From NCBI GenBank assembly GCA_964567205.1, contig CAZMKW010000001.1, positions 1 through 48,832 on the forward strand: a stretch of 48,832 nucleotides of DNA. Direction: 5' to 3'. Below the pieces are notes generated by a model, which worked only from the letters and a program-made list of their open reading frames with translations, ran no database searches and had not been told where the DNA came from. Below are positions 1-48,832 of this stretch, one piece after another. Positions within the stretch are counted from its first letter, which is position 1. Each line of letters opens with the position of its first letter. This DNA is from an uncultured Candidatus Saccharibacteria bacterium (lineage in GTDB: Bacteria > Patescibacteriota > Minisyncoccia > Minisyncoccales > Staskawiczbacteraceae). Both the position numbers and the translations under genes were made by a program.

Positions 1-55
1 CGAACCCGGCCCTCCTCCATGCCATGGAGGCGTAATACCGATTTACTATGGGCCC
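1..55 (-). tRNA. tRNA-Ala (anticodon GGC), 3' part cut off by window edge
   Basis: Reverse complement reads GGGCCCA-TA-GTAA-ATCGGTA-TTAC-G-CCTCC-ATGGCAT-GGAGG-AGGG-CCGGG-TTCG. It has U8, a 4-bp D stem, GG in the D loop, a 5-bp anticodon stem, U33, anticodon GGC, A37 and a TTCG T-loop start. The rest of the T arm and acceptor lie outside the window. Confidence 0.7.
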
Positions 56-121
56 CAATATCATCTATTATACTTATTTTTAATATTTTTTCAATCATCC
101 GATCGATGAACTCATGACAAA

Positions 122-152
122 TAAAAAGGAGTAACTCTTGCGAATTACTCCT
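122..152 (-). terminator. Intrinsic terminator of the acyltransferase cassette
   Basis: On the minus strand AGGAGTAA/TTACTCCT form an 8-bp stem followed by TTTTT. The stem overlaps the stop codon at 151-153. Confidence 0.65.
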
Positions 153-912
153 ATGTTGTACGATCCGCTAAAGCCAACATGGCATTAGCGATTACTATTG
201 TAAGTTTAGCCCGCGTCATCGCCTCCCAACCAACGGGGGGCTCAAACCAACTATACTTCACGATGACAGGTTCCCGGCCAAAATGAGGCCAAGAGAATAA
301 TGGCTTACGAGACTTAAGAACAATCTTGCCCGCTTCGGTCCAGACGAGCAAAATCTTAAGATTGCCTGCGCCTATCATGTGGCACAACCAAGCAACGGAT
401 GAGGTAGGAAGGCGGATTTTTTTTCCACCAGGGCTTATCATAAAATCCTTCCCAGTACACGTTCGGCCCGGTTCCAATGGATGTATTATTGCGCCACGGT
501 CTACTAGCACATTGCGCATAGCTCTTGCTCCGACGCCAGACCCGTTTGCTGTTTCGCGGTTAATAAATATCGCCCTAGGCTTCATAAGTATGCCTAACCA
601 CATTTTTTTGAAATTGCGACGGCACATTGTAAACCAGGGGGTAGCCGTGAATGGATGCCTCAACCATTGTTTTGCCCAAAGCAATGGAACTAGAAAAATC
701 TCGAACATACAATCAAATAGGTCTGGATGATTGTATATTACAAGCATTCCCGGCTCCAACGGAGGCAATCCTTTGTAATTGTCTATCTGGATTCTCCCTC
801 CGCAATAGAGTAACAGAAACAGAAGGAGAAGTGGGACGCCAACACCGTACATTACGGCCAGAATCCAGGCACTTACCAGAAAGCCGATAACGAGCTTCTT
901 TGGCTTTTTCAT
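151..912 (-). CDS. Putative lysophospholipid (PlsC/LPLAT-family) acyltransferase, membrane anchored
   Basis: 253-aa ORF with an N-terminal hydrophobic segment. It carries an HX4D motif (YNHPDLFD) and a downstream EPGRT resembling PlsC motif III. An AAGGAA RBS precedes the ATG. The gene is visibly GC-richer than the flanks. Confidence 0.55.
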   Translation of the reverse strand: MKKPKKLVIGFLVSAWILAVMYGVGVPLLLLFLLLYCGGRIQIDNYKGLPPLEPGMLVIYNHPDLFDCMFEIFLVPLLWAKQWLRHPFTATPWFTMCRRNFKKMWLGILMKPRAIFINRETANGSGVGARAMRNVLVDRGAIIHPLEPGRTCTGKDFMISPGGKKIRLPTSSVAWLCHMIGAGNLKILLVWTEAGKIVLKSRKPLFSWPHFGREPVIVKYSWFEPPVGWEAMTRAKLTIVIANAMLALADRTT

Positions 913-969
913 GTTGTAATTCCTTTCTTAACAACACTCTCTCCGTAGAATGTGAATGAACACTTTTGT

Positions 970-998
970 ATTATCTTATAAAAAACAACTTATGTCAA
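970..998 (-). promoter_or_regulatory. Sigma-70-like promoter for the 151..912 gene
   Basis: Minus strand reads TTGACA (998-993), a 17-nt spacer, then GATAAT (975-970). Confidence 0.5.
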
Positions 999-1011
999 CG
1001 TTGCGACTAAC

Positions 1012-1040
1012 AAAAAAACATGACTTGCTGACCATGTTTT
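1012..1040 (-). terminator. Intrinsic terminator downstream of mraY
   Basis: AAAACATG/CATGTTTT form an 8-bp stem with a 10-nt loop. A run of 7 T follows on the minus strand. Confidence 0.6.
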
Positions 1041-1063
1041 AATTAAAAAATTTTTGGAAAAAT

Positions 1064-2125
1064 TTATCTAAACAACCGCACGGCCACTCCAATGAAAGCT
1101 AATACTACGCCTATAATCCACGCGCGCATCGTAACTTTATATGACGGCCAACCAATTGCTTCAAAATGGTGGTGAATCGGTGTTGAAAGAAAAACTTTTT
1201 TCTTTCTGAATTTTTTAGACAAAAGCTGAATTATCACAGATAAAACTTCTATTACCAAAATTCCGCCAATTATCGGCACAACATAAACCGAATCTGTAAG
1301 AAAAGCCGTAACAGCCAGCACAGTTGTTAAGCCAAGTATGCCCGTCTCTCCCATATAAAACCTGGCAGGTGGAACATTAAACCATAAAAAAGCAAAAAGG
1401 GTTCCCGTAATAACCGCGCAAAAAGCCGCCAAATCAATCTTTCCTAAAGAAAAAGCTATGACCGTAAACGCTCCAAAAATCGACGCGAAAGTTCCGCCAG
1501 CCAATCCATCTAAGCCATCAACCACTCCTCCGGACCAACAGGCTAGTGTTGCTAAAATAAATAAAGGGATATACCAGAATCCGATAGAAACGTCTCCTAG
1601 AAAAGGGATATAAATCATATCCCATCCTAATTTTTGGTAAAACCAGATGCTTCCAACCAAACCGATTATGACTACCAATATTAAACGTTTTCTAAATCGC
1701 ATTCCGCCACCAATGTATTTTCCGCCACCACCAACAGCTAAAATATCGTCTGCCAAACCCACAATAGATGCAACAACCAAAGTAAAAAGTGGGAGCCAGG
1801 TTTGACTTCTTGATAAAAAGTTAAACTGTGCTATCCACGAATCTGGAAAAATTAAAGATAAGACAAAAAATAAAAAAATTATAAAAACAACCGTTATCCA
1901 TATAAGCAACCCACCCATGCGCGGAGTGCTCACCTCTTTCTCTTTATGTAAACCATTAAAAACAACCGCGTCTTCACCCGAGATCGCCTTCTGCCTTGCT
2001 GTTTTTTTCCAAAGTTTATGCTTATACAAAAAATTAGTTAGCAACGGGCACCAAAAAAAGGCGACAATTGAAGCTATGGCTGCAAGACTAAAAACTTTAA
2101 TAACGTTAAAAGCAATATCTGTCAT
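1064..2125 (-). CDS. mraY: Phospho-N-acetylmuramoyl-pentapeptide transferase
   Basis: 353-aa polytopic membrane ORF with the typical MraY layout and motifs (PRMGG, GLADD, DGLDGLA, HHHFE). Confidence 0.95.
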   Translation of the reverse strand: MTDIAFNVIKVFSLAAIASIVAFFWCPLLTNFLYKHKLWKKTARQKAISGEDAVVFNGLHKEKEVSTPRMGGLLIWITVVFIIFLFFVLSLIFPDSWIAQFNFLSRSQTWLPLFTLVVASIVGLADDILAVGGGGKYIGGGMRFRKRLILVVIIGLVGSIWFYQKLGWDMIYIPFLGDVSIGFWYIPLFILATLACWSGGVVDGLDGLAGGTFASIFGAFTVIAFSLGKIDLAAFCAVITGTLFAFLWFNVPPARFYMGETGILGLTTVLAVTAFLTDSVYVVPIIGGILVIEVLSVIIQLLSKKFRKKKVFLSTPIHHHFEAIGWPSYKVTMRAWIIGVVLAFIGVAVRLFR

Positions 2126-2126
2126 A

Positions 2127-3056
2127 TTATTTGCATATTACGCCAGTACAACTGATTAATTTTTGCATTTCTAAAAACCTGTCGTCGGCGCCTAAAATTA
2201 TATTTATTAAATAATCACTATTTTCCGGATTATTTAGCACCAAAAGTAAACAACCATTAGCTTCAATTGTAAAACCCGTTTTACTGAATACTACATTTGG
2301 GAGCTGTCCCAAAAGTTCGTCTGTGTTTTCTACGCTTCCAAAATAAGGGACATAAAACTCCTTAACTTTACTTATATCCGCTATTTTTGGGTAATTTTTT
2401 AAAATATATTCTGCGAGCATTTCTAGCTCTCTAGCTGTAGAAATATTTTCCGAACTCAAGCCGGTTGGATCCACAAAAAAAGTATTTTTTAAACCTATCT
2501 CCTCAGATTTTTGATTCATCAAAGCTACAAATTCCTTCTCTCCTATTAACTCAGATAAAGCATAGGCCGACTTATTACTAGACCTAACAAGCATTAAGTC
2601 TAAAAAACTTTCTACTGGCATTGAATCTCCTAATTCTACATCTTCCTTCATTGGATCCTGCGCATCAGCGACTTCACTAACCGTTATAGTGTCTGATAAA
2701 TTATAATTATCTAACACAATGATTGCCGTCATTAATTTGGTTAGGCTGGCAATAGGTAATTTTTTATCAGAGAATTTATTAAAAATAACTTTGCGAGAAC
2801 CAGAAAGATTGCTTTCAACAGATATTGCTGATTCTGCGACCACCTCTGTTTCGTCAGCCGGTTTAATATTATCCTGCGTCATATCCTGAGCTGAAACATT
2901 CTGCAAGCCACCAGAAATGTCTCCCAAGGCAACACCCCCATCTTGACCATTTAAGGGATGCACTAAAACCCACCTTATGCCAGAAAACATATACATAAAA
3001 ACCACCAAAAAAACAAATGATAATAAAAATCCTCCGATGGCGCGTTTTAAATTCAT
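2127..3056 (-). CDS. D-alanyl-D-alanine carboxypeptidase (S11 family), membrane anchored
   Basis: SxxK (ASLTKLMT), SxN (RSSNKS) and KTG (SKTGFT) motifs follow an N-terminal TM segment. The start overlaps the aspS stop (TAATG). Confidence 0.85.
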   Translation of the reverse strand: MNLKRAIGGFLLSFVFLVVFMYMFSGIRWVLVHPLNGQDGGVALGDISGGLQNVSAQDMTQDNIKPADETEVVAESAISVESNLSGSRKVIFNKFSDKKLPIASLTKLMTAIIVLDNYNLSDTITVSEVADAQDPMKEDVELGDSMPVESFLDLMLVRSSNKSAYALSELIGEKEFVALMNQKSEEIGLKNTFFVDPTGLSSENISTARELEMLAEYILKNYPKIADISKVKEFYVPYFGSVENTDELLGQLPNVVFSKTGFTIEANGCLLLVLNNPENSDYLINIILGADDRFLEMQKLISCTGVICK

Positions 3057-4480
3057 TATTTCTTTTTTTCTCCTTTTTCTTTTATTACGCTAATATGAAG
3101 CTCCTTAAGCTGTTTTTTATCAATTTCCGAGGGGGCGTGCATCATAAAGTCTCGTCCGTCTCCGGTTTTTGGAAAAGCAATCACTTCTCTTATATTTGGT
3201 TCGCCCAACAATAAAGCAAAAATCCTATCTAAACCCCAAGCAATTCCTCCATGAGGAGGAGCGCCGTATTTAAAAGCCTCCATCATGTGTCCAAATTTTT
3301 CTTGTATGACGTCTTTTTTATATCCCATTATTTCAAAAACTTTTTCCAAAGCTTCCGGACGATGATTTCTAATCGACCCTCCACCAATTTCAAAACCATT
3401 TAAAACAACATCATATTGACTTGTTAAAATATTCTCAATATTTTTTTGTTTCATCAAATCTTCGCTGAACTCAGGCTTAGCGGCCGAAAATGGGTTATGC
3501 GTGAAGGTCCATTTCTTTTCGTCGTTCTTTTCAAAAAACGGGAAATCGACCACCCAACAAAATGCTAAAAGATTTTTATCATCAGGGGACCCTTCGGGTC
3601 GTTCCCTTATATCGGGCCTGTCTGTTTTATATTTTGCCATCGCCTCTTTATAAGATATCCTTGGAAATGGAATTTTTTGAATCTTTTTTTCGGGAAATAA
3701 GTTTTGCACTATTAAAATTAAAAGGCGTTCGGTAAGCCCCATAACGTCTTCCTGTTCAACAAAGCTCATTTCCAGATCGAGCTGAGTGAATTCCGGTTGT
3801 CTATCCCCTCTTGGATCTTCGTCTCTCAAACATTTTGCAATCTGAAAATATTTTTCAATACCGGCAACCATTAACAACTGCTTATATTGTTGCGGGGACT
3901 GCGGAAGAGCATAAAATTGGCCTGCGTTTAACCTTGATGGCACGATATAATCTCTTGCGCCTTCGGGCGTTGATTTTGTCAAAATAGGGGTTTCAATCTC
4001 GGCAAAACCCTCTTTATCCATAAAGTCGCGGATAAATTTTATAACCTTATGTCGCACAATAAAATTATTTTTCAACCTTTGCCTTCTTAAGTCTAAATAT
4101 CTATATTTCATTCTTGTCTCCTCACCAATATCATAACCGTCCCCTTCGATAGATAGTGGTATGGCCTCGGACTCGGACAAAACTTTTAAACTTTCCACCG
4201 AAAGCTCAACCTGCCCGGTCTCTATCTTTGGGTTAATCATATTTTCCGGTCTTTTTACTACTTGTCCTCTTATTTCCACAACCCATTCAGGTCTTATAGT
4301 TTGAGCCAATTCATAAGCCTCCTTATTTGAGGGCACAAAAACAACCTGCATAATTCCACTTATGTCCCGCAAATCGATAAATAAAATCTTTCCATGAACC
4401 CTTCTTGTGTCAACCCATCCGCAAACCCTAACTTCTTCTCCAATATGTTTTGCCGTATCTTTTACTAAAAATCTTTGCAT
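3056..4480 (-). CDS. aspS: Aspartyl-tRNA synthetase, bacterial-type core without the GAD insertion domain
   Basis: N-terminal OB-fold sequence plus FYALPQSPQQYKQLLM and RDEDPRGDRQPEFTQLDLEMSF class II motifs. The ORF is only 474 aa. The sequence passes from DRPDIR almost directly to WVVDFPFFE. Confidence 0.93.
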   Translation of the reverse strand: MQRFLVKDTAKHIGEEVRVCGWVDTRRVHGKILFIDLRDISGIMQVVFVPSNKEAYELAQTIRPEWVVEIRGQVVKRPENMINPKIETGQVELSVESLKVLSESEAIPLSIEGDGYDIGEETRMKYRYLDLRRQRLKNNFIVRHKVIKFIRDFMDKEGFAEIETPILTKSTPEGARDYIVPSRLNAGQFYALPQSPQQYKQLLMVAGIEKYFQIAKCLRDEDPRGDRQPEFTQLDLEMSFVEQEDVMGLTERLLILIVQNLFPEKKIQKIPFPRISYKEAMAKYKTDRPDIRERPEGSPDDKNLLAFCWVVDFPFFEKNDEKKWTFTHNPFSAAKPEFSEDLMKQKNIENILTSQYDVVLNGFEIGGGSIRNHRPEALEKVFEIMGYKKDVIQEKFGHMMEAFKYGAPPHGGIAWGLDRIFALLLGEPNIREVIAFPKTGDGRDFMMHAPSEIDKKQLKELHISVIKEKGEKKK

Positions 4481-4507
4481 ATATTAAAAATTTAAAAAAT
4501 ATAAAAT

Positions 4508-5140
4508 TTATTTACTAAACCGAAAACTCGAAATTATCTTATCTAATATTTTCGGCTGGCTCTCGTTTGTTGCCACGCAGTCGTCATAATTTTTTTTCTG
4601 ATCAGTATCACCCGGCTCTAACGGCAAATAAAAATCGCAATTTACAGTGGTTACAGCAAAATACGCGACAATACATTTCTGATTTTTAACCGTGGCATAA
4701 TAGTAATAGTTGAATGCATGTCCGGTTGCCGAGTCTCCAGTTGCATACAAGCAATATTGAATATTATTTATTGTTTGCTTCTGCCCATCGACATCCCAAT
4801 ATCCCGGAGACGATATATTATTTTCTATTGCTTTTGAGCTTCCTCCTTGTTCAGATAAATTTTTTGCAACAATACTACTTATATTTGGACATTGATCGGG
4901 AAAAACATCGTAATTGCAGTCTCCCATAAGGATTTGTGGCTGTTGATTTTGGTCAAAAAATCCGTCCGGATATTTAAACTCAAAACCATAGTCGACGCTT
5001 TGGCGCGTTTCCCAGTCCGACGTTCCATCTTGCCGAACTTGGTTTTTTTGTGATAAAAATTCCTGGTACAAAAAATATCCTGCAAGAGCAGACACAATAA
5101 TAATTATAAAAATAGCGAATATAGATTTATTCTTCATCAT
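4508..5140 (-). CDS. Hypothetical membrane-anchored, Cys-containing exported protein
   Basis: 210-aa ORF with an N-terminal TM/signal anchor and no recognised domain. It fills the gap between aspS and tyrS. Confidence 0.55.
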   Translation of the reverse strand: MMKNKSIFAIFIIIIVSALAGYFLYQEFLSQKNQVRQDGTSDWETRQSVDYGFEFKYPDGFFDQNQQPQILMGDCNYDVFPDQCPNISSIVAKNLSEQGGSSKAIENNISSPGYWDVDGQKQTINNIQYCLYATGDSATGHAFNYYYYATVKNQKCIVAYFAVTTVNCDFYLPLEPGDTDQKKNYDDCVATNESQPKILDKIISSFRFSK

Positions 5141-5141
5141 C

Positions 5142-6341
5142 CTATTCTAAAATGATCTTTATAAATTTTCTGCTTCCAACTTTTACTATCATTCCATTTT
5201 CTAATGTTATCTCTTCTCTCCAATCACCAACTCTTGATTCTTCATTATTCTTTATAATGTAAACTCCGCCACCATCAACAAGTCTTTTGGCTTCATTTTT
5301 TGATTGGGCTAACTTACTGTCGCACAATAAATCGAGGATCGAGTATTTTTCTTTAGACGTGCTAAACATCGGCACATCTGTTGGTAACTCTTTATTTCTA
5401 AAAACCCTGTCAAACTCTTCTTCAGCTTTCTGTGCAACTTTTTCTCCGTGGTACATTTTCACAATTTCCTTTGCTAATTTGGCTTTCTGGTCTCTTGGAT
5501 TTATCGCGCTTTGATTTTTTTCAATTTCAGTAAGCGGAACTCTCGTGCAAAGTTCGAAATACCGGAGGATTAGATTATCCGGAAGAGACATAATTCTACC
5601 GTAAACATCAGAAGGCTTATCAGTAAGAGCAATATAATTATCCAGAGATTTGCTCATTTTTTCCTTGCCGTCCAGGCCCTCAAGCAGAGGAATCGTAATA
5701 ACGTCTTGTGGTTCTTGGCCGTATCTTTTTTGGATCTGCCTACCCATTAATATATTAAATTTTTGATCGGTCCCACCAATTTCCACGTCAGCTTTCAGGG
5801 CCACAGAGTCATATCCTTGCAAAACAGGATATAAAAATTCTTCGACAGTGAAATCTTTGTCTTCCGCAAGTCGCTTTTTAAAATCTTCGCGGGCAGAAAC
5901 TTGGCCATAGGTAACCTTTGTCGCCAACTGCATCATTTCCGTTAAATTCATCTTGTTCCACCATTCCGAATTATAGCGAATTTCCACTTTGCGCAAATTT
6001 AGAATCAATCCTGCTTGTTTTTTATAAGTTTTCATATTCTCCTTTATTTGCCTCTCTGTCATCGGCTCACGCTTAGAGGTCCTTCCAGTTGGGTCCCCAA
6101 TTCTTGCTGTAAAATCCCCTATTAAAAAAATGATCTGATGCCCTACGTCCTGGAGCTCTTTCAGCTTCCATAGGCAAACAGAGTGCCCTAAATGTAAAAC
6201 AGACCCGGTGGGATCAATCCCAAACTTTATTCTAAGCTTCTCCCCTTTTACCAGCCGCTCTTCTAAGTGGTCTTCTACAATAACTTCTTGTGCGCCTCTG
6301 GTCAGTATCTCTTTAGCTTTTTGACTATTGATTGTTACCAT
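5142..6341 (-). CDS. tyrS: Tyrosyl-tRNA synthetase
   Basis: HIGH-type motif (HLGH), KMSKS, and a C-terminal S4-like region (AKRLVDGGGVYI). Confidence 0.95.
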   Translation of the reverse strand: MVTINSQKAKEILTRGAQEVIVEDHLEERLVKGEKLRIKFGIDPTGSVLHLGHSVCLWKLKELQDVGHQIIFLIGDFTARIGDPTGRTSKREPMTERQIKENMKTYKKQAGLILNLRKVEIRYNSEWWNKMNLTEMMQLATKVTYGQVSAREDFKKRLAEDKDFTVEEFLYPVLQGYDSVALKADVEIGGTDQKFNILMGRQIQKRYGQEPQDVITIPLLEGLDGKEKMSKSLDNYIALTDKPSDVYGRIMSLPDNLILRYFELCTRVPLTEIEKNQSAINPRDQKAKLAKEIVKMYHGEKVAQKAEEEFDRVFRNKELPTDVPMFSTSKEKYSILDLLCDSKLAQSKNEAKRLVDGGGVYIIKNNEESRVGDWREEITLENGMIVKVGSRKFIKIILE

Positions 6342-6488
6342 AATTTTAGATCAAAAACATTATTAAATAATAGCAATTTTTGTAAAAAAAAGAAAGTGAT
6401 GTTTATACACTACTTTCCTTTACTCATTGCGACCCTCGTCCTCATCTCGCTGTCGATGATTTTACATTCATACATAAGTCGGCGACAC

Positions 6489-7793
6489 TTAAAACTTATC
6501 TGCAAGTTTATAAATATCACCCGCACCCATGATTATCAAAACCTCTACTGGACTCATACTGTCTTTAATAAAACCTTCTAGTTTTTGCAATGGGAGATAC
6601 CCGATATTTTCACGATTTATTTTTTTGACTAATTTCTCAGAGCTAACTTCGTTATTTATCGTTTTAGTTTCCCTACCGGCTACGTCATAAATATCAGTAA
6701 TGATTATTTTATCAATCGACACGGATCTGAATGTTTTAACGAAGTCATTAAATAAATAATACGTTCTTTGATGCTGATGTGGCTGGAAAATACACATTAT
6801 CTTTTTATTTGGATATTTTTCGCGGGTAGCTTTTAGAGTTGCTGAAATTTCGTTTGGATGATGACCGTAATCAGATACTATTGTTATTTCTTTACCATTT
6901 ACGTTTCCCGTTTTAACTTCAAACCTCCTCCATGTCCCCCGAAACTCCGAAAGAGCCCTTAATGAAATACTGTCGGGGATTGCTAGAATTCGCGCAACCT
7001 GCAAAGCGGCCAACGCGTTTGAAACATTGTGTTGTCCGGGAATTTTTAAAACTCTATTTAGCTTTTTTGCCTCCGGTTGTTTTAAAGAATAATTTTTAAT
7101 TTTAAATTTTACCTTTGAACTTGTAATTTTAACTTTTGAGTTTTTTTCATCGTCTTTATTAAAAACCAAAAACCCATTCATCGGAAGTCGCATAATAAAA
7201 CTCTTAAACGCTTTTTTCACGTTTGCAAAAGTCTTAAAATAATCCAAATGTTCTTTATCAATATTTGTAATAACTTCTATTTTAGGCGAGTAATATAAAA
7301 ATGAAGAATCGTATTCGCACGCCTCTATGACCAAAAATTTGCCTTTGCCCGACCTAAAATTTGAACCGCCAAACTCTTTTAATTTAGTTCCCACAATAAC
7401 TGTGGGGTCAAGTCCGGCTTCCACTAAAATTAAACCGATCATAGCAGTTGTCGTGCTTTTACCGTGTGCTCCCGCCACTGCAATTGTATAATATTCTTTT
7501 GTTAGGTCACCCAAAGCTTCTGGATACGATTTAGTTTTCAGTTTATAGCCGGTAGCTTGCAACAGCTCAGGATTATCTTTTTTAATGGCGGGGCTATATA
7601 CCACCAAATCTAAGTCTTGTTTTATATTTTCAGCGGAATTTCCAATAAAAACTTTTATGCCCTTTCTAGCCACAAAATCTGTGATTTCCGAAGCAACCAA
7701 ATCAGACCCCGAGACCTCGTGTCCTTTTGAAAGATAATACTGCGCCAGTGCACTAACCCCTATTCCCCCAATACCTATTAAATGAATTCTCAT
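6489..7793 (-). CDS. murC: UDP-N-acetylmuramate--L-alanine ligase
   Basis: Begins MRIHLIGIGGIGVSALA, with the GAHGKSTT P-loop and Mur ligase body. The start was moved to the internal ATG at 7793, which overlaps the upstream stop (ATGA). The 22 codons upstream look like read-through of that ORF. Confidence 0.92.
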   Translation of the reverse strand: MRIHLIGIGGIGVSALAQYYLSKGHEVSGSDLVASEITDFVARKGIKVFIGNSAENIKQDLDLVVYSPAIKKDNPELLQATGYKLKTKSYPEALGDLTKEYYTIAVAGAHGKSTTTAMIGLILVEAGLDPTVIVGTKLKEFGGSNFRSGKGKFLVIEACEYDSSFLYYSPKIEVITNIDKEHLDYFKTFANVKKAFKSFIMRLPMNGFLVFNKDDEKNSKVKITSSKVKFKIKNYSLKQPEAKKLNRVLKIPGQHNVSNALAALQVARILAIPDSISLRALSEFRGTWRRFEVKTGNVNGKEITIVSDYGHHPNEISATLKATREKYPNKKIMCIFQPHQHQRTYYLFNDFVKTFRSVSIDKIIITDIYDVAGRETKTINNEVSSEKLVKKINRENIGYLPLQKLEGFIKDSMSPVEVLIIMGAGDIYKLADKF

Positions 7794-7993
7794 TTTGATT
7801 GTTTTATTCTGCCTTTCTGTTCTTTTGAACACTCGGAACATATAACATGAGTTACGCATCCTTCTGTTTTTTTATAAAACCCTGACTCCCCCATATCTTT
7901 TCCGCACCACCCGCAAACATTTCTGACCGGAAATTCTTTTTCCGGCTCGGGCCGTTCTGGTTCTCTAGGATCTTTGTTTTCTATGTTCTTCAT
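7790..7993 (-). CDS. Small zinc-ribbon-like protein, translationally coupled to murC
   Basis: 67 aa with two CxxC pairs (CGWC, CSEC) and an acidic Pro-rich N-terminus. ATGA overlap with murC. Confidence 0.6.
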   Translation of the reverse strand: MKNIENKDPREPERPEPEKEFPVRNVCGWCGKDMGESGFYKKTEGCVTHVICSECSKEQKGRIKQSK

Positions 7994-7997
7994 GTTT

Positions 7998-8567
7998 TTA
8001 ATTTTTTAACTGGTGCGATTCTAAAATTGTGTAAGCTGGGCCACCCTTTTTCATTTCCGACTCCATAACTTCAATTGATTCTACGGTGAAAATTAAATCC
8101 AAATTTTCGTTTATTTCCGGCCTTTCTTCGGGCTCAATTACCCGCCACTCCATGGCGCTAATTCTGGCTAAAGTAATATGTGGCGCGAATACTCTGTTTT
8201 CCGGAACAAAACGAATTTTTTCCGTTAAAGACATTTCCAAATCTTCGCGAAGCCCCGACAACTTTTCTGACTTATCGCCCTGTGCCCAAACAAATTTTGG
8301 TGGTATCTTTTTCGGTGGAGCATATAAAACTTGGCTTATATTCAAAGAAAAAGAATTGTGCCTTTCTGCAACCTCTTTTACAATCAAACAAACTTCGCCT
8401 ATTTCTTCTTCTGTAAGCGCGCCCAAAAATTCCAGAGTAATATGCAGATTGTCTTTTGGCGTCCATTTGGCAGGCAAACCTGACCATTTTTCGGCATAAG
8501 AAAACAGCTCTCTTTTTATGTCTCCAGGCAAATTTATAGCTACAAAAACTCTATGTCTTTTTTCCAT
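7998..8567 (-). CDS. thpR: RNA 2',3'-cyclic phosphodiesterase (2H phosphoesterase, ThpR/LigT family)
   Basis: Two HxT motifs (LHITLEFLG and PHITLARI) at the expected spacing in a 189-aa protein. Confidence 0.85.
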   Translation of the reverse strand: MEKRHRVFVAINLPGDIKRELFSYAEKWSGLPAKWTPKDNLHITLEFLGALTEEEIGEVCLIVKEVAERHNSFSLNISQVLYAPPKKIPPKFVWAQGDKSEKLSGLREDLEMSLTEKIRFVPENRVFAPHITLARISAMEWRVIEPEERPEINENLDLIFTVESIEVMESEMKKGGPAYTILESHQLKN

Positions 8568-8623
8568 AATTATTGGTTACAGATATAACTTATCCTATCA
8601 AAAAAATGCCTCCTTAACAATAT

Positions 8624-8652
8624 TTGACAAGACGAAATTAGAATGTTAATAA
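8624..8652 (+). promoter_or_regulatory. Sigma-70-like promoter for 8683..9099
   Basis: TTGACA (8624-8629), 17-nt spacer, TAATAA (8647-8652). Confidence 0.5.
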
Positions 8653-8682
8653 TAAGCTGGCACATTTCATAGGGAGACTAAC

Positions 8683-9099
8683 GTGAAAAAAGAAGACGAA
8701 AAAAAAATTGAGGTAAACGACTTCGTAATTGTGGTCATTCCCGACCACAACCCGCCCATCCGTTGTTGGGGCCTAGTTACGAGCCGATTTCCAAGCGGAA
8801 ACCTGAACGTGCAAATCGAAGACGCGATGACTGGAGATCTCGCCGTCATTATCGCTAAGCCGGAAAACCTTCTTTTTGTCCGACGAACGCAGGGAGAATT
8901 TTCTACGCCCTCGCTGGCGTTTGCGTGGTACAACAGCGAATTAGCCCTGGAAAACACGCTCTATAGGATTCTAAACCGAGAAACAAGGGCCCTACTCAGG
9001 ATAGAGCGAAAAATAGCAAGAAGAAGCGACGAACGCCGGCAAAGCTGGCTTCAGCTCTTCCATTTAACGCGCAAACCCAAGTCCCCGCCCGGATCTTAA
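8683..9099 (+). CDS. Hypothetical protein (GC-richer cassette)
   Basis: 138-aa ORF with a GTG start 5 nt after an AGGGAGA RBS. It has its own promoter and terminator and no recognised motif. The overlapping minus ORF 8667..8957 lacks such signals. Confidence 0.6.
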   Translation: MKKEDEKKIEVNDFVIVVIPDHNPPIRCWGLVTSRFPSGNLNVQIEDAMTGDLAVIIAKPENLLFVRRTQGEFSTPSLAFAWYNSELALENTLYRILNRETRALLRIERKIARRSDERRQSWLQLFHLTRKPKSPPGS

Positions 9100-9117
9100 G
9101 ATTCGGGCTATTTTTTT
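9088..9117 (+). terminator. Intrinsic terminator of 8683..9099
   Basis: CCCGGATC/GATTCGGG stem (one G-U pair), TTAA loop, then a T7 tract. The stem overlaps the stop codon. Confidence 0.6.
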
Positions 9118-9141
9118 ACAAAAATATGATAGAATAAGAAT

Positions 9142-9816
9142 ATGGCAAACAAAGAAATTTCTAAAATTTTTCAGGAAACAATAAGGCTCTTGGAAATAAA
9201 AGGAGACAAAGCTTTAAGTTATAAGATAAGGGCTTACAAAAACGCCATACATATTTTAGATAATCTAAAAATTGACATTAGCGATATTTATAAAAATAAG
9301 GGATTAAAAGGAATAAGAGAGCTGGGCATAGGCGAAAAGAATGCAAAAAAAATTGAGGAGTATATAAATAAAGATAAAATCACTGAATTTGATGAGTTAA
9401 ATGAGGAAACTGCCATACAAAACATCATAGCTTATTTTTTTCAGTCAAAAGGTTTAGGCTTGCAAGAATTGAAAGAAAATGCTAAAAAGAGAAAGATAAT
9501 ATATTCTAGATTCACAAAACCTGCAAAACAATTACTGGAATTAGCCGGTTCGGTTGATAAGGCAAAGGAAGCCATAAACAAAGTAGCTCAATGGGCAAAC
9601 ACCAGAAAATTAGATTACGCCATTGAAACTGTTTTTAAGAAATGGCTGGAATTGGACAGATTAAAACCAAAAGAGATAGTTAAAAAACCGTTTTACAGAG
9701 GAGATCCGATGATTTGGTCAGAAACCAAAAAAAAATGGTTTGTTATTTCAAAATACGGCGAATGGCTAGAGTTCGCCGATAAACAATCCACAATTGAGTG
9801 GAGAGTTATTTCTTGA
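9142..9816 (+). CDS. Helix-hairpin-helix protein with a Pol X/Pol beta 8-kDa-like N-terminal domain and unknown C-terminal domain
   Basis: The N-terminus (NKEISKIFQETIRLLEIKGDKALSYKIRAYKNAIHIL...LKGIRELGIGEKNAKKIEEYI) matches the pattern of family X polymerase N-terminal HhH domains. No polymerase palm motifs follow. Confidence 0.55.
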   Translation: MANKEISKIFQETIRLLEIKGDKALSYKIRAYKNAIHILDNLKIDISDIYKNKGLKGIRELGIGEKNAKKIEEYINKDKITEFDELNEETAIQNIIAYFFQSKGLGLQELKENAKKRKIIYSRFTKPAKQLLELAGSVDKAKEAINKVAQWANTRKLDYAIETVFKKWLELDRLKPKEIVKKPFYRGDPMIWSETKKKWFVISKYGEWLEFADKQSTIEWRVIS

Positions 9817-9909
9817 ATCTGGTATTCGGAAGTTAGAATTTAGAATAGAGTGAAGAATTCAAAATTCAAAATTCTATTCCAGCTTCCAGATACTAAATTC
9901 CAAATTCAA

Positions 9910-10479
9910 ATGTTAACACATACAGATATAAAAAAAGGAGTTGAATTTATTTACGAGGGGCAGCCTTGGGTTGTTTTGGATTCGGCCGCTATGAAAATGG
10001 CCCAAAGAAGGCCCGTCATACAAAGTAAAATAAAAAATCTTATAGATGGCAAGGTTCAACAGGTAAACTTTCAACAAGGCGACATGTTTGAAGAAGCAAA
10101 TTTAGAAAAAAAAGATATTAAATTTATTTACCAGAGTAAGGGTGAGTATGTTTTCTGCGAACCCAACGACCCCTCAAAAAGATTTTCTTTTACAGAGGCG
10201 CAAATTGGCACACAAGCAAAATATCTACGACCCAATGAAATTGTTGTCGGAATTATTTTCGAAGAAAAAATAATTAACTTTAAGCTTCCAATTAAAGTGC
10301 AGTTGAAAGTTAAGGAATCCGCCGCAGGAATCAAGGGAGATCGAGCTCAAGCAGGAACAAAAGAAGCAGTATTAGAATCTGGTGCCGTAATACAGGTTCC
10401 CCTATTTATTGAACAAGGAGATATAATTGAAATTAACACTGAAACCGGAACATACGTAAAACGCGCCGAAAAAGAGTAA
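9910..10479 (+). CDS. efp: Elongation factor P
   Basis: 189 aa counted from the internal ATG (MLTHTDIKKGVEFIYEGQPW...), a typical EF-P length and three-domain sequence pattern. The 20-codon GTG extension lies in low-complexity repeats. Confidence 0.9.
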   Translation: MLTHTDIKKGVEFIYEGQPWVVLDSAAMKMAQRRPVIQSKIKNLIDGKVQQVNFQQGDMFEEANLEKKDIKFIYQSKGEYVFCEPNDPSKRFSFTEAQIGTQAKYLRPNEIVVGIIFEEKIINFKLPIKVQLKVKESAAGIKGDRAQAGTKEAVLESGAVIQVPLFIEQGDIIEINTETGTYVKRAEKE

Positions 10480-10489
10480 CTAAAAAATT

Positions 10490-10514
10490 AAAAGAGGGGC
10501 TAATCCCCTCTTTT
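10490..10514. terminator. Bidirectional intrinsic terminator between convergent efp and the VirD4-like gene
   Basis: AAAAGAGGGG-CTAA-TCCCCTCTTTT, with A and T tracts on either side. Confidence 0.7.
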
Positions 10515-10517
10515 AAT

Positions 10518-13013
10518 TTACTTTTTAATTGGTGCGGATGGAGGTGGCGGTGGTGTTGACGGGGTGGCAGGAGGCTCTGCAAACGAGCGCTGGCTGATTT
10601 CCTGCTCAACAACTTCTTTAGCACGCGAGTATTTTAATTTTGAGATTTTTTTAACTGCATCAACAATTTCCGGCTTCCCTTTGTCGTGCGGTAGAGTATC
10701 CATCTTAAACGGAGTTGAAATTTTTCCATTAATTAACATTTTTACAATCATTGTGCGGTTATCCAAATTCACCAAGTCAAAGCGGGAAAATCCCGGTTCA
10801 AACTGCTTTTCTAATTTTTCAGCATCTTCGGCTCCAATTCTGAAAGCTCCCATCATTCCAACGTTTCCTAAAACCGCTTCTCTGATTTGGTCAGTTAGTT
10901 GCGGCATATATTGATGAGCCATTGTTAGGTTTAATTTGTATTTTCTGGCCTCAGATAAAATTGTGGAGATTGAATCTGTTGTAAAGTTTTGGAATTCGTC
11001 TATGTACAAATAAAAATCTTTTCTTTCGTCTTCTGCGATACGTGCCCTTCTCATTGCCGCCATTTGCATTTTTGAAACTAAAATTAATCCAAGTAAAGAG
11101 CTGTTAACTTCTCCAGTCAAACCTTTTGATAAGTTTGCCAAAAAGATTTTTTTGCCATCCATTACTTCTGATAAATCGAAACCTGAGTGCGCCTGACCGA
11201 TAATATTTCTCATCATTTCGTTTTCAATAAACCTGCCTAATTTCGAAACAACGTATCCTAACATGTCAGATCTAGTAGACCCTGTCGTTTGCGCCCATTC
11301 TTTTGTCCAGAAAGACCTTACAATAGGATCGGAAACCTTTGCTAACCTCTGCTGTAAAAATGAAGGGTCGGTAAACATTTTTGGAATTTCAACTAAAGTT
11401 CCCGGATTATCTTTATCAGCCATTAAAGCCAACATCGCGTTTCTCATATAGTGCTCAAACATCGGGCCGATAATTTCTGGCGGGAAAAGCTTCATAAAAA
11501 TAGCAATCATTTCCTGAACCGCAAAATCTTTTTGCTCCGGAGAATCATACTCTAACATATTTAAACCGCACGGCCTTTCTGTATCAAAGGGTTCAAACAT
11601 AACAACGTCATCAATCCTTTCTTTGGGAATTGAAGCTAAAACACCGTCAATCAGTTCTCCGTGCGGATCGATAACCGCAACTCCTTCTCCATTTAAAATA
11701 TCCTGCATAATCAGACCTTGCATAAAATATGATTTACCGGTGCCGGTCTGTCCAATATAATAGAAATGCCTTCGTCTATCCTCTCTTGAAGCAAAGTAGA
11801 CTTTCTTTTTTTCGTTTCTGTAATCAACCTCTCCAATCAAAAGCTCGCCTTTTCCCGGAAGGTCTGAAGGTGGCGCAGATGAGACTGATTTTGCGGCTTT
11901 AATATACGGAGTTTCAATATAATGTGTTGGAAAATGATAAATACTTGCCAGCTCTTCTAAGTTTAAAATACTTGCCTGATTTTTATTAAAATTCCTAAAA
12001 CTATAGTCATATACAAATTTTTGTAGTTCTTTTTTATAAACTTCTTTTGGTTTAAAACTGTTTATGGCAGACAAAGAAAACTGGCTAAAAGCAGAAAGTA
12101 AGTGGTTTAGTATTTCCTCGGCTCGACCTCCTGTTTGAGCGGCTGCCACAACTCTTATGTTTGTCTCAAACGGTTGTTTTTGTATTTTATTTTGGATAGC
12201 ATCATAACCCTTTTGGTCAATTCCCTGCTCTTTTCTTTGACCCTGAAAATCTATTTCTTTTTCTTTCAAATTTTTCGGACCTCGCACAAAAACTTCATCT
12301 ATTGCCCCTAAAATATCCATAACGCTCCAGCTCGACGAATCTATGGCCGCATCTTTTACCGACTTCCCTTCCCTAATTTTTTTTAATGCTTTTTCCCCGG
12401 CCTTCCTTAAATTTAATTTAGACAAAGGTCTTATTAAAACTTGCACAGCCCCGCCCTCGTCCGGAGAAATTTTGCTTAATGTATTTGTTACTAACGCCAA
12501 TGGATCTGTTTCTAAGGATTGATAGGTACTTATTGGAAAAAGCGAACTTTCCGAAAGCCTTAAATAAGCACCCGCGGTTGCACCTTGTGGTTCAAAAATT
12601 GTATAATCCTGTGGAACCTTATCTACAACCGCATTTGGATAAACACCTTGCACATATTTTTCAAAAACAGATTCTAAATATTTTGGAACCGCTACGTAAA
12701 AAGAAATATCAGAACTTCCTATCTGGGAGGCGATTTCAAATGCGCAACATGGCGGGTCCTGAAACGGCCTTGGCTTTTTTAAGTATAAAAAGTTAGCAAA
12801 AACCTGTTCCATTTGGGCAATCATCAGCTTCTCTTCTTTTTGCGCTTCGCCCTCCTTTTTGGTAGAGTGTTTGGGCATCATCACTAAAAACAAAACCATT
12901 TCCAATCCGCCAAAAACAGATTTTTTTTCATTCGATTCTGAGTTTAGCGCTATAATAAAAGCCAACACTATCATCAGAAAAACCAAAATTAATCCCGGAA
13001 TAATTATTGCCAT
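10518..13013 (-). CDS. VirD4/TraG-like P-loop ATPase (type IV coupling-protein type) with N-terminal membrane anchor and Pro-rich C-terminal tail
   Basis: 831 aa with N-terminal TM segments, Walker A (GQTGTGKSY), Walker B-like FYLYIDEFQNF, and the tail PPATPSTPPPPPSAP. Confidence 0.7.
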   Translation of the reverse strand: MAIIIPGLILVFLMIVLAFIIALNSESNEKKSVFGGLEMVLFLVMMPKHSTKKEGEAQKEEKLMIAQMEQVFANFLYLKKPRPFQDPPCCAFEIASQIGSSDISFYVAVPKYLESVFEKYVQGVYPNAVVDKVPQDYTIFEPQGATAGAYLRLSESSLFPISTYQSLETDPLALVTNTLSKISPDEGGAVQVLIRPLSKLNLRKAGEKALKKIREGKSVKDAAIDSSSWSVMDILGAIDEVFVRGPKNLKEKEIDFQGQRKEQGIDQKGYDAIQNKIQKQPFETNIRVVAAAQTGGRAEEILNHLLSAFSQFSLSAINSFKPKEVYKKELQKFVYDYSFRNFNKNQASILNLEELASIYHFPTHYIETPYIKAAKSVSSAPPSDLPGKGELLIGEVDYRNEKKKVYFASREDRRRHFYYIGQTGTGKSYFMQGLIMQDILNGEGVAVIDPHGELIDGVLASIPKERIDDVVMFEPFDTERPCGLNMLEYDSPEQKDFAVQEMIAIFMKLFPPEIIGPMFEHYMRNAMLALMADKDNPGTLVEIPKMFTDPSFLQQRLAKVSDPIVRSFWTKEWAQTTGSTRSDMLGYVVSKLGRFIENEMMRNIIGQAHSGFDLSEVMDGKKIFLANLSKGLTGEVNSSLLGLILVSKMQMAAMRRARIAEDERKDFYLYIDEFQNFTTDSISTILSEARKYKLNLTMAHQYMPQLTDQIREAVLGNVGMMGAFRIGAEDAEKLEKQFEPGFSRFDLVNLDNRTMIVKMLINGKISTPFKMDTLPHDKGKPEIVDAVKKISKLKYSRAKEVVEQEISQRSFAEPPATPSTPPPPPSAPIKK

Positions 13014-13019
13014 ATAATC

Positions 13020-13457
13020 TTAAGTTTTTTTATCGTCGTCGGTATCGTCGTCGGAGGGTTTCATAATTTTTTTGTAAAAACCTTCTTGGGCTAAAGTGTC
13101 GTGCAAAACATCCAAGAGATATGGCTCATTCATTTTTTTTGCGACCTGTATTGCAAAAACAACGCCCTTTTCTCTGGCGACCCGCAAAAGATGTTCTATT
13201 TTCTGTCCCTCTCCTAAAAATTCTATTTTTTGAGCTTTTTTCTCCGCCTCTTTTTTAGTACTATCGTCCAACTCCATCATTTCTATTTCTCTTCTTAACT
13301 TCGCTGACACAATTTTACTGTCTGATAAAACCTCTCTTCTCTCCGGAACTTTTTCCTGTTGCTCAACTCGCCCGGGCTGTTCGCCCGAATAAGGAGTTTT
13401 TTCCGGAGACACTTTAGATCTTTCAATCTCTTCCTGTTTGTCTTTGTTGTCTGCCAT
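13020..13457 (-). CDS. Hypothetical acidic protein
   Basis: 145-aa charged ORF ending 7 nt before the start of the VirD4-like gene. No recognised motif. Confidence 0.55.
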   Translation of the reverse strand: MADNKDKQEEIERSKVSPEKTPYSGEQPGRVEQQEKVPERREVLSDSKIVSAKLRREIEMMELDDSTKKEAEKKAQKIEFLGEGQKIEHLLRVAREKGVVFAIQVAKKMNEPYLLDVLHDTLAQEGFYKKIMKPSDDDTDDDKKT

Positions 13458-13461
13458 CTTC

Positions 13462-13489
13462 AGTTGGTAGTTAGTAGTTGGTAGTTGGT
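13462..13489. repeat. Tandem heptamer repeat (AGTTGGT AGTTAGT AGTTGGT AGTTGGT)
   Basis: Four consecutive 7-mers read directly, immediately upstream of the 13020..13457 start. Confidence 0.85.
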
Positions 13490-13541
13490 AAAAATCTTTT
13501 AAAGAATCTACAAACTATTAACTATAAACTACTCTCTCGTA

Positions 13542-14171
13542 TTATTTAACTATCAGATCGATTAAATAAAAATTTATCTTTCCTGAAGAAAAATTTTGGG
13601 AAGTATTATCCACGCCGGTTTGGACCGTTATTTTTAACCCCGTTGATTGCTTTGAGACTTCGTATATTTTTGTGCACGGAGTAGGATCAAACGCAGGTTT
13701 TAATAAAGCCCCGCACATGTTTGGGTTAGGAAGCCACGGACTAATAGTATACCCATCTAAAGGAACAAATTTTCTTCCTTCTGAATCCATAATATCCCCT
13801 ATATCCCAAGAACCACGTTCTATGTTTTCTGAGCCTTTATTTTGTGCCCCAACTGTAACCTGAATAAATTTAGCTCCCGGATTAGATATTGCCAAATTTC
13901 CCTGACTGGATGAAAGATATTGGCTATTTGTGACGTCAGATACTTTTAAAATTTGGCCCCGGTCTATCGAAGACTGAAAAACAAACCTTGTGTTACCCAA
14001 AGCTTTTTCATAAACGGGCAGAACCGGCGTATTATCTGTTGGCGTGGCAGGTTGCGGAGGCTTTTGTGCCATCCTTAAAATTAAATAAGTAATCACCACA
14101 GCGACCAAAACTATGACCGCCAAAACTAAAAGCAATCTTGATACTTGTCCGGAAGATTTATTAATATTCAT
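13542..14171 (-). CDS. Hypothetical membrane-anchored extracytoplasmic protein (possibly DUF4352-like beta-sandwich)
   Basis: N-terminal TM segment. The segment FIQVTVGAQNKGSENIERGSWDIGDIMDSEGRKFVP resembles the DUF4352 pattern; this assignment is weak. Confidence 0.5.
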   Translation of the reverse strand: MNINKSSGQVSRLLLVLAVIVLVAVVITYLILRMAQKPPQPATPTDNTPVLPVYEKALGNTRFVFQSSIDRGQILKVSDVTNSQYLSSSQGNLAISNPGAKFIQVTVGAQNKGSENIERGSWDIGDIMDSEGRKFVPLDGYTISPWLPNPNMCGALLKPAFDPTPCTKIYEVSKQSTGLKITVQTGVDNTSQNFSSGKINFYLIDLIVK

Positions 14172-14228
14172 ATTTTTATAGTTACGTATTATTTATAGAT
14201 AATTATAATTATTTTATTTTACCACGAA

Positions 14229-15488
14229 CTACTCGTAACGCAATGCCTCAATCGGATCCAGTTTTGCCGCAGACCTTGCCGGAAAGACTCCAAACGATAT
14301 TCCTATAGTTCCTGACACACCAACCGCAATTATTATTGCATACAAAGGTACGGTAAATACCCATTCTAATCCGGCATATTTTGCGATTATAGATACTATC
14401 CAGCTTAATACTGCTCCTAATAAAATTCCTAAAACTCCGCCCAGTACCGTAACTAAGATAGATTCCACTAAAAATTCCGTCATGATGTTTGATTTTGTAG
14501 CTCCCAGGGCTTTTTTTAAACCTATTTCAGCTGTTCTTTCAGTAACAATTACATACATAATATTCATAATTCCAACCCCACCCACAATCAGAGAAATCGA
14601 AGCAATCGCGATTAATAAAATTGTTATCCCATTAAAAATTGTGTTAAATGTATCCATCGCTTCAGCTTGAGTTGTAACTGTAAAATCATCTTTTGCTGGA
14701 TCTGTAATGTTGTGAAGCCTTCTCATGGTTTCACGAATCGACTCGGCGGTAGCGTCTCCCAAATTTATGTTTTTCAATTGTACCACGCCGACGGTTATAT
14801 AATTTATGCCGAGCATTTTCTTCTGCGCTGTAACAAGGGGCATATATAAACCGTCATCAATCCCGCCCGTTGCCATAGAGCCCTGAGGATTATAAACCCC
14901 TATAACCTGAAAATTTGACGTACCAATTCTGATTAACTTCCCCAAAGGATCGTCTTGTCCAAATAAATCATCCGATAATGCGCTCCCCAAAATCACCACC
15001 TGATTAGCGCCAATATCTTCGGCCTGTGTAAAAAATCTTCCCACCTTAAGGGTGTGTTTATCAATATTAAACATCTCCGCTCCGGCGGCATAATAAATAA
15101 CATTCTTTGCATTATCTCGGTAGCTAACCACCGCAAGACCCGTAGCTATTCCATATGCTCCGGAAACATTTGATAATTTTTTTATTTCATCAAGATTAGA
15201 AGTTTTAAAAGAAGTAATTTGCACTATAGAGGTCGCCCTACTAAAGTCGGCGGAGGTGGCATTATTATTAGCCCTGTTTTTAGTGGTTGGTGGCACTCTA
15301 GTTTCTATAAAAAGAGTGTCTGTTCCCCACGAAGAAAGCTGGGCATCAATCAAACTTCTAAATCCGGCTCCTGCCGATAAAACCACTATGACCGTAGCAA
15401 TCCCTATAACAATTCCCAGCGTAGTCAAAACCGTACGAACAGGATTCGCTGTCAGGGCCTTCATAGATTGTTTATAAGCCTTAAACAT
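14229..15488 (-). CDS. ABC transporter permease, MacB/FtsX type (paralogue B)
   Basis: Starts MFKAYKQSMKALTANPVRTVLTTLGIVIGIA, with a large extracytoplasmic loop and a C-terminal FtsX 3-TM bundle ending PIEALRYE. The start was moved to the internal ATG; the extension overlaps the repeat element. Confidence 0.85.
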   Translation of the reverse strand: MFKAYKQSMKALTANPVRTVLTTLGIVIGIATVIVVLSAGAGFRSLIDAQLSSWGTDTLFIETRVPPTTKNRANNNATSADFSRATSIVQITSFKTSNLDEIKKLSNVSGAYGIATGLAVVSYRDNAKNVIYYAAGAEMFNIDKHTLKVGRFFTQAEDIGANQVVILGSALSDDLFGQDDPLGKLIRIGTSNFQVIGVYNPQGSMATGGIDDGLYMPLVTAQKKMLGINYITVGVVQLKNINLGDATAESIRETMRRLHNITDPAKDDFTVTTQAEAMDTFNTIFNGITILLIAIASISLIVGGVGIMNIMYVIVTERTAEIGLKKALGATKSNIMTEFLVESILVTVLGGVLGILLGAVLSWIVSIIAKYAGLEWVFTVPLYAIIIAVGVSGTIGISFGVFPARSAAKLDPIEALRYE

Positions 15489-15505
15489 GATGATTATAAT
15501 TATCG

Positions 15506-15568
15506 TCACCCCGCCCTCTAAGCTCTGCGTTCGTGTTCTACATAACACCTACAGCATAGAGGGCGGGG
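15506..15568. repeat. Inverted-repeat element, copy A (13-bp perfect arms ACCCCGCCCTCTA / TAGAGGGCGGGGT, 36-nt interior)
   Basis: Read directly. The termini CACCCCGCCCTCTAAGCT and GCATAGAGGGCGGGGT are identical to those of copy B at 44208-44308. Confidence 0.9.
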
Positions 15569-15588
15569 TAAGTCTCGCTATCGCTCGC

Positions 15589-16860
15589 TTATTCGTATCT
15601 TAACGCGTCGATAGGATTTAATTTTGAAGCCTTAAGCGCCGGGTATAAACCAAAGATAACTCCTGTTAAAATTGAAACTCCGATGGACAAAAGAATAGAC
15701 CAAATTGAAACTACAAACGCCCAGTCATAACCCAAATAGCGCATAAGCAAAAACATTAAATAAGAAATTAATGTGCCAATTATTATTCCAATAATTCCAC
15801 CAAGAAAAGTCAGCGTCCCCGCTTCTAATAAAAATTGATTTCTTATGGCGGAGTTTGTTGCGCCAACTGCCTTTCTTAAACCTATCTCCCTGGTTCTTTC
15901 AGCAACGGTTGCCATCATAATATTTAAAATACCAATCCCGCCGACAACTAAAGCTATTGCGGCCATAGCAGTTAAAAATAACCGCAAGGCATTTGTAATG
16001 GTGCTCAAAATATCAATTGCATCAGCGAGATTTCTAACAGTAAAATCAACATCCACATCGCTCTGAATATGATGCCTTTGTTTTAAAACATTTGTTATGT
16101 CAGCAATAGTTTGGTCGATATTATCTGGAGAATCAACTTTTATATCTATAGCACGCAAATAATGTATTCCTAAAAGCTGTTCCTGTCCTATTACTAGCGG
16201 TAGATACACTTGGTCATCCTGATCTATAAAAAGACTGCTCCCCTGTTTTGCCATAACTCCAACTATGCGCAAAGGAACTCCGCCAACTTCCGTTTGCGCC
16301 GAATTCCTTACCTTAATCACCTGCCCTATCGGATCAACGCCCGTATTCTCAAACAATTGCGAAGCCACGGCATTTCCGAGAACCGCCACGTTTGCATTCC
16401 CCTCTCCTTGCTGCTGGTCAAAAAATTGGCCAGATTGTATCGTAGTGTTTAAAACATCGGGATAATTATAATCAGTTCCGATAAAATTTGTATCAATCGT
16501 TTTGGCTCCCCACGTTACCGAGGCTGATCCCATAACTAAACCAATAACTGATTCTGCGTGCGGAACTTGGGACTTACTTTTTAGGGCATCCGCATCAGAA
16601 TTTACAAGAGTGGTTATAGTGATACCATATAACTGTGCCGGTGGCCCTTTTTCATTGCTTTTTCCCGGCTGAATACTTATTAAATTTGATCCCAGTTTGG
16701 TAATTTGACCTATAATCAAACTCTGTGCGCCAGCTCCCAAAGCAATTATAATAATCACTCCCGCAACTCCGATAACAATCCCCAAGATAGTCAAAAACGA
16801 CCTGCCCTTTCTGGCAAGCAAAGTTCTAAAAACTAATTTTATCGTTCCAATAAATTCCAT
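15589..16860 (-). CDS. ABC transporter permease, MacB/FtsX type (paralogue A)
   Basis: Same architecture as 14229..15488 and the same C-terminal PIDALRYE. Confidence 0.88.
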   Translation of the reverse strand: MEFIGTIKLVFRTLLARKGRSFLTILGIVIGVAGVIIIIALGAGAQSLIIGQITKLGSNLISIQPGKSNEKGPPAQLYGITITTLVNSDADALKSKSQVPHAESVIGLVMGSASVTWGAKTIDTNFIGTDYNYPDVLNTTIQSGQFFDQQQGEGNANVAVLGNAVASQLFENTGVDPIGQVIKVRNSAQTEVGGVPLRIVGVMAKQGSSLFIDQDDQVYLPLVIGQEQLLGIHYLRAIDIKVDSPDNIDQTIADITNVLKQRHHIQSDVDVDFTVRNLADAIDILSTITNALRLFLTAMAAIALVVGGIGILNIMMATVAERTREIGLRKAVGATNSAIRNQFLLEAGTLTFLGGIIGIIIGTLISYLMFLLMRYLGYDWAFVVSIWSILLSIGVSILTGVIFGLYPALKASKLNPIDALRYE

Positions 16861-16866
16861 TGGGTA

Positions 16867-16895
16867 TTGATAAGTTGAGTCAGCAGAGTTATATT
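16867..16895 (+). promoter_or_regulatory. Candidate promoter for 16950..17216
   Basis: TTGATA, 17-nt spacer, TATATT. Confidence 0.4.
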
Positions 16896-16949
16896 TAGAA
16901 TGTGTTATTTGACATTTGCCATCTTAACTCATTCAAAAGGAGCGTTGAA

Positions 16950-17216
16950 ATGAAAACTCCGATGGTCTTTATAGCGTTTATTATCACCCTCGTCGCGGGT
17001 TTGTGGCTTAAATTGGGCTTTCTAATTATGATAAGTCTCTCCGCCATCGTGCTCTGCGCACTTTTGGAATTACGGTCTCTGGCGACGCCCACACTTTACT
17101 GCCACGATTGTGGTAAAAAATGGAAGCGATCAAGGGTGGCAAAAGATAATATCGGCATGTTTCCAAGGTGGACATGTCCATGCGGAAAATCCCACCCACT
17201 TCCCGTAGATCGCTGA
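16950..17216 (+). CDS. Small two-TM protein with C-terminal zinc-ribbon-like motif, antisense-oriented inside the ABC exporter cluster
   Basis: The ATG is preceded by an AAAGGAG RBS. The 88-aa product has hydrophobic segments followed by CHDCG...CPCG. It is GC-richer than the flanks and has its own terminator. Confidence 0.55.
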   Translation: MKTPMVFIAFIITLVAGLWLKLGFLIMISLSAIVLCALLELRSLATPTLYCHDCGKKWKRSRVAKDNIGMFPRWTCPCGKSHPLPVDR

Positions 17217-17226
17217 TTCGATTATA

Positions 17227-17277
17227 AGCAGTTCGGATGTTTCTCTTATGAGAAATTTCTTCGGACTGCTTTTTTTT
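17227..17277 (+). terminator. Intrinsic terminator of 16950..17216
   Basis: Long interrupted hairpin (AGCAGTTCGGA...TCGGACTGCT with an inner TTTCTC/GAGAAA stem) followed by T8. Confidence 0.6.
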
Positions 17278-17284
17278 GCAAAAG

Positions 17285-18004
17285 TTATTTTACCAAATCT
17301 CCATCACCGGCCGCGATTGTTCTTTTTTCTACTTTTGCGTCCGAAACAATACTTCCATCTTTTATTTTAATAATTCTTTTGGCGTGGTTTGCGGTGTCAG
17401 TTTCGTGAGTAACTAAAATAATCGTATGTCCCTGATTATTCAATTTCTGTAAAATATGCATGATCGCATTTCCCGATTTTGAATCAAGATTTCCTGTTGG
17501 TTCGTCTGCAAAAATTACAGCAGGATTATTAACCAAAGCTCTTGCAATTGCGACTCTTTGTTTTTCTCCGCCAGAAATTTGATTTGTAAAATAATTTAAC
17601 CTATGCGAGAGACCTACAGATTCTAAAGCTTTTTCCGCTAACTTGTCGTAGTCCGCTTTTTTGCTGTAAATCAATGGAAGTCTTACGTTATCTAAAACAG
17701 TTGTCCTAGCCAATAAATTAAACGATTGAAAAACAAAACCTACTCTTTCATTGCGCAACATCGCAAGATAAGTGTCATCAAAATTTTTTGTATCCTTACC
17801 CTCAAATTCATATGTTCCCGATGTTGGTCTGTCTAAAAAACTTAAAATATGCATCAATGTTGACTTGCCAGATCCCGATGGTCCCATAATTGCAACAAAT
17901 TCACCTTCGTGTATTTGAAAACTTACATCATGTAAAACATGCGTGACGACTTCGTCATTTACATAATTCTTTTTCAAATTTGATACTTTGATAAGTTCTG
18001 CCAT
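17285..18004 (-). CDS. ABC transporter ATP-binding protein (MacB/LolD type)
   Basis: Walker [10 protein letters not shown], signature [15 protein letters not shown], Walker [12 protein letters not shown]. Confidence 0.93.
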
Positions 18005-18006
18005 TT

Positions 18007-19491
18007 CTATTTCATATACACGATAATTTTTTGGCCTTCTCTTAATCCAGATAATATTTCAACCAATCCCCCGTCTGCTTGAAGCCCCGTCTGAACTTCG
18101 ACTTCGTGATACGTGAGTTTTTTTACATCATCAACAACCCTCACATATTTTTTATTATTTTTATTAATAACCGCGGTTGAAGGAACCGCCAACGCGTCAT
18201 TTTTTTCCGAAGACAAAATAGTCATATTCGCGGTCATACCAGGTTTTACTTCAGGAATATTTTCTAAACTTCCCTTAACTTCATAGTTAACTACACCAGA
18301 AACAACGGTAGACGCTGGATTAATACTTAAAACTTTTCCTGCAAAATGTTTATCCGGGCCCAAGGCGTCAAAAGTATAATCAACGGACTGCCCCACTTGA
18401 AGAGAAGCAATATTTGCCTCACTCACATTTGCTTCTGTGTGAAGGTTATTTACATCCTGCAAAACTAAAACCTCTTTCGAGGGCGCCGCCAATTCACCCA
18501 CTTTAATATCAACTTGGGTTATTGTTCCAGATGAGGGAGCTATAATAATTAAATTATTTAAAACTGCTCTTGCCGCATCAACTTGCGCTTGTGCAAAATC
18601 TATATCCTCCTGCCTTGGTGAAGATTGTTTGGCAGACAAATTGTGCTGAGCCGTTTGAAGTGCAACTTTATATAAGGACAGACTGCTTTGCAAAGTATTA
18701 ATACCACTTAGCGCAGAACTGACTGCGGATTTTTGAGAATCCAAAGCAGATTTGTCGGCAACAGTAACGCTATCCTTATAAGTATCAGTTCCAGTTTGAT
18801 CGCGAATAATTTGCAATGATGCTAAAACGCTCGTTAGAGAATTTACAGAATTAGAGACTGCCGTATTTATGGCATCAGTATTGCCTAAATGGGTTATGCC
18901 ATTTTTCACAACAGCCAAATTATTACTTATATTGTTAACATTATCGTGAACCGGACTCCAAGATGAATCTGCCGACAGAAAATAAGTATCTTGAATTATT
19001 TTTACCACTGCCTCGGCGTTAAAAATTGCCGTATATCCGTCATTTAATGCATTAAAAACTCCGTTAACCGCATTATCCAAATTAACTTGTGCTAAAGATT
19101 CTGCATCTTGTAATGATTGAATATCATTTTGAGTTGCGCCATTAATTAATTTATCGTAATTTGCTTGCGACTGGTTTAGATTTGCAAGAGCAGAAGTTAT
19201 ATCAAGCGAAGCTAAAGTCTGACCCTGATAAACACTGTCCCCCTCTTTTACGGAAATCTTTTTTACAACCCCAGTGTTTTGAAAACTTAAAATAAGATCC
19301 GTCCCACTTACAACTTGTCCGGTTGAAAGAACTGTTTGTTGCAAATTTTGTTTTGTTACTACACCTGTTTGGATAGATGTATTTACCTTTGGTTTAAAAA
19401 TAAAATATCCGATCATAACAACAACAACTAAAATTGCTATAATCCAGATGTTTCTTTTTCGTTTTAAAAATTTTGGTATTTTTATTTTCAT
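18007..19491 (-). CDS. HlyD/MacA-family periplasmic adaptor-like protein
   Basis: N-terminal TM segment, lipoyl-like segments (VKEGDSVYQGQTLASLD), a long coiled-coil middle and a C-terminal beta-barrel pattern. It lies 2 nt upstream of the ATPase gene. Confidence 0.78.
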   Translation of the reverse strand: MKIKIPKFLKRKRNIWIIAILVVVVMIGYFIFKPKVNTSIQTGVVTKQNLQQTVLSTGQVVSGTDLILSFQNTGVVKKISVKEGDSVYQGQTLASLDITSALANLNQSQANYDKLINGATQNDIQSLQDAESLAQVNLDNAVNGVFNALNDGYTAIFNAEAVVKIIQDTYFLSADSSWSPVHDNVNNISNNLAVVKNGITHLGNTDAINTAVSNSVNSLTSVLASLQIIRDQTGTDTYKDSVTVADKSALDSQKSAVSSALSGINTLQSSLSLYKVALQTAQHNLSAKQSSPRQEDIDFAQAQVDAARAVLNNLIIIAPSSGTITQVDIKVGELAAPSKEVLVLQDVNNLHTEANVSEANIASLQVGQSVDYTFDALGPDKHFAGKVLSINPASTVVSGVVNYEVKGSLENIPEVKPGMTANMTILSSEKNDALAVPSTAVINKNNKKYVRVVDDVKKLTYHEVEVQTGLQADGGLVEILSGLREGQKIIVYMK

Positions 19492-19504
19492 AAATTTTTT
19501 TATT

Positions 19505-20197
19505 TTAATTGCTGAAAGTTTTCGCTTTATTTAGCCATTTTGCAAATTGGCAATCGGAATTGTGTGGCGGTGGCGCTGGGGTTTTTAAACATTCAACCGC
19601 ATCTTTAAAAATTTCGTAAATATCAGATGGGTTGGTATCTATTTCCACAACTTCTTTTCTGAATGGTAGGCGGTCAATGAATCCCCTGCTCTTATCTACT
19701 ATATAGAAGGCCAAATATCCTTTGTGTGCTGTTTTATATCCATTTTTCTCCATTAAAAATGTGTACGTATCTAACTGTAATTGAAATCTGTCATATACTT
19801 TTGCTGCCGTGCTTCCGGTTGATTTATAATCTAACGGCGCTATTTTTCCATTTTCAAATTCTAAAACATCGTCAACCACTCCAAACAATGTCGCCTTAAG
19901 ATCCGCATCAAAATATCTTATTCCCGCCAGATTGTTTCTCCACTGATTCAGTAATTTTTGATTTCCAAATAAACGAGCTTTTATTTTTTTATCTTCAAGC
20001 AAGGGTGGTTGTATCTTCTTTGAACGATACGTATCAAATTCTTCTTTTAATAAACTGTCTACGGCAGAATTTAAAGCATATGGATATGGCGGTGGTCTTT
20101 TTATTCCCAAATTTTTATCTAGCCAAAAACAATGCGGACATTCTAGAAATAAATTTAACGAATTCGGTGATAATTGTATTGCTTTTCCATTTGCCAT
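19505..20197 (-). CDS. PD-(D/E)XK nuclease family protein (Cas4/RecB-like, Cys-containing)
   Basis: N-terminal CPHC, a D...DYK core candidate (APLDYKSTG), and C-terminal Cys residues. Family-level guess only. Confidence 0.55.
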   Translation of the reverse strand: MANGKAIQLSPNSLNLFLECPHCFWLDKNLGIKRPPPYPYALNSAVDSLLKEEFDTYRSKKIQPPLLEDKKIKARLFGNQKLLNQWRNNLAGIRYFDADLKATLFGVVDDVLEFENGKIAPLDYKSTGSTAAKVYDRFQLQLDTYTFLMEKNGYKTAHKGYLAFYIVDKSRGFIDRLPFRKEVVEIDTNPSDIYEIFKDAVECLKTPAPPPHNSDCQFAKWLNKAKTFSN

Positions 20198-20227
20198 ATT
20201 TATTATATATTACCAAAAATTTCAAAC

Positions 20228-20255
20228 AAAAAAAAGCTCTCACCGGAGTGAGAGC
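20228..20255 (-). terminator. Intrinsic terminator of the PurC-PurE fusion gene
   Basis: Minus strand reads GCTCTCAC-TCCG-GTGAGAGC followed by T8. Confidence 0.75.
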
Positions 20256-20278
20256 ATAGAACTTATTAAGCCAATCTC

Positions 20279-21778
20279 TTAGCACAGAGAAATGCCAAGC
20301 TGAACCGGCTTTTCCTTACGCGGTTTTGGCGGAGGAAGCTCGCCGTAAGCGACCCTATCCAGCAACTTGGACAATCCGGCGGGACCCGTGTATGCGCCAC
20401 CGGCTATCTCGTCGATAATCACGGGTTGGCCGGGAATTTCCTCAATGGAAAGCTGAGCGGCAAGCAAAGACTTGCTCCCCGCATCGCCCAGAGCAACAGC
20501 AGCAACCGGCACGTTCACGCCATAGTAATGCGCCCACGAATCCAGTACTCCTGCCAAGGCTAAGGCTTTCCCGCCAATACAGATTGCGATGTCAAAGCCG
20601 GTCAGTCCTTCTTCTGCTAAAATCCTAATCTCCTCGGGATTGCGGTGGCAACTCATAACGTGAGCTTTAATGCTAGGTATTTTCCTACTGCACATGCCAT
20701 CACCGCCGAGAATCTTCCTAACTTCCGGAAGGTCGGTGTCACTGCCCAAAACGAGCAGAACATTTGGCACCTTCCGAACAGGATAATCCACGTGCATAAC
20801 CTCGCGGAGGTAATGCTCAATGGTATGGCCGGTCAGTCGCCAGAAAATATAGCGGTAAGCCTGAGTCGTCCGGGCTATAAGATCCTCGGGCATTACAAAT
20901 GAATGGACAATGTCCACATGCTCGGGAATCTCCGGCAACAACTCTTTGACACCGTGCGTCTCCTGGTACAGCTTCATCGCAGCCGATAACCACTTACGTA
21001 CCGGATCTTTGTCAAAAGATCCTGGCGCCCGACGGCCGATTGCCGGCTTTCGGCTAAGCAACCATTCGACGTAGGGCCAGAAACGTGACGAATCCGGCGT
21101 AAGAACTTCATCGACGAGAGTGCCATCTTCGGCAAACTCAAACTTAGTATCAGGTTGTTCAATTCCGTGCTTCCGCGCATAATCGCGTCCGATTTGGTAA
21201 ATCTGCATTGCCCGCATGCTCGCAACCGGATACTGCAGAATAACTTCCTCAGCCGGCACGTTTTCGTCATGGCCTTCTTCGGCCTTGGTGGTTGGTGTGA
21301 GAATCGGACTTGGCAGCTCATCGCCGTCCTGCAAGCCTGGTGGCAACCTATGCCCACAGACTTCCCCGGTTTTTTGGTATTTTGGAACGGCCGTACCGGC
21401 CAAGCACCCGCGCACCACGAACTCGTACTCGGTCGTCCTCAATTCTTTAACCACCATAGCACGAGCTTGAAGATCGATGTTGCCCCGATGCTCCGGTGGC
21501 AAAAACTCGTCTATACCTGAGCCGTAGGCCACCATGTGATGCGGAATGCCGTACTCATCCATCATCTGAAGCCAGAAGACAGTCATGGCGCTCAATACAA
21601 TCCCTTTGTGCTTGACAAGCGCATTCACAACAAAATCTTTGGCGCTTATGCCGTCAGTGGCAACAACAAGCCTGTTGCCAACAGGCAAGCGGTTGCTATC
21701 GCGGACCTTTCCGCGATTCAGAAGTTTCAAGCCGGGCAGCACTGGCCAACCGGCTCTTACGGGAGATAACTTTGGCAT
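20279..21778 (-). CDS. Fusion protein: SAICAR synthetase (PurC) domain plus PurE/AIR-carboxylase-fold domain (PAICS-like order)
   Basis: PurC motifs: GKVRD, ATDGISAKDF, EFVVRGCLAGT, TPTTKAEEGHDENV, DTKFEF, TPDSSRFW. C-terminal PurE-like motifs: LVLGSDTDL, SCHRNPEE, ICIGGKALALAGV. The start was chosen at the ATG with an AAGGAG RBS (M20 of the ORF). The gene is strongly GC-richer than its neighbours. Confidence 0.8.
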   Translation of the reverse strand: MPKLSPVRAGWPVLPGLKLLNRGKVRDSNRLPVGNRLVVATDGISAKDFVVNALVKHKGIVLSAMTVFWLQMMDEYGIPHHMVAYGSGIDEFLPPEHRGNIDLQARAMVVKELRTTEYEFVVRGCLAGTAVPKYQKTGEVCGHRLPPGLQDGDELPSPILTPTTKAEEGHDENVPAEEVILQYPVASMRAMQIYQIGRDYARKHGIEQPDTKFEFAEDGTLVDEVLTPDSSRFWPYVEWLLSRKPAIGRRAPGSFDKDPVRKWLSAAMKLYQETHGVKELLPEIPEHVDIVHSFVMPEDLIARTTQAYRYIFWRLTGHTIEHYLREVMHVDYPVRKVPNVLLVLGSDTDLPEVRKILGGDGMCSRKIPSIKAHVMSCHRNPEEIRILAEEGLTGFDIAICIGGKALALAGVLDSWAHYYGVNVPVAAVALGDAGSKSLLAAQLSIEEIPGQPVIIDEIAGGAYTGPAGLSKLLDRVAYGELPPPKPRKEKPVQLGISLC

Positions 21779-21856
21779 TTCTCGCTCCTTTCCTTCTATG
21801 TCGGTGACAATGAACTGCAAATTTCTTGCTTTCACGCGAAAGCACTTACTGTTCTA

Positions 21857-21885
21857 AAATTACACAATATTATGCTTTTTGTCAA
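21857..21885 (-). promoter_or_regulatory. Sigma-70-like promoter of the PurC-PurE cassette
   Basis: Minus strand reads TTGACA (21885-21880), a 17-nt spacer, then TAATTT (21862-21857). Confidence 0.55.
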
Positions 21886-21887
21886 AC

Positions 21888-22673
21888 TTAAAAACCAAGC
21901 TCAATCCAGCGCCATTTTCCGTATTGGTCTTTATTAAATTTATAATTTGAGTATTTATTTTTTAAAATTATTTCTTTTACGACCGCCTTCTGATCGGGAC
22001 TGAATTCCATAAAGATTTTACCGTCCGGATTCAAATATTTTTTGGCTTCTTTCAGAAACTTTTTGATATAAAAAAGCCCATCGGCTCCTCCGAATAATGC
22101 CTGACTTGGCTCAAATTTTAAAACTGATTTTTGGATTTTGTTTTTTTGCGTAGTTGGAATATATGGTGGGTTTGCGAAAATATAATCATATTTATTTCTA
22201 ATATTTTTGAAAACGTCGGATTTTATTATTTTACTTCGCCAGGCCGAAGCCTCTGGCGAAGGCTGGTTTAATTTGTAGTTTATTTTTATCTGAGCGATTG
22301 CGTTTTTGTCGTTGTCCGCCATGTCGCATAATAAACCTGGCATATTTTTTAATAACGCAATTCCAATACATCCTGACCCACAAAAAATATCCAAAGCCCT
22401 TATTTTTCTCCTGTCGTGAAAAGTGCGCGATAGCGCACTTTTCACGACAGGTCTTACAATGGACTTTATCGCCTGGTCTACCCAAAATTCTGTTTCCGGC
22501 CGCGGTATCAGCGGTCTTTTTGATAAATCAATTTTACACGACAAAAACTCAGTAAATCCGATTACATAATCTAACGGCTCAGCACCGTTGAGCCGTTTAA
22601 TATCTTTATAAAATTGTTTTGTCGGCCTGCCAAAGTATTTTTCCTTTAACAGCCACCCTAATTCTTTTTCCAT
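21888..22673 (-). CDS. prmC: Release factor glutamine N5-methyltransferase (PrmC/HemK)
   Basis: Contains DIFCGSGCIG (SAM motif) and NPPY (FANPPYIP). The start is at the internal ATG overlapping the upstream stop (TAATG). It carries a 14-codon palindromic insert. Confidence 0.88.
   Translation of the reverse strand: MEKELGWLLKEKYFGRPTKQFYKDIKRLNGAEPLDYVIGFTEFLSCKIDLSKRPLIPRPETEFWVDQAIKSIVRPVVKSALSRTFHDRRKIRALDIFCGSGCIGIALLKNMPGLLCDMADNDKNAIAQIKINYKLNQPSPEASAWRSKIIKSDVFKNIRNKYDYIFANPPYIPTTQKNKIQKSVLKFEPSQALFGGADGLFYIKKFLKEAKKYLNPDGKIFMEFSPDQKAVVKEIILKNKYSNYKFNKDQYGKWRWIELGF
22410..22451. repeat. Perfect 42-bp palindrome (19-bp arms, 4-nt centre) inside the prmC coding frame
   Basis: CCTGTCGTGAAAAGTGCGC-GATA-GCGCACTTTTCACGACAGG read directly. 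It spans exactly codons 75-88 (PVVKSALSRTFHDR). Confidence 0.95.
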
Positions 22674-22912
22674 TATGTTAATCCTTCCTGATATTCTACC
22701 CCATTTATCACCGGAAACTTCGGGTAAATTTTTTGTACTCTGCCGACTTGACCATCTTCGAGCCGAACTTTGCACCCTCGCGGATGAAAACTGTCGCCCG
22801 TTAAAATATCCTTCACTTTTCCATGAGTTAATTTGCCGGTGGGTTGATCCGCCTTTAAAACAATGTCCACTTCCCCGCCAATTTTTATATTTACTCTAGT
22901 CTGACCGTTCAT
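22673..22912 (-). CDS. YwbE/DUF2196-family small protein
   Basis: 79 aa with the pattern DIVLKADQPTGKLTHGKVKDILT...HPRGCKVRLEDGQVGRVQKI, typical of YwbE-like proteins. Confidence 0.7.
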   Translation of the reverse strand: MNGQTRVNIKIGGEVDIVLKADQPTGKLTHGKVKDILTGDSFHPRGCKVRLEDGQVGRVQKIYPKFPVINGVEYQEGLT

Positions 22913-22921
22913 GTTTTATTT

Positions 22922-23581
22922 TTACGGGCACGACGCAAATTCACAGTTTGAACCAACGCGTCCTACATAAGATCCGTCCGGACAAAGCTCTGCGTCTTGA
23001 GGGCACGCTCTATTAAATTCTGAATTATCAGCTAGCACTACCGGAATCTCAAGAGCGTCGTCGTTTTCAGGAAGCCCCGACGGATTATCTTTACGCAATA
23101 TTAATGAGCCCTTATTGCTGTATGCATTTTTGTCTACCTCAAACTTTATCGTCGCCCCAAATGGCACAAAATCTTCTGTCATCCAATCGCTCTCGGCAGT
23201 GGCAATCCCCTGTCCGATTATTTTACCATCCCAATCAACTACAACAACCGGGAGGCTGCCTTCAAAAAACCATGTTCCCCGCGCTTCTCCGAGAACAGTT
23301 AAGGGACTTTGTATATTTTGATTTGGGCGCGGAATATTAACGCGAATAAGATCTGTTTTTTCCTGCTCGTTACCAATATCTTCAATAAAAGTTTTTTCTC
23401 CTTCTCTACATTGTCGCGGGTAGCTTTCCATAACAGGATTTCCCGCCGCAACACACTCATCGAAGTTTAAAACTTGATGTTGCTTAATTTCTTCACTAGG
23501 TTTTGGCCACGCAACAACTCCGGCCACAACAATCGCTATAACTATTAATATAAATATATAAATTATTATTTTTTTATTCAT
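22922..23581 (-). CDS. Membrane-anchored protein with Gmad2-like immunoglobulin-like domain
   Basis: N-terminal TM segment. SPLTVLGEARGTWFFEGSLPVVVVDWDGKIIGQG...FVPF resembles the Gmad2 domain pattern. Confidence 0.6.
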   Translation of the reverse strand: MNKKIIIYIFILIVIAIVVAGVVAWPKPSEEIKQHQVLNFDECVAAGNPVMESYPRQCREGEKTFIEDIGNEQEKTDLIRVNIPRPNQNIQSPLTVLGEARGTWFFEGSLPVVVVDWDGKIIGQGIATAESDWMTEDFVPFGATIKFEVDKNAYSNKGSLILRKDNPSGLPENDDALEIPVVLADNSEFNRACPQDAELCPDGSYVGRVGSNCEFASCP

Positions 23582-23975
23582 AAATTTTACAATTTTTTTG
23601 TTTTACAGTTTTAAAAATCCCCACAAGCAACGGAAGCATAAATGTGACGGTGTAATAAATGTAAACATCTAATTTATAATACCCACCAACGGGCTTAAAT
23701 AATAAAACTAAAAATAAATAATCAAATACAATAGCTATCACAGTCCAGGCAATTGCTATCTTTAAATAATAAATAATCCCTCCACCCGTTTCGCCTTCGG
23801 CCGGGTTTATTTTTTTTATTAAAACCCAAAGAGTAATTAAAATACCAATCGGCGCAATCGCCCATCCAATTAAATTCGCGGGCATTACCATAAAAAATAT
23901 TATGCCCAAAACATACCCAACAATCCAAAGCCCAATTCCCCACCCTAACGAATCTTTTGAAAATTTATTGTCCAT
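23574..23975 (-). CDS. Hypothetical integral membrane protein
   Basis: 133 aa with about four hydrophobic helices. It overlaps the downstream gene by 8 nt. Confidence 0.55.
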   Translation of the reverse strand: MDNKFSKDSLGWGIGLWIVGYVLGIIFFMVMPANLIGWAIAPIGILITLWVLIKKINPAEGETGGGIIYYLKIAIAWTVIAIVFDYLFLVLLFKPVGGYYKLDVYIYYTVTFMLPLLVGIFKTVKQKNCKIYE

Positions 23976-23983
23976 AAATTTTT

Positions 23984-24568
23984 TTACTTTTTTTCGAGGA
24001 TATTAATGCCAAAGTTTTTTAACTCGTTAGATAACGGAAGCATAGGAATCCCAACAATATTAAAATAATCTCCTTCGATTTTTTCTATAAACACGCCTCC
24101 TCGATGTTGCATAGCGTAAGATCCGGCTTTATCTAACGGCTCACCCAAAGCTATATAGTCGTCTATATCTTTTTCTGGAATATTTGTAACAAAAACTTTA
24201 CTCTCCACCGATTTTAAAACCTGTTTTCCTGTTTCAGTATCAATTATGGTAAATCCGGTTATAACAGAATGAGCTTTTCCGCTAAGTTTTTGGAGCATAA
24301 TTTTAGCGTGCTCTTTTGATTTTGGCTTTCCCATAATTTCATTACCAAGAACACAAAAAGTATCAGCGGCAATAATGATTGCATTATCGTGCCTTTGCGC
24401 TACGTCTTTTGCTTTTCCCAAAGATAAAAACTCCGCTAGTTTATTTGGTTCCATTTCTAGCGTCATGTCTTCCTTATAATTACTTGGGTCTATCTCAAAA
24501 ACTAAACCCATTTGAGTTAACAGGGCTTTCCTCCCCGGCGACGCTGACGCTAAAACAATTTTTTTCAT
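23984..24568 (-). CDS. maf: Maf-like nucleoside triphosphate pyrophosphatase
   Basis: Starts MKKIVLASASPGRKALL, and has the KAGSYA-type motif (DKAGSYAMQ). Confidence 0.9.
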   Translation of the reverse strand: MKKIVLASASPGRKALLTQMGLVFEIDPSNYKEDMTLEMEPNKLAEFLSLGKAKDVAQRHDNAIIIAADTFCVLGNEIMGKPKSKEHAKIMLQKLSGKAHSVITGFTIIDTETGKQVLKSVESKVFVTNIPEKDIDDYIALGEPLDKAGSYAMQHRGGVFIEKIEGDYFNIVGIPMLPLSNELKNFGINILEKK

Positions 24569-24582
24569 AATTAATTTTAGAA

Positions 24583-25572
24583 TTAGTGTTTTACTATTTC
24601 CAATTTCACTTTTCCATTTTCTGCTTCTAAGCTAACCTCTCCTCCAACCGGAAAAGTAACCATCGGACTTGTATGTCCAAAATCAACGCCCGCTATTACC
24701 GGTAAATTATCTAACTCCTTCTTTGTTTTGATAATTTTAATTAAAATGTCATTAGGTATTTCACTTTTATTTTGGAATCTTCCAATTATTATTCCTTTCA
24801 CGTTTTCAAATCCGGGCTGGTGAATTACAGACTGAAAATCCCTATCAAAAGTGACTGCGTTAGACATTTCATCATCCTCCAAAAAAAGAATCTTATTCTT
24901 GGATAACTCCGGGAAATATTCTGTTCCTTGCAATAAGTTTAATGTGCAAAGGTTCGCGCCAAGTATTGTGCCAGATGCCCTGCCTTCATTTATTACCAGC
25001 CAGCCATCATTTTTTATTAGTTTTCTGTTGTCCTGATTTTTATACCAAGCATCATCGCTCCATTGTTCGCTTGGCTTAATTTCAAAAGGTTCACCTGAAA
25101 GCAAGCATTTTTTAAAATATTCTAATGTGTAGTCAAAATACAACTCCTGCCCAAAAGTTGAGTAATGTGGACCAGAATAAGAAACTAATCCTGTTTTGGC
25201 GAATATCGCATTATTTAGGGCCGTTATATCGGAAAAACCGCATAGAATCTTAGGATTATTTTTAATTAAATCCCAGTCCAAATATCTTAAAAGCTGATTA
25301 CTATTAAAGCCTCCTATCACTGTTAAAATCGCTTTTACATTTTTGTCGGAAAAGGCATTATGAATATCCTCAATCCTTGATTTTATACTTGAAGAAACGA
25401 ATTCGTCACTTTCCTCAATGTGTTTACCAAAACTTAATTTTAGTCCCATTTCAGCAAAACGCTTGTTGGCTATATCTCTCGACTCTTTCGAAATTATCGA
25501 CATAGAACGAGACGGGGCAATTATTCTTACCTCATCCCCAATTTTTAATTTTGCCGGATATATTTTTTCCAT
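24583..25572 (-). CDS. LD-carboxypeptidase (S66 family, LdcA/MccF-like)
   Basis: Contains IIAPS, the nucleophile motif GFSDITAL, and the C-terminal FGH. Confidence 0.85.
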   Translation of the reverse strand: MEKIYPAKLKIGDEVRIIAPSRSMSIISKESRDIANKRFAEMGLKLSFGKHIEESDEFVSSSIKSRIEDIHNAFSDKNVKAILTVIGGFNSNQLLRYLDWDLIKNNPKILCGFSDITALNNAIFAKTGLVSYSGPHYSTFGQELYFDYTLEYFKKCLLSGEPFEIKPSEQWSDDAWYKNQDNRKLIKNDGWLVINEGRASGTILGANLCTLNLLQGTEYFPELSKNKILFLEDDEMSNAVTFDRDFQSVIHQPGFENVKGIIIGRFQNKSEIPNDILIKIIKTKKELDNLPVIAGVDFGHTSPMVTFPVGGEVSLEAENGKVKLEIVKH

Positions 25573-25610
25573 AACTTGGTTATTTTTTAAAACTTTGAAA
25601 ACTTATTTAA

Positions 25611-26162
25611 CTAAGATAACTTTTTAACAAACACAGCGGGATTTTCTATAAAACTTAAGTAGGTTTCCCTTAATAATTTTGCGTCGTCTAAGGCGTTATG
25701 TATTTTAAATTTTTTATAATCTATGCCGATTTTTTCAAAAAACCCGTTTTTGTTACCAGAATAATAAACTTCCGGATCTGCGCCCAACATAAAAAGCACT
25801 GTAGCAAAATCAATTGAAACAACATTAAATATGTCTTTATTAATACCGACAGACCTTTGCATTTTTTGCCAATAAACAACATCGTCCTGATTAATATACC
25901 CAACAATGTGTGGCTTTCCTTCGCCAACAAATTGCTTAACCATTTTTACAGCCTCTTTTTTACTAACCTTATTGCCTTTCAAAAATGGTAAAACATTTTT
26001 TTTAACCCAATCACTACACTCGCCCCTATAATCTAATTCCAAATACAATTCTTCGCCATTAGTTTTAACAAGCGCAATAGAAATTAACTCTGCCTTGTTT
26101 GGATCCAGGCCAGAAAACTCTGTGTCAAAGAATATTATATTATTTGAAAAAGGCTTCATCAA
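25611..26162 (-). CDS. DEDDh-type 3'-5' exonuclease domain protein
   Basis: Exo I FFDTEFSGLD and Exo III HNALDDA motifs. Confidence 0.7.
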   Translation of the reverse strand: MMKPFSNNIIFFDTEFSGLDPNKAELISIALVKTNGEELYLELDYRGECSDWVKKNVLPFLKGNKVSKKEAVKMVKQFVGEGKPHIVGYINQDDVVYWQKMQRSVGINKDIFNVVSIDFATVLFMLGADPEVYYSGNKNGFFEKIGIDYKKFKIHNALDDAKLLRETYLSFIENPAVFVKKLS

Positions 26163-26166
26163 GATT

Positions 26167-26430
26167 TTATTTTTTAAAATTTTTCTGCCAAAGTTTTTTA
26201 AATAATGGCATTGTCAAAGTTGAGAGCAAAAAGGCAACTGCCGGAACGATAGCGTTTAACCAAGGATTCGAAACTTTTATTGCATTCAAATAAATCCCTA
26301 TCGCCAAATACGTAAAAAGAATCAGAAGCCCACGCCGAGCATAGCTCGTCTCCCATTTTTTATCCATTTCAACGCGCTCATTCCTCTCCTTTATTAAATT
26401 AACTTCTTTCTCTAATTCCTGTAGCTCCAT
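26167..26430 (-). CDS. Hypothetical small membrane protein
   Basis: 87 aa with a charged N-terminal helix followed by two hydrophobic segments. It ends 5 nt upstream of the start of the exonuclease gene. Confidence 0.5.
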   Translation of the reverse strand: MELQELEKEVNLIKERNERVEMDKKWETSYARRGLLILFTYLAIGIYLNAIKVSNPWLNAIVPAVAFLLSTLTMPLFKKLWQKNFKK

Positions 26431-26447
26431 AATTTTATTTTATTATC

Positions 26448-26493
26448 TTAACTTTATCCCTAAAAAAGGATATTTTCAATACGAAATCCTCCC
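26448..26493 (-). promoter_or_regulatory. Conserved promoter-like module, copy 1 (TTGAAA-17-TAAAGT on the minus strand)
   Basis: About 45 nt nearly identical to 28702-28746. The -35 element is at 26479-26474 and the -10 at 26456-26451. Confidence 0.45.
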
Positions 26494-26619
26494 ACACCGG
26501 CACAAAAGGGCAAAAAAAAGCTACACACGGATCCGAATTGTGGACTCTATAAACCCAGGGTTATCTTCAAAATCCAGTTGTGACTCAATCCCTTTATCTT
26601 CCCTCCCATAGCCTTCGTG

Positions 26620-26645
26620 CCCTGCGTTAACTCGTAGGGTTTTTT
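26620..26645 (+). terminator. Plus-strand intrinsic-terminator-like hairpin with no annotated plus-strand gene upstream
   Basis: CCCTGCG-TTAACT-CGTAGGG (one G-U pair) followed by T6. On the minus strand the pair becomes a mismatch and no U tract follows. Confidence 0.5.
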
Positions 26646-26650
26646 ATTTA

Positions 26651-26679
26651 TTGGGCGGGAAAAAGAAAAATGATATAAT
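26651..26679 (+). promoter_or_regulatory. Promoter of the Pif1-like helicase, positioned for a leaderless mRNA
   Basis: TTGGGC, 17-nt spacer, TG-n-TATAAT (26674-26679). The ATG at 26686 starts 7 nt after the -10 element. Confidence 0.5.
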
Positions 26680-26685
26680 GTCCTC

Positions 26686-28086
26686 ATGAAACAGAAAGAG
26701 GCTCTCGACATTTTAAAGTCAGGGTATAATACTTTTTTAACGGGACCGCCAGGGTCCGGAAAAACTTTTTTATTAAACGAATACGTTAAATATTTAAAGA
26801 AAAATAATGTGGCGGTTTCTGTTACCGCCAGTACTGGAATTGCAGCTACGCACATGGGCGGAACAACTCTGCATTCATGGTCTGGGTTGGGAATAAGAGA
26901 CAAGATTGACGAAACCGAAGCCAAAAAAATATGTGAAAAAGGATATTTGCGAAAACGCATTAAAAATACAAGCGTTTTAATTATAGATGAAATTTCTATG
27001 ATAAAGCCTTCGCAGTTTGAGGCGGTAAATTTGATTTGCCAGTATATAAAAAGGGTTGCACGCCCTTTTGGTGGAATACAGGTTGTGTGCTCGGGAGATT
27101 TTTTCCAACTTCCTCCGGTTTACAAACCCTCTTCCCCCGACCAGCAACAAAAACTTTTCGCGCCAGATGCCGGAATAAAATTTGTTAATGAATCTAGTTT
27201 GTGGAAACAGATGGGTATAAAAATATGCTATTTAGATGAACAGCACAGAACAAAAGATAAAAAACTCCATAAAATTTTAAATCATATAAGGGACAACGAG
27301 GCGCAAAAATCGAAGGACTTACTATTTGGAGAAGGGATAAACCCCACTTCAGACCCAAAGGGTACCCCGCTCCGCGGGGCGAGTAAATTCTTTACTCGGC
27401 TTTACACTCACAACATTGATGTAGACTCAATTAATTATTCTGAATTAGATAAAATAAAAAGCAAAGAATATTATTACCAGATGACTTCCAGGGGAAACGA
27501 AATGGTTGCTGATATTTTAAAAAAAACTTGTTTGGCTCCCGAAAAACTAACTTTAAAAAAGGGGGCTGAAGTGATGTTTATAAAAAATAATTTTGAAGCA
27601 GGATATGTAAACGGCACACAAGGAAAAGTTGTTGACTTTGTTGCCGCCGACTTACCGGTTATAGAAACTCAAGACGGCAAAAAAATAACAGTTAAGTTTG
27701 CTGATTGGACAATTGAAGAGCCTCTCGAAGGAACTCGGGGCAGAGAAAATTCTGTTGTTGCTGGCATTTCACAAATACCCTTGCGTTTAGCTTGGGCAAT
27801 TACTGTACATAAATCTCAAGGAATGAATTTAGATTCAGCTGAAATGGACCTTTCTAAATGTTTTTTGGAAGGAATGGGATATGTGGCGCTTTCAAGATTA
27901 AAATCTCTTAAGGGCTTGCGATTAATGGGAATAAATAATTTAGCTTTTTGCGTAAACAAAAAAGCACTAGAAATAGATAAAACCTTCAAAAAACTATCTA
28001 AAATACATACAGCCGAACTAAAAAAAATTGGCGCCGCGGCCGTCTCAAAACGTCAAAAATTATTTCTTAAATATCTAGGTAGCTAA
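26686..28086 (+). CDS. Pif1/RecD-family (SF1B) DNA helicase
   Basis: Walker A GPPGSGKTF, LIIDEISMI, GDFFQLPPV, and C-terminal VHKSQG. Confidence 0.85.
   Translation: MKQKEALDILKSGYNTFLTGPPGSGKTFLLNEYVKYLKKNNVAVSVTASTGIAATHMGGTTLHSWSGLGIRDKIDETEAKKICEKGYLRKRIKNTSVLIIDEISMIKPSQFEAVNLICQYIKRVARPFGGIQVVCSGDFFQLPPVYKPSSPDQQQKLFAPDAGIKFVNESSLWKQMGIKICYLDEQHRTKDKKLHKILNHIRDNEAQKSKDLLFGEGINPTSDPKGTPLRGASKFFTRLYTHNIDVDSINYSELDKIKSKEYYYQMTSRGNEMVADILKKTCLAPEKLTLKKGAEVMFIKNNFEAGYVNGTQGKVVDFVAADLPVIETQDGKKITVKFADWTIEEPLEGTRGRENSVVAGISQIPLRLAWAITVHKSQGMNLDSAEMDLSKCFLEGMGYVALSRLKSLKGLRLMGINNLAFCVNKKALEIDKTFKKLSKIHTAELKKIGAAAVSKRQKLFLKYLGS
27352..27398. repeat. GC-rich segment inside the helicase gene: a 17-mer shared with 48810-48826 plus two adjacent short hairpins
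   Basis: GACCCAAAGGGTACCCC (27352-27368), CCCCGC-TCC-GCGGGG (27365-27379), and CGAGTAAA-TTC-TTTACTCG (27380-27398). Confidence 0.8.
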
Positions 28087-28094
28087 CGGATTTT

Positions 28095-28652
28095 TTATTT
28101 GCTTTCGGACAAAAGAACCGGATAGCCTTTGTTGATTTGGCAATTGATTACGTCTTTGATCCCAAGGTTTTCAAGAAAATTAATGCATGCTGTCCTTGCT
28201 TCTGCCGTAGTTTTAAAATCTCCTTTTGCCTCGGCTTCAACAAAAGACCCCAATCCCCTAACCTCATCTAAAGCAACCTCTATACTACCGCACATCCAAT
28301 ATTCTCTTTGTTTATCAATAGTTATTACTTTTTTAAAATCCAAAAAACCTAATATTTTTTTAAATTCTTCGGGGTTGGAAATTTCTGTTTCGTATTCTTC
28401 GGCGCACTCTTGCTCACCGTTGGCTTTTTTGTTTATAGATAAATCATATTCAAAAACCACCTTGTCGGGGTTTGTCCTAATTCTTAACCATTCTGTTGGA
28501 TGAGGTTTTTGATTGAAAAAATCCCTGTGGATGGGAACATAATAATCATCTATCTGTCTTATAGATTTTATTAACTTCCCACGAGTCGAAACCTTTCTTC
28601 TGATCTCTTCCAGGTCATCCACTTTTACTTTTACTTCAACTTCAATATTCAT
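28095..28652 (-). CDS. CYTH-domain protein (class IV adenylate cyclase / triphosphatase family)
   Basis: N-terminal EVEVKVKV (ExExK) and later EVALDEVRGLGSFVEAE. Confidence 0.78.
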   Translation of the reverse strand: MNIEVEVKVKVDDLEEIRRKVSTRGKLIKSIRQIDDYYVPIHRDFFNQKPHPTEWLRIRTNPDKVVFEYDLSINKKANGEQECAEEYETEISNPEEFKKILGFLDFKKVITIDKQREYWMCGSIEVALDEVRGLGSFVEAEAKGDFKTTAEARTACINFLENLGIKDVINCQINKGYPVLLSESK

Positions 28653-28701
28653 GTTTTCTTACTCGCCTAAATTTTTTCAAAATTTTGACGGGTTAATTAA
28701 T

Positions 28702-28746
28702 TTAACTTTATTCCTAAAAGAAAACATTTTCAATACCGAATTCCCC
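28702..28746 (-). promoter_or_regulatory. Conserved promoter-like module, copy 2
   Basis: Minus strand reads TTGAAA (28733-28728), a 17-nt spacer, then TAAAGT (28710-28705). It aligns with 26448-26493 with few differences. Confidence 0.45.
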
Positions 28747-28762
28747 TGTCCGAACGCGACCT

Positions 28763-28801
28763 AAACGCCCCATACTAGGCCTTGCCTAGTATGGGGCGTT
28801 T
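28763..28801. other. Perfect 17-18-bp GC-containing hairpin
   Basis: AAACGCCCCATACTAGG(C)-CTT-(G)CCTAGTATGGGGCGTTT. T-rich sequence follows only on the plus strand. Confidence 0.85.
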
Positions 28802-28813
28802 ATTTATTTAAAT

Positions 28814-28840
28814 AAAAAAACCTCAAGACGTTGCTCGAGG
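28814..28840 (-). terminator. Intrinsic terminator downstream of 28866..29099
   Basis: Minus strand reads CCTCGAG-CAACGT-CTTGAGG (one mismatch) followed by T7. Confidence 0.6.
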
Positions 28841-28865
28841 CGTTGATATCTTGGGATGATATCTA

Positions 28866-29099
28866 TTAGTTTTGCAACTGGGGTCGATGTTTTCTTCGAC
28901 GCATTTTTTTACTGCTAATATTCTTACGTGGATCTCTCCACTTCTTATGAACTAACCTTAAGCTTGGGCAGCTTCTTCTAAAACAATCACTACAAACTTT
29001 TTTGTCCGGAATCCGTTGTCCATTCTTTTTGCAAATCCCAATTACCATTCCATGGCTCCCTTGAAAAGAACAAATTGCAATTATCTGAATTAACTCCAT
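28866..29099 (-). CDS. Hypothetical small Cys-containing protein with a very basic C-terminus, divergent from the sigma factor gene
   Basis: 77-aa ORF with CSDCFRRSC and the tail KKMRRRKHRPQ. It has a terminator downstream and a divergent TTGACA promoter upstream, but no clear RBS. Confidence 0.4.
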   Translation of the reverse strand: MELIQIIAICSFQGSHGMVIGICKKNGQRIPDKKVCSDCFRRSCPSLRLVHKKWRDPRKNISSKKMRRRKHRPQLQN

Positions 29100-29135
29100 A
29101 ACTCAAGCTAATTTCAGATTACTGCTCTATATTTT

Positions 29136-29178
29136 TTGTCAACACTCACCTTGACAATCTGAGCCAAAAAGATAGAAT
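29136..29178 (+). promoter_or_regulatory. Divergent promoter region; sigma gene promoter TTGACA-16-TAGAAT, with an inverted TTGTCAA/TTGACAA pair
   Basis: TTGACA is at 29151-29156 and TAGAAT at 29173-29178. The inverted copy at 29136-29142 gives TTGACA on the minus strand. Confidence 0.6.
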
Positions 29179-29257
29179 AATTACAAGCACATTGAAATGT
29201 AAATAAGTGTTTTACACAGAAGCTCGGGAAGGCAATCTCAATAACAAAGGAGGAGAG

Positions 29258-30226
29258 ATGACTATATTAGCAAGTGCACCCAAAAAACAAAGAGCGAGAA
29301 CTGTTCTTCGCCTGAGTGAAGAGGAAAGGTTGCTTTACAAAACGATCCCACAGAATATCTTTTTTGTTTGGCACCCCCGCTTTGACGAGCCAACCATAGG
29401 AAAAAGCCTCTTTGGTCCAGATGCGGAAATTATCCGCATCCAAAACTGGGTCGCGCCAGCAACGATAAGAGATGAAAGTACGCCAAAGCGTAAGCGGACA
29501 AAAACCCTAACTGGTGAACAGCAGACAACTTTGTTTCTCCGATACAATTATGCGAGTTATCGACTTAGCATGCTGACAAAAAAGCAAGAGAGACATTTCT
29601 CTCTTTCTCGCGTTCGCGAAATGATAGCGTGGCATCAACGAGCGTTATCTGCAAGAGCGGATCTCGCAAGGGCGAACTTGGCGCTCGTTCTGGCGATGGC
29701 AAAAAGATCCAAGTTCGAAGGAGTTCCATTTGATGAACTCGTTTCAGAAGGTAATATGGCCCTGTTGCGCTCTGTTGATAAATTCGACGTATCAAGAGGA
29801 TTTAAGTTCTCGACTTACGCGTGCAGAGCCATAATTACAGCCCTACGGAGAATATCCAGCCAATATTGGCGCCATCAGGAGCGTTTTCCGGTAGAATTTA
29901 ACGTCGATGTGGAAAAACCGGAAAAAGACTGGGAGAGGAAAGAAGAGATAAGAATAGCCCATAACACCGGGTTGGTACGCAAAATACTAGAAACAAATCA
30001 AGCATGGCTTACCGATCTTGAACGAAAAATCATAGACGAACGGTTTTTTGCCAGCGACGGCAAAAAAAGAACGCTTGCCGAAATCGGCTTGTCGGTCAAG
30101 CTTTCAAACGAAAGGGTACGCCAGATATTAAATGTGGCGCTTATAAAAATTCGCGCTGCACTTGAACGGAGCATGACCCAAAAAACAAGAAGGTCGCCGG
30201 CCTTTTACAAAACCATAGGCCAATGA
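29258..30226 (+). CDS. Sigma-70 family RNA polymerase sigma factor, divergent region 2.3-2.4
   Basis: Region 2 reads ANLALVLAMAKR...LVSEGNMALLRSVDKFDVSRGFKFSTYACRAIITALRR. Region 4 reads RTLAEIGLSVKLSNERVRQILNVALIKIR. The start is at the ATG with an AAAGGAGGAG RBS. Confidence 0.85.
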   Translation: MTILASAPKKQRARTVLRLSEEERLLYKTIPQNIFFVWHPRFDEPTIGKSLFGPDAEIIRIQNWVAPATIRDESTPKRKRTKTLTGEQQTTLFLRYNYASYRLSMLTKKQERHFSLSRVREMIAWHQRALSARADLARANLALVLAMAKRSKFEGVPFDELVSEGNMALLRSVDKFDVSRGFKFSTYACRAIITALRRISSQYWRHQERFPVEFNVDVEKPEKDWERKEEIRIAHNTGLVRKILETNQAWLTDLERKIIDERFFASDGKKRTLAEIGLSVKLSNERVRQILNVALIKIRAALERSMTQKTRRSPAFYKTIGQ

Positions 30227-30236
30227 CATTAAACGA

Positions 30237-30271
30237 GGTCCCCTAATAGATAGCGAACGGGGATTTTTTTT
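30237..30271 (+). terminator. Weak intrinsic terminator after the sigma gene
   Basis: TCCCC/GGGGA stem with a 15-nt loop, followed by T8. Confidence 0.4.
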
Positions 30272-30324
30272 GCATTGCCCTTTCTAATAAAACTTGGTTT
30301 TGCTATAATAAATTAAACATAAAT

Positions 30325-30744
30325 ATGAAAAAAATAATTTTTACCTTTTTAGTAATAATTCTTATTTTTTTAACAGCCTGGCTCTGCCTAATTTTATTTA
30401 ACAGATACTATACGGCACCAGAAATTAATATGACAAATAAAATATCTAAGAACGAAGGCTCGACCAAAGATTTTATGCAAGAGTTTACCATAAGAAAAGG
30501 GGAAACAATTGAAATAACTAACGGCCCAAAAATAACTTTTAAAGAACACTCTCATAAACGCACATCAGAAGAACAAGAATCCCCTCTTGTTGTTTATATA
30601 GGATACACAGCAGAAAACGAATATCACAGTGTTTACCCTGACGCCAATGGAAGTTTTAGCTGGCAGTGGCGTGATTATAATTTTTTTGTAAGTGATTATG
30701 GGTACGACAAATATATGACAATGAAGGTTGGTAAAATACCATAA
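30325..30744 (+). CDS. Hypothetical membrane-anchored protein
   Basis: 139 aa with an N-terminal TM segment. Its composition is AT-rich, unlike its neighbours. Confidence 0.6.
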   Translation: MKKIIFTFLVIILIFLTAWLCLILFNRYYTAPEINMTNKISKNEGSTKDFMQEFTIRKGETIEITNGPKITFKEHSHKRTSEEQESPLVVYIGYTAENEYHSVYPDANGSFSWQWRDYNFFVSDYGYDKYMTMKVGKIP

Positions 30745-30756
30745 TAAAAAACTTAA

Positions 30757-30785
30757 AAAACTTCGCTTTCTGCGGAGTTTTTTGT
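30757..30785 (+). terminator. Intrinsic terminator
   Basis: AACTTCGC-TTTCT-GCGGAGTT (one G-U pair) followed by T5. Confidence 0.6.
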
Positions 30786-30868
30786 TGACAAAAACAATGG
30801 AAGTAATAGCATAGAAATTAAGGGGGTTCCTTCACAACAAACTAAACCTCAAACATAGGGAGATTGAT

Positions 30869-31069
30869 ATGCCATATAAACGCCTTAGTAACGAAAAGCT
30901 GCGAAAACAAATAATCGAGCTTATCGGCCTGGGCTATACCGATAGCACTAATTCTAAGCTTAGTGCTTTGAGCACCGAACAAGCACGAAGACTGGCGCGT
31001 GGCCAGTCTGATTCCTGCCCAGCCATCGCGCTTATTAGGTGCGAACCCGATATGCTAGGCGACTGGTAG
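30869..31069 (+). CDS. Hypothetical small protein
   Basis: 66 aa. An AGGGAGA RBS lies 6 nt upstream, with a TTGACA promoter at 30785-30790 and a strong terminator directly downstream. Confidence 0.55.
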   Translation: MPYKRLSNEKLRKQIIELIGLGYTDSTNSKLSALSTEQARRLARGQSDSCPAIALIRCEPDMLGDW

Positions 31070-31094
31070 AGCGAGATCCGTCTCGCTTTTTTTT
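31070..31094 (+). terminator. Intrinsic terminator
   Basis: AGCGAGA-TCCG-TCTCGCT followed by T8. Confidence 0.8.
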
Positions 31095-31117
31095 GCAAAA
31101 AATTTGGCACGGTCAAA

Positions 31118-31146
31118 TTGATTTTATAAAATTTATATTATATAAT
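31118..31146 (+). promoter_or_regulatory. Sigma-70-like promoter
   Basis: TTGATT, 17-nt spacer, TATAAT. Confidence 0.6.
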
Positions 31147-31210
31147 ACAAAATTGTTAGTTTGTTCTTTGAGTTGGATCGTTCCCATACACACATTGAAA
31201 GGAGTAAACA

Positions 31211-31513
31211 ATGTTGGGAAGAAAAATATTTCACGTTATGCATCGTAGAAGAATAAGGAGAAGGGTGAGAAAAGAAGTACGCGTTGCAATAATGGATAAA
31301 TTGCGAATAATGTTCCAGCGCGTAGATCCTTTCTTCGATGGTCGCGCCCGCGTCTGCCACAATGACGAATGGTTTCACGTCTGTTGCGGCACACCAGCCT
31401 ACGAAGAAAAATACGCATATGTAGGGAATTTCTCCGGAGGCCGCGCCAATGTGTTAGACAGAAGTGGCAAATGGTTTGCCATCAACCTCAACGGAAAAAA
31501 ATCACACTTTTAA
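31211..31513 (+). CDS. Small protein with an Arg-rich N-terminus and WG-repeat-like C-terminal half
   Basis: GAAAGGAG RBS. FDGRARVCHNDEWFHV and FSGGRANVLDRSGKWFAINLNGK resemble WG-containing (KWG) repeats. Confidence 0.5.
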   Translation: MLGRKIFHVMHRRRIRRRVRKEVRVAIMDKLRIMFQRVDPFFDGRARVCHNDEWFHVCCGTPAYEEKYAYVGNFSGGRANVLDRSGKWFAINLNGKKSHF

Positions 31514-31531
31514 CACGAAGGGAATCGTAAA

Positions 31532-31843
31532 ATGGTCATAACGATTTACATTGTCAGAACACCGGGAAGATTTGAATTAAGAGTACGGCACGGCTCATCT
31601 GCAACTTTTGGCAGTACAATGGGTGCACCAAGTTATGCTAGAAGCATAAAAGCGCTAGCCCACTCTGTATTGGGAGCAGTGATTGAACATAACAACGGCG
31701 ACGAATTTATGTTTTCCCCCGATGTTCCGGCAGAGCTCGAAGCAGAACAACCGGGAGCATTTTTCCCGCTGACCGGCGACAACTACAGTGCTGCGAGACA
31801 AGTCTTCAACGCATGTCCAAATATACAACATATACGATGCTAA
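31532..31843 (+). CDS. Hypothetical protein
   Basis: 103 aa with a GAAGGGA RBS, starting 19 nt after the upstream gene. A terminator follows. Confidence 0.55.
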   Translation: MVITIYIVRTPGRFELRVRHGSSATFGSTMGAPSYARSIKALAHSVLGAVIEHNNGDEFMFSPDVPAELEAEQPGAFFPLTGDNYSAARQVFNACPNIQHIRC

Positions 31844-31854
31844 TACATCACTAT

Positions 31855-31881
31855 AGCCTTGCGACCCAGCAAGGCTTTTTC
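31855..31881 (+). terminator. Intrinsic terminator closing the plus-strand island
   Basis: AGCCTTGC-GACCCA-GCAAGGCT followed by TTTTT. Confidence 0.8.
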
Positions 31882-31888
31882 TTTTAAT

Positions 31889-31916
31889 CAAAAACCACCT
31901 CTCGGCGGTTTTTTTA
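31889..31916 (-). terminator. Terminator downstream of rplU (also hairpin-competent on the plus strand)
   Basis: Minus strand reads AACCGCC-GAGA-GGTGGTT (one G-U pair) followed by T5. Confidence 0.55.
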
Positions 31917-31927
31917 AATTTTATTAT

Positions 31928-32233
31928 TTACTTTATGCCAATAATTTCCACTTCCGTGTATGGCTGTCTGTGTCCTATTTTTCTGCTTTCTCTCTTTTTC
32001 GGCTTATATTTAAAAACAATTATTTTATCACCCTTTCCATGGCTTAAAACTTTTGCTGTGACTTCCGCTTTTACTAAAGGTGCACCAACTTCAACTTTAT
32101 CCCCTTTTTCAACCAATAAAACATCTGAAAAAGAAAATTCTTCTCCCTCTTTTTTATCCAATTTTTCTATTTTTAGTTTATCCCCGGGTTTAACTATATA
32201 TTGTTTCCCGCCAGTTTTTATAATTGCAATCAT
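31928..32233 (-). CDS. rplU: 50S ribosomal protein L21
   Basis: Starts MIAIIKTGGKQYIVKPGD and continues to ...KKRESRKIGHRQPYTEVEI. The start was moved to the internal ATG. Confidence 0.92.
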   Translation of the reverse strand: MIAIIKTGGKQYIVKPGDKLKIEKLDKKEGEEFSFSDVLLVEKGDKVEVGAPLVKAEVTAKVLSHGKGDKIIVFKYKPKKRESRKIGHRQPYTEVEIIGIK

Positions 32234-32276
32234 AGATTTATTTAATAAGTATACAAATATCTTAGCAAAAAACACC

Positions 32277-33326
32277 CTATTCGTCAAGCATGGGCCTATT
32301 AACATCATTTAGCTCTATTTTCGAGTCGCCACCAGTCAACTTAATTACATCTTTATCAACTTTGGCAAATTCCGCCTTAGATTTATTAAAACTGCTAACT
32401 GTTGTGTCCAGATGTTGTCCCAGCCTATTAAAATGTTCTGAATAAGTAAAAAGGTGTTTCCCTAACCTTTCCACTTCTTTAATTATAGTCTGCGCTTGAT
32501 CGGAAATTTTTTGGTTTCTTAATCCTTGCAAAACGGTCTGCAAATAAGCGAGGAAAGAGGTTGGCGAGACAACGATAACCTTCTTTTTTCCTGCATAATA
32601 AATTAAGTTATTTGTATCTTCGGCAATCGCCCCAACTTTATTTATCAATAAATCATAATAAACCGCTTCTGACGGAATAAACATAAAAGCGAAGTCCATT
32701 GTTTTTTCTTCCGGCCTTACATATTTTGAGGTCTCATCAATTCTTAATTTCAAGTCATTTATAAAAGCTGTTTCAAATCTTTTTTTCTCTGCAGGATCAT
32801 TAGTCTGGATTATCCTATTATAATTATCCAAAGAAAATTTTGAGTCAATTGGGATAATTCTCTTATCAACAAAAACAACCGCGTCAACAATTTCTCCATT
32901 TGAAAACGCGTACTGCATTTGAAAAGAAGCCGGTGGCAAAACATTTTTTAAAACGGTTTCCAGATAATATTCGCCCAGAATCCCCCGCTGTTTTGGATTT
33001 TTTAAGATGTCCTGTAAATTTTTGAGCTGGTCGGCAAACCCCACAACCTGCCTGTTTGTTTCGTCTAACTTAGTTAACCTTTCCGTAACGTTTCTTATAA
33101 TATCGGCTGAGTGCTTAAATTGCTCCTGTGCGTTTTTGTTTGATTCTGAAAGTTTACTGTCAACCGCATTGGCAATCTGAGCTATTTGCTGTTGCAACAT
33201 AAGCAAAGAGCTATCGTCTTTTTTTATGGCGCCTTCGGATTCGTTTCGTTTCTTCTCCAGCAACAAAACGATGGCAAAAACCACCCCAGTAGCAATTATA
33301 ATTAAAAGTATTGTTATTAAATCCAT
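32277..33326 (-). CDS. rmuC: DNA recombination protein RmuC
   Basis: N-terminal TM segment, long coiled coil, and a C-terminal RmuC nuclease-like region (FMFIPSEAVYY, VVSPTSFLAYL). Confidence 0.85.
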   Translation of the reverse strand: MDLITILLIIIATGVVFAIVLLLEKKRNESEGAIKKDDSSLLMLQQQIAQIANAVDSKLSESNKNAQEQFKHSADIIRNVTERLTKLDETNRQVVGFADQLKNLQDILKNPKQRGILGEYYLETVLKNVLPPASFQMQYAFSNGEIVDAVVFVDKRIIPIDSKFSLDNYNRIIQTNDPAEKKRFETAFINDLKLRIDETSKYVRPEEKTMDFAFMFIPSEAVYYDLLINKVGAIAEDTNNLIYYAGKKKVIVVSPTSFLAYLQTVLQGLRNQKISDQAQTIIKEVERLGKHLFTYSEHFNRLGQHLDTTVSSFNKSKAEFAKVDKDVIKLTGGDSKIELNDVNRPMLDE

Positions 33327-33510
33327 AAATATTCCCCGTTGGTTAATTTTACTTTATTTTAACCAAAAAAGCGAGTTTCCCCACTTTTTTAAATATTTAT
33401 ATAATCTTATCAACAACAAAAATAAGAGCAAACGACGTTATTTAAACCACCCGCTCAATCCCCTTCTTGAATATTTTTTTACTTCATTAAAATGCGGCAA
33501 TTTCATTTTT

Positions 33511-35817
33511 TTATTTTTTGTACGGAGTGTTGACCCAAAGATACAAATTGTTTTCGCCATATACAGAATCGTCTCCGTACTTGCTTATCCTAATTTTGTA
33601 ATCGTTACCCGGCTCCAATCCAACAATCAGAGGCGTGCCGTACCAACCATTATTGGTGACTTTTTTTGCAATGGTTCGCAACAACTTCCCTGAACGATAG
33701 AGATCTATTTTAACATAAGGAATTTTCGGATTTCCCGCCGATGTCCATTCAATAGCAAACTCTCCCCAATTTCCTCCACTGGGAGGTGAAAATAGGATGG
33801 TTTTTTCCGGATTGGGCGAGATAACAGTAATAGATTGCTTCGGAGAAATGATGGGCGGAGAAGATTCCTGGTTAGTATTTCCGGATACAATACTAAAATA
33901 ATCGCTTTCATCTACAGCTGTGCTTGTATTGGAATTAATAAGATGAGTATAATTTGGGATATATCTGCAGCCAATGGCATAGTCATATATAGAATGCGCT
34001 GCTATAATAATTTTATATTTTCCTGGAGTAATATAAACGGGCGAATTTCTCTGGCCCGGCTCGAAAGTATCTAAAACGAAAGTAAATTGCCCAACGTCTG
34101 CCCGCACATCATAGTAATTCCCAGTATTATAATCTTGATTCTGCAGATACCACATTTTTCCTGATTCATCTGCTAGGATGATTTTAAAACCATCGGCTTC
34201 TGTTACCGGATTTTCCCACGTTTTAGTCGAGGGAATTTTTCTATCCATCCATCTAATAGTATATTTTTGCCCCAATTTCCATTCTTCCCCTCCACTGGGA
34301 TACAGTAGTTCTAAAAGTGGCTGCTCATGATCTGAGATAGTAAAGTAATTATCAGACTCATCTAATTTTTCCAAGCCCCACCGCCCTTCGTGGAGTTTAG
34401 TCATAAGATTATTGGGGTTGCTAAATTCATAGGGGCCGGGTAATCTAAACGCCCATACTTTATAAAGGCCCTTGCCAAAAGGAGCAAGTGTTCCTTCACA
34501 ATCCGAATTTTCAAATGGACTCAACTTCGGACTTATCGACCAACGCCACGACTTATTGGCAATTAGGACAAGCGAATTTTTAGAAAAAGTCATATTCTCG
34601 ATGCATTGAGGATTAGAATCGCCTTGAAAATTATATTTATATAGCTTAAATACAACCAAATCGGTACTAAACCCACGCGAATCCCATTTGATATCGTACG
34701 ATCCTCCTAAATGAAGTGTTTCTCCACCGTTTGGGTAAATAATATTTAAAAAATTTTCATAATTACAAGACACTATCTCTGAGGCTGGATGAGTTACTCC
34801 ACCCTTACAGTCCACCCCTCTTAAAGAACCGAAATAGGACTCGGGTGTTTTTCGATATGTCCACGCTCTAGTTTGCTGGCCGGAAGGAGGACACGTCACC
34901 GGACTCATAATTGAGGTCCAATTAAGTTCCGTACAGGGGGGGGCATATGTGCAAGATTGCGATAAAACCTGATTTCCGCTTGCACAACCGACAGGAAGGG
35001 AAGACTTTACAGTTCTTGTCTGGGTTCCGAAGGCAGAACAAACGCCCCAGTCAGAATAATTAAAGCTGGTGCAGGTTGCTATTTGAGGATTGCACGAAAC
35101 AATTTCTGAAGCGGGGTGGATTATTCCACCATCACAAGTTCCTATTTTTGTCCAAGTTCTAGTTTGTTGGCCAGAAGAAGGACAGGTTGATGGGTTTAAG
35201 GTTGAAATCCAATCACTCTCGGTACAATAAGAGTTATACGAACACGATTGATAAAGCACAGGGGTTCCACTAGTACAGCCGGGATAATAAGATGTGGGCA
35301 TTCTTGTTTGAACTCCGCTAGGTGAGCAAGCACTCCAGCTAGAATAATTAAAACTAGTGCAAGTTGTTGTCGTTTGGGTTGTTGGAGTTGTTTGCCCGCA
35401 TCCATACAGCGAATTCAACTTTTCTCTGGTTAACGGTCCAACATAACCGCTCTGGGGGGTAATTCCATATCTTGCCTGAAATTGAATAACGGCAGAAGAC
35501 GTGCCCTCATCATATGTGGTAGCGTTATCTAAACCATAAGAAATGTTTTGTTTTTGCAGGGCAGTATGCAGACTCACAACCTCGCTTGAACCAGAGTTTG
35601 CAAATCCTAAATTTTGATTGAATGTGTGACACCAGGTTTGCGTTGTGCCTTGCTGGGTAGCCAGCATCACTTGTAATTGGGCTGTTAATTGGGCGATTTG
35701 CGCCTGTATTTGAGCAATCAATGCTGAATTATCTACGGCTCGAGCTTCGACAAACCACGCAGAACAAAAAATTATTGACGCTAAAACGATCGATATTAAA
35801 AAATATTTTACTCTCAT
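33511..35817 (-). CDS. Large secreted protein: peptidoglycan-binding-like domain, duplicated Cys-rich TSP1-like modules, repeated beta-rich C-terminal domains
   Basis: Signal/TM segment at the N-terminus. A PG_binding_1-like segment follows (LHTALQK...IQFQARYGITPQSGYVGPLTREKL). Two module pairs then occur (TCTSFNYS[SD]W..CS..G.QTR and C..SGQQTR.W...C.GG..HPASEIVSCN). Three (Y)P.GGE/W-type repeats follow. Confidence 0.75.
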   Translation of the reverse strand: MRVKYFLISIVLASIIFCSAWFVEARAVDNSALIAQIQAQIAQLTAQLQVMLATQQGTTQTWCHTFNQNLGFANSGSSEVVSLHTALQKQNISYGLDNATTYDEGTSSAVIQFQARYGITPQSGYVGPLTREKLNSLYGCGQTTPTTQTTTTCTSFNYSSWSACSPSGVQTRMPTSYYPGCTSGTPVLYQSCSYNSYCTESDWISTLNPSTCPSSGQQTRTWTKIGTCDGGIIHPASEIVSCNPQIATCTSFNYSDWGVCSAFGTQTRTVKSSLPVGCASGNQVLSQSCTYAPPCTELNWTSIMSPVTCPPSGQQTRAWTYRKTPESYFGSLRGVDCKGGVTHPASEIVSCNYENFLNIIYPNGGETLHLGGSYDIKWDSRGFSTDLVVFKLYKYNFQGDSNPQCIENMTFSKNSLVLIANKSWRWSISPKLSPFENSDCEGTLAPFGKGLYKVWAFRLPGPYEFSNPNNLMTKLHEGRWGLEKLDESDNYFTISDHEQPLLELLYPSGGEEWKLGQKYTIRWMDRKIPSTKTWENPVTEADGFKIILADESGKMWYLQNQDYNTGNYYDVRADVGQFTFVLDTFEPGQRNSPVYITPGKYKIIIAAHSIYDYAIGCRYIPNYTHLINSNTSTAVDESDYFSIVSGNTNQESSPPIISPKQSITVISPNPEKTILFSPPSGGNWGEFAIEWTSAGNPKIPYVKIDLYRSGKLLRTIAKKVTNNGWYGTPLIVGLEPGNDYKIRISKYGDDSVYGENNLYLWVNTPYKK

Positions 35818-35892
35818 TTTTATGTTTTTAATTTTTAATAACTAATTTTGAAAATATTGTTAAATTATACTCTTTAAATACTAATTTTAAAG

Positions 35893-38418
35893 TTATGCGT
35901 TCGCTCCTTTTGGTTTCCAATAATGGAAATATATAAGCTTTGTAGCCTCACTTAATGCGCCGTAAGACGCAAGCAGGCCGAAAACTATTATTAAGGGTAT
36001 TGCGGGTGGAGCTACAAAGTGAAACCACTGCTGGCCAAAAAAGAAAAACGGTAAAAGTATTATAAATACGCCGTCTATTATAGAAAGTATCGTCAGCAAA
36101 GATCCGGGTTTCTTTGCTTTCCAAAAAGGGTGCCTTGTCCTGATTATAAATATAAAAAGAAGCTCCGATAAAACGCTTTCTATAAACCACAACGTTTGGA
36201 TTGTAGCGTGAGGTTGTTTATAAAAAATTGAAAAGAAAATAAAGTCGAAAACGGTGCTAATTAAAGCCAACATCATGATCAATGGCAGAACAGAGCTTAA
36301 TTGATACATCTTCGGTTTTTTTAACTCCTCTATATCGACAGAGTCTGTGGCAACGGATATTAAAGGAAAATCAGAAAAAAGATTTGCCAGTAAAATCTGA
36401 ACCGGAAGCATGGGCAAATAATTAATAAATAGAGAAATCACGGCGATTGAATAAAAATTTCCAAAATTACTGGCAAGCGTGCATTTTATATATTTGTTGA
36501 TATTAGAATAAATTTGCCTGCCATACTTAATTCCCTCAATAATTACTTTTAGGTCTTTTTTTAATAAAACAACATCTGAGACTTCACGAGAAACGTCGGA
36601 AGCCGACTGAACCACAATTGCAGCATCAGCGACTTTTAGCGCAGGGGCGTCATTAATCCCCTCTCCCAAAAATCCAACCGCATATTTTTTCTGCAAAGAT
36701 TTTACTATTTTATATTTTAATTGCGGAGATATTCTGGCAAAAACAGATCCGTTGTTACAGGCGTCATCAAATTCTTCTACTGTCATTTTTTCTAAATCTT
36801 CCGCCGAAAAAACATCCGACGGATTGTTTATCAGTTTAATCTTGCTTGCCACATACCCTGCAACTTCTTTTGAGTCTCCTGTAATAACTTTTATTTTAAC
36901 CCCCAACTTTTTAGCCAAATTTATAGCTTCGGCCGTGCTCTTTTTTAGGGGATCTTCAAAAACAAAATACCCAAGAAAGGTAAGCCCTTTTTCGTCATTA
37001 GAAGTTATAATATCTTTTGGTATTTTTTTAAAAGCAATTGCCAGCACTCTTTTTCCGTCCTGCCCTTCTTTCCGAGTATCTTCTTTAATCTCCTTTTTCG
37101 CGGCTTTGTAGCTTACCTTTGAACATAATTCCAGAAGAACCTCCGGGGCACCCTTTACAATCAAAAATTTATTTCCATTCTTATCTTTTATCACAAACCC
37201 AGACCTCATCCTCTCAGAATCAAAGGGAAGCTCAAAAATTGTTTCATATTTTTTATATTCGTGCCAAAAATTTTCCGGAGACTTTTCAAATAGCGCCAGA
37301 TCAAACGGATTTAAAATAGATTCTTTGCGGTCGTTTACATCAGAACTTAAAAGCCCATACAATAAACATTTTCTTTTATCAGAAGAAATAATTTTTTCCA
37401 AGGAAAGTTTGTTTTCGGTTAAAGTCCCTGTTTTATCCGTGCATAAAACTTCTATATTTCCCAAATCCTCAATAGCAGTAAGACGGCGCACAACAACGTG
37501 TTGCTTTGCCATTTGCAAACTTCCCTTTGATAAAGCGAAAGTGACTACGGCTGGCAGGGCTTCGGGTAGAATACTAACCACTAAAGCAACTGCAAAAAGA
37601 AGAAACTCAAAAAAATTGCCGAAACCCTTTATTAGGAGATTCGCGGCAAATAATAGCACCATCGTTACCAGCACTATCTTTAATACAAGCTTGCAGAAAT
37701 AAATTATACTTTTTTCGTAAGACGATTCTCTTGTGCCCGAAGAAACCATTTTAGCTATCTCGCCAAAAGCCGTGTCTTTGCCCGTTCCTATTACAACAGC
37801 CTGCGCTCTCCCCGAAATGACAGACGTACCCGAAAAAAGTATATTTTTTGCTTTAAAAATTTCGTCTGTGCTTTGGCTCAAGGCTTCAGAAACTTTAGCC
37901 ACGGGGACAGATTCACCGGTTAAAGCCGACTCATCTATTAAAAAATTTTCCGTGCTTACAATCCTTAGGTCCGCAGGTACCTTGTCGCCTGATTCCAATA
38001 AAACCATATCGCCGGGCACAACATCTTTTTTGTCAATAATTATTTCTGCGCCATATCTTAAAACTTTTACATTTTGCGGAACAAATTTACGTAAAAGATA
38101 AATAGCCCTCTCAGCCTTATATTCTTGAAAAAAACCAATGGCAATATTTAAAACAACGACGACGACTATAACTATAAAATCGGTTTTTTCGCCTATAAAA
38201 AACGATATTATGGCTGCAGCGAAAAGAAGATAAGTAAATGGAGATTTTAATTGCCGTAAAAAAACCTGAAAAACAGTGACGCTTTTTGATTTTATCTCGT
38301 TTAATCCGTAATTTTCACGGCGCAAAATCGCCTCTTTTTTAGAAAGTCCGTCTTTAGAGGCGCTCAGGGATTCTAATGCCTCTTCTACGCTTTTTATAGT
38401 GTAATGAGAAAAAGCCAT
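35893..38418 (-). CDS. Cation-translocating P-type ATPase (P2/P3-like, Ca2+/Mg2+ type)
   Basis: Contains TGES, PEALPAVV (TM4), CTDKTGTLTEN, and the hinge GEGINDAPALK (E in place of the usual first D). Confidence 0.92.
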   Translation of the reverse strand: MAFSHYTIKSVEEALESLSASKDGLSKKEAILRRENYGLNEIKSKSVTVFQVFLRQLKSPFTYLLFAAAIISFFIGEKTDFIVIVVVVVLNIAIGFFQEYKAERAIYLLRKFVPQNVKVLRYGAEIIIDKKDVVPGDMVLLESGDKVPADLRIVSTENFLIDESALTGESVPVAKVSEALSQSTDEIFKAKNILFSGTSVISGRAQAVVIGTGKDTAFGEIAKMVSSGTRESSYEKSIIYFCKLVLKIVLVTMVLLFAANLLIKGFGNFFEFLLFAVALVVSILPEALPAVVTFALSKGSLQMAKQHVVVRRLTAIEDLGNIEVLCTDKTGTLTENKLSLEKIISSDKRKCLLYGLLSSDVNDRKESILNPFDLALFEKSPENFWHEYKKYETIFELPFDSERMRSGFVIKDKNGNKFLIVKGAPEVLLELCSKVSYKAAKKEIKEDTRKEGQDGKRVLAIAFKKIPKDIITSNDEKGLTFLGYFVFEDPLKKSTAEAINLAKKLGVKIKVITGDSKEVAGYVASKIKLINNPSDVFSAEDLEKMTVEEFDDACNNGSVFARISPQLKYKIVKSLQKKYAVGFLGEGINDAPALKVADAAIVVQSASDVSREVSDVVLLKKDLKVIIEGIKYGRQIYSNINKYIKCTLASNFGNFYSIAVISLFINYLPMLPVQILLANLFSDFPLISVATDSVDIEELKKPKMYQLSSVLPLIMMLALISTVFDFIFFSIFYKQPHATIQTLWFIESVLSELLFIFIIRTRHPFWKAKKPGSLLTILSIIDGVFIILLPFFFFGQQWFHFVAPPAIPLIIVFGLLASYGALSEATKLIYFHYWKPKGANA

Positions 38419-38426
38419 TACTTAAA

Positions 38427-39401
38427 TTATCTTAAGAGATACGGTAAAAAAATTTCTGTTAAAAGAAATGCCACATATAGAAACAGCAAGAACAAACCCT
38501 CCTTTTTGGTAATTTTTTTGCCGGTTTTAATTACAACAATAAAGAAAACCGCAGCAATGATCATAAATGCTCTGGCGATTAGAAACGGCGAAAAATCATC
38601 TATTGTGAACGGAGAAATAATAGCAACTATTCCCAAAACTAAAGTAGCGCAAACAATTATAGAGCCCATCAAATCCCCCAGAATCATATACCCCTCTTCA
38701 TTTTTTGCGGAAACAATTGAAAAATAGGTTTCGGGAAAACAGTTTGCTAAACCGACTATCAAAACTCCCACCAGCGAAAGCGAAATCCCCAGTTGCGCAG
38801 AAAAATACTGTGCCGACATAATTACAATCTGTGAAGTGCCCAAAAGTAGCAAGAGCAATACGACCATCTTTATTAAATTTTTAAAAAAACCTGAAAAACC
38901 CTGAACTGCTTTTTGTGGCCTTCCAGCGTATCCCTTTTTAAATCTTTTACTTTTAGAAAAGAGCCAGACCACATAAAAAATAAAAGACGCAATTAATATA
39001 ATTCCATCTGTCCAATCTAGTCGTCTGTCCCAAATTAAAAGGAGAGGAAGAACTGCGATTACAGAAGTAAATATGGCGCTGGTCTGAATCATTCTACTGT
39101 TTGCCTCTATGGGGCCCTTGTTCATAAATATGGCAATTGCCATCACTATGGTAAGGTCAACCAAATTTCCTCCTAAAATATCTCCAAAAGCCAGATTCGG
39201 AAGTCCGTGTAAGGCCGCATTTATGTCTATAAATAAATTTGGTAAAGAGCCTGCAATAGACATTACAAAAAATGCGACTATGAACTCTCTCCAATGTAAA
39301 TATTTTGCCATGCCGACCAGGGACTTTACCATGTGCGAACTAAGCCAGGCTAAAACAAATATGGATACTAAAAATAAAAAAATAACAATATAAAAAGCCA
39401 T
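38427..39401 (-). CDS. CaCA-family (Na+/Ca2+ exchanger-like, YrbG-type) membrane protein
   Basis: Two alpha-repeat-like segments (GDILGGNLVDLTIVMAI and LGDLMGSIIVCATLVLGI) in a 324-aa polytopic protein. Confidence 0.72.
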   Translation of the reverse strand: MAFYIVIFLFLVSIFVLAWLSSHMVKSLVGMAKYLHWREFIVAFFVMSIAGSLPNLFIDINAALHGLPNLAFGDILGGNLVDLTIVMAIAIFMNKGPIEANSRMIQTSAIFTSVIAVLPLLLIWDRRLDWTDGIILIASFIFYVVWLFSKSKRFKKGYAGRPQKAVQGFSGFFKNLIKMVVLLLLLLGTSQIVIMSAQYFSAQLGISLSLVGVLIVGLANCFPETYFSIVSAKNEEGYMILGDLMGSIIVCATLVLGIVAIISPFTIDDFSPFLIARAFMIIAAVFFIVVIKTGKKITKKEGLFLLFLYVAFLLTEIFLPYLLR

Positions 39402-39410
39402 AAATAAATT

Positions 39411-40532
39411 TTATCTAATAAAATATATTATTTCGTAAATTAACCCAAACAAAAAAACTAAAGACAAGGGATAAATTATTATGTTTTTGCCTCCGATTTT
39501 TTTATACATCAATAAAATTAAAATTCCATCAAGCCCCACTAAAACTCCACCCGTTAAAGACAATAACGGTATAAAAGATTTTACCCCCAGCAAAAGAAGT
39601 ATAAACGGAGTAAAACAGGTAATCACAAATGCGTGGTTGCGCTTAATTTTTAAATCGAACATTAAGGTTTTTTTAAGTATAATCCCCTGCGCGATGAAAG
39701 CTGTGAAGGTTGCCATAACTCCAAAAAAAAGCGAGATCGAAACCAATAAATTTGGCAAAAAACCGATGAGTCCGGCAAGGGCAGTTTCCTGGGTTTGCCT
39801 CCCGGTTATACCTAAAATTAAAAAGGTGAACAGAAGATAAAAAACAGAAACCAATACAGTAGATATTGTTATTATTTTTTTAAGATTTTGTTTCTTTGCA
39901 GAAATCATTTCTTCTACCTCCGGCACCAATCCTATCCCCCAAAGAGCAAACAACAAAGCTCCGTAAGGCAAAAATAAATTATTTATGAAATCCGGACTAG
40001 AGATAAAAATATTACTTAACTTTATTCGCGAAAACCCTTCTATAAATACAAAAAACAGAGAAACAAAAAGAAGCGTTATTCCCAAAAACGTCGCCTTAGA
40101 AATTACTCTTATGTCAAAATACAATACTGTGGATGCAACAATAAAATAAATTAAAGTATAAATTAGAATATTTCCCGAAAATATCGGCTGAAATATGGTC
40201 GTTAGAAATTGCCCACCAACAATTAGATAAACCAAAAGTGTTATAAAAATCCCGAAAACAACTGAAGCCATAGCCATCACCCAACCCCATCTTCCCAAAT
40301 AGTGTCCGGCAAATCCTGGAAATCTTTTAAAGTCTGGGGTTTTTAAACTTATCTGACAAAAAATTAAACTGATTATGACAAGCAGGGCCGTAATAATTAA
40401 AAAATACAAAAGCATCAACCAGATACCTGTTTTCATAGCGATATATGGCAAGGCCAAAAAACCAACCCCAACCATTCCTCCAGCATAAACAGCAATCGGA
40501 TAAATATAGTGCTTAAATAAATCTTTTAGCAT
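39411..40532 (-). CDS. Polytopic transporter, amino-acid permease-like (Aa_trans/Trp_Tyr_perm-like)
   Basis: 373 aa with about 11 hydrophobic helices. The N-terminal pattern AGGMVGVGFLALPYI is typical of that superfamily. Family-level guess only. Confidence 0.5.
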   Translation of the reverse strand: MLKDLFKHYIYPIAVYAGGMVGVGFLALPYIAMKTGIWLMLLYFLIITALLVIISLIFCQISLKTPDFKRFPGFAGHYLGRWGWVMAMASVVFGIFITLLVYLIVGGQFLTTIFQPIFSGNILIYTLIYFIVASTVLYFDIRVISKATFLGITLLFVSLFFVFIEGFSRIKLSNIFISSPDFINNLFLPYGALLFALWGIGLVPEVEEMISAKKQNLKKIITISTVLVSVFYLLFTFLILGITGRQTQETALAGLIGFLPNLLVSISLFFGVMATFTAFIAQGIILKKTLMFDLKIKRNHAFVITCFTPFILLLLGVKSFIPLLSLTGGVLVGLDGILILLMYKKIGGKNIIIYPLSLVFLFGLIYEIIYFIR

Positions 40533-40632
40533 GTTCCCCTATTTTACTACAAAATCAGCGTTGCTGGTATGGGGATAACTAAAAAATTAAAATAGACAAA
40601 AACAAAAATTTATGGTAAATATATTATAGATT

Positions 40633-40710
40633 GGTCCCATCGTATAGCCTGGTCTAGTACGCATGGTTCTCATCCATGTAACATCGGTTCAAATCCGATT
40701 GGGACCGCCA
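40633..40710 (+). tRNA. tRNA-Glu (anticodon CTC) with encoded CCA
   Basis: GGTCCCA acceptor, GTAT/GTAC D stem, CATGG-TTCTCAT-CCATG anticodon arm, ATCGG-TTCAAAT-CCGAT T arm, TGGGACC, then G and CCA. Confidence 0.93.
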
Positions 40711-40717
40711 TACCAAA

Positions 40718-40744
40718 TAAAAAACCGCCATTAGGCGGTTTTTT
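40718..40744. terminator. Bidirectional terminator shared by tRNA-Glu (+) and ftsI (-)
   Basis: AAAACCGCC-ATTA-GGCGGTTTT flanked by A and T tracts. Confidence 0.75.
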
Positions 40745-42485
40745 ATTTGGAGTTTATATCGTAGTCAGGTGGAATCTGCCAATAGTTTATAATATATTGC
40801 GCAAGCTCTTTAAAAACAGGAACCGCTGAAAGAGATGATTTTGGAACTTTAGGATTGTCTAACTTTACTAATATTAAAAACTGCGGATTAAACGCAGGGC
40901 CATAGCCCACAAAGCTCTGTATTGTTTTATCGGGTTCGTATCCTTTTCCTGTTTTTAACGGAATCTGGGCTGTGCCAGTTTTTCCAGCTAAATAATATCC
41001 CGGAATTTTTGCAACACTATTAAAACCCTTATCAACAACATTAACAAGCATTGCGTTTAATTGCGCAATTGTTTGCTTGGAAACGATTTGATCGGAAATT
41101 TCCGGCCTTGTATAAACCTCGTCTCCGCCGTTAACGATTTTTTCAACTATATATGGCTTCACTAATTTTCCGCCGTTAGCTATCGCGCAAAACCCCCTGG
41201 CAATTTGTATCGGGGTCAACTCAATTCCTTGTCCAAAAGAGGCTGTTGCGTAATTCATGTCTGGACCGTTTTTCAAGCTTTCGTTGCGAGAATACGCCTC
41301 TGCCTGCAAATCAACTCCTGTTTTATAAACAAAACCAAATTTATCTATATAATTAAAAAATACATCGTGGCTAATTTGCTGTTCTGCAAAAACGGCTCCC
41401 GTGTTAATTGAGTTTTCTAAAACCTGAGTCATTGTCTGTTTGCCATAAATTTCGTTGGCAAAATTATGAATTGATTTTGTGCCAAAGGTTACAACGCCCG
41501 TATCCACATAAGTTGTGTCGGGAGTTATTTTCCCCTCATTTATGGCAGCCGCCATTGTAAACGGCTTCATTATGGAACCCGGCTCAAAAAGTTTTTGCGT
41601 TGCAGAATTCTGGAAAATCACCAAATCCTTTTCTTTTGAATATTCGTTTGGATTAAAATCGGGAAAATTTGCCAAAGCTATAATTTTTCCCGTATCCGGC
41701 TTTAAAACAATTATCTGACCGGAATCTATATCATTTTTCTTTTGCTCTTGTCTTAATAAAGTTTCTGCTTGAAATTGTATATTATAGTCGATTGTTAAAT
41801 AAATATCTGAACCATCCAATGATATTTGTTTATCAGCTGAAAAAATAGACTCTAATCCTGATTTTTCCTGCTGTATCCCTGACTTACCCTTTAAAATATC
41901 TTCATAGTATCCCTCTACTCCATACTGCCCCGCACCAGCTCCTCCTAAAAATCCCAAGGTTTGTGAAAGCATTTCGCCTTGCGGATAAAATCTATCCGGT
42001 ATGTTTTCCCAAGACAACCCCTTAAGATTTAGTTCTTTGATTTTATCTAATTCTTCAGAAGATAAGTTTTTTTCTATAGCAACATAAGAATCCTGGCTGT
42101 TCAGTTTTGCCAGTATTTGTTCGGAGGATAACCCAATAGCCGTTCCCGGTAGCTGACCAAGGGCTTCGCTTAAAATTTTAGCGAATAATTCTTTATCAGG
42201 AATATCGTTCGGATTCGCGGAAATTGTCCACTTGTTTCTGTTTATCGCCAAACTCTTAACTTCACCAGAAGACCCGTTACCCTTGCTTTTTTGGCTGTTC
42301 TCACAAAAAATTTGCCCCCTTAAACCGGTGACCCTGCTAAAGTCCATTTGTTGTCCAAGCGCCTGTGCTTGGAAAAGTTTGCGCTCTAAAATCTGCAAAA
42401 CAAATAGGCGGCTAATAATAGCTGCCCCAAAAATGATAATAAACGCTAGGACTATGCCTGTTCTCCAATTAGAGAGCTTCTTCAT
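40743..42485 (-). CDS. ftsI: Penicillin-binding protein 2/FtsI-type peptidoglycan D,D-transpeptidase
   Basis: N-terminal TM segment, SxxK (GSIMKPFT), SxN (NSINTG), KTGTAQ. Confidence 0.9.
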   Translation of the reverse strand: MKKLSNWRTGIVLAFIIIFGAAIISRLFVLQILERKLFQAQALGQQMDFSRVTGLRGQIFCENSQKSKGNGSSGEVKSLAINRNKWTISANPNDIPDKELFAKILSEALGQLPGTAIGLSSEQILAKLNSQDSYVAIEKNLSSEELDKIKELNLKGLSWENIPDRFYPQGEMLSQTLGFLGGAGAGQYGVEGYYEDILKGKSGIQQEKSGLESIFSADKQISLDGSDIYLTIDYNIQFQAETLLRQEQKKNDIDSGQIIVLKPDTGKIIALANFPDFNPNEYSKEKDLVIFQNSATQKLFEPGSIMKPFTMAAAINEGKITPDTTYVDTGVVTFGTKSIHNFANEIYGKQTMTQVLENSINTGAVFAEQQISHDVFFNYIDKFGFVYKTGVDLQAEAYSRNESLKNGPDMNYATASFGQGIELTPIQIARGFCAIANGGKLVKPYIVEKIVNGGDEVYTRPEISDQIVSKQTIAQLNAMLVNVVDKGFNSVAKIPGYYLAGKTGTAQIPLKTGKGYEPDKTIQSFVGYGPAFNPQFLILVKLDNPKVPKSSLSAVPVFKELAQYIINYWQIPPDYDINSK

Positions 42486-42862
42486 CTTTTGGCTTCTAAG
42501 TTAAATCCTAATTCCGGCGCGGGATTTTTAATTTGTATATATTTAACCGAGGTAGTCTTTTGAAAATTTAGTGCTTTTATTTTTGTTAGAGCCTGGCCCA
42601 AAAAACTGCTTTCTGCAAACGACACCTGTAAGTTTTTGTTTTTTTCTGAAAGCTGGTTAATTTGCCTTTCGTAGTCGCTTATTATATAAGATCCGCGAGT
42701 CAAATCATTTATCTGCCAGGCGTAAAAAACCAACAAAACCGATGCGATAAAAAAACCTACAAATGTAATTGCTTTCCAATTAACCACAGGAATATCTATA
42801 GAGTCCACTTTTTCCTGTATATTTTTTTGTACCTTATAATAATTCAGTGCTATTGTTGTCAT
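42482..42862 (-). CDS. ftsL: FtsL-like division protein (single TM plus coiled coil)
   Basis: Positioned between rsmH and ftsI with 4-nt overlaps on both sides. It has a TM segment followed by a heptad-like region. Confidence 0.55.
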   Translation of the reverse strand: MTTIALNYYKVQKNIQEKVDSIDIPVVNWKAITFVGFFIASVLLVFYAWQINDLTRGSYIISDYERQINQLSEKNKNLQVSFAESSFLGQALTKIKALNFQKTTSVKYIQIKNPAPELGFNLEAKR

Positions 42863-43758
42863 AACTTTATTGCCACTCTCAGCTTCGCAGATCTTGATCG
42901 GGGATTTTTCCCAAGCTCATCTCTGCCTGCCGTTATTGGTTTTTTGGTTAATATTTTTATTACTCCTTCTTTGGCTTTTTTATTAAAAAATTCCTTGATA
43001 ATTCTGTCTTCTAAAGAGTGAAAGGATATTACTGCTATCCTGCCATCGGGCGCCATTTTGGAAATTACTTGTGGTAAAACTTTTTTAATATTTTCCAATT
43101 CGTCGTTAACCGCGATTCTTAAGGCCTGAAATGTCCTTGTCGCATAATGAATTCGGGGTACCCTTCGGGTCGTCCAATACGCCGATGGTGTCGCGTCTTT
43201 TACTATTTCTATTAATTGGAATGTGGTTTTAATTCTGCCAAGCTTGCGCTGTTCTATAATATTTTTTGCGATTTTTTTTGCAAACTTTTCTTCTCCGTAA
43301 TTTTGTAAAATTTTTGCGATCTCATCTTCTGACCACTCGTTAACAATTTTATCTGCCGTTAAATAATTCGTTTCGTCGCTATATCTCATATCCAATCCTT
43401 GATCTACTTTAAAAGAAAATCCTTTTTGTGTTCCTTCCAGTTGCGCCGATGACATCCCCAAATCCAGCAAAACCCCATTAATTGGTCCGAAATTTTTTCT
43501 TTCAATAATTTCTGTAAAGTTTGCGTAAGAATCTCTGACAAGAATTATCCTGTCGCTAAATTGAACCTGCAACCACTGGCTGGACGCAATTTGGTGAGAG
43601 TCTAAATCAATTCCCAAAACTTTTCCGACCGGTCCGTTTCTTTTTAAAATTTCTTCTGTGTGTCCCCCTTCGCCCACAGTACAATCCACAAAATTTTCGT
43701 TTGACTTCGGGTCTAAATATTCTAAAACTTCTTTTTTAAGAACTGCTGTATGAATCAT
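42859..43758 (-). CDS. rsmH: 16S rRNA (cytosine1402-N4)-methyltransferase
   Basis: Starts MIHTAVLKKEVLEYL, with DCTVGEGGH, GVLLDLGMSS and SFHSLEDR. Confidence 0.95.
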   Translation of the reverse strand: MIHTAVLKKEVLEYLDPKSNENFVDCTVGEGGHTEEILKRNGPVGKVLGIDLDSHQIASSQWLQVQFSDRIILVRDSYANFTEIIERKNFGPINGVLLDLGMSSAQLEGTQKGFSFKVDQGLDMRYSDETNYLTADKIVNEWSEDEIAKILQNYGEEKFAKKIAKNIIEQRKLGRIKTTFQLIEIVKDATPSAYWTTRRVPRIHYATRTFQALRIAVNDELENIKKVLPQVISKMAPDGRIAVISFHSLEDRIIKEFFNKKAKEGVIKILTKKPITAGRDELGKNPRSRSAKLRVAIKL

Positions 43759-43763
43759 AATTG

Positions 43764-44195
43764 TTATATTCCTAATCCTCCTAATTTTGAAACAGTTTCG
43801 TCGACTCCTTTTTCTGCCTCTTTTTTATATGTTTCCCATTTTCCAGAATCCCAGATCTCCAACCTATTAGACAACCCACAAATAACGACATTTTTCTTTA
43901 ATCCGGCGTAATCTTTTAAATAATCCGGAACAAGAATTCTACCAAGCTTATCTAAAGAAACTTCCATTGCTCCGGCCAGCATCATCCTTGAAAAAGATCT
44001 GGCTTCAACTTGGGTCATTGTAAGATTTGTAATCTTATCAGATATTATCTTCCATTCGGCTTCTGTATATACGGCAAGACAGCTCTCCATCCAACGGGTA
44101 ATTACTACCTTATCTCCAAGCTCTCCCCTGAACTTTGCCGGCAAGGCTAAACGCTTTTTATTATCAATTGTATGTTCGTACTGTCCTATCAGCAT
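43764..44195 (-). CDS. mraZ: Transcriptional regulator MraZ
   Basis: Starts MLIGQYEHTIDNKKRLALPAKFR, with a second SpoVT/AbrB-like half (DKLGRILVPDYL). The start is taken at the ATG at 44195. The GTG at 44210 lies inside the repeat element. Confidence 0.9.
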   Translation of the reverse strand: MLIGQYEHTIDNKKRLALPAKFRGELGDKVVITRWMESCLAVYTEAEWKIISDKITNLTMTQVEARSFSRMMLAGAMEVSLDKLGRILVPDYLKDYAGLKKNVVICGLSNRLEIWDSGKWETYKKEAEKGVDETVSKLGGLGI

Positions 44196-44207
44196 GCGAC
44201 GAAGGAG

Positions 44208-44308
44208 CACCCCGCCCTCTAAGCTGTTGGTTTTTGTTTGAGGGTTTTCTGGGTGCTTCAGTAATTGTTTTTAAATTATAAATAATGAATGGGCATAGAG
44301 GGCGGGGT
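44208..44308. repeat. Inverted-repeat element, copy B (same 13-bp arms as copy A, 74-nt interior) in the mraZ leader
   Basis: CACCCCGCCCTCTAAGCT is at 44208-44225 and GCATAGAGGGCGGGGT at 44293-44308. Confidence 0.9.
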
Positions 44309-44357
44309 CGTCAGTCATTTCATTCCTTGCGAGATATACACTCATATTGGTAGTTTT

Positions 44358-44382
44358 CCCACAGTTATCCACTTTTGCCCAC
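44358..44382 (-). promoter_or_regulatory. Putative MraZ operator: three GTGGR boxes with exact 10-nt periodicity
   Basis: Minus strand reads GTGGG-CAAAA-GTGGA-TAACT-GTGGG, immediately downstream of the candidate -10 element. Confidence 0.6.
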
Positions 44383-44391
44383 TTCGTCTTA

Positions 44392-44421
44392 TTTATAGCC
44401 CTTTTCATAGCATCAGGTCAA
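44392..44421 (-). promoter_or_regulatory. Candidate dcw (Pmra-like) promoter
   Basis: Minus strand reads TTGACC (44421-44416), an 18-nt spacer, then TATAAA (44397-44392). Confidence 0.45.
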
Positions 44422-44548
44422 CACCTTACCCCAAATGCCCGTTTTAGTCGTAAATCCACATATTTTTGCACTAGTTATCCACACCCCACTAAAGGTCTTT
44501 TTATATAAAAACATACTTTTGCACAGACAAGCTTATTTTCGTCGACAC

Positions 44549-44580
44549 AAAAAAGCCTCGCGTAAACTAATACGCGAGGC
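44549..44580 (-). terminator. Intrinsic terminator of the two-gene zinc-ribbon cassette
   Basis: Minus strand reads GCCTCGCG-TATTAGTTTA-CGCGAGGC followed by T6. Confidence 0.8.
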
Positions 44581-44608
44581 ATGATCTTATCTTCATACGT
44601 CACCCTTT

Positions 44609-44806
44609 CTATGTTGTAGAATTAGAAGACGTAGAGATTACTCTTTCTTTGGGCCAAAGTTCGCTCTGGGCCATGTCTGCGATTTTTTTGACGACATGCC
44701 CATGGCAACAGTGTTCTGTGTCTCTCAGCTCGGTTACATCGTAATACCCACGACACACCTCGCAGTAGTATGTCCCCACATGATTTTGTGCTTTGTTGTC
44801 GGCCAT
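44609..44806 (-). CDS. Small Cys/His-rich (zinc-ribbon-like) protein
   Basis: 65 aa with CEVC and HCCHGH. A GGAGAG RBS lies inside the end of the upstream ORF. GC-richer than the backbone. Confidence 0.6.
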   Translation of the reverse strand: MADNKAQNHVGTYYCEVCRGYYDVTELRDTEHCCHGHVVKKIADMAQSELWPKERVISTSSNSTT

Positions 44807-44807
44807 C

Positions 44808-45041
44808 TCACTCTCCTTCCTTAAAAATCACGGCGCCATTCACGAAACGCGCGCTCATTTTGGTGCCGTGTTCCGTATATAATTGTCCGCAAGTCTCGCA
44901 GGCGTATCCGATACAATCGCCTACGGGAATTTCTCTGACAAAATCAATCTCGCCCAAGCAACTCTGCTTTACGCACTTTGTGTTTTGTAAAATAATCTTG
45001 TTCATTTCTTGTCCCTTTCCTTGTAGTTGTGAATGAGCCAC
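44808..45041 (-). CDS. Small zinc-ribbon-like protein (start uncertain: GTG at 45041 or ATG at 45005)
   Basis: CVKQSC and CETCG pairs. The GTG start has a GGAGGA RBS that is sequestered in the upstream hairpin. The ATG start has GGAAAGGGA upstream. Confidence 0.55.
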   Translation of the reverse strand: MAHSQLQGKGQEMNKIILQNTKCVKQSCLGEIDFVREIPVGDCIGYACETCGQLYTEHGTKMSARFVNGAVIFKEGE

Positions 45042-45042
45042 G

Positions 45043-45070
45043 AAAAAAATCCTCCGTCAGGAGGATTTTT
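45043..45070 (-). terminator. Terminator-like hairpin that also contains the Shine-Dalgarno of the downstream ORF
   Basis: Minus strand reads AAAAATCCTCC-TGAC-GGAGGATTTTT followed by TT, then C and the GTG start codon. Confidence 0.55.
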
Positions 45071-45168
45071 GATATAACTTTTTTGTTTTATTTATTTATA
45101 TACTATTATCAAAAACCTCCTGGATTTCGCCAATAAAAGCAAGCTTAACAATGCGAGGTTTTTATTCA

Positions 45169-45398
45169 CCCCGTTAGAGGTTTGTTTCATGTTTTGTACT
45201 GAATCCCGTCAAGGTCGTTAGCATCTCTAACGGGGTTCATATTTTTATAATACTCTTGTATGGGAGCTTGTCAACCCCGTTAGAAACGCCACCCGCGCCT
45301 ACCCCGCTTAGAGGTATGATTTTTTAAACCCTTCCGGATTTTGCTTATCTGCGTACCCAAAGGGCCCAGGGCGGGCCGTTTCTGACGGGGTCAACCCC
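45169..45398. repeat. Cluster of five alternately oriented GC-rich motifs (CCCCGYTAGAG / CCCCGTYAGAAACG)
   Basis: Copies lie at 45169-45180 (+), 45225-45235 (inverted), 45275-45288 (+), 45302-45314 (+, one extra C) and 45377-45390 (inverted). The last copy abuts the stop codon of the Clp-like gene. Confidence 0.85.
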
Positions 45399-47979
45399 TC
45401 ACTAATACTTCAAAAGTTTCCGGATCAATTTCAATTTTATCGCCCTTACCTATTTTGTCAGACAAAAGCGCCTGGGCAATTGAATTTTCTACTTTATCCT
45501 GCACAACCCTACGCATTTCCCTGGCACCGTACTCGGGCTTATAAGAAAGTTCGACAATCTTTTCTTTTAGAGGTTCTGTAATTTCAAAATCAATTTCTTT
45601 TTCTTTTAGGTTTTTTTGAAGGCCTTGCAAAGTAAGCTGGGATATTTTTAACAAATTATCTTTTGTTAAGGGGTGAAAAAGTACGGTTGCATCAAAACGG
45701 TTTATAAATTCCGGCCTAAAAATATTTTTATCGAAAAGGGCGTTCAACAATTTATCTTTATCTGTCGTTTGCTTAGATTCAATTTGTTTAAAGATTATGT
45801 CAGCCCCCGCGTTTGAGGTGCAAATAATTATTGTATTTGTAAAAACAACTTTTCTTCCCTGCCCATCTGTTATGTGCCCTTCATCTAAAACCTGTAAAAA
45901 CAAATTTAGGATATTTGGATGGGACTTTTCAATCTCATCCAACAAAAGCAAAGAAAACGGGGTTTCCCTAATCGGAGTTGTTAAAAGTCCCTGCATCTCC
46001 ACCGGAGAAGTTGCACCAATCAGCCTTGGTATATCTGAAATAGCTTGAAACTCAGACATATCAAGCCTTATCATTTTTTTCTCAGATCCAAAATATATCT
46101 GTGCCAATGCCTTAGCGGTTTCTGTTTTACCAACACCCGTAGGGCCTAAAAATAAAAACGTTCCCATGGGCCTTGTTTTAGAAGCGATCCCCATTCTTGC
46201 GCGCCTCATAGCAATTGATATTTCGCTTACGGCCTCCTCCTGATTTATAATTCTTTGGTGTATTAAATTTTCTAAGTTTAACAGTGTTTCTTTTTCTTTG
46301 GATGCCATTTTTCCAATTGGTATTTCTGTTTTGCTGGAAACAACTTCAGCGACGTGATGAGGAAACACAACTTTTTCCTTATGAGACTGCACATAAACCA
46401 CAACTTCTTCTAAAATGTCCAAGGCTTTTTTAGGAAACGGCAAGCTTGGCATATATCTTGCCGTTAAGTTAACTATTTCTCTGATGCTCGGATATAATAT
46501 AAAAATTTTATGCCTATATTCTGATTCTAGAGCAGCAGATTGGAGAATTCTTATTGTTTCAGCTTCGGTTACCTCGGAAACCTCAACTTTTCTGAAAAAA
46601 TTAGCGAACGAGGGATTTTGTTCTATATTTTTATGAAGGCCGTCGTAAGTGGTAATCCCGACAAACTGAAAATTTGGTATAGCCAAATATCTGGACAATA
46701 TACCCGATATATCAACGGCTCCGGCTTTTTGGACCGCTTGGCCTACAAAGTTTTCTAAATTATCAATTGCTAAAATGACGTTTCCGGCCGCCATAGCTTC
46801 CGAAAATATCTGGTCTAAAATTAGTTCTAATTTTTCAAAATCCTGCACCGTTGCAGACAACTGAACCACATCTAATTCCACAACCCTTTTATTGTTTAAT
46901 TCTGGTAGTGACTCGCCCAAATAGCACCTTTGTGCCAGCGCCTGGATTATGCTTTTTCTGCCGGTCCCCGAGTCTCCAACTATTAAAGCATTCGATAAGC
47001 TGGATTTTGCCAAAATCATCTCTGCCTGTTCTATCTCTTTTGTGTGGCCTATAATCTCTCTGACCCTCCACCCGGAAACAACCCTTCTCCAATCAATAGA
47101 GAATTGGTCTAAAGTTATTGTGTATCCCGATGCCCAGTCCTTTCCCATAGAGCCCTGCCTGGCTAAATTTTCTTTTGACCAGAATTTTTTATTTCTTTCC
47201 CAGGACTCCTCGGCAGAATCTAACCATAAGGTGATATTCTCCACATCTTCAAACTTAAGATCATACTCAACCAAAACTTTTTTAAAAAATGTGTCGTGTT
47301 TTGCCAAAGCAACCAGAATCTCTTTTTCTCCGATTTTATTATAGCCTCTGGCATTGGAAATATTTGCAGCTTCTATAATTGTCTGTTGAAAATCTTCAGA
47401 AAAAAATTCTGGCAATCGGCTTGTTTGGTCTTGCGCCGGCTGTCTCTGTGTTTTTTCCAAATAATTTTTTAAATCTATTTCAAATTTTTTAGGATCTAAC
47501 CCCAACCTAAAACAAACCGTTAACACTTCTTTGCTGGCCCTTAACGCGCAGTAGAGTAATGAAGTGGAGTTTACAGATATTTTTTTCTTTTTACAAAACT
47601 TTAAAGAACTCTGTACCATAGTAGCCACGGGCAAACTTAAAAACTCAGCTAAATTATAACGTTCCAAGTCCAAAACAGCATCTGAAAGTTTAACTGATAA
47701 TCCGGGCTTTTTTATTTTTAATTTTAAAAACAGAGAGATGTCCCAAAAAGATAAAAACAGTATTAAAAACAGAATCGGCGCCTTGATAGCCACGCTTCCT
47801 GCGACCTGGCCAAAAAAATAAAGTACTATAAAAAATAGTGACAAAATAAATAGAACCAAAAACAGCTGACACAAAAAACCTGCGAATCTAAAAATAAAAA
47901 ACCTTTCCCGTTTTACTGCCCGCAGAACCGCTGTTTTATTTAGACTAAAGACAAAAGGCATTGGCTTGTTTTTTAACAA
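45391..47979 (-). CDS. Membrane-tethered two-ring Clp/Hsp100-family AAA+ ATPase with degenerate first nucleotide-binding domain
   Basis: N-terminal hydrophobic helices followed by Clp_N-like repeats. NBD1 has Walker A GDSGTGRKS and Walker B ILAIDNLE. NBD2 is canonical, with GPTGVGKTE and LLLLDEIEKSH. No ClpB-type middle domain is visible. Confidence 0.85.
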   Translation of the reverse strand: MLKNKPMPFVFSLNKTAVLRAVKRERFFIFRFAGFLCQLFLVLFILSLFFIVLYFFGQVAGSVAIKAPILFLILFLSFWDISLFLKLKIKKPGLSVKLSDAVLDLERYNLAEFLSLPVATMVQSSLKFCKKKKISVNSTSLLYCALRASKEVLTVCFRLGLDPKKFEIDLKNYLEKTQRQPAQDQTSRLPEFFSEDFQQTIIEAANISNARGYNKIGEKEILVALAKHDTFFKKVLVEYDLKFEDVENITLWLDSAEESWERNKKFWSKENLARQGSMGKDWASGYTITLDQFSIDWRRVVSGWRVREIIGHTKEIEQAEMILAKSSLSNALIVGDSGTGRKSIIQALAQRCYLGESLPELNNKRVVELDVVQLSATVQDFEKLELILDQIFSEAMAAGNVILAIDNLENFVGQAVQKAGAVDISGILSRYLAIPNFQFVGITTYDGLHKNIEQNPSFANFFRKVEVSEVTEAETIRILQSAALESEYRHKIFILYPSIREIVNLTARYMPSLPFPKKALDILEEVVVYVQSHKEKVVFPHHVAEVVSSKTEIPIGKMASKEKETLLNLENLIHQRIINQEEAVSEISIAMRRARMGIASKTRPMGTFLFLGPTGVGKTETAKALAQIYFGSEKKMIRLDMSEFQAISDIPRLIGATSPVEMQGLLTTPIRETPFSLLLLDEIEKSHPNILNLFLQVLDEGHITDGQGRKVVFTNTIIICTSNAGADIIFKQIESKQTTDKDKLLNALFDKNIFRPEFINRFDATVLFHPLTKDNLLKISQLTLQGLQKNLKEKEIDFEITEPLKEKIVELSYKPEYGAREMRRVVQDKVENSIAQALLSDKIGKGDKIEIDPETFEVLVRG

Positions 47980-48369
47980 CTAATAAATAAAAATAAATAT
48001 GAATCCCGCGATAATAATAAACGGCAACGCAATCCAACTGATAAAAATTAATAAGCCAGATATTACAACAAAAATTTGAAACGAAATTCCAGCTACAATT
48101 AAAAAGATTCTCATTATGGCTCCTAATATTCTGGAAAAAGCATTAGAAATAAGCGTGTTAAAAAATTCTCCGAGATCAAAGGCTTTTGGATACCTCCATC
48201 TATATCTTCTCCATGGAGAAAAAAAAGTTTTTAGGAGCAGGGGCAAAGAAAAAAGATTTAACGCGAACGTCAAATAATTGTGCCATACAAGCAACAAAAA
48301 CTTTGGCATTTCGTAAAACTGCCAAAGAATCCAAGAAGAGACTATATTGTCTTTTTCAGAAGGTTCCAT
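47980..48369 (-). CDS. Hypothetical integral membrane protein, abutting the Clp-like gene
   Basis: 129 aa with about three hydrophobic helices. Its stop is directly adjacent to the Clp-like start. Confidence 0.55.
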   Translation of the reverse strand: MEPSEKDNIVSSWILWQFYEMPKFLLLVWHNYLTFALNLFSLPLLLKTFFSPWRRYRWRYPKAFDLGEFFNTLISNAFSRILGAIMRIFLIVAGISFQIFVVISGLLIFISWIALPFIIIAGFIFIFIY

Positions 48370-48370
48370 C

Positions 48371-48727
48371 TTATTTAATCAATTTTACACCAATTCCAGA
48401 TAATGTACCACCTGCAATGATTAAAATCCATGCTAAAAGGGACCAGCTCGCTAAATTTAACACCTTAGTTATGCTGTCTGGTGAAATTAGTTGCCCAATC
48501 TGTTTTTTTACGGCGTCATTAATTTGCCCCTGAATGTCTTGCGATCCTGTTTTGTCCACAAATGATGCCGCGGTTTTAAAAACCAATGGGGCAGAGGTTT
48601 TGTCGGTAAAAATATTATATGTTTGCCACATAACACAAATAATAAGCAACAACCCCGCTGTTAATAAAATATAACCTAAAACTTTATTCGTTATCATTTT
48701 CTTGTAATAGTTCTTGACGGATATCAT
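48371..48727 (-). CDS. Hypothetical membrane protein (start 48727 or 48697)
   Basis: 118 aa with two hydrophobic segments and a 1-nt gap to the next gene. The later ATG would reduce the overlap with the upstream partial ORF. Confidence 0.5.
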   Translation of the reverse strand: MISVKNYYKKMITNKVLGYILLTAGLLLIICVMWQTYNIFTDKTSAPLVFKTAASFVDKTGSQDIQGQINDAVKKQIGQLISPDSITKVLNLASWSLLAWILIIAGGTLSGIGVKLIK

Positions 48728-48832
48728 CAGGAATTGGTATAGCCTCTCCAGGCTTAGAAATTCCGGGATATCGCCAGGCGCTAATTATTTTTCTAAATCC
48801 CTGCCCTGAGGGGTACCCTTTGGGTCCCGAAG
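48684..48832 (-). CDS. 3' end of an unidentified ORF entering from the right edge
   Basis: Open frame ...SGPKGYPSGQGFRKIISAWRYPGISKPGEAIPIPDDIRQELLQENDNE, stop at 48686-48684. No function recognised. Confidence 0.35.
   Translation of the reverse strand, partial: SGPKGYPSGQGFRKIISAWRYPGISKPGEAIPIPDDIRQELLQENDNE
48810..48826. repeat. Inverted copy of the 17-mer GACCCAAAGGGTACCCC
   Basis: GGGGTACCCTTTGGGTC read directly. It is the reverse complement of 27352-27368. Confidence 0.85.

Follow-up and report, generated by a model that had tools for sequence, protein, structure and literature searches.

The GC-rich loci of a 48,832-nt window from Candidatus Staskawiczbacteria probably represent a flexible part of the chromosome, in which variable genes occupy a few hotspots between operons and are transferred without mobile elements. 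The window, which is the whole stretch of DNA analysed here, is one entire contig of a MAG (G000; 559 kb, 44 contigs, 37.9% GC, 86% complete) from this ultra-small bacterium of the Patescibacteria/CPR. The loci deviate from the backbone in composition, vary at fixed junctions and are free of mobility genes. The features are as follows, with GC and GC3 given for the flagged ORFs.

127..998, minus strand: acyltransferase-like cassette with a promoter-like site at 998-970 (TTGACA-17-GATAAT), CDS 912-151 (ORF 151-912, GC 0.470, GC3 0.484) and terminator 152-127.
8624..9108, plus strand: cassette with a promoter-like site at 8624-8653, CDS 8683-9099 (138 aa; GC 0.499, GC3 0.547) and terminator 9087-9108.
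16867..17216, plus strand: antisense cassette with a promoter-like site at 16867-16895 and CDS 16950-17216 (ORF 16902-17216, GC 0.454, GC3 0.495).
20236..21885, minus strand: PurC-PurE cassette with promoter 21885-21856 (TTGACA-17-TAATTT), a 5'UTR hairpin, CDS 21778-20279 (ORF 20279-21835, true start 21778; GC 0.530, GC3 0.570) and terminator 20255-20236.
26439..28763: AT-rich segment with genes for a Pif1 helicase (26686-28086, plus strand) and a CYTH protein (28095-28652, minus strand).
28823..30783: sigma factor segment, missing from the relative G012, with breakpoints set by G000/G012 blastn; it holds ORF 28866-29099 (a doubtful gene, GC 0.372), promoter 29151-29178, the sigma factor gene 29207-30226 (GC 0.454, GC3 0.438) and the AT-rich ORF 30325-30744.
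30785..31089, plus strand: cassette with promoter 30785-30812 (TTGACA-16-TAGCAT), CDS 30869-31069 (66 aa; GC 0.498, GC3 0.507) and terminator 31068-31089.
31104..31876, plus strand: two small ORFs, 31211-31513 (GC 0.446, GC3 0.465) and 31532-31843 (GC 0.465, GC3 0.394), with promoter-like sites at 31104-31146 and terminator 31855-31876.
33511..35817, minus strand: gene for a surface-type protein of 768 aa with PG_binding_1 and Ig-like domains (Pfam).
44353..44483, minus strand: dcw/mraZ promoter region containing GTGGG / GTGGAT repeats, a landmark of the backbone.
44555..45274, minus strand: zinc-ribbon cassette with promoter 45274-45247, ORFs 45041-44808 (GC 0.449, GC3 0.474) and 44806-44609 (GC 0.465, GC3 0.500) and terminator 44580-44555.

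The first-pass annotation had judged by eye that several loci are GC-richer than their surroundings, and the quantitative GC/GC3 profile revealed a large deviation. Backbone genes (ORFs of 100 aa or more) show medians of 0.374 for GC (robust sd 0.033) and 0.333 for GC3 (robust sd 0.039), whereas the flagged loci span 0.45-0.53 and 0.44-0.57, with the exceptions of the small ORF 28866-29099, for which the claim does not hold, and the GC3 of 31532-31843. Of the ten remaining flagged ORFs, nine lie above a robust z of 2 for GC as well as for GC3, while 31532-31843 has a high GC but misses the cut-off in GC3. None of the cassettes carries backbone-like codon usage.

Backbone order is shared with about six to seven relatives (G004, G013, G017, G023, G012, L137, L138), whose matching inter-operon junctions contain different GC-rich genes or strongly divergent versions, or are empty. 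In counterpart tests with the closest relative, G012 (757 kb), none of the nine GC-rich genes of the window found a counterpart of at least 60% identity, compared with 31 of the 39 others (Fisher p = 1.4e-5). Across the whole genome, a G012 counterpart is missing for 50 of 72 GC-rich ORFs versus 108 of 536 others (p = 1e-16), and where one exists, the median identity is 64% for GC-rich ORFs and 82% for the others. G012 counterparts become rarer as GC3 rises, from a fraction of 0.87 of the ORFs at GC3 0.30-0.35 to 0.18 at GC3 >0.55, as predicted by age-related decay of foreign composition. Searches of 25 other genomes of the genus found each of six small cassette ORFs in none or one of them; half of the eight small AT-rich ORFs used as controls recur in most or nearly all of these genomes, a further two in about 5-8, and the remaining two are missing throughout. 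That GC-rich ORFs are enriched only weakly near contig ends counts against the hotspot and transfer model.

Inspection of single junctions revealed both resident and absent cassettes. The acyltransferase-like protein (253 aa) contains HPDLFD, an HX4D motif, and itself has no match in Pfam or NCBIfam, while PF01553 (Acyltransferase) is found in four of its six database relatives; homologues occur in 11 of the 25 genus genomes (27-44% identity), and G012 has an in-place copy of 34% identity beside a MraY of 91% identity. Cassette 8683-9099 lies between the LigT and HHH_8 genes, and its protein matches just 13 clusters among 1.84 billion representatives, including multi-repeat proteins. The ORF was found in one of the 25 genus genomes, with an intact, 45-47% identical copy in G012 whose within-ORF gaps are mostly multiples of three, and the site is empty (a gap of ~40-60 bp) in G004, G013, G017 and L138. 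The cassette described earlier as antisense within an ABC exporter cluster indeed has the MacB permease gene on one side and the ABC ATPase gene on the other, and its proposed start, 16950, is the ATG of ORF 16902-17216. It encodes a membrane helix with a CxxC...CxC zinc-ribbon-like tail and recurs in one of the 25 genomes (G012, 36-38% identity); G004, G013 and G017 have nothing in this gap, and G023 has an unrelated small GC-rich ORF there. In cassette 30785-31089, promoter, 5'UTR and terminator are ~84% or more identical to G012, whereas the coding part is alignable over about the first 35 residues only. Thus, four cassettes (151-912, 8683-9099, 16902-17216 and 30869-31069) are orthologous in place in G012, 34-47% identical or partly alignable between flanks of 71-92% identity, and are fast-diverging residents rather than new arrivals.

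The segment with ORFs 31211-31513 and 31532-31843 is missing from G012; the latter ORF occurs in none of the 25 genus genomes, and the former yields repeat-level matches only. As the first-pass annotation had placed it, the zinc-ribbon cassette is flanked by a ClpB-like gene and the mraZ promoter; its two ORFs, zinc ribbons with paired CxxC motifs, were found in none of the 25 genomes. The junction measures only 337 bp in G012 and holds 2.2 kb of other GC-rich ORFs in G023, and its conserved edge, 44353..44483, is 94% identical to G012 and 76% to G023. The repeats in this edge are presumably MraZ boxes, judging from known mraZ promoters. By eye, fragments at the G023 junction resemble a LeuA/HMGL-type enzyme.

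Variability is not confined to the loci flagged before. The Pif1-CYTH segment is missing at the corresponding place in G012 and is bracketed by a 54-nt direct repeat of a promoter region (26439-26492 and 28693-28746, 78% identical); among the 25 genus genomes, ~13 encode Pif1 (56-79% identity) and ~10 encode CYTH (~58-74%). This segment is rearranged DNA of backbone type. The surface-type protein gene is moderately GC-rich in part (0.413 overall; 0.425-0.470 in 400-nt windows at ~34600-35800) and is missing in G012, where RmuC abuts the P-type ATPase gene, while other relatives hold different cargo at this junction, including AT-rich genes in G013. Variable yet backbone-like AT-rich genes, namely Pif1, CYTH and 30325-30744, are thus present too. 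The earlier alternative of gene acquisition in small units or a lineage-specific accessory class stands in part: the loci are a distinct, lineage-variable class of accessory genes at backbone gaps, and at least the sigma factor came from another phylum, but with four resident cassettes, an old PurC-PurE and AT-rich variable genes, not all of them are fresh acquisitions.

The protein encoded by 29207-30226 belongs to the sigma-70 family (Sigma70_r2 and r4, Pfam) and has a homologue in one of the 25 genus genomes (G019, 39%). L141 and L143, relatives from metagenomes, match the flanks at 68-94% identity and the sigma factor at just 53-58%. Among thousands of homologues, all six from named organisms are planctomycete, and the best non-CPR matches (46-53% identity) bear planctomycete names. 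In the tree, the three CPR copies form a single clade (100/99) on long branches among these homologues, and two non-CPR homologues lie on contigs of 63-65% GC with a GC3 of 0.85-0.89. Judged from phylogeny and composition, the gene was acquired once from another phylum, with a planctomycete-like donor of 63-65% GC, and evolved fast afterwards. Its composition is clearly donor-type in decay: the GC3 of 0.44 lies between the donor-type values and the host value of 0.33, and the first and second codon positions trail the third. This resembles the amelioration of horizontally acquired genes that Lawrence and Ochman reportedly described in 1997, as does the fact that sharing is lowest for the genes richest in GC. 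By extension, many hotspot genes would probably derive from GC-richer genomes and drift by stages towards the host 37% GC; for genes other than the sigma factor, including the orphan small ORFs, such an origin is what we infer, and the donor search, which yielded no nameable donor for any orphan ORF, counts against it.

The PurC-PurE fusion (499 aa; SAICAR_synt and AIRC, Pfam) behaves differently from amelioration. At least five relatives (G004, G013, G021, L137, L138) keep it between the PD-(D/E)XK and methyltransferase genes with 52-63% identity, the nearest copy (63%) being that of L137, one of the closest relatives by backbone. G012 carries a different PurC-PurE downstream of the same promoter and 5'UTR, i.e., one fusion gene was swapped for another behind a single promoter. 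Among 5.8 billion proteins, even the top homologue reaches no more than 64% identity and thus reveals no recent donor, and the family is widespread in Patescibacteria, with all 120 of the top-scoring clusters listed sharing the fusion architecture at 45-64% identity. Its four-fold sites have almost saturated (identity 0.34 versus 0.27 by chance), yet GC3 stays high, with a four-fold GC of 0.50-0.67 across every lineage compared with ~0.25-0.57, mostly 0.3-0.45, in the tested backbone genes. PurC-PurE is an old, position-conserved and persistently GC-rich Patescibacteria gene that does not fit simple decay after transfer. Animals possess a comparable purine-pathway fusion of SAICAR synthetase and AIR carboxylase, PAICS. 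The bacterial fusion likewise joins a PurC domain at the N-terminus to a PurE-fold domain at the C-terminus in a single polypeptide (Pfam), but unlike PAICS it represents a bacterial family.

These properties of PurC-PurE suggest that GC-richness could also be made or kept in place, by GC-biased gene conversion or by selection for GC-rich codons or mRNA in self-promoted genes, so that composition would mark a chromosomal compartment and not foreign ancestry. PurC-PurE and PurM are ~10 points richer than the backbone (46-48% GC) in an unrelated Patescibacteria contig as well, G012 counterparts of GC-rich G000 genes are likewise GC-rich, and so are both copies of the heavily diverged 8683-9099 and 151-912. 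A higher GC3 has been reported for recombining bacterial genes (PMC4450053). Nevertheless, we regard this explanation as rather unlikely for the loci as a whole, as backbone genes flanking the hotspots show no GC enrichment, the same hotspots also hold AT-rich variable genes, rarer sharing goes with a larger GC3 excess and the sigma factor composition is decaying from a donor type. In addition, gene-conversion effects in bacteria are said to amount to a few GC3 points, not 15-25.

Returning to the reading of hotspots supplied by transfer, its units are monocistronic, with a near-consensus promoter and their own terminator. The window contains five sigma-70 matches of 11/12, four of which lie directly upstream of cassettes (998-970, 8624-8653, 29151-29178 and 45274-45247), while the fifth (94-67) belongs to a backbone peptidase gene just past the left end of the window; 30785-30812 before 30869 has a perfect TTGACA and a 10/12 match overall. 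Terminator-like hairpins follow at 152-127, 9087-9108, 20255-20236, 31068-31089, 31855-31876 and 44580-44555, in agreement with the earlier description of such signals at most cassettes. That description had found no convincing promoter for 44609-45041, which has to be revised, as a promoter-like TTGACA-16-TATTAT lies at 45274-45247, ~200 nt upstream of the first ORF.

Discrete single-gene units at recurring sites might equally be cargo or remnants of a mobile system with its enzyme elsewhere, such as integron-like cassettes, miniature transposons or a degraded prophage, and the direct repeat around the Pif1-CYTH segment as well as an inverted-repeat element, CCCCGTTAGAR, which occurs genome-wide and adjoins the zinc-ribbon cassette, fit this idea. 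It is nonetheless improbable in our view. Pfam searches of the window proteins yielded neither an integrase nor a transposase, and a repeat search found no repeats flanking the GC-rich units, both as stated in the first-pass annotation; phage or defence families were not detected beyond generic sigma matches, and viral contigs contain no close relatives. The association of CCCCGTTAGAR with GC-rich ORFs is not significant (odds ratio ~2, p = 0.09-0.27). The units resemble integron gene cassettes in being small, mostly single-gene and gathered at defined places, but lack IntI, attI and attC, and most have their own promoter-like site, in both orientations and dispersed over many junctions.

It is less probable still that the small GC-rich ORFs are structured non-coding RNAs or chance ORFs, although seven of them lack any family match (the eighth, 31211-31513, has a weak WG_beta_rep match in Pfam and is WG-repeat-like), GC1, GC2 and GC3 are almost flat in 16902-17216 and 30869-31069, and the ends of 30785-31089 are more conserved than its middle. 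The intact reading frame of 8683-9099 in G012, its protein-level relatives, the paired CxxC motifs, a Shine-Dalgarno-like sequence ahead of every small GC-rich ORF and an Rfam search with zero matches even up to E 0.5 all argue for protein genes. An artefact, i.e., a chimeric assembly or GC-rich DNA mis-binned into an AT-rich MAG, is extremely improbable. The MAG is fragmented and incomplete, and a few contigs (C13, C17, C36) are GC-richer overall, but the islands are internal to contigs and end sharply at gene borders, and the same architecture appears in every relative examined (five genus genomes, in part or whole, and metagenome contigs). Four other samples yielded assemblies that match the window at 100% identity wherever shared; two of them span positions 1-10912 with two cassettes, and one of these two runs past the left end of the window into more backbone genes.

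Hotspots without mobile elements have been described as diversifying via recombination at flanking core genes and as being commoner in transformable species (PMC5635113). The present loci share with them a variable content restricted to a few stretches between conserved core genes, fast turnover, the lack of integrases and transposases and a lineage with competence and recombination genes: G000 encodes DprA and RecA, and ComEC is present in 24 of the 25 other genus genomes, although not found in the 86%-complete G000. They differ in that most units consist of one gene of 0.2-1.6 kb, the genome being ~0.6-0.8 Mb in size, that species of one genus rather than strains of one species were compared, and that a crude test for extra recombination in hotspot-flanking genes was negative (p = 0.82). 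In groundwater members of the same phylum, according to PMC12455944, regions of atypical composition were ascribed to transfer, with islands and gene transfer accounting for up to 13% of Patescibacteria genomes; exchange was mostly between Patescibacteria, some donors belonged to other phyla, and competence was the proposed route. Islands were predicted there with IslandViewer and MetaCHIP across MAGs, and a term search of that study revealed no mention of hotspots, purine genes or integrases; our junction-by-junction synteny and single-gene cassette structure go further than that study.

We surmise that DNA is probably taken up via the competence machinery by natural transformation, with no mobile element needed, is inserted through RecA-dependent recombination within conserved flanks or through homology-assisted illegitimate recombination, and subsequently spreads or is replaced within the genus through those flanks. 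Hotspot genes are gained, lost, swapped and diverge fast in this reading, while the order of AT-rich operons is kept across the genus. The self-contained design may reflect the compact genome, in which survivors must express themselves and spare the neighbouring operons. The GC-rich cassettes illustrate known phenomena clearly and do not constitute a new system.

Open reading frames (ORFs) were called greedily across the whole metagenome-assembled genome of this ultra-small Patescibacteria (CPR) bacterium (G000; 559 kb in 44 contigs, 86% complete, 37.9% GC), of which the window makes up the entire contig C1. For ORFs of at least 100 aa, the median GC is 0.374 (robust sd 0.033) and the median GC3 is 0.333 (robust sd 0.039). 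The first-pass annotation had judged several loci by eye to be GC-richer than the backbone, and the computed values agree: the flagged loci have GC of 0.45-0.53 and GC3 of 0.44-0.57, with the exception of the 28866-29099 ORF, whose GC of 0.372 places it outside the GC-rich set, and the 31532-31843 ORF, which combines a high GC (0.465) with a GC3 of just 0.394. Genome-wide, GC and GC3 both deviate as outliers in 72 of 608 ORFs (6.8% of bases), so that the window samples a genome-wide pattern. High expression was rejected as the source of the GC-rich codons, as ribosomal protein L21 and EF-P show GC3 of 0.27-0.30 (two genes only). Enrichment of GC-rich ORFs at contig ends, which would point to variation among strains, is only weak (odds ratio 1.4-1.7, p = 0.05-0.3). 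The backbone consists of ordinary genes for housekeeping and the cell envelope.

GC-rich units and AT-rich backbone of the window
151-912: protein with an HPDLFD motif
8683-9099: small ORF
16902-17216: small ORF (16950-17216 in the junction comparison)
20279-21835: PurC-PurE, the compositional extreme (GC 0.530, GC3 0.570)
29207-30226: sigma factor
30869-31069: small ORF
31211-31843: segment with the 31532-31843 ORF
44609-45041: zinc-ribbon pair
Backbone: MraY, D-Ala-D-Ala carboxypeptidase, Mur ligase, LD-carboxypeptidase, Maf, PBP, MraW, MraZ
Backbone: class II (Asp/Lys/Asn-type) and Tyr-type aminoacyl-tRNA synthetases, EF-P, L21
Backbone: LigT, HHH_8 protein, PD-(D/E)XK nuclease, methyltransferase with a small-MTase (MTS) domain, RmuC, ClpB-like ATPase
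Backbone: T4SS coupling-type ATPase, two MacB permeases, ABC ATPase, membrane-fusion protein, P-type ATPase, Na/Ca exchanger, permease

Syntenic contigs from five genus genomes (G004, G013, G017, G023 and the closest relative, G012), together with the metagenome relatives L137 and L138, were compared gene by gene. Backbone order is kept across the relatives, with protein identities mostly of 45-96%. The cassettes occupy fixed gaps with variable cargo: at seven junctions, up to seven relatives carry other cargo, divergent alleles or empty gaps.

Cargo at junctions between conserved genes
LigT / HHH_8: 8683-9099 here; a 45% identical allele in G012; in G023, GC-rich sequence unrelated to it; a gap of about 40-60 bp in G004, G013, G017 and L138
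MacB / ABC: 16950-17216 here; a 36-38% allele in G012; an unrelated small ORF in G023; empty in G004, G013 and G017
PD-(D/E)XK / methyltransferase and next gap: PurC-PurE here; varying GC-rich nucleotide-synthesis gene sets in relatives (PurC-PurE, PurB, GuaA, PyrB, a GNAT)
RmuC / P-type ATPase: a 768-aa surface protein here; empty in G012, G023 and L138; AT-rich genes in G013
MraZ / ClpB: zinc-ribbon pair here; 337 bp in G012; in G023, different GC-rich ORFs over 2.2 kb, among them fragments that by eye resemble a LeuA/HMGL-type enzyme

An assembly artefact is excluded as the source of this arrangement, as identical sequence was found in assemblies from four other samples and the same architecture in every relative examined. 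Genes of DNA/RNA repair or recombination type (LigT, HHH_8, PD-(D/E)XK nuclease, Pif1, RmuC) border several of the hotspots (7998-8567, 9142-9816, 19505-20197, 26686-28086, 32277-33326).

Most units carry their own expression signals, as the first-pass annotation had proposed. Five 11-of-12 sigma-70 matches occur in the window; four lie directly 5' of cassettes, and the fifth is 5' of a backbone peptidase gene just past the window's left end. One of the four serves the zinc-ribbon pair, for which a promoter-like site had been overlooked. Strong terminator-like hairpins are found at the 3' end of most units. Upstream of mraZ, a 131-nt stretch (44353-44483) is 94% identical to G012, above the coding backbone, and its GTGGG / GTGGAT repeats surround a TTGACC...TATAAA promoter; this is probably the dcw promoter with predicted MraZ operator boxes.

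The absence of an integrase, transposase or att duplication, also claimed from the sequence, was confirmed for the GC-rich units. Neither Pfam nor PHROGs identified an integrase, transposase or other mobility protein among all window proteins, and a repeat search of the window found no flanking repeats or att-like duplications around these units. The sole bracketing repeat, 54 nt long and direct, surrounds the Pif1-CYTH segment, which is AT-rich. Phage and defence libraries returned only generic sigma-factor matches, and three cassette proteins had no close relatives in a scan of viral contigs, which was of limited reach. That a mobile-element system lies hidden is considered unlikely. Beyond the window's left end by about 5-6.6 kb, on a contig of the same genome (L209 15942-17507), lie a LAGLIDADG endonuclease gene and a phage-integrase-family gene, possibly Xer-type, which adjoin none of the studied cassettes.

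Two known architectures were also compared. A classical genomic island is a large block that adjoins a tRNA gene, encodes an integrase and is flanked by direct repeats, whereas the units here measure 0.2-1.6 kb, lack an integrase and are bracketed by no repeats; the only tRNA gene in the window (40633-40710) adjoins no GC-rich unit. An integron array features an IntI integrase, attI, attC at cassette ends and promoterless, co-oriented cassettes, whereas no integrase or shared inverted repeats at cassette ends were found here and most cassettes have their own promoter-like sites, on both strands. Inverted-repeat elements with the motif CCCCGTTAGAR were rejected as cassette borders, their association with GC-rich ORFs being not significant. 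The motif occurs 24 times in the G000 genome (0-6 in shuffles), and its 10-nt core CCCCGTTAGA has 46 copies in G012. Most copies are arranged as inverted pairs with a spacing of about 35-120 nt, and every pair closes a long terminal stem with a variable interior. Such sites lie at 45169-45390 in the window and elsewhere in G000 on C2 (11220-11349), C4 (27638-27764), C9 (11333-11436), C12 (16250-16376), C13 (3806-3904 and 14992-15111), C15 (5720-5846) and C44 (328-450). The C9 pair encloses an apparent tRNA gene, read by eye, with about 5 nt to spare at either end. By its appearance, the element could be a miniature repeat, or else a family of processing stems or small RNAs.

At finer scale, the cassette edges coincide with sharp breaks in nucleotide homology between G000 and G012, whose backbone proteins share 54-96% identity (mostly >75%) and whose four-fold-site identity of about 0.5 gives a rough synonymous distance of 0.8. 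The interval from gene w26167 to L21 measures 5.5 kb in G000 and 0.5 kb in G012, a difference made up of three separate indels.

Indels in the w26167-L21 interval
26480-28763: Pif1-CYTH, with a 54-nt direct repeat of a promoter region on both sides
28823-30783: sigma island
about 31100-31850: two small ORFs

The repeat copies around Pif1-CYTH (26439-26492 and 28693-28746) are 78% identical and contain the promoter region TTGAAA-17-TAAAGT; the segment is missing here in G012. Judged from these copies, the arrangement fits gain or loss of the segment by recombination between promoter copies. The 30785-31089 unit is common to both genomes, with promoter, 5'UTR and terminator about 84% or more identical, while its coding part aligns at the N-terminus only. 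The 8683-9099 and 151-912 units have G012 orthologues of 45% and 34% identity, compared with 71-92% for their flanks. Differences in both are dispersed, and gaps in the 8683-9099 ORF are mostly multiples of three, which implies real coding genes that diverge fast. For most units, a non-coding RNA or a chance ORF is an unlikely reading; the islands gave no match to known RNA families, neither at gathering thresholds nor with E values as high as 0.5. The 151-912 protein, a candidate PlsC-type acyltransferase, has no Pfam or NCBIfam match of its own; it carries an HPDLFD (HX4D) motif, and PF01553 was matched in four of six database relatives. For the orphan ORFs, no donor could be named.

Searches of 25 other genus genomes (24 in the first search, used for PurC-PurE) gave the following matches.

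Distribution in the genus
Sigma factor: 1/25, 39% identity
8683-9099 and 16902-17216: each 1/25
30869-31069, 31532-31843 and both zinc-ribbon ORFs: 0/25
151-912: 11/25, 27-44% identity
PurC-PurE-related sequence: 12/24
Pif1 (AT-rich): about 13/25, 56-79% identity
CYTH (AT-rich): about 10/25, roughly 58-74% identity
Small AT-rich controls (eight ORFs): most or nearly all genomes for four, about 5-8 genomes for two, no genome for the remaining two

The pattern was examined genome-wide by searching all G000 ORFs against 757 kb of G012. No counterpart was found for 50 of 72 GC-rich ORFs, compared with 108 of 536 others (p = 1e-16), and when only ORFs of 100 aa or longer are counted, 4/43 and 333/459, respectively, have a counterpart that reaches 60% identity. 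Where counterparts of GC-rich ORFs exist, they are also GC-rich (median identity 64%, versus 82% for others), and the share of ORFs with a counterpart drops steadily from 0.87 to 0.18 as GC3 rises. Named functions in the GC-rich class include PurM, PyrF, a B12/radical-SAM enzyme and MazG and, by eye, a large PurL-like protein. GC-rich nucleotide-synthesis genes that are patchy in the genus (PurL-like, PurM, PyrF, PurB, PyrB and the GuaA C-terminal domain) were observed in G000 at C17 247-5353 and C9 17212-18135, and in relatives at L010 1969-3468 and 4700-5647, L014 16741-19274 and L017 16092-17750. They deserve attention because Patescibacteria are usually said to lack such pathways.

The 29207-30226 product is a sigma-70 family factor, with PF04542 (residues 153-215) and PF04545 (residues 268-316) corresponding to regions 2 and 4; every NCBIfam match stays under the equivalog cut-off. 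It has thousands of homologues, and the six organism-named ones are all planctomycete (46-53% identity). In the tree, the three copies from CPR group in a single long-branched clade (100/99) that lies within the planctomycete-named sequences. Two non-CPR homologues lie on contigs of 63-65% GC with GC3 of 0.85-0.89; the window's gene, at 0.44, falls between this donor type and the host (0.33). A single old transfer across phyla, after which the gene evolved fast and drifted part of the way towards host composition, fits these data. In two near relatives, identity is 68-94% for the neighbouring Pif1 and 30325-type gene and only 53-58% for the sigma factor. Nesting in a donor group together with intermediate composition, the marks of an ameliorating xenolog, was found for the sigma factor only.

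PurC-PurE lacks these marks, judging by its listed relatives and four-fold sites. The 518-aa ORF (PF01259 at residues 39-293, PF00731 at residues 359-478) carries a SAICAR synthetase domain followed by a PurE-fold AIR carboxylase domain. Among 120 relatives listed, all but three have both domains, the closest is 64% identical, and the named ones are all Patescibacteria. At least five relatives have the gene at this junction as well. A Colwellbacteria contig carries it some 2.3 kb upstream of MFP-ABC-MacB genes, which in the window also come after it, behind the PD-(D/E)XK gene. PurC-PurE is no recent arrival. Its four-fold sites are near saturation, yet four-fold GC is 0.50-0.67, and a two-state decay estimate suggests that a single old transfer plus neutral drift cannot yield this composition. 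Repeated replacement, selection or GC-biased gene conversion may account for it. One case of replacement comes from G012, where the promoter and 5'UTR of G000 are retained and followed by a different, shorter PurC-PurE with SAICAR_synt and AIRC domains, too divergent to be detected by the G000 protein search. From its edges near the start codon and terminator, it reads as a xenologous replacement. The G012 gene (L132 ~4355-5722) begins at the shared ATG, is open for 10 codons, has an in-frame TAG at codon 11 and shows no in-frame ATG, GTG or TTG before position 4562; a pseudogene, an error in sequencing, or an unusual start or readthrough may explain this. The leader upstream of PurC-PurE was rejected as a possible riboswitch, as its conservation is limited to G000 and G012 rather than genus-wide, which implies ordinary shared ancestry.

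That GC-richness is maintained in place is the serious rival, which rests on PurC-PurE. In its broader form, an AT-rich core under mutation pressure would coexist in these ultra-small genomes with hotspot genes actively held GC-rich regardless of origin, through transcript selection or through GC-biased gene conversion as recombination recurs often, a scheme we regard as rather improbable; PurC-PurE with PurB, PurL-like, PurM, PyrB, PyrF and GuaA would be its clearest case.

The window resembles mobile-element-free transfer hotspots sensu Oliveira et al. 2017, as variable accessory genes lie between the same conserved core-gene pair in related genomes, in intervals with no integrase, transposase or other mobility protein by Pfam and PHROGs. 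Such hotspots, diversified by recombination at flanking core genes and reportedly commoner in naturally transformable bacteria (PMC5635113), match the window architecture. The architecture agrees as well with reports that gene transfer and competence genes are prevalent among Patescibacteria (PMC12455944). DprA and RecA were found in G000 and ComEC in 24 of 25 other genus genomes, while ComEC was not found in the 86% complete G000 MAG. DNA uptake and recombination would build such hotspots without a mobile element. A crude test on few genes showed no difference in excess divergence, taken as extra recombination, between hotspot-flanking and non-flanking core genes (p = 0.82). Along the backbone, G012's extra closeness over other relatives ranges from -9 to +27 identity points. 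At 3056-4480, 5142-6341, 7998-8567, 13020-14171 and 18007-20197 it is no closer than distant relatives (-9 to 0), and for other backbone genes it is closer by +15 to +27, which suggests an interspecies-recombination mosaic or uneven evolutionary rates.

The first-pass reading of accessory genes at recurrent sites without a mobile element holds in kind. It oversimplified their age, as one unit is ancient and several others are fast-evolving residents. Overall, the contig reveals no new molecular system; it cleanly exemplifies known phenomena, which in this lineage have been described only coarsely, and it poses one real puzzle. Patescibacteria are thought to be host-dependent for nucleotides, with gene loss as their main mode of evolution. 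At single-gene resolution, this contig shows the sites and the manner in which such a genome goes on acquiring genes: in a handful of inter-operon gaps with self-expressed units, among them a planctomycete-like sigma factor and variable purine/pyrimidine enzymes. A GC3 above about 0.45 on a 37% GC background offers a practical rule for the flexible genome in these MAGs. The contig may also hint at the DNA-exchange partners of these cells. PurC-PurE provides a concrete test case for whether bacterial base composition is shaped beyond mutation and ancestry.

Follow-up and report, generated by a model that had tools for sequence, protein, structure and literature searches.

Animal PAICS proteins (2h31, 6yb8 and 4ja0) carry an N-terminal PurC domain and a C-terminal PurE fold in one polypeptide that takes AIR to SAICAR. 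The PurC-PurE fusion has been described as eukaryotic, with the bacterial PurC and PurE treated as separate proteins (PMC3261824, PMC10912719), and no description of a bacterial PurC-PurE fusion was found in the literature, a weak sign, given incomplete coverage, that none has been described. Apart from PAICS, the closest described proteins are the long-type SAICAR synthetases (S. cerevisiae Ade1, 1a48/2cnq; Mycobacterium abscessus PurC, 6yvq) for the PurC half of the gene reported here, and bacterial class I PurE (E. coli 1qcz/2ate, A. aceti 1u11, T. maritima 1o4v) for its PurE half. LarB, which acts as an NaAD carboxylase/hydrolase in making the nickel-pincer cofactor, shares the PurE/AIRC superfamily with the C-terminal domain of the fusion, and high-CO2 anaerobes provide well-documented examples of class-I-like PurE in the absence of PurK (PMC3261824). 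Here we compare with these systems a PurC-PurE fusion gene of the Patescibacteria (CPR), found in a 48.8-kb stretch of DNA, the whole of which is referred to as the window.

The fusion gene and its local signals

The features of the locus are as follows, in window coordinates.

19505..20197, minus strand: downstream neighbour, PD-(D/E)XK family protein (Pfam PDDEXK_1; GC 0.35)
20228..20255, minus strand: intrinsic terminator from a terminator scan (8-bp stem with 5 G-C pairs, 4-nt loop, T8 tail)
20279..21778, minus strand: PurC-PurE fusion CDS (499 aa plus stop; ATG backed by the N-termini of 76 homologs)
20282..20767, minus strand: PurE-fold domain, residues ~338-499 (GSDTD, SCHRNP, GGKALALAG, AVALG, GELPPPKPR tail)
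20804..21778, minus strand: SAICAR synthetase (PurC) domain, residues ~1-325, long yeast/actinobacterial type
21785..21790, minus strand: Shine-Dalgarno AAGGAG, read from the sequence, 6 nt 5' of the ATG
21857..21885, minus strand: putative promoter TTGACA-17 nt-TAATTT, read from the sequence
21888..22673, minus strand: upstream neighbour, MTS/HemK-type methyltransferase with NPPY motif (Pfam MTS 59 bits; GC 0.36)

The gene is a single minus-strand ORF (20279..21835) that can be read from a GTG as 518 aa, the start used in public gene calls (GTG at 21835). Alignment with homologs, whose consensus N-terminus is MxxLSPxR, favours the ATG at 21778 (499 aa, MPKLSPVR...). A protein identical to the window fusion is present in a public collection (P0001), and the AlphaFold model of the fusion protein has a pLDDT of 95.5 and a pTM of 0.93. 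An earlier reading of the locus from its letters alone (the sequence-only reading) held that one ORF joins a SAICAR synthetase to a PurE fold, and this is confirmed, all of the motifs that it quoted occurring in the translation.

The same reading gave the gene its own promoter, ribosome binding site and terminator, of which the last two stand. The terminator, GCTCTCAC-TCCG-GTGAGAGC followed by T8 (20255-20236, minus strand), is strong and was confirmed by the scan, and the AAGGAG site lies 6 nt before the ATG. The promoter-like site starts where the upstream methyltransferase gene ends, immediately past its stop codon, with a perfect consensus -35 (TTGACA, 21885-21880) and a -10 (TAATTT, 21862-21857) that agrees with TATAAT at 3/6 positions. 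Because of this -10, and because a consensus promoter scan did not return the site, the promoter is rated plausible but weak. Riboswitch control was rejected, an Rfam search of positions 20100-22100, leader included, matching no family at E<=1. Pfam annotation of window ORFs of at least 100 aa, leaving aside any contained within a longer ORF in a different frame, revealed no other purine-biosynthesis gene across the 48.8 kb, in agreement with what had been reported. The locus is not a chimeric assembly, a possibility that had been raised, since assemblies made independently (ENA, JGI and Logan) all place the GC-rich gene between the same neighbours.

The N-terminal PurC domain

The PurC half is a divergent member of the SAICAR synthetases. 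Pfam SAICAR_synt (PF01259) matches at 161.6 bits (cut-off 20) over model positions 2-229 of 233, and the best NCBIfam PurC model, PRK13961, scores 220.3 bits, under its equivalog cut-off of 251; TIGR00081 gives 103.6 bits and does not reach its cut-off of 189.9. The domain shares both fold and length class with the long-type enzymes (Foldseek TM-scores of 0.83 with yeast 2cnq and 0.80 with M. abscessus 6yvq), and the ATP-, CAIR- and aspartate-site motifs align, phmmer against yeast SAICAR synthase (E 3.7e-43) pairing GKVRD, TPTTKAE.GHDEN, DTKFEF and DEVLTPDSSRFW. Beyond the missed equivalog cut-off, it departs from the long-type proteins in having TDGIS as the family consensus where the yeast protein has TDRIS, the canonical form of this PurC motif, and in carrying a PurE domain directly after the C-terminal helices. 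ATP-dependent ligation of aspartate to CAIR is the predicted activity. An actinobacterial donor for this half was considered and dropped, the grouping appearing in 12/40 bootstraps and identity being no higher (0.41 vs 0.40).

The C-terminal PurE-fold domain

Whether the C-terminal half would pass PurE/AIRC models had been set as a check, with a divided outcome: Pfam AIRC (PF00731) matches the fusion at 39.6 bits (cut-off 30), as it does 25/25 family members, and NCBIfam TIGR01162 (purE) stays at 29.7 bits, far under its cut-off of 149.6. Both sequence and fold place this half closest to class I PurE, not to the class II domain of PAICS or to LarB. A family profile scores 43-57 bits against class I PurE structures in the PDB, 25 against class II and 17 against PAICS; the best 50 Foldseek matches of the PurE-domain model are all class I PurE (N5-CAIR mutases), and some family members are 31-36% identical to E. 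coli PurE.

In E. coli PurE numbering, G15, S16, D19, S43, H45 and R46 are retained in 25/25 members and P48 in 23/25, and A73 and L76-P77-G78 are also conserved in the family. The class I core motif, a GSxSD P-loop with the catalytic S-x-H-R, is thus invariant. Unlike class I PurE, whose 40s loop is S-A-H-R-T-P with His45 as the catalytic residue, the family has Cys for Ala44 and Asn for Thr47 (25/25 each), Ala for His75 and Lys for Gly72 (21/25 each), GVALG for GVPV, and a family-specific tail after the PurE core that is conserved as GELPPxKPR; the domain is, moreover, fused to PurC and has no PurK nearby. The invariant cysteine is Cys377 of the window protein, in which positions 72 and 75 correspond to residues 404 and 407. 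The 70s loop reads G-G-K-A-[FL]-A-L-P-G in the family (L-A-G instead of L-P-G in the window protein) against A-G-G-A-A-H-L-P-G in class I, and so lacks the class I signature. The class II signatures S-A-H-K, A-G-R-S-N-[GA]-L and C-P-P, read from 2h31, 4ja0 and 3rg8, are absent from the family too, which has H-R rather than H-K, no S-N and no C-P-P, and resembles class II only in the basic residue at 72 and in having an amino acid other than His at 75.

The suggestion that this half is a repurposed LarB-like enzyme finds no backing: no LarB was matched among NCBIfam models at E<=0.1, PDB chains at E<=1 or the 50 best Foldseek hits, the domain keeps the catalytic core of PurE, and the genomic context is one of purine synthesis, with relatives beside purB, purH and purM and no lar genes near the fusion. 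The domain is regarded as a putative CAIR-forming enzyme; against a confident assignment of its exact chemistry stand the loss of His75, the Lys at position 72 and the invariant Cys in place of Ala44.

Comparison with animal PAICS and with PurE proteins lacking PurK

The sequence-only reading called the gene PAICS-like, which holds for the N-to-C order of the domains. Neither PAICS nor the CPR fusion has an obvious PurK partner. The PurE half of PAICS is, however, of class II (SAHK, AGRSNGLGP, CPP), whereas that of the CPR protein is class-I-like (SCHRNP, GGKAxALPG), and the CPR PurC half resembles the yeast and actinobacterial enzymes (36% identity, TM 0.83), with only 15-16% identity to the N-terminal domain of PAICS. 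Superposition of the whole chain on PAICS 6yb8, 4ja0 and 2h31 gives an rmsd of 14-15 A at 15-16% identity. Because PurE class, PurC likeness and superposition all differ, we conclude that the CPR fusion and animal PAICS are independent, convergent fusions.

Searches by blastp and tblastn with E. coli PurK gave no homolog, either in the window or in ~85 CPR loci (up to 21 kb), nor did any of these ~85 loci have PurK within 10 kb of the fusion. The fusion may work independently of PurK. Methanogen PurE and PurE-PurE', Desulfurococcales PurE and halobacterial PurE (with Lys in the 70s loop) likewise fit neither class cleanly (PMC3261824). [quoted passage not shown] The CPR habitat is probably anoxic and CO2-rich, and by comparison with these cases non-enzymatic formation of N5-CAIR would be possible there (PMC3261824).

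Distribution and phylogeny of the fusion

More than 120 full-length relatives have both domains, and all of the named ones are Patescibacteria; among metagenome loci, 59/79 carry the full-length fused gene. The fused proteins are monophyletic in 29/30 bootstraps, and in one Patescibacteria lineage this fused arrangement is the standard one, with a single origin. None was seen outside CPR, a seeming two-domain match in a betaproteobacterial MAG (L046) proving to be a plain 300-aa PurC. A scan of a genome collection with the single protein gave no match, and an alignment scan of that collection was swamped by ordinary purC genes sharing the generic DExxTPDSSR pattern.

In a search covering 5.8 billion proteins, the closest homologs are P0002 (64%, on a 2.3-kb contig) and then P0003 (62%), a syntenic ortholog; no other exceeds 64%. 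The window protein keeps all family-invariant residues and deviates at 7/133 near-invariant columns (family median 4, maximum 20). Relaxed constraint on the fusion where purB is absent was looked for and not seen, loci without an adjacent purB having 2-7 deviations and those with one 1-11. Trees of nine taxa concur on grouping the window with L005. With more taxa the fused clade becomes star-like, and the nine syntenic loci form one group in 0/30 bootstraps, so exchange of the fusion among close relatives is possible, and the case for inheritance is built on distance correlation and synteny rather than on topology.

A conserved site with variable neighbours

The methyltransferase gene, called from 22673 in the window, lies 5' of the fusion in 15 loci, and the PD-(D/E)XK gene adjoins the fusion in 17, with a median gap of 81 bp. 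The order MTS-[purB]-fusion-PDDEXK-efflux is shared by nine loci, all distinct and all with the fusion at full length, counting the window, and by two more in which the gene is split. Identity of the window PD-(D/E)XK protein to the orthologs of L005 and L007 is 83-87%, and divergence of the fusion correlates with that of the PD-(D/E)XK gene (Mantel r=0.65, p=0.001). Two side observations concern the same region: a foreign purC has taken the place of the PurC half in L095 and L107, and the efflux module next door occurs in two allelic forms, deeply divergent and at odds with the local tree.

What varies at the site is the set of nucleotide-synthesis genes. The purB gene is present there in L005, L095, L106, L110, L118 and L122, and L168 has pyrB-like, guaA, purH and purB genes, while the fusion stands alone, with purB missing, in the window, L007, L090, L092 and L107. 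Over all relatives, the fusion has purB next to it in 17 loci, purH in 6 and purM in 2, with PRPP synthetase, a purN-like gene, guaA, a pyrB-like gene and pyrF as further neighbours. The pathway context of a PurC gene is thus found in relatives and not in the window. Loci with a separate PurE-like gene still have purC alongside. The purB gene of the window organism was sought in assembly ERZ27248895, and the five candidates found in ENA all came from other samples.

GC content

The fusion was described as GC-richer than its neighbours, and the figures agree: its GC content is 0.531 against 0.379 in the flanks, in a window of ~37% GC, and its GC3 reaches 0.57, compared with 0.27-0.37 for the genes around it. 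The excess is present in 34/35 loci, with a mean of +0.086. Neighbouring nucleotide-synthesis genes are also GC-rich and the genes between them are not. In L168 the excess tracks gene function gene by gene, and a low-GC methyltransferase interrupts the GC-rich nucleotide genes, so the pattern follows genes and not one inserted block. Four-fold sites carry the same base in 0.33 of comparisons against 0.265 expected at saturation, and GC4 stays at 0.5-0.7. Given near-saturated four-fold sites and a family-wide excess, the GC excess looks maintained, as a long-standing property of the fusion family and of neighbouring nucleotide-synthesis genes, and is no mark of recent arrival. The sequence-only reading had set native composition beside commonness in the lineage as evidence against its own proposal; the fusion is common, and it is GC-rich, though throughout the family. 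An "adenine-sparing" mRNA was also considered and rejected, the third-position shift over 36 loci being nearly symmetric (A3 -0.078, T3 -0.050, C3 +0.080, G3 +0.048); in the window gene A3 is 0.16 and T3 is little altered.

Function and origin of the fusion

We put at roughly three in four the probability that the gene encodes a bifunctional de novo purine-synthesis enzyme typical of one Patescibacteria lineage, which arose once and has been passed down at a chromosomal position that is itself conserved. Its best reading is as a convergent bacterial analogue of PAICS, making SAICAR from AIR. The PurE-fold domain would convert AIR to CAIR, via N5-CAIR or directly with CO2, the SAICAR-synthetase domain would then join CAIR and aspartate at the expense of ATP, and PurB and PurH would carry SAICAR on to IMP. 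One fusion event inside CPR, independent of animal PAICS, would have been followed by inheritance at a site where relatives have nucleotide-synthesis genes in varying number and kind; the window carries the most reduced version of this set, with the fusion alone. The remaining pathway genes presumably lie elsewhere in this genome.

That reduction might also mark a remnant, left after loss of the neighbouring nucleotide-synthesis genes, perhaps of the entire pathway, with the fusion on its way out or kept for a side role. Relatives do hold purB or more where the window, L007, L090, L092 and L107 have only the fusion, no pur gene occurs elsewhere in the 48.8 kb, and the window protein has 7 deviations against a median of 4; in addition, 68% of CPR genomes are without complete de novo purine synthesis, which is present in 32% of 399 CPR MAGs (PMC11608272). 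The ORF is nevertheless intact, with every invariant residue and plausible expression signals, and fusions lacking a neighbouring purB are no less conserved than the rest. Many CPR genomes have their pur genes dispersed, so that a gene missing at one site is little guide to the genome as a whole. A further point against a remnant is that AMP synthesis, too, depends on PurB, which is usually kept, and we consider this reading unlikely. More doubtful still is a repurposed enzyme, in which the PurE fold, alone or with the PurC-like ligase, would have a substrate other than a purine, as in LarB, or would carry out some different carboxylation and ligation. The missed purE and purC equivalog cut-offs, the features peculiar to the family (Cys377, Lys72, Ala for His75, the GELPPxKPR tail) and the lack of a pathway partner in the window would all fit such a role; set against them are the failure to match any LarB model or structure, the invariant phosphate/ribose loop and catalytic S-x-H-R, top structural matches that are all N5-CAIR mutases, the persistence of purC beside separate PurE-like genes, and a genomic association that is strongest with purB, whose product consumes SAICAR, and then with purH and purM.

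The least probable of the rivals, and a very improbable one, is recent horizontal acquisition, in which a two-step module from a GC-richer donor entered a low-GC genome. The sequence-only reading of an isolated, acquired cassette drew on the GC content, here 15 points above the flanks, and on the gene's own promoter-like site, ribosome binding site and terminator, to which exchange at the locus in relatives (the foreign purC of L095 and L107, the efflux alleles) can be added. Comparison with relatives speaks against it: nine distinct loci, assembled independently and counting the window, have the gene at the same position and in the same orientation, the nearest homolog of known context is the syntenic P0003, divergence tracks that of the adjacent PD-(D/E)XK gene, and the GC excess recurs in all syntenic orthologs, with four-fold sites near saturation and a gene-wise, not block-wise, pattern in L168. 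Nor can a donor be named, given the poor actinobacterial sister grouping (12/40).

Beyond a lineage-typical, inherited enzyme, a broader combination of two ideas is tentative, and we hold it to be possible but less likely to be right than wrong: that CPR PurE is a PurK-independent third class, and that nucleotide genes are kept GC-rich by a continuing force. With SCHRNP, Lys72 and no His75, the domain may carboxylate AIR unaided by PurK, and the protein would then be a true bacterial analogue of PAICS, reached convergently from a class-I-like ancestor. The fusion, purB, purH, purM, the purN-like gene, guaA, the pyrB-like gene and pyrF may be kept 5-20 GC points above the rest of the genome, which would reflect selection on composition, or biased gene conversion with frequent exchange of accessory genes, and not recent transfer.

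Implications

Databases label the family only as 'SAICAR synthase', and purE may therefore be recorded as missing in CPR genomes that have it. The locus also cautions that compositional outliers in CPR genomes are unreliable markers of recent transfer, and the gene-by-gene GC excess poses the small question of what maintains the composition of nucleotide-synthesis genes. For the window itself the outcome is mostly deflationary, in that the fusion is a normal inherited part of the gene set of its lineage. For the family, it is a second, independent PurC-PurE fusion, in ultra-small bacteria, with a PurE domain outside both accepted classes, and this PurE variant is a natural experiment on the distinction between N5-CAIR mutase and AIR carboxylase.

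The fused gene and its expression signals

The window carries a single purC-purE fusion gene, transcribed leftwards, which the sequence-only reading had described as one GC-rich ORF with no further purine gene in the window. This observation is confirmed: the gene has a GC content of 0.531 against 0.379 in its flanks, and a GC3 of 0.57 against 0.27–0.37 in the adjacent genes, and elsewhere in the window Pfam annotates ordinary Patescibacteria (CPR) housekeeping genes and no second purine gene.

Features in the window
20279..21835, minus strand: longest ORF of the fusion, GTG start, 518 aa
20279..21778, minus strand: fusion from the ATG at 21778, 499 aa
20255-20236: intrinsic terminator of the fusion, 8-bp hairpin and T8
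40633-40707: the one tRNA

The ATG start is backed by the N-termini of 76 homologs (consensus MxxLSPxR), and an AAGGAG is located 6 nt 5' of it. The identical public protein P0001 (518 aa), named 'SAICAR synthase' in the database, is called from the GTG 19 codons before this homolog- and AAGGAG-backed ATG (window 21779-21835), and its additional 19 N-terminal residues are probably not translated. As to the proposal that the gene has its own expression signals, the ribosome binding site and terminator stand, but the promoter is weak; a perfect TTGACA, 17 nt and TAATTT immediately follow the stop codon that ends the HemK-type methyltransferase gene upstream, the -10 hexamer matches 3/6 consensus positions, and the consensus promoter scan that found the terminator did not return this site. 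An Rfam search of the leader matched no family, and there is thus no purine or ZTP riboswitch there.

The PurC and PurE halves

An AlphaFold model of the fusion was built on 77 family members (pLDDT 95.5, pTM 0.93), and its N-terminal ~325 residues superpose on the yeast and Mycobacterium SAICAR synthases (TM 0.83 and 0.80, 31–36% identity). The Pfam SAICAR_synt score (161.6 bits) is above gathering and the NCBI purC equivalog score (220 bits) is under the cut-off of 251, so that by Pfam and fold the protein appears to be a PurC, although only a divergent one.

The C-terminal half likewise scores above gathering with Pfam AIRC (39.6 bits) and misses the NCBI purE equivalog cut-off (29.7 bits versus 149.6). 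Modelled by itself (pLDDT 84.5), its top 50 structural matches are all class I PurE. A profile of 25 family C-terminal halves was run against PDB sequences, and the same number of members was mapped without gaps onto E. coli PurE.

Matches of the C-terminal profile to PDB sequences
Class I PurE (N5-CAIR mutases): 43-57 bits, E 1e-14 to 1e-10
T. denticola class II PurE: 25 bits
Human PAICS: 17 bits

Replacements in the CPR family (E. coli PurE numbering)
A44 to Cys: 25/25
T47 to Asn: 25/25
G72 to Lys: 21/25
A74 to Phe or Leu: 25/25
H75 to Ala: 21/25

Residues G15, S16, D19, S43, H45 and R46 are retained in all 25 members and P48 in 23, and L76-P77-G78 is conserved, the window's exception being Ala at 77, as in Coxiella PurE 3trh. 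By Pfam and fold the domain belongs to class I PurE, but only as a divergent member, lacking the equivalog score and the His75 signature. On these alignments it is a third flavour of PurE, class-I-like overall but sharing with class II the basic residue 72 and the lack of His75. Cys377 of the 499-aa protein (window 20648-20650), directly N-terminal to the catalytic His in S-C-H-R-N-P, is invariant in 77/77 aligned members at a position that is alanine in PurE of both classes; its role could be structural, catalytic or redox-related.

The description of the gene as PAICS-like holds for the order of the domains, to which the likeness is confined. The class II signatures (SAHK, AGRSN[GA]L and CPP, taken from structures 2h31, 4ja0 and 3rg8) are missing from the CPR fusion and the domain arrangement appears to differ from that of PAICS, so that the gene is not a PAICS; whole PAICS compares with the fusion model at 14–15 A rmsd and 15–16% identity, and the two fusions are convergent. 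The alternative of a repurposed LarB-like enzyme is not supported, and the gene is not a LarB, with no match at any tested level: the C-terminal profile finds no LarB among PDB sequences at E<=1, and the structural matches point to class I PurE.

Distribution and origin of the fusion

A search among 5.8 billion proteins gave >120 full-length two-domain relatives at 45–64% identity, and all of those that are named are Patescibacteria (Colwell-, Staskawicz- and Adlerbacteria, Minisyncoccia). Scanning metagenomes with the family-specific motif [HD][VI][MIL]SCHRNP gave 79 loci, 59 of which have the full-length fused gene and five a PurE-like gene as a separate ORF adjoining a purC. Only 50 cluster representatives were found at E<=1e-30 in an exhaustive search (1.84 billion), including both ~500-aa fused and ~170-aa proteins; the latter may be a mixture of stand-alone genes and fragments.

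When the PurC domains are placed in a tree together with 40 ordinary bacterial PurCs, those of the fused proteins group as a single clade in 29/30 bootstraps, which indicates that the fusion arose once. An actinobacterial origin is not supported, that grouping occurring in just 12/40 bootstraps. The separate PurE-like genes of three assembly loci (L095, L107 and L126) are nested within the fused clade and their PurC partners fall with ordinary bacterial PurCs, pointing to a secondary split with the N-terminal half displaced by a foreign purC. In L095 (9051-10501) and L107 (9027-10501) the same syntenic position has the foreign-type purC and, after it, a SCHRNP-type PurE-like gene standing alone, indicating displacement of the PurC half in place; L126 (4319-5812) is split in a comparable way but with the two genes in the opposite order. 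A literature search found no paper describing a CPR PurC-PurE fusion, and it is best filed as a convergent, CPR-specific fusion with a third-flavour PurE, a PAICS analogue in its predicted working.

Genomic neighbourhood

The closest relatives on long contigs (L005/L006, 62% identity; L007, 57%) have the fusion exactly at the window's site, in a conserved order–DUF2196 (L005/L006), methyltransferase, purB where present, fusion, PD-(D/E)XK gene, YknX-ABC-FtsX efflux, two small genes, DUF8128, and EF-P. Among all loci, neighbour clustering places the PD-(D/E)XK gene beside the fusion in 17 and the methyltransferase upstream in 15. The commonest immediate neighbour is a ~490-aa Lyase_1 protein with purB as its best model (244–255 bits; 17 loci, median distance 153 bp); purH is near in six loci, purM in L001 and L091, and PRPP synthetase in L001, and relatives further include purN-like formyltransferase, pyrB-like carbamoyltransferase and pyrF neighbours. 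The syntenic site includes purB in L005, L095, L106, L110, L118 and L122 but not in the window, L007, L090, L092 and L107; the nucleotide-synthesis cluster there is thus variable, and the window has its most reduced form. Lack of purB is not accompanied by weaker conservation of the fusion: at 133 near-invariant columns the protein has 2–7 deviations without purB (seven in the window) versus 1–11 with it.

Locus L168 (4661-12789; ENA ERZ25039479 contig_60506) has at the same site pyrB-like, guaA, methyltransferase, purH, purB and an inverted fusion. Many genes on its contig are fragmented, probably by frameshifts in long reads, and GC jumps to 0.49–0.60 in its last 3 kb (Pth, SSB), which could be a mis-join. 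In several syntenic loci a ~400-aa protein lies just upstream of the methyltransferase (L092 6796-8106, L106 3215-4420, L126 1751-2962), with a mean GC excess of +0.072 and a sole, weak match to NCBIfam PRK06886 (cytosine-deaminase-like amidohydrolase); its gene may be one more of the island's nucleotide-metabolism genes.

The MacB-type efflux module beside the fusion (window 14229-19491; YknX, ABC ATPase, FtsX permease) comes in two deeply divergent allele types, one in the window, L092, L106 and L110 and the other in L005, L007, L090 and L122, with ABC proteins 82–88% identical within a type and ~44% between. This split is discordant with the PD-(D/E)XK and fusion relationships, which suggests replacement of the module as a cassette by recombination. 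In the window, FtsX/MacB permease genes occur as a tandem pair (14229-15548 and 15589-16860). A variable region of ~9 kb (22912-31900) flanks the conserved block between ribosomal protein L21/RmuC and the methyltransferase, and includes genes for Gmad2, a small membrane protein, Maf, S66 peptidase, an RNase_T-like protein, PIF1 helicase, CYTH, a sigma-70 factor (GC 0.454, the locus's second GC outlier) and WG-repeat proteins; it is missing at that place in L007, where the methyltransferase comes almost directly after L21.

A resident gene with a shared GC excess

The sequence-only reading had proposed an isolated, horizontally acquired cassette, and the evidence argues against a recent import. 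Independent ENA, JGI and Logan assemblies all show the gene at this conserved site, and a chimeric assembly is thereby also ruled out. In nine syntenic genomes the fusion (pairwise identity 0.47–0.65) tracks the divergence of the adjacent PD-(D/E)XK gene (0.65–0.88; Mantel r=0.65, p=0.001), and its two halves co-vary (r=0.48, p=0.008). In small trees the window and L005 are consistently sisters; adding taxa gives a star-like fused clade in which the syntenic set does not group together, so exchange among close relatives is possible.

The high GC, on which the cassette proposal leaned, is family-wide. In the 35 loci with >=4 kb of flank the fusion is above its flanks in 34 (mean +0.086), with gene GC = 0.256 + 0.605 x flank GC across loci. 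The excess is common to purB (+0.071), purH (+0.098), purM, purN-like, pyrB-like and pyrF genes and absent from those for ribosomal protein L21, EF-P, RmuC, PD-(D/E)XK and the methyltransferase, and 17 of the 22 strong outliers among 524 genes are the fusion or purB. In L168, five nucleotide-synthesis genes at 0.42–0.46 GC are interrupted by the methyltransferase at 0.31, showing that the pattern follows genes rather than a contiguous island. Conserved four-fold degenerate sites of orthologs are near saturation (same third base 0.33 versus 0.265 expected), yet GC4 is still 0.5–0.7 in the fusion and purB, against 0.2–0.45 in the PD-(D/E)XK and methyltransferase genes of the same genomes; the high GC thus seems to be maintained rather than left over from an insertion not yet fully ameliorated. 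Strand-specific adenine-sparing was rejected as its cause, the shift being nearly symmetric across 36 loci. Strongly GC-enriched ORFs without a Pfam match also occur near the fusion (L001 5207-6319, 370 aa and 0.594 GC; L105 16313-18333; L162 109-723), and may be more members of the GC-rich set or unrelated genes.

Predicted function

The fusion is predicted to catalyse two consecutive steps, from AIR (or N5-CAIR) to CAIR and on to SAICAR, which is supported by conservation of the PurE core, by the fold and motifs of PurC, and by purB, purH and purM as recurrent neighbours. Neither the window nor ~85 loci of up to 21 kb contain a PurK homolog. Class-I-like PurE without PurK is documented at high CO2, as are PurE proteins fitting neither class (PMC3261824), and the domain would be either a direct carboxylase or a mutase supplied with N5-CAIR that forms without an enzyme. 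For purB of the window's organism there are five ENA candidates, every one from other samples. De novo purine synthesis is reported to be complete in 32% of 399 CPR MAGs (PMC11608272), and the pathway is thus a known minority trait of CPR. On the claim that the cassette is isolated and either horizontally acquired or repurposed, the outcome is mostly deflationary, and what is still of interest is the unusual chemistry of PurE and a GC excess that extends across the pathway.

Follow-up and report, generated by a model that had tools for sequence, protein, structure and literature searches.

Insertions of Rickettsia palindromic elements (RPEs) were reportedly found by Ogata et al. (2000 and 2002) to be retained across related species. 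The RPEs described first measure about 150 bp; 44 copies are present in R. conorii, and about ten families are distinguished. RPEs are dispersed palindromes found both between genes and, in frame, within unrelated housekeeping genes, where the encoded peptide takes a position that the protein fold tolerates (PMC10969869). REPs, among them the GTAG- and CGTC-tagged repeats of Di Nocera et al. (2013), are stem-loops of 20–40 bp that are mostly intergenic and close to where the upstream ORF ends, with a minority lying wholly within ORFs and being translated; the CGTC REPs have no dedicated transposase and as a class include the short RPE-4 and RPE-6 of R. conorii (PMC3733652). Intragenic copies are documented for both REPs and RPEs (PMC3733652, PMC10969869). 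Perfect arms can also be produced by template switching, in which ‘compensatory' changes arise in one step without selection (Monttinen and Loytynoja, PMC8794818). Bacterial MITEs (for example Coxiella QMITE, ERIC and Correia) are small non-autonomous inverted-repeat elements that can give rise to in-frame fusions with ORFs (PMC10969869, PMC5896051). At 50–800 bp, they have a non-palindromic core flanked by terminal inverted repeats and are bordered by target-site duplications.

The genomes of CPR/Patescibacteria are very small and streamlined, and lineage-specific insertions are a known trait of their proteins and rRNAs. For the 48,832-nucleotide stretch analysed here (the window), a preliminary description had proposed that a nucleotide-level palindromic element, analogous to RPEs, is inserted and tolerated within prmC. 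That proposal is supported by copies of the element in tsaE and after ychF and by alignment gaps in the host proteins. With a probability of about 0.68, the 42-nt segment belongs to a small family of palindromic, hairpin-forming repeats that circulates, at low copy number, in a group of Staskawiczbacteria-like Parcubacteria (CPR).

As in RPEs, the palindrome is present at several loci and forms an in-frame, stop-free extra segment. The analogy holds for a dispersed in-frame palindrome but not for copy number, which is very low (three copies found); moreover, its size (42 nt) and host (a Staskawiczbacteria-like CPR bacterium that is free-living or episymbiotic, as opposed to an alphaproteobacterium with an obligate intracellular life) place it outside the RPE families proper (about 100–150 bp, in Rickettsiales). 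With REPs it shares a comparable size class, a copy near the 3′ end of an upstream ORF and an in-frame position within ORFs (PMC3733652). In contrast to REPs, which have an 8–9 bp stem, a terminal tag that is left unpaired and a CCA tail and commonly number in the tens to hundreds, often as dimers, it has a perfect 19-bp stem, no tail, very few copies (one in the 48.8 kb of the window, plus two in the whole JGI scan) and no dimer, and Patescibacteria are not among the reported REP phyla. TGTC is found at nt 3–6 of the hairpin (CGTC in L018 and L024) but is not counted as a REP tag, as it lies base-paired inside the 19-bp stem; the REP combination of a GTAG/CGTC tag (or TGTC/CCTC), 8–9 bp stem, 4–5 nt loop and CCA tail is thus absent, the loop here being 4 nt. 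Being a stem-loop only, with no consistent target duplication, the unit does not qualify as a MITE. Template-switch hairpins offer a possible source of the stem symmetry in tsaE and prmC, but template switching acts locally and leaves the near-identity of the copies at three unlinked loci unexplained (PMC8794818). The family is therefore of the known REP/RPE-type kind, but new for Patescibacteria, for which no such repeat was found described in the literature; the kind itself is not new, since short intragenic REP-type palindromes are already known outside Rickettsia (PMC3733652).

An in-frame hairpin within prmC

The host gene, whose ATG overlaps the stop codon of an upstream DUF2196/YwbE ORF (TAATG), encodes PrmC/HemK (Table 1). 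Its product combines a class I methyltransferase fold, GxGxG (as DIFCGSG) and NPPY motifs and profile matches of 197.5 bits to TIGR03534 (cut-off 199.1) and 157.9 bits to the HemK family model (cut-off 115.5), and the Foldseek top matches of its predicted structure are 2b3t_A, 1sg9_A and 1t43 (TM 0.78–0.82).

Table 1. Features of the prmC locus in the window and positions of the two further copies of the hairpin.
Feature	Sequence	Coordinates	Strand	Remarks
prmC/hemK, release-factor glutamine N5-methyltransferase, 261 aa	window	21888–22673	−	TIGR03534 and HemK models; Foldseek
PRPETE motif of PrmC	window	22488–22505	−	12 residues upstream of insert
42-nt hairpin repeat	window	22410–22451	−	CCTGTCGTGAAAAGTGCGC-TATC-GCGCACTTTTCACGACAGG on gene strand
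Hairpin arm 1, 19 nt	window	22410–22428		CCTGTCGTGAAAAGTGCGC; 100% complementary to arm 2
Hairpin spacer/loop, 4 nt	window	22429–22432		GATA on + strand, TATC on coding strand
Hairpin arm 2, 19 nt	window	22433–22451		100% complementary to arm 1
DIFCGSG SAM-binding motif of PrmC	window	22371–22391	−	6 residues downstream of insert
Second GC-rich hairpin-encoded loop of PrmC	window	22233–22265	−	QPSPEASAWRS, residues 137–147
tsaE copy	L011	3644–3685		in frame in ORF 3389–3889; same phase and orientation as prmC copy
Intergenic copy	L013	3610–3651		between ychF stop (3656) and next ATG (3601)

Codons 75–88 of prmC coincide exactly with the hairpin and encode the peptide PVVKSALSRTFHDR, so that the preliminary description was right in placing it at phase 0, over exactly 14 codons and just upstream of DIFCGSG; as 42 nt equal 14 codons, the reading frame is never shifted. 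The arms are perfect, as had been stated, but the spacer is not self-complementary, and the ‘perfect 42-bp palindrome' is hence a 19+4+19 stem-loop, a unit bounded by its structure from base to base of the 19-bp stem. Its GC content (54.8%) does exceed that of the surrounding gene (35.1% in the rest of prmC, 38.2% in the window), and its RNA fold energy is −35.3 kcal/mol. The hairpin is readable without a stop in three of the six combinations of orientation and phase, with phase 0 being open only when TATC is on the coding strand, as the GATA orientation results in a TAG stop. The mirrored peptide CREKCAIAHFSRQ, noted earlier as residing in two antisense ORFs, was indeed found in two overlapping ORFs, but one of them is not antisense, since it shares the strand of prmC.

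The gene together with its hairpin was recovered with 0 mismatches in six contigs from separate samples and assemblers (three from ENA, two from JGI and one from Logan), which excludes an assembly artefact, a reservation that the preliminary description had itself raised. A chance palindrome is excluded as well, because shuffled sequences gave 0 arm matches and the longest perfect arm in thirty Markov-1 simulations of the window was 9–12 versus the observed 19.

At the protein level, the linker between ETE and DIF measures 32 residues with the insert and 18 without it, compared with 16 in the shortest relatives; the preliminary description had counted 30 and about 16. The alignments that had been called for bear out an insertion: against the solved HemK/PrmC structures the segment corresponds to a 13-residue gap, the hairpin peptide is missing from 118 of the 120 best PrmC relatives, and no homologous segment devoid of the palindrome turned up in any orthologue. 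In the AlphaFold (AF2) model of PrmC (mean pLDDT 92.4), the lowest 10-residue blocks, at residues 71–90 (72 and 56), hold the insert; the next-lowest block, at 141–150 (75), is in the second hairpin-encoded segment. Low model confidence is confined to these two hairpin-encoded regions, and the predicted fold matches PrmC structures.

Further copies in tsaE and downstream of ychF

An exact search of metagenomes (JGI) with the 19-nt arm, the kind of search proposed from the outset, yielded two more copies at unrelated loci, each with sharp 42-nt boundaries: one within tsaE and one 3 nt past the ychF stop codon (Table 1). The three copies are identical at 40–41 of 42 nt, and blastn homology between the window and either locus is restricted to the 42–44 nt. 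Relative to the tsaE copy, that in prmC differs by A16G, which restores the perfect stem, and the intergenic one by a single loop change. In both coding copies the loop is TATC and the phase is 0; that of the intergenic copy is TATA, from which a TAG stop would likewise result. The tsaE copy is identical in eight contig stretches (L011 and L025–L031), and PDB structures of TsaE show alignment gaps of 12–14 residues at the hairpin site. The flanks are TCT/TCT in the window, CGT/TAC at L011 and TTA/TCG at L013; as only those in the window match, there is no consistent target-site duplication, and no conserved flank was found among the copies.

The window PrmC (P0001, in 12 contigs) and the TsaE (P0241, in 11) have near-identical contig-length profiles and are both present in JGI sample 3300028298, which speaks for one population. 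Tetranucleotide composition was uninformative for tying L011 and L013 to the window, all related CPR loci being correlated at r=0.97–0.99, and it is not proven that the three represent one genome.

The covariance model R1 scored the prmC hairpin at 69.6 bits and every other match in the window at ≤13.5 bits, thus finding one copy in 48.8 kb and, in ~103 kb of related loci, none beyond those known. Among 185,579 GTDB species representatives the arm scan found no palindromic copy; its four half-site matches, in high-GC genomes, are about the chance expectation. Viral contigs gave 0 matches in the arm scan, and one other metagenome match (L012) proved to be a chance half-site in an MgtC-like gene. 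When a synthetic peptide profile (the 14-aa core with random flanks) was searched against 5.8 billion protein clusters, only eight shared words with it, plausibly two PrmC and six TsaE, and none reached E≤10; the phase-2 peptide CREKCAIAHFSRQ was in 0 of the 264 proteins of the comparison set. No transposase, RAYT or Y1 was found in a Pfam scan of 20 window ORFs or among the Pfam matches for L001 and L026. The best Rfam score, 29.3 bits to a miRNA hairpin model, is below that model's gathering score of 90, which places the hairpin outside the Rfam families; the terminator scan did not call it, there being no T-run on either strand as an intrinsic terminator would have, and the promoter scan returned nothing relevant.

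Age, pairing and distribution of the hairpin

At the identical position, a 42-nt homologue is present in six further related TsaE genes; in all, at least seven divergent tsaE lineages have homologous hairpins of exactly 42 nt, in open frame, in the same loop. Among them 7 of the 19 stem pairs are changed on both sides, in a compensatory manner, while the peptide drifts; in P0127, for example, the palindrome is perfect with three double compensatory changes relative to L011, yet the peptide differs at 6 of 14 residues. In the alignment of tsaE hairpins 89.5% of cells are paired, versus 31–55% in slid controls, and the covariation score was 0.275 versus 0.210 in shuffles, a value reached by 1 of 500. 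The element is older in tsaE than in prmC, and the tsaE loop is its oldest known residence.

Compensatory changes that preserve the pairing under a changing peptide are also what would be seen if the hairpin were a functional cis-element (RNA or DNA, as a target of a nuclease, an RNA-binding protein or the ribosome), recruited to translation-related genes and selected for its pairing rather than selfish. The same prmC site is occupied in two distant lineages, all three hosts (prmC, tsaE and ychF) are translation-associated housekeeping genes, and the intergenic copy begins 3 nt past a stop codon. E. coli REPs just past stop codons affect termination and mRNA stability. We nonetheless hold this alternative, the strongest of those considered, to be unlikely. 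In several tsaE lineages the stem is degraded (−11 to −17 vs −33 to −35 kcal/mol), many TsaE and nearly all PrmC relatives have no hairpin or have unrelated inserts in the same loops, and the hairpin has neither an Rfam match nor a terminator T-run. The excess of G.U wobbles over A.C mismatches on the sense strand (11:5), which would point the same way, is not significant, its cells are not independent, and it does not discriminate an RNA- from a DNA-level constraint. Since housekeeping genes dominate CPR genomes, the shared category of the hosts is weak evidence, and arm-to-arm template switching yields compensatory changes without selection (PMC8794818).

The distribution is uneven. The TsaE relatives P0158, P0172 and P0200 have no insert, hairpin-bearing TsaEs are patchy in the core-column tree, and the prmC and tsaE loops are hypervariable, with unrelated inserts at the same loops in relatives. 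A second, divergent PrmC (P0109; 58% identical to that of the window, 61% in the core, and ranking 105 of 119) has the hairpin peptide at the identical junction, as seen at the peptide level. The P0109 junction and the patchy TsaEs are fitted better by site preference, repeated loss or function, and less well by random transposition. A related alternative, also unlikely, takes the hairpin for a structure-defined element with a site preference or a function, not ordinary selfish DNA, that recurs in divergent CPR lineages in the same loops of TsaE and PrmC, both modifiers of the translation apparatus, and lies directly after the ychF stop. Such a preference could reflect transposase-free homing via hairpin-mediated template switching between loci; such a function could be that of a shared RNA or DNA signal (a pause, processing or binding site) linking the expression of tsaE, prmC and ychF.

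It is improbable that no transposition took place and that the hairpins are ancient, vertically inherited prmC and tsaE loops, kept alike within a genome by ectopic gene conversion (concerted evolution) and lost or overwritten in most lineages. The P0109 hairpin, at the same junction despite so low an identity, would agree with this, as would the distances between copies (1 nt within the population versus ~7–13 nt between tsaE orthologues) and the hypervariable loops, in which overwriting is plausible. Yet many independent losses would be needed, as 118 of 120 PrmC relatives have no hairpin and 104 of the 120 tips of the PrmC tree fall in the clade that unites P0001 with P0109; the copy after ychF would be left unexplained, and a conversion tract cut at the 42-nt hairpin without flanking homology is effectively a copy mechanism.

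An origin of the palindrome de novo in prmC, by a local template switch (snap-back copying of the adjacent arm) and unrelated to the other loci, is very improbable. Template switching does create perfect inverted repeats (PMC8794818), a 9-bp hairpin elsewhere in prmC resembles such an event, and these genomes have other long palindromes; however, the L011 and L013 copies contradict it, the three loci being 40–41/42 nt alike with identical boundaries, and the canonical linker is restored by removing all 42 nt, not one arm. Least credible, to the point of being negligible and with nothing found in its favour, is the reading that assembly or cloning produced the palindrome, or that it arose by chance in a variable loop of the ordinary sort, given prmC identical in six assemblies, the tsaE copy in eight contig stretches and simulated arms of at most 9–12 versus 19.

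Proposed mode of spread and its significance

For the favoured reading, a small family of hairpin repeats, recent copying would have taken the element from tsaE to the prmC and post-ychF sites. Ribosomes would read through the prmC hairpin, and the resulting 14 residues would form a poorly ordered stretch of the protein surface, after the PETE motif and before the SAM-binding GxGxG strand, with the methyltransferase fold predicted to remain intact. Only insertions in permissive loops and in an open phase would survive, from which it would follow that different hairpin inserts occupy the same TsaE and PrmC loops in different lineages. As a best guess, the spread may proceed by copy-and-paste of a single-stranded hairpin without target duplication, driven either by replication template switching or by a trans-acting enzyme like those of REP/RAYT or IS200/IS605 systems, and the symmetry of the arms may be kept by arm-to-arm template switching or by selection for the hairpin.

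Translated short hairpin repeats in permissive surface loops of housekeeping proteins would be one concrete source of the insertions of CPR, and could account for unusual peptide motifs that recur in the proteomes of CPR. They can also mislead homology-based annotation, as with the present PrmC, which scores just below the equivalog cut-off. Owing to its tiny size, its older tsaE copy and derivatives one mutation away, the family would be an unusually clean natural case of REP/RPE-like copying without an evident transposase, and it bears on whether selection or template switching is the keeper of stem symmetry.

Other palindromes were observed in the same genes and genomes. In the prmC of P0056 (L009, 10416–10453), a 38-nt palindrome has an arm that matches the hairpin's loop and 3′ arm, taken together, at 14 of 19 positions, in the same frame; it is a possible permuted relative, which covariance model R1 did not detect. 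Several unique long perfect palindromes are present in these genomes, and in the prmC of the window the conserved KRLNGAEPL region also contains a hairpin of 9 bp that is lineage-specific. The core of the second hairpin in prmC (22234–22261) reads CTTCGCC-AG-AGGC-UUCG-GCCU-GGCGAAG; it belongs to a sequence family different from that of the 42-nt hairpin and is common to the prmC genes of L007 and L010.

An in-frame hairpin in prmC

The host gene was identified as prmC/HemK on profile, motif and model-structure grounds: it scored 197.5 bits against TIGR03534 and 157.9 bits against the HemK family model, carries the DIFCGSG and NPPY motifs, and gave an AlphaFold model (mean pLDDT of 92.4) whose best PDB matches are E. 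coli and T. maritima PrmC (TM of 0.78–0.82). The gene starts at an ATG that overlaps the stop codon of the DUF2196/YwbE ORF upstream. The organism is a CPR bacterium, its named relatives being Candidatus Staskawiczbacteria, and in 5.8 billion proteins the closest PrmC reaches only 66% identity.

The preliminary description had reported a perfect 42-bp palindrome in this gene. The 19-nt arms are indeed perfectly complementary in the window sequence, yet the GATA spacer is not self-complementary, so the element is a 19+4+19 structure rather than a strict palindrome. The longest perfect arms in 30 Markov-1 simulations of the window were 9–12 nt; no arm matches occurred in shuffled sequence, and no second arm match was found in the window, even at three mismatches. 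As proposed, the element is in frame, occupying exactly codons 75–88 (peptide PVVKSALSRTFHDR), 12 residues past PRPETE and with DIFCGSG 6 residues further on, and is richer in GC than the remainder of prmC (54.8% versus 35.1%). Six contigs, drawn from different samples and built by different assemblers, have the same gene sequence throughout, palindrome included, which rules out an assembly artefact.

The insert is real: a gap of 13 residues lies opposite the element in the alignment with T. maritima HemK, and the ETE-to-DIF linker measures 32 residues with the element and 18 without it. The loop is hypervariable: across the 100 of the 120 best PrmC relatives whose two flanking motifs were matched, linker lengths run from 16 to 41 residues and the sequences are of many unrelated kinds. 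The least confident 10-residue blocks of the model were 71–90, which contains the insert, and 141–150, which falls in another GC-rich hairpin-encoded segment (residues 137–147). The insert probably forms a surface loop.

Features of the window and of related contig stretches (L-numbers)
Feature	Stretch	Positions	Strand	Characteristics
prmC/HemK	window	21888-22673	minus	261 aa; three lines of identification
Element, prmC copy	window	22410-22451		CCTGTCGTGAAAAGTGCGC-GATA-GCGCACTTTTCACGACAGG; two 19-nt arms, 4-nt spacer
Element, tsaE copy	L011	3644-3685		in frame within tsaE (3389-3889); encodes PVVKSTLSRTFHDR
Element, intergenic copy	L013	3610-3651		begins 3 nt past ychF stop, ends 9 nt before next ATG
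Second prmC hairpin	window	22233-22265 (core 22234-22261)		GC-rich; 7-bp stem, 4-bp stem, UUCG tetraloop; encodes QPSPEASAWRS in loop 2
Third prmC hairpin	window	22573-22597		9 bp, perfect; in conserved KRLNGAEPL coding region
Loop 2 palindrome of a PrmC relative (P0056)	L009	10416-10453		perfect, 38 nt, in frame; 19-nt arms, no loop
purC-purE fusion	window	20279-21835		518 aa; SAICAR synthetase and AIR carboxylase domains; directly downstream of prmC
Second inverted-repeat family	window	15508-15569; 44209-44308		CACCCCGCCCTCTAAGC ... GCATAGAGGGCGGGGT; arms 28 or 68 nt apart
(A)CCCCGTTAGAGG motif	window	45163-45330		repeated downstream of clpB, orientation alternating
(A)CCCCGTTAGAGG inverted pairs	L018; L022	9856/9971; 944/1003		immediately upstream of, or across, tsaE start
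Unique palindrome	window	28762-28802		perfect; 19-nt arms, 3-nt loop
mraZ-clpB gap	window	44560-45040		no ORF of at least 110 aa listed in the ~1.2 kb separating the genes
Terminator-like palindrome	window	40713-40750		17-nt arms; just after tRNA-Glu
Its 33-nt counterpart	L011	16-48		at stretch start; 88% similar

Dispersal of the element

The element is dispersed to at least three loci and is compatible with a translated frame. The arm search called for in the preliminary description, run on a metagenome collection with the 19-nt arm, gave two new palindromic copies, in tsaE and past ychF, plus one half-site (on L012) that was rejected as a chance match. By blastn, homology of these two loci to the window is limited to 42–44 nt. 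The tsaE copy has the phase and orientation of the prmC copy, lies where solved TsaE structures show a gap of 12–14 residues, and is unchanged across eight contig stretches. No consistent target-site duplication was present at the three copies, and no transposase was seen among 20 scanned window ORFs or the precomputed Pfam hits of two related stretches (L001 and L026).

Among the three copies the tsaE sequence is central: the prmC copy differs from it by one base (A16G, converting an A.C mismatch to a perfect stem) and the intergenic copy by one loop base (TATC to TATA), and we infer that both were recently derived from it. The three loci probably come from one population, judging from similar contig prevalence profiles and co-occurrence of the sequences in JGI sample 3300028298. 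Three of the six combinations of orientation and phase are open; both coding copies use phase 0 with the TATC loop, and the TATA loop of the intergenic copy would give a TAG stop in that phase. No palindromic copies were found by arm scan in 185,579 GTDB species representatives, where four non-palindromic half-sites in high-GC genomes were close to chance expectation, and viral contigs gave no arm matches. A covariance model built on a nine-sequence alignment of element copies recovered only the known copies, both in the window (searched with filters off) and in related loci totalling ~103 kb.

Age and maintenance of the stem in tsaE

In tsaE the element is old, and its stem has been kept by compensatory changes. 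Six more TsaE relatives (overall identity 69–72%) have related peptides at this site, each encoded by an open-frame stretch of exactly 42 nt whose position is unchanged. In the nine-sequence alignment, 89.5% of cells are standard pairs (against 31–55% in slid controls), 7 of the 19 stem pairs are altered on both sides, and the covariation score is 0.275 versus 0.210 when shuffled, with 1 of 500 shuffles reaching the observed value. One copy (in P0127) is a perfect palindrome separated from the L011 sequence by three double compensatory changes and one mismatch repair, and 6 of its 14 residues are unlike those of L011; as the stem is perfect while the peptide drifts, the conserved property is nucleic-acid pairing and not the peptide. 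Stems in some tsaE lineages are partly decayed (fold energies of −11 to −17 kcal/mol). The constraint may act on RNA or on DNA; the excess of sense-strand G.U over A.C (11:5) is not significant. Compensatory changes can also be achieved without selection, by arm-to-arm template switching (PMC8794818).

Patchy distribution at reused sites

Rescanning all retrieved proteins revealed one more PrmC bearing such a peptide (PVVKNTLSRTFHDG), P0109, at the same N-side junction, although it is distant (58% identity overall and 61% in the core, ranking 105th of 119 on core identity). Its peptide permits 18 of 19 Watson-Crick pairs, a level that shuffled peptides attain in 0.1% of trials. The element-bearing TsaEs are likewise scattered, the clade that joins them comprising 49 of the 120 tips of a crude core-column tree. 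A peptide-profile search of 5.8 billion proteins returned only 8 word-sharing candidates, so the family is very small; from their equal number, these are presumably the 2 PrmC and 6 TsaE clusters already known. As far as can be seen, the family occurs only at one intergenic site and in two genes, where it keeps to the same loops. The patchiness may reflect a selection filter that keeps inserts only in permissive loops, a preference of the element for particular target sites, or an ancient element lost many times.

Relation to known palindromic repeats

An intrinsic terminator was rejected, as no T-run is present at the element, and no Rfam family matched it. The nearest concept is the Rickettsia palindromic element (RPE), and the preliminary reading of an RPE-like insertion in prmC is supported by the dispersed copies, the insert status relative to homologues and the maintained stem. 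The RPEs described first measure ~150 bp; R. conorii has 44 copies, of which nearly half are in frame (PMC10969869). Nearest in size are REPs: those tagged by GTAG and CGTC are 20–40 bp, mainly intergenic and near the 3′ end of the upstream ORF, although some lie wholly within ORFs and are translated; CGTC REPs have no dedicated transposase, and RPE-4 and RPE-6 are members of that class (Di Nocera et al., PMC3733652). The element behaves like REPs but misses their formal definition, for its stem is 19 bp rather than 8–9 bp, the TGTC/CGTC motif sits inside the stem, and it has no CCA tail, no dimers and a very low copy number. It is a new low-copy family of REP/RPE-type hairpin repeats tolerated in frame. 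Such repeats seem previously undescribed in the host phylum: full-text searches found no paper tying palindromic or REP-like in-frame elements to Patescibacteria/CPR.

Other hairpins in prmC and related loops

The second prmC hairpin differs at 3 of 28 nt from its counterpart in L007 and at 5 of 28 in L010, while the proteins are only 62–66% identical. The third is lineage-specific, relatives being without it; it arose via synonymous codon switches at Arg and Leu together with a K-to-N change and looks like a template-switch event. The L009 palindrome may be a permuted relative, since 14 of 19 positions in its arm match the element's loop plus 3′ arm and the reading frame is shared; the covariance model did not detect it. 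In the same loops, PrmC and TsaE relatives hold other GC-rich peptide motifs that recur. Three of them, LRSGQAK, LRQAQGK and PSTSSGQ, resemble the three reading frames of a single DNA motif, GCTCAGGRCAA; VIPAKAGIQ, IPDQVGNDK and NSKFKIQNSKF are also present. These peptides suggest that hairpin repeats have been written into CPR proteins from a larger pool. The purC-purE gene has a GC content of 47–49% (~38% in the window) and a syntenic homologue in L007.

Other repeats in the window

The unique palindrome lies in the divergent intergenic region of CYTH-domain and sigma-70 genes, adjoining a Pif1 helicase gene; it is the same in L001 and L003, and no further copies were found among the sequences compared. 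The mraZ-clpB gap gave no Rfam match and, on reading the sequence, apparently has short cysteine-rich minus-strand ORFs and terminator-like hairpins. The likeness of the tRNA-Glu palindrome to its L011 counterpart may be only a shared terminator composition of A-tract, GC-stem and T-tract. In the second inverted-repeat family, one copy separates a pair of FtsX genes and the other immediately precedes mraZ; the arms match and the interiors are unlike, a MITE-like arrangement. For the (A)CCCCGTTAGAGG motif, an operator or promoter-associated role is possible.

Follow-up and report, generated by a model that had tools for sequence, protein, structure and literature searches.

The intergenic region downstream of the Clp/AAA+ ATPase gene contains two unrelated things, a pair of mobile elements and a leader-peptide attenuator. 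It lies in the 48,832-nucleotide stretch of DNA that was analysed as a whole (the window). The preliminary description of this region had proposed either a BIME/REP-like repeat cluster or a structured RNA with alternative folds, and each alternative proved partly right, for a different part. We consider it likely that two non-autonomous elements, A and B, inserted into a leucine attenuator and that they are moved in trans by a GIY-YIG nuclease. The features from the clp gene to the end of element A are as follows.

45391-47979, minus strand: Clp/AAA+ ATPase gene, 862 aa, from the open reading frame (ORF) list; stop codon TGA at 45393-45391
45391-45394, no strand: target duplication of element B, copy on the clp side, TCAA on the plus and TTGA on the minus strand; supplies the clp stop
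45275-45390, no strand: element B, 116-bp non-coding inverted-repeat element (MITE) with a GC-rich interior, from inverted repeat I4, the TCAA flanks and empty sites
45380-45390, inverted: motif CCCCGTCAGAA, pattern search
45302-45313, plus strand: motif CCCCGCTTAGAG with one extra base, a degenerate third end copy inside element B, pattern search
45275, plus strand: motif CCCCGTTAGAA, pattern search
45271-45274, no strand: second target duplication of element B, which contributes TTGA to the −35 box TTGACA
45247-45274, minus strand: predicted sigma-70-type promoter upstream of the leader, TTGACA-16 nt-TATTAT, 11 of 12 consensus positions
45236-45239, no strand: target duplication of element A, copy staying with the old ATG (ATGAA), TTCA on the plus and TGAA on the minus strand
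45225-45235, inverted: inverted copy of CCCCGTTAGAG, pattern search
45187-45240, minus strand: putative new 17-codon ORF from the old leader ATG (45240) into element A
45169-45235, no strand: element A, 67-bp non-coding inverted-repeat element with the 11-bp perfect terminal repeat CCCCGTTAGAG / CTCTAACGGGG
45169, plus strand: motif CCCCGTTAGAG, pattern search
45165-45168, no strand: target duplication of element A, second copy; forms GTG 45169-45167 with the last G of the element

Re-reading of the sequence placed all five GC-rich motif copies where they had been described, and their pairings are as claimed (inverted repeats I2, I4, I7, and I10). I2 covers 17 nt with 88% complementarity and an 11-bp perfect core. 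I4 covers 15 nt with 93% complementarity, and its arms are 88 nt apart. The two A/T-flanked hairpins are also present: I10 has its arms at 45111-45119 and 45155-45163, and I7 has a perfect 11-bp stem formed by 45045-45055 and 45060-45070. The pattern CCCCGYTWAGAR matches the degenerate copy only. The right boundary of element A is 45235, a small correction which gives a length of 67 bp. One motif copy had been described as overlapping the stop of the Clp-like ORF. The motif is there, but the stop is not inside it; TGA 45393-45391 lies in the adjoining 4-bp duplication.

Both elements are non-coding and have perfect 4-bp flanks (TTCA/TTCA for A and TCAA/TCAA for B). The ends of element B, CCCCGTTAGAAACG and CGTTTCTGACGGGG, match at 14 of 15 positions. 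A homologue of element B was found in another genome of the genus (G021:C57:10235-10335), in which a complete 29-bp mini-element (L107) is nested at the position equivalent to 45302. The degenerate end at 45302 is probably the remnant of such a nested mini-hairpin. Element A folds as single-stranded DNA with z = −4.1. Signal recognition particle RNA was considered for element B, which has a GGAA loop, and was rejected for the wrong-side position of the AGCA element and the lack of an Rfam match.

Orthologues of the Clp gene are present in all 26 genus genomes, and their last 249 aa are 73-93% identical. The motifs are missing from all 25 orthologous regions downstream of clp, and 12 of these regions retain the promoter-leader-attenuator module. 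Deleting A and B together with one copy of each duplication yields a sequence that is colinear with those of the relatives. Because the sites are empty in the relatives and the reconstructed site is colinear with them, the insertions are specific to this lineage. The insertions, their duplications, the empty sites, and the shared ends are all directly observed.

The ancestral arrangement can be proposed from this comparison. On the minus strand, the clp stop would have overlapped the −35 box (GGT TGA CA). The ancestral promoter would have led to an almost leaderless, leucine-rich peptide (MNKNLALLSLLLL...) within a four-segment transcription attenuator. A box pair TTGACA-N16/17-TAnnAT directly follows the clp stop in the relatives too, and the promoter is predicted to drive the leader. 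Element B entered the TTGA common to the clp stop (GGT TGA) and the −35 box (TTGACA), so that the first TTGA copy ends clp and the second begins TTGACA. Since 4 bp are duplicated at element B, the clp stop and TTGACA are both intact. Element A entered the TGAA of the ATGAA of the leader, 6 nt past the −10 box. Its last G and the following TG give GTG 45169-45167, a putative rebuilt start codon which is in frame with the old leader peptide (NKNLALL...). The old ATG would be linked to the old reading frame by a coupled ORF: the TGA of the 17-codon ORF overlaps the next ATG (ATGA, 45190-45187), and the ATG at 45190 reads through the right end of element A into the old leader frame. By this reading of the DNA, the stop codon, the predicted promoter, and the putative start codon are all rebuilt by the duplications. 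The switch may still work after the insertions. The transcript now carries the stable hairpin of element A at its 5′ end, where it may block initiation at the old ATG.

The elements belong to a dispersed family. The genome-wide motif count that had been suggested gave 21 occurrences of the 10-mer CCCCGTTAGA against approximately 0.5 expected by arithmetic from the base composition (559-kb genome, 38% G+C), and the motif is thus a dispersed repeat. A reversed-pattern control gave 0 matches in this genome. The motif occurs here nearly always in convergent pairs that enclose 39-130 bp, which corresponds to approximately 12 elements. In the genus, the 10-mer is found in 22 of 26 genomes, with 0-50 matches per genome compared to 0-4 for the controls. 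Among the matches listed, the pairs enclose 27 to 408 bp, most often 127-130 bp, and the interiors are very diverse. The shortest members, of 27-30 bp, occur alongside longer forms. Transfer RNA genes occur as cargo between the same ends, and some members are in frame within genes (L059). We also observed TTGAC-like boxes near one end in many copies.

Identical 4-bp flanks were found in 48 of the 70 genus elements with readable flanks; a perfect duplication is missing in the remaining 22. The commonest flanks are TAAA (15), TGAA (9), TTCA (7), TTTA (5), TCAA (4), and TTGA (4). Since the flanks are almost all TAAA/TTTA, TGAA/TTCA, or TCAA/TTGA, the target is TVAA. With one genome taken per species, the same end pair is present in at least 117 contigs from Patescibacteria, Omnitrophota, Planctomycetota, Desulfobacterota, and others. 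In the other phyla, 46 of 83 elements have 4-bp duplications, with the same target preference. Overall, approximately 60% of the elements have perfect 4-bp duplications. On these properties, the GC-rich motifs are best read as terminal inverted repeats of transposon-like elements and not as REP/BIME sequences. A resemblance of part of one motif to the IR-element terminus CCCTCTAAGC had also been pointed out. The sequence CCCTCTAAGC is part of a separate sister family of elements.

Coding members of the family include L112, L065, L062, and L092. They are 274-408 bp long and each contains a GIY-YIG ORF (PF01541, E 5.6e-14). The lengths are 274-281 bp in genomes G015 and G023, and G009 has a 408-bp member in which another copy is nested. 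These members have a single 85-aa ORF that starts 8 nt past the left end and stops with a TAA inside the right end; a full-length example is G023:C3:218808-219062. The 4-bp target duplication is perfect in three of the four, and the fourth (L062) shares three of four flanking bases. In all, GIY-YIG elements with CCCCGTTAGA-type ends were found in G023, G015, G011, and G009. The nearest solved structures of the GIY-YIG ORF are UPF0213 proteins (PDB ID: 1ZG2 and 1YWL).

Genomes of the genus have one to nine small GIY-YIG genes each. The closest copies lie between CCCCGTTAGA-type ends and the distant ones between CCCCGTTAAAAATC, CCCCGTGAGATA, ACCCGCCAAAATTTTTAG, and CCCCGCACCTATTAAGCAC. Because the distant GIY-YIG copies carry different ends, the protein and the ends co-vary. 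Five genomes have a GIY-YIG copy that is at least 66% identical to a coding member, and all five are among the nine motif-richest genomes (hypergeometric p ~0.002, a value to be read with the genomes being related and not independent). The copy lies between CCCCGTTAGA-type ends in four of these and between the variant end CCCCGTTAAAAATC in one. No CCCCGTTAGA-bounded GIY-YIG gene was found in the assembly of the present genome, which is 86% complete; tblastn gave two distant copies, neither with these ends. G012, with 46 motif matches, also has no CCCCGTTAGA-bounded GIY-YIG gene. Since the GIY-YIG copies of the present genome (86%-complete assembly) are distant and without these ends, the elements here are orphans.

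The 85-aa single-domain GIY-YIG nuclease would mobilise the elements in trans, and this protein is most likely the mobilising enzyme. We know of no demonstrated case in which a GIY-YIG nuclease catalyses transposition and leaves a 4-bp duplication. The chances appear evenly balanced that the CCCCGTTAGA elements represent a new class of prokaryotic transposon in its non-autonomous form. An autonomous copy of such a transposon would be approximately 280 bp long, with an 85-aa GIY-YIG gene, 14-bp inverted repeats, insertion at TVAA, and rebuilding of the signals at the target. No description of inverted-repeat, target-duplicating GIY-YIG elements or of their miniature copies was found in the literature, and a survey of GIY-YIG proteins from 2006 makes no mention of such elements.

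Other sources of mobility were weighed against the GIY-YIG protein. The elements could be ordinary MITEs moved by a DDE transposase (IS5-, IS3-, or IS1380-like) that shares their ends, with the GIY-YIG gene as cargo. A 4-bp duplication and inverted repeats are the typical architecture of DDE elements, and the tRNA genes between the same ends indicate that cargo capture happens. However, no convergent pair longer than 408 bp is present among the matches listed. DDE_Tnp_1 was found in G009 only, with unrelated ends, rve is absent from the present genome (G000) and from G012, none of the five genomes searched for the IS1380-type domain has it, and the ends change together with the sequence of the GIY-YIG protein. 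This makes a DDE transposase an unlikely source. More generally, the other transposase domains searched (rve, Y1_Tnp, and IS1380-type) do not track with the elements. It is very unlikely that the motifs are REP/BIME palindromes spread by a RAYT (Y1, IS200-like) transposase. Hairpin repeats of 27-30 bp do exist alongside the longer forms, and RAYT-like genes are present at G000:C36:3285-3521 and, in several copies, in G009. Against this, Y1 transposition makes no target duplication, and approximately 60% of the elements have a perfect one. The only RAYT-like gene of the present genome (C36) has a different hairpin of its own, GCGGAAGCCCGTCTTCCGC, on its flanks, and G015 has 25 motif matches and two coding elements with no Y1_Tnp match. 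Of the suggestion of a BIME/REP-like cluster, the dispersed repeat thus survives and the REP/BIME identity does not, given the 4-bp target duplications, the empty sites, and a RAYT gene with another hairpin. The inverted-repeat pairs could also be invertible promoter switches (invertons) under a site-specific recombinase, with one repeat at many loci, segments of approximately 100-130 bp, and the TTGAC-like boxes near one end. Yet invertons have neither 4-bp target duplications nor empty sites, the members of 27-30 bp are too short for a promoter, and some members are in frame in genes (L059). The probability of this reading is close to negligible. Integron attC sites were rejected, as the core sequences come in the opposite order.

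The closest published system is that of the Ssn nucleases with their NTS/SRM hairpin repeats (Chenal et al. 2025, Nat Commun, PMC11893778). Ssn proteins are small GIY-YIG single-stranded-DNA nucleases (CDD family cd10448) which cleave single-stranded DNA site-specifically at the repeat, and the authors note an IS-like architecture (PMC11893778). The two systems share a very small single-domain GIY-YIG protein, a gene flanked by its own hairpin repeat, and dispersed gene-less copies. They differ in that the gene here lies inside one split hairpin, between its two arms, whereas the ssn gene lies between two complete hairpins. The copies here have 4-bp target duplications and empty sites, which document insertion. 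Their interiors range from 8 to approximately 110 bp, with tRNA cargo. The hosts here are CPR, Omnitrophota, and Planctomycetota, whereas those of Ssn are mainly Pseudomonadati.

Short GC-rich hairpin repeats that often cluster in intergenic spacers are a likeness to REP/BIME sequences. Unlike the present elements, REPs have no target duplications and flank a Y1 transposase gene. The Correia/NEMIS elements of Neisseria are non-coding, approximately 100-150 bp long, and have terminal inverted repeats and the target duplication TA. They resemble the present elements in being intergenic, in forming hairpins in transcripts, and in that they can supply or preserve promoter boxes. They differ in the TA duplication and in having no link to GIY-YIG, whereas the elements here have a 4-bp (TVAA) duplication and a 281-bp nuclease partner that is not DDE.

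The second part of the region is the module into which the elements inserted. Its features are listed below.

45092-45190, minus strand: present leader ORF MKQTSNGV-NKNLALLSLLLLAKSRRFLIIVYK with 8 Leu, from the ORF list
45155-45163, minus strand: attenuator segment 1, AAAAACCUC (I10)
45106-45123, minus strand: attenuator segment 2, CCAGGAGGUUUUUGAUAA, which pairs with segment 1 or 3 (I8, I9, I10)
45058-45074, minus strand: attenuator segment 3, UAUCAAAAAUCCUCCUG, antiterminator with segment 2 and terminator with segment 4 (I7-I9)
45043-45055, minus strand: attenuator segment 4 and U-run, GGAGGAUUUUUUU; with segment 3, the predicted intrinsic terminator 45070-45043

The ancestral form of the leader began at ATG 45240 as MNKNLALL.... 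The leader here has 8 Leu in 25-32 codons. The same order follows the clp stop in 13 genomes: TTGACA-N16/17-TAnnAT, an ORF of 21-51 codons, four segments, and a U-run terminator. In 12 of the 13, the orthologous leader has 7-10 Leu codons, and its stop is in or just past segment 2. The leader stop here is 14 nt past segment 2, and segment 2 is read in another frame than in the relatives.

In a MAFFT alignment, the attenuators were too poorly registered around segments 1 and 3 for covariation to be counted by column, and we used per-sequence folds and a test of cognate against non-cognate duplexes. The alternative helices 1:2, 2:3, and 3:4 are all present in all 13 genomes in the per-sequence folds. 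Their energies range from −9 to −20 kcal/mol for 1:2, from −13 to −22 kcal/mol for 2:3, and from −9 to −21 kcal/mol for 3:4. The 2:3 fold has −18.2 kcal/mol here compared to −12.8 to −22.4 kcal/mol in the relatives. Cognate segments pair better than non-cognate ones. The observed mean was reached in 22 of 5000 permutations for 2:3, 113 of 5000 for 1:2, and 397 of 5000 for 3:4; these permutations ignore the kinship of the genomes and are supportive rather than proof. Changes in the terminator loop are matched by changes in the bases that precede segment 2 (CCAG/CUGG, GGCUGG/CCAGCC, and GCCAAG/CUUGGC), and in L048 both sides of the 1:2 helix are changed. A conserved GGAGGUUUUUGAUAA is read in three different frames across the genomes, so that its conservation lies in the RNA and not in the peptide.

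These observations support the assignment of the two hairpins as a classical leader-peptide attenuator, apparently of the leucine type. When Leu-tRNA is scarce, the ribosome would stall at the Leu codons located between segment 1 and segment 2, where it would cover segment 1. Segment 2 would then pair with segment 3, the 3:4 terminator would not form, and the downstream genes would be transcribed. When leucine is plentiful, the ribosome would proceed onto segment 2 and the terminator would form. The promoter and the attenuator would both be active in the cell.

An Rfam scan had been proposed as a check. No known RNA was recovered in the region at gathering or permissive thresholds. At the gathering threshold, the sole match in the window is a tRNA outside the region. 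The best match within the region is Phe_leader with 26 bits against a threshold of 55, and the sub-threshold matches to Phe_leader and STnc230 rest on the terminator hairpin only.

Two other readings of the folded region have to be considered. It is highly improbable that the five motifs form one structured cis-regulatory or non-coding RNA with mutually exclusive pairings that controls the small-ORF cassette. The motifs can pair in several ways (I2-I6), and the minus-strand transcript 45242-45040 folds far better than its shuffles (−54.7 kcal/mol, z = −5.2). However, the motifs are absent from relatives with the same clp-leader-terminator layout, they occur genome-wide and across phyla with 4-bp duplications and unrelated interiors, and no Rfam family matches. 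The proposal of a cis-regulatory RNA with alternative folds is therefore right for the two A/T-flanked hairpins, which form the attenuator helices 1:2, 2:3, and 3:4, but not for competition among the copies of the GC motif, since the relatives have the switch without any such motif. The hairpin module could instead be a gene for a hydrophobic, type I toxin-like peptide with its own promoter and terminator, or a terminator of clp. The peptide is short and Leu-rich, the genes after the module are unrelated between genomes, and the 5′ portion of the ORF region pairs with its 3′ portion, a feature of some toxin mRNAs. Against this, GGAGGUUUUUGAUAA is read in three frames, and thus the C-terminus of the peptide is not conserved. 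The 2:3 antiterminator is found in all the genomes, with the covariation between the terminator loop and the bases before segment 2, and leuA follows the module in two genomes. We give this reading little weight.

The genes behind the attenuator are the following.

44808-45005, minus strand: first zinc-ribbon ORF, 65 aa from ATG 45005 (77 aa from GTG 45041), from the ORF list
44609-44806, minus strand: second zinc-ribbon ORF, 65 aa, from the ORF list
44555-44580, minus strand: predicted intrinsic terminator closing the small-ORF unit

The first zinc-ribbon ORF has no match in Pfam or NCBIfam, and the second has only weak zinc-finger matches. A start of the first ORF at ATG 45005, behind AAGGAAAGGGA, is likelier than one at GTG 45041. 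The last hairpin had been thought to sequester the Shine-Dalgarno sequence of this ORF. This idea is not borne out, as the GGAGGA arm is conserved in 13 genomes regardless of the next gene. The downstream genes of the relatives begin 38-166 nt further on and have their own ribosome-binding sites. The gene after the module is leuA at one locus (L026; HMGL-like, E 1.3e-70, with IPMS_D2) and a truncated leuA at another (L039). In other genomes it is one of several unrelated small genes. No HMGL-like gene or leuA is present in the assembly of the present genome, in which the zinc-ribbon ORFs follow the module instead of a leucine-pathway target.

The module resembles the leuL and trpL attenuators of E. 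coli and Salmonella (Rfam Leu_leader) in having a short promoter-proximal ORF with a run of Leu codons, three mutually exclusive helices of which 3:4 is an intrinsic terminator, and a stop near segment 2. The leuA genes downstream in two relatives are a further likeness to leu-type attenuators. It differs in that neither sequence nor covariance models link it to the leaders of enterobacteria, in its nearly leaderless mRNA, and in the small orphan genes that lie downstream in most genomes of the genus, including the present one.

A puzzling candidate for a structured RNA is thus replaced by two annotated insertions and a conserved leucine attenuator. The attenuator adds evidence for ribosome-mediated attenuation in ultra-small bacteria, even before genes that are not for amino-acid synthesis. 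The locus suggests that mobile DNA can sit in the regulatory module of a streamlined genome without destroying the stop, the promoter, or the start. If the proposed transposon class is real, it would be the smallest known transposon to encode a protein, with ends that recur in Patescibacteria, Omnitrophota, Planctomycetota, and further phyla. The UPF0213/Ssn-like proteins, which are widespread, would also acquire a role. A single small protein and a handful of oligonucleotides would suffice for a direct test of a nuclease-only micro-transposon. Rebuilding of signals at TVAA, which is often part of ATGAA starts, stop codons, and −35 boxes, would then explain how such elements persist in genomes of 0.6 Mb.

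Further main-family copies in G000, the genome under study, lie at sites that fit a tendency of the element to land on start and stop signals. These sit on ATGAA or TATG at start codons, or on TTGA adjoining a stop codon (G000:C13:14992, C44:328, C15:5720 and C12:16250). A coding sequence is entered in a congener:

L059 (G020:C48:1960-1988), in-frame mini-element of 29 bp inside a comF-like phosphoribosyltransferase gene.

Together with its 4-bp duplication, this insertion measures 33 bp, or 11 codons, and its in-frame reading is NPVRNGISNGV.

The leader ORF of the attenuator behind the clp gene has also received an insert. In L030 (G021:C8), a different inverted repeat, ACCCAGTTAAATA...TATTTAACAGGGT, lies in frame within the orthologous leader, which is thereby lengthened to 51 aa. 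Insertions seem to have landed repeatedly in the start region of the attenuator leader. A conserved motif follows the attenuator:

Window 45026-45038, minus strand, GCAC(A/C)TT(T/C)ACAA, 3' of the attenuator terminator.

The motif occupies the same position in loci L026, L034, L037, L039, L048 and L049, and it is found behind the terminator in many genomes, irrespective of the next gene.

Transfer RNA genes are nested between element ends, and a second repeat accompanies them:

G000:C9:11316-11558 (L001, about 3317-3559), nested tRNA-Ile(GAT) copy.
G000:C9:11472-11535, 64-nt insert TCCCGCGAAGCGGGACTCCC...GCCTTCGGGCAAC within the T-arm of the outer, broken tRNA.

In the nested copy, CCCCGTTAGA ends enclose an intact tRNA-Ile(GAT), and the whole unit is lodged in the D-loop of another tRNA-Ile-like gene, which is broken. 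G017 shows this Russian-doll arrangement with tRNA-Thr(CGT) and tRNA-Val(CAC) (C25, L102; C35, L104). G021:C46 (L147) has a nested tRNA-Ile too, but one bounded by ends other than CCCCGTTAGA. The nested copies are without a target duplication, and one flank is CTTG/CAAG. In most relatives tRNA-Ile is plain; element copies bearing tRNA are also present in other phyla. The 64-nt insert recurs in the outer tRNAs at G017:C35 and G021:C46 and is scattered across G017, where a query that covers the insert has 8 matches, and across G021, G023 and others. The insert appears to represent a further family of small repeats, one that takes up residence in tRNA genes.

Transfer RNA genes also flank a distant relative of the nuclease gene:

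G000:C33:4438-4677, small distant GIY-YIG gene.

One tRNA-Met gene stands on each side of it (4257-4328 and 4683-4755), and no recognisable inverted-repeat ends were found around it.

Other repeats share the genome:

Window 44210-44306 and 15508-15569, sister inverted-repeat family with ends ACCCCGCCCTCTAAGC / GCATAGAGGGCGGGGT.
Window 22410-22451, G000:C2:25300 and G000:C22:3281, distinct 42-bp palindrome family (CCTGTCGTGAAAAGTGCGCG...).
G000:C36:2985-3779, RAYT-like (Y1_Tnp) gene with flanking hairpins.

The preliminary description had likened part of one GC-rich motif to the terminus of an "IR-element"; that element is identified here as the sister family, one copy of which adjoins the mraZ start. 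The palindrome has copies at three loci. The RAYT-like gene carries its own hairpin, GCGGAAGCCCGTCTTCCGC, on each side, and gene and hairpins are a separate REP/RAYT-type system within the same genome.
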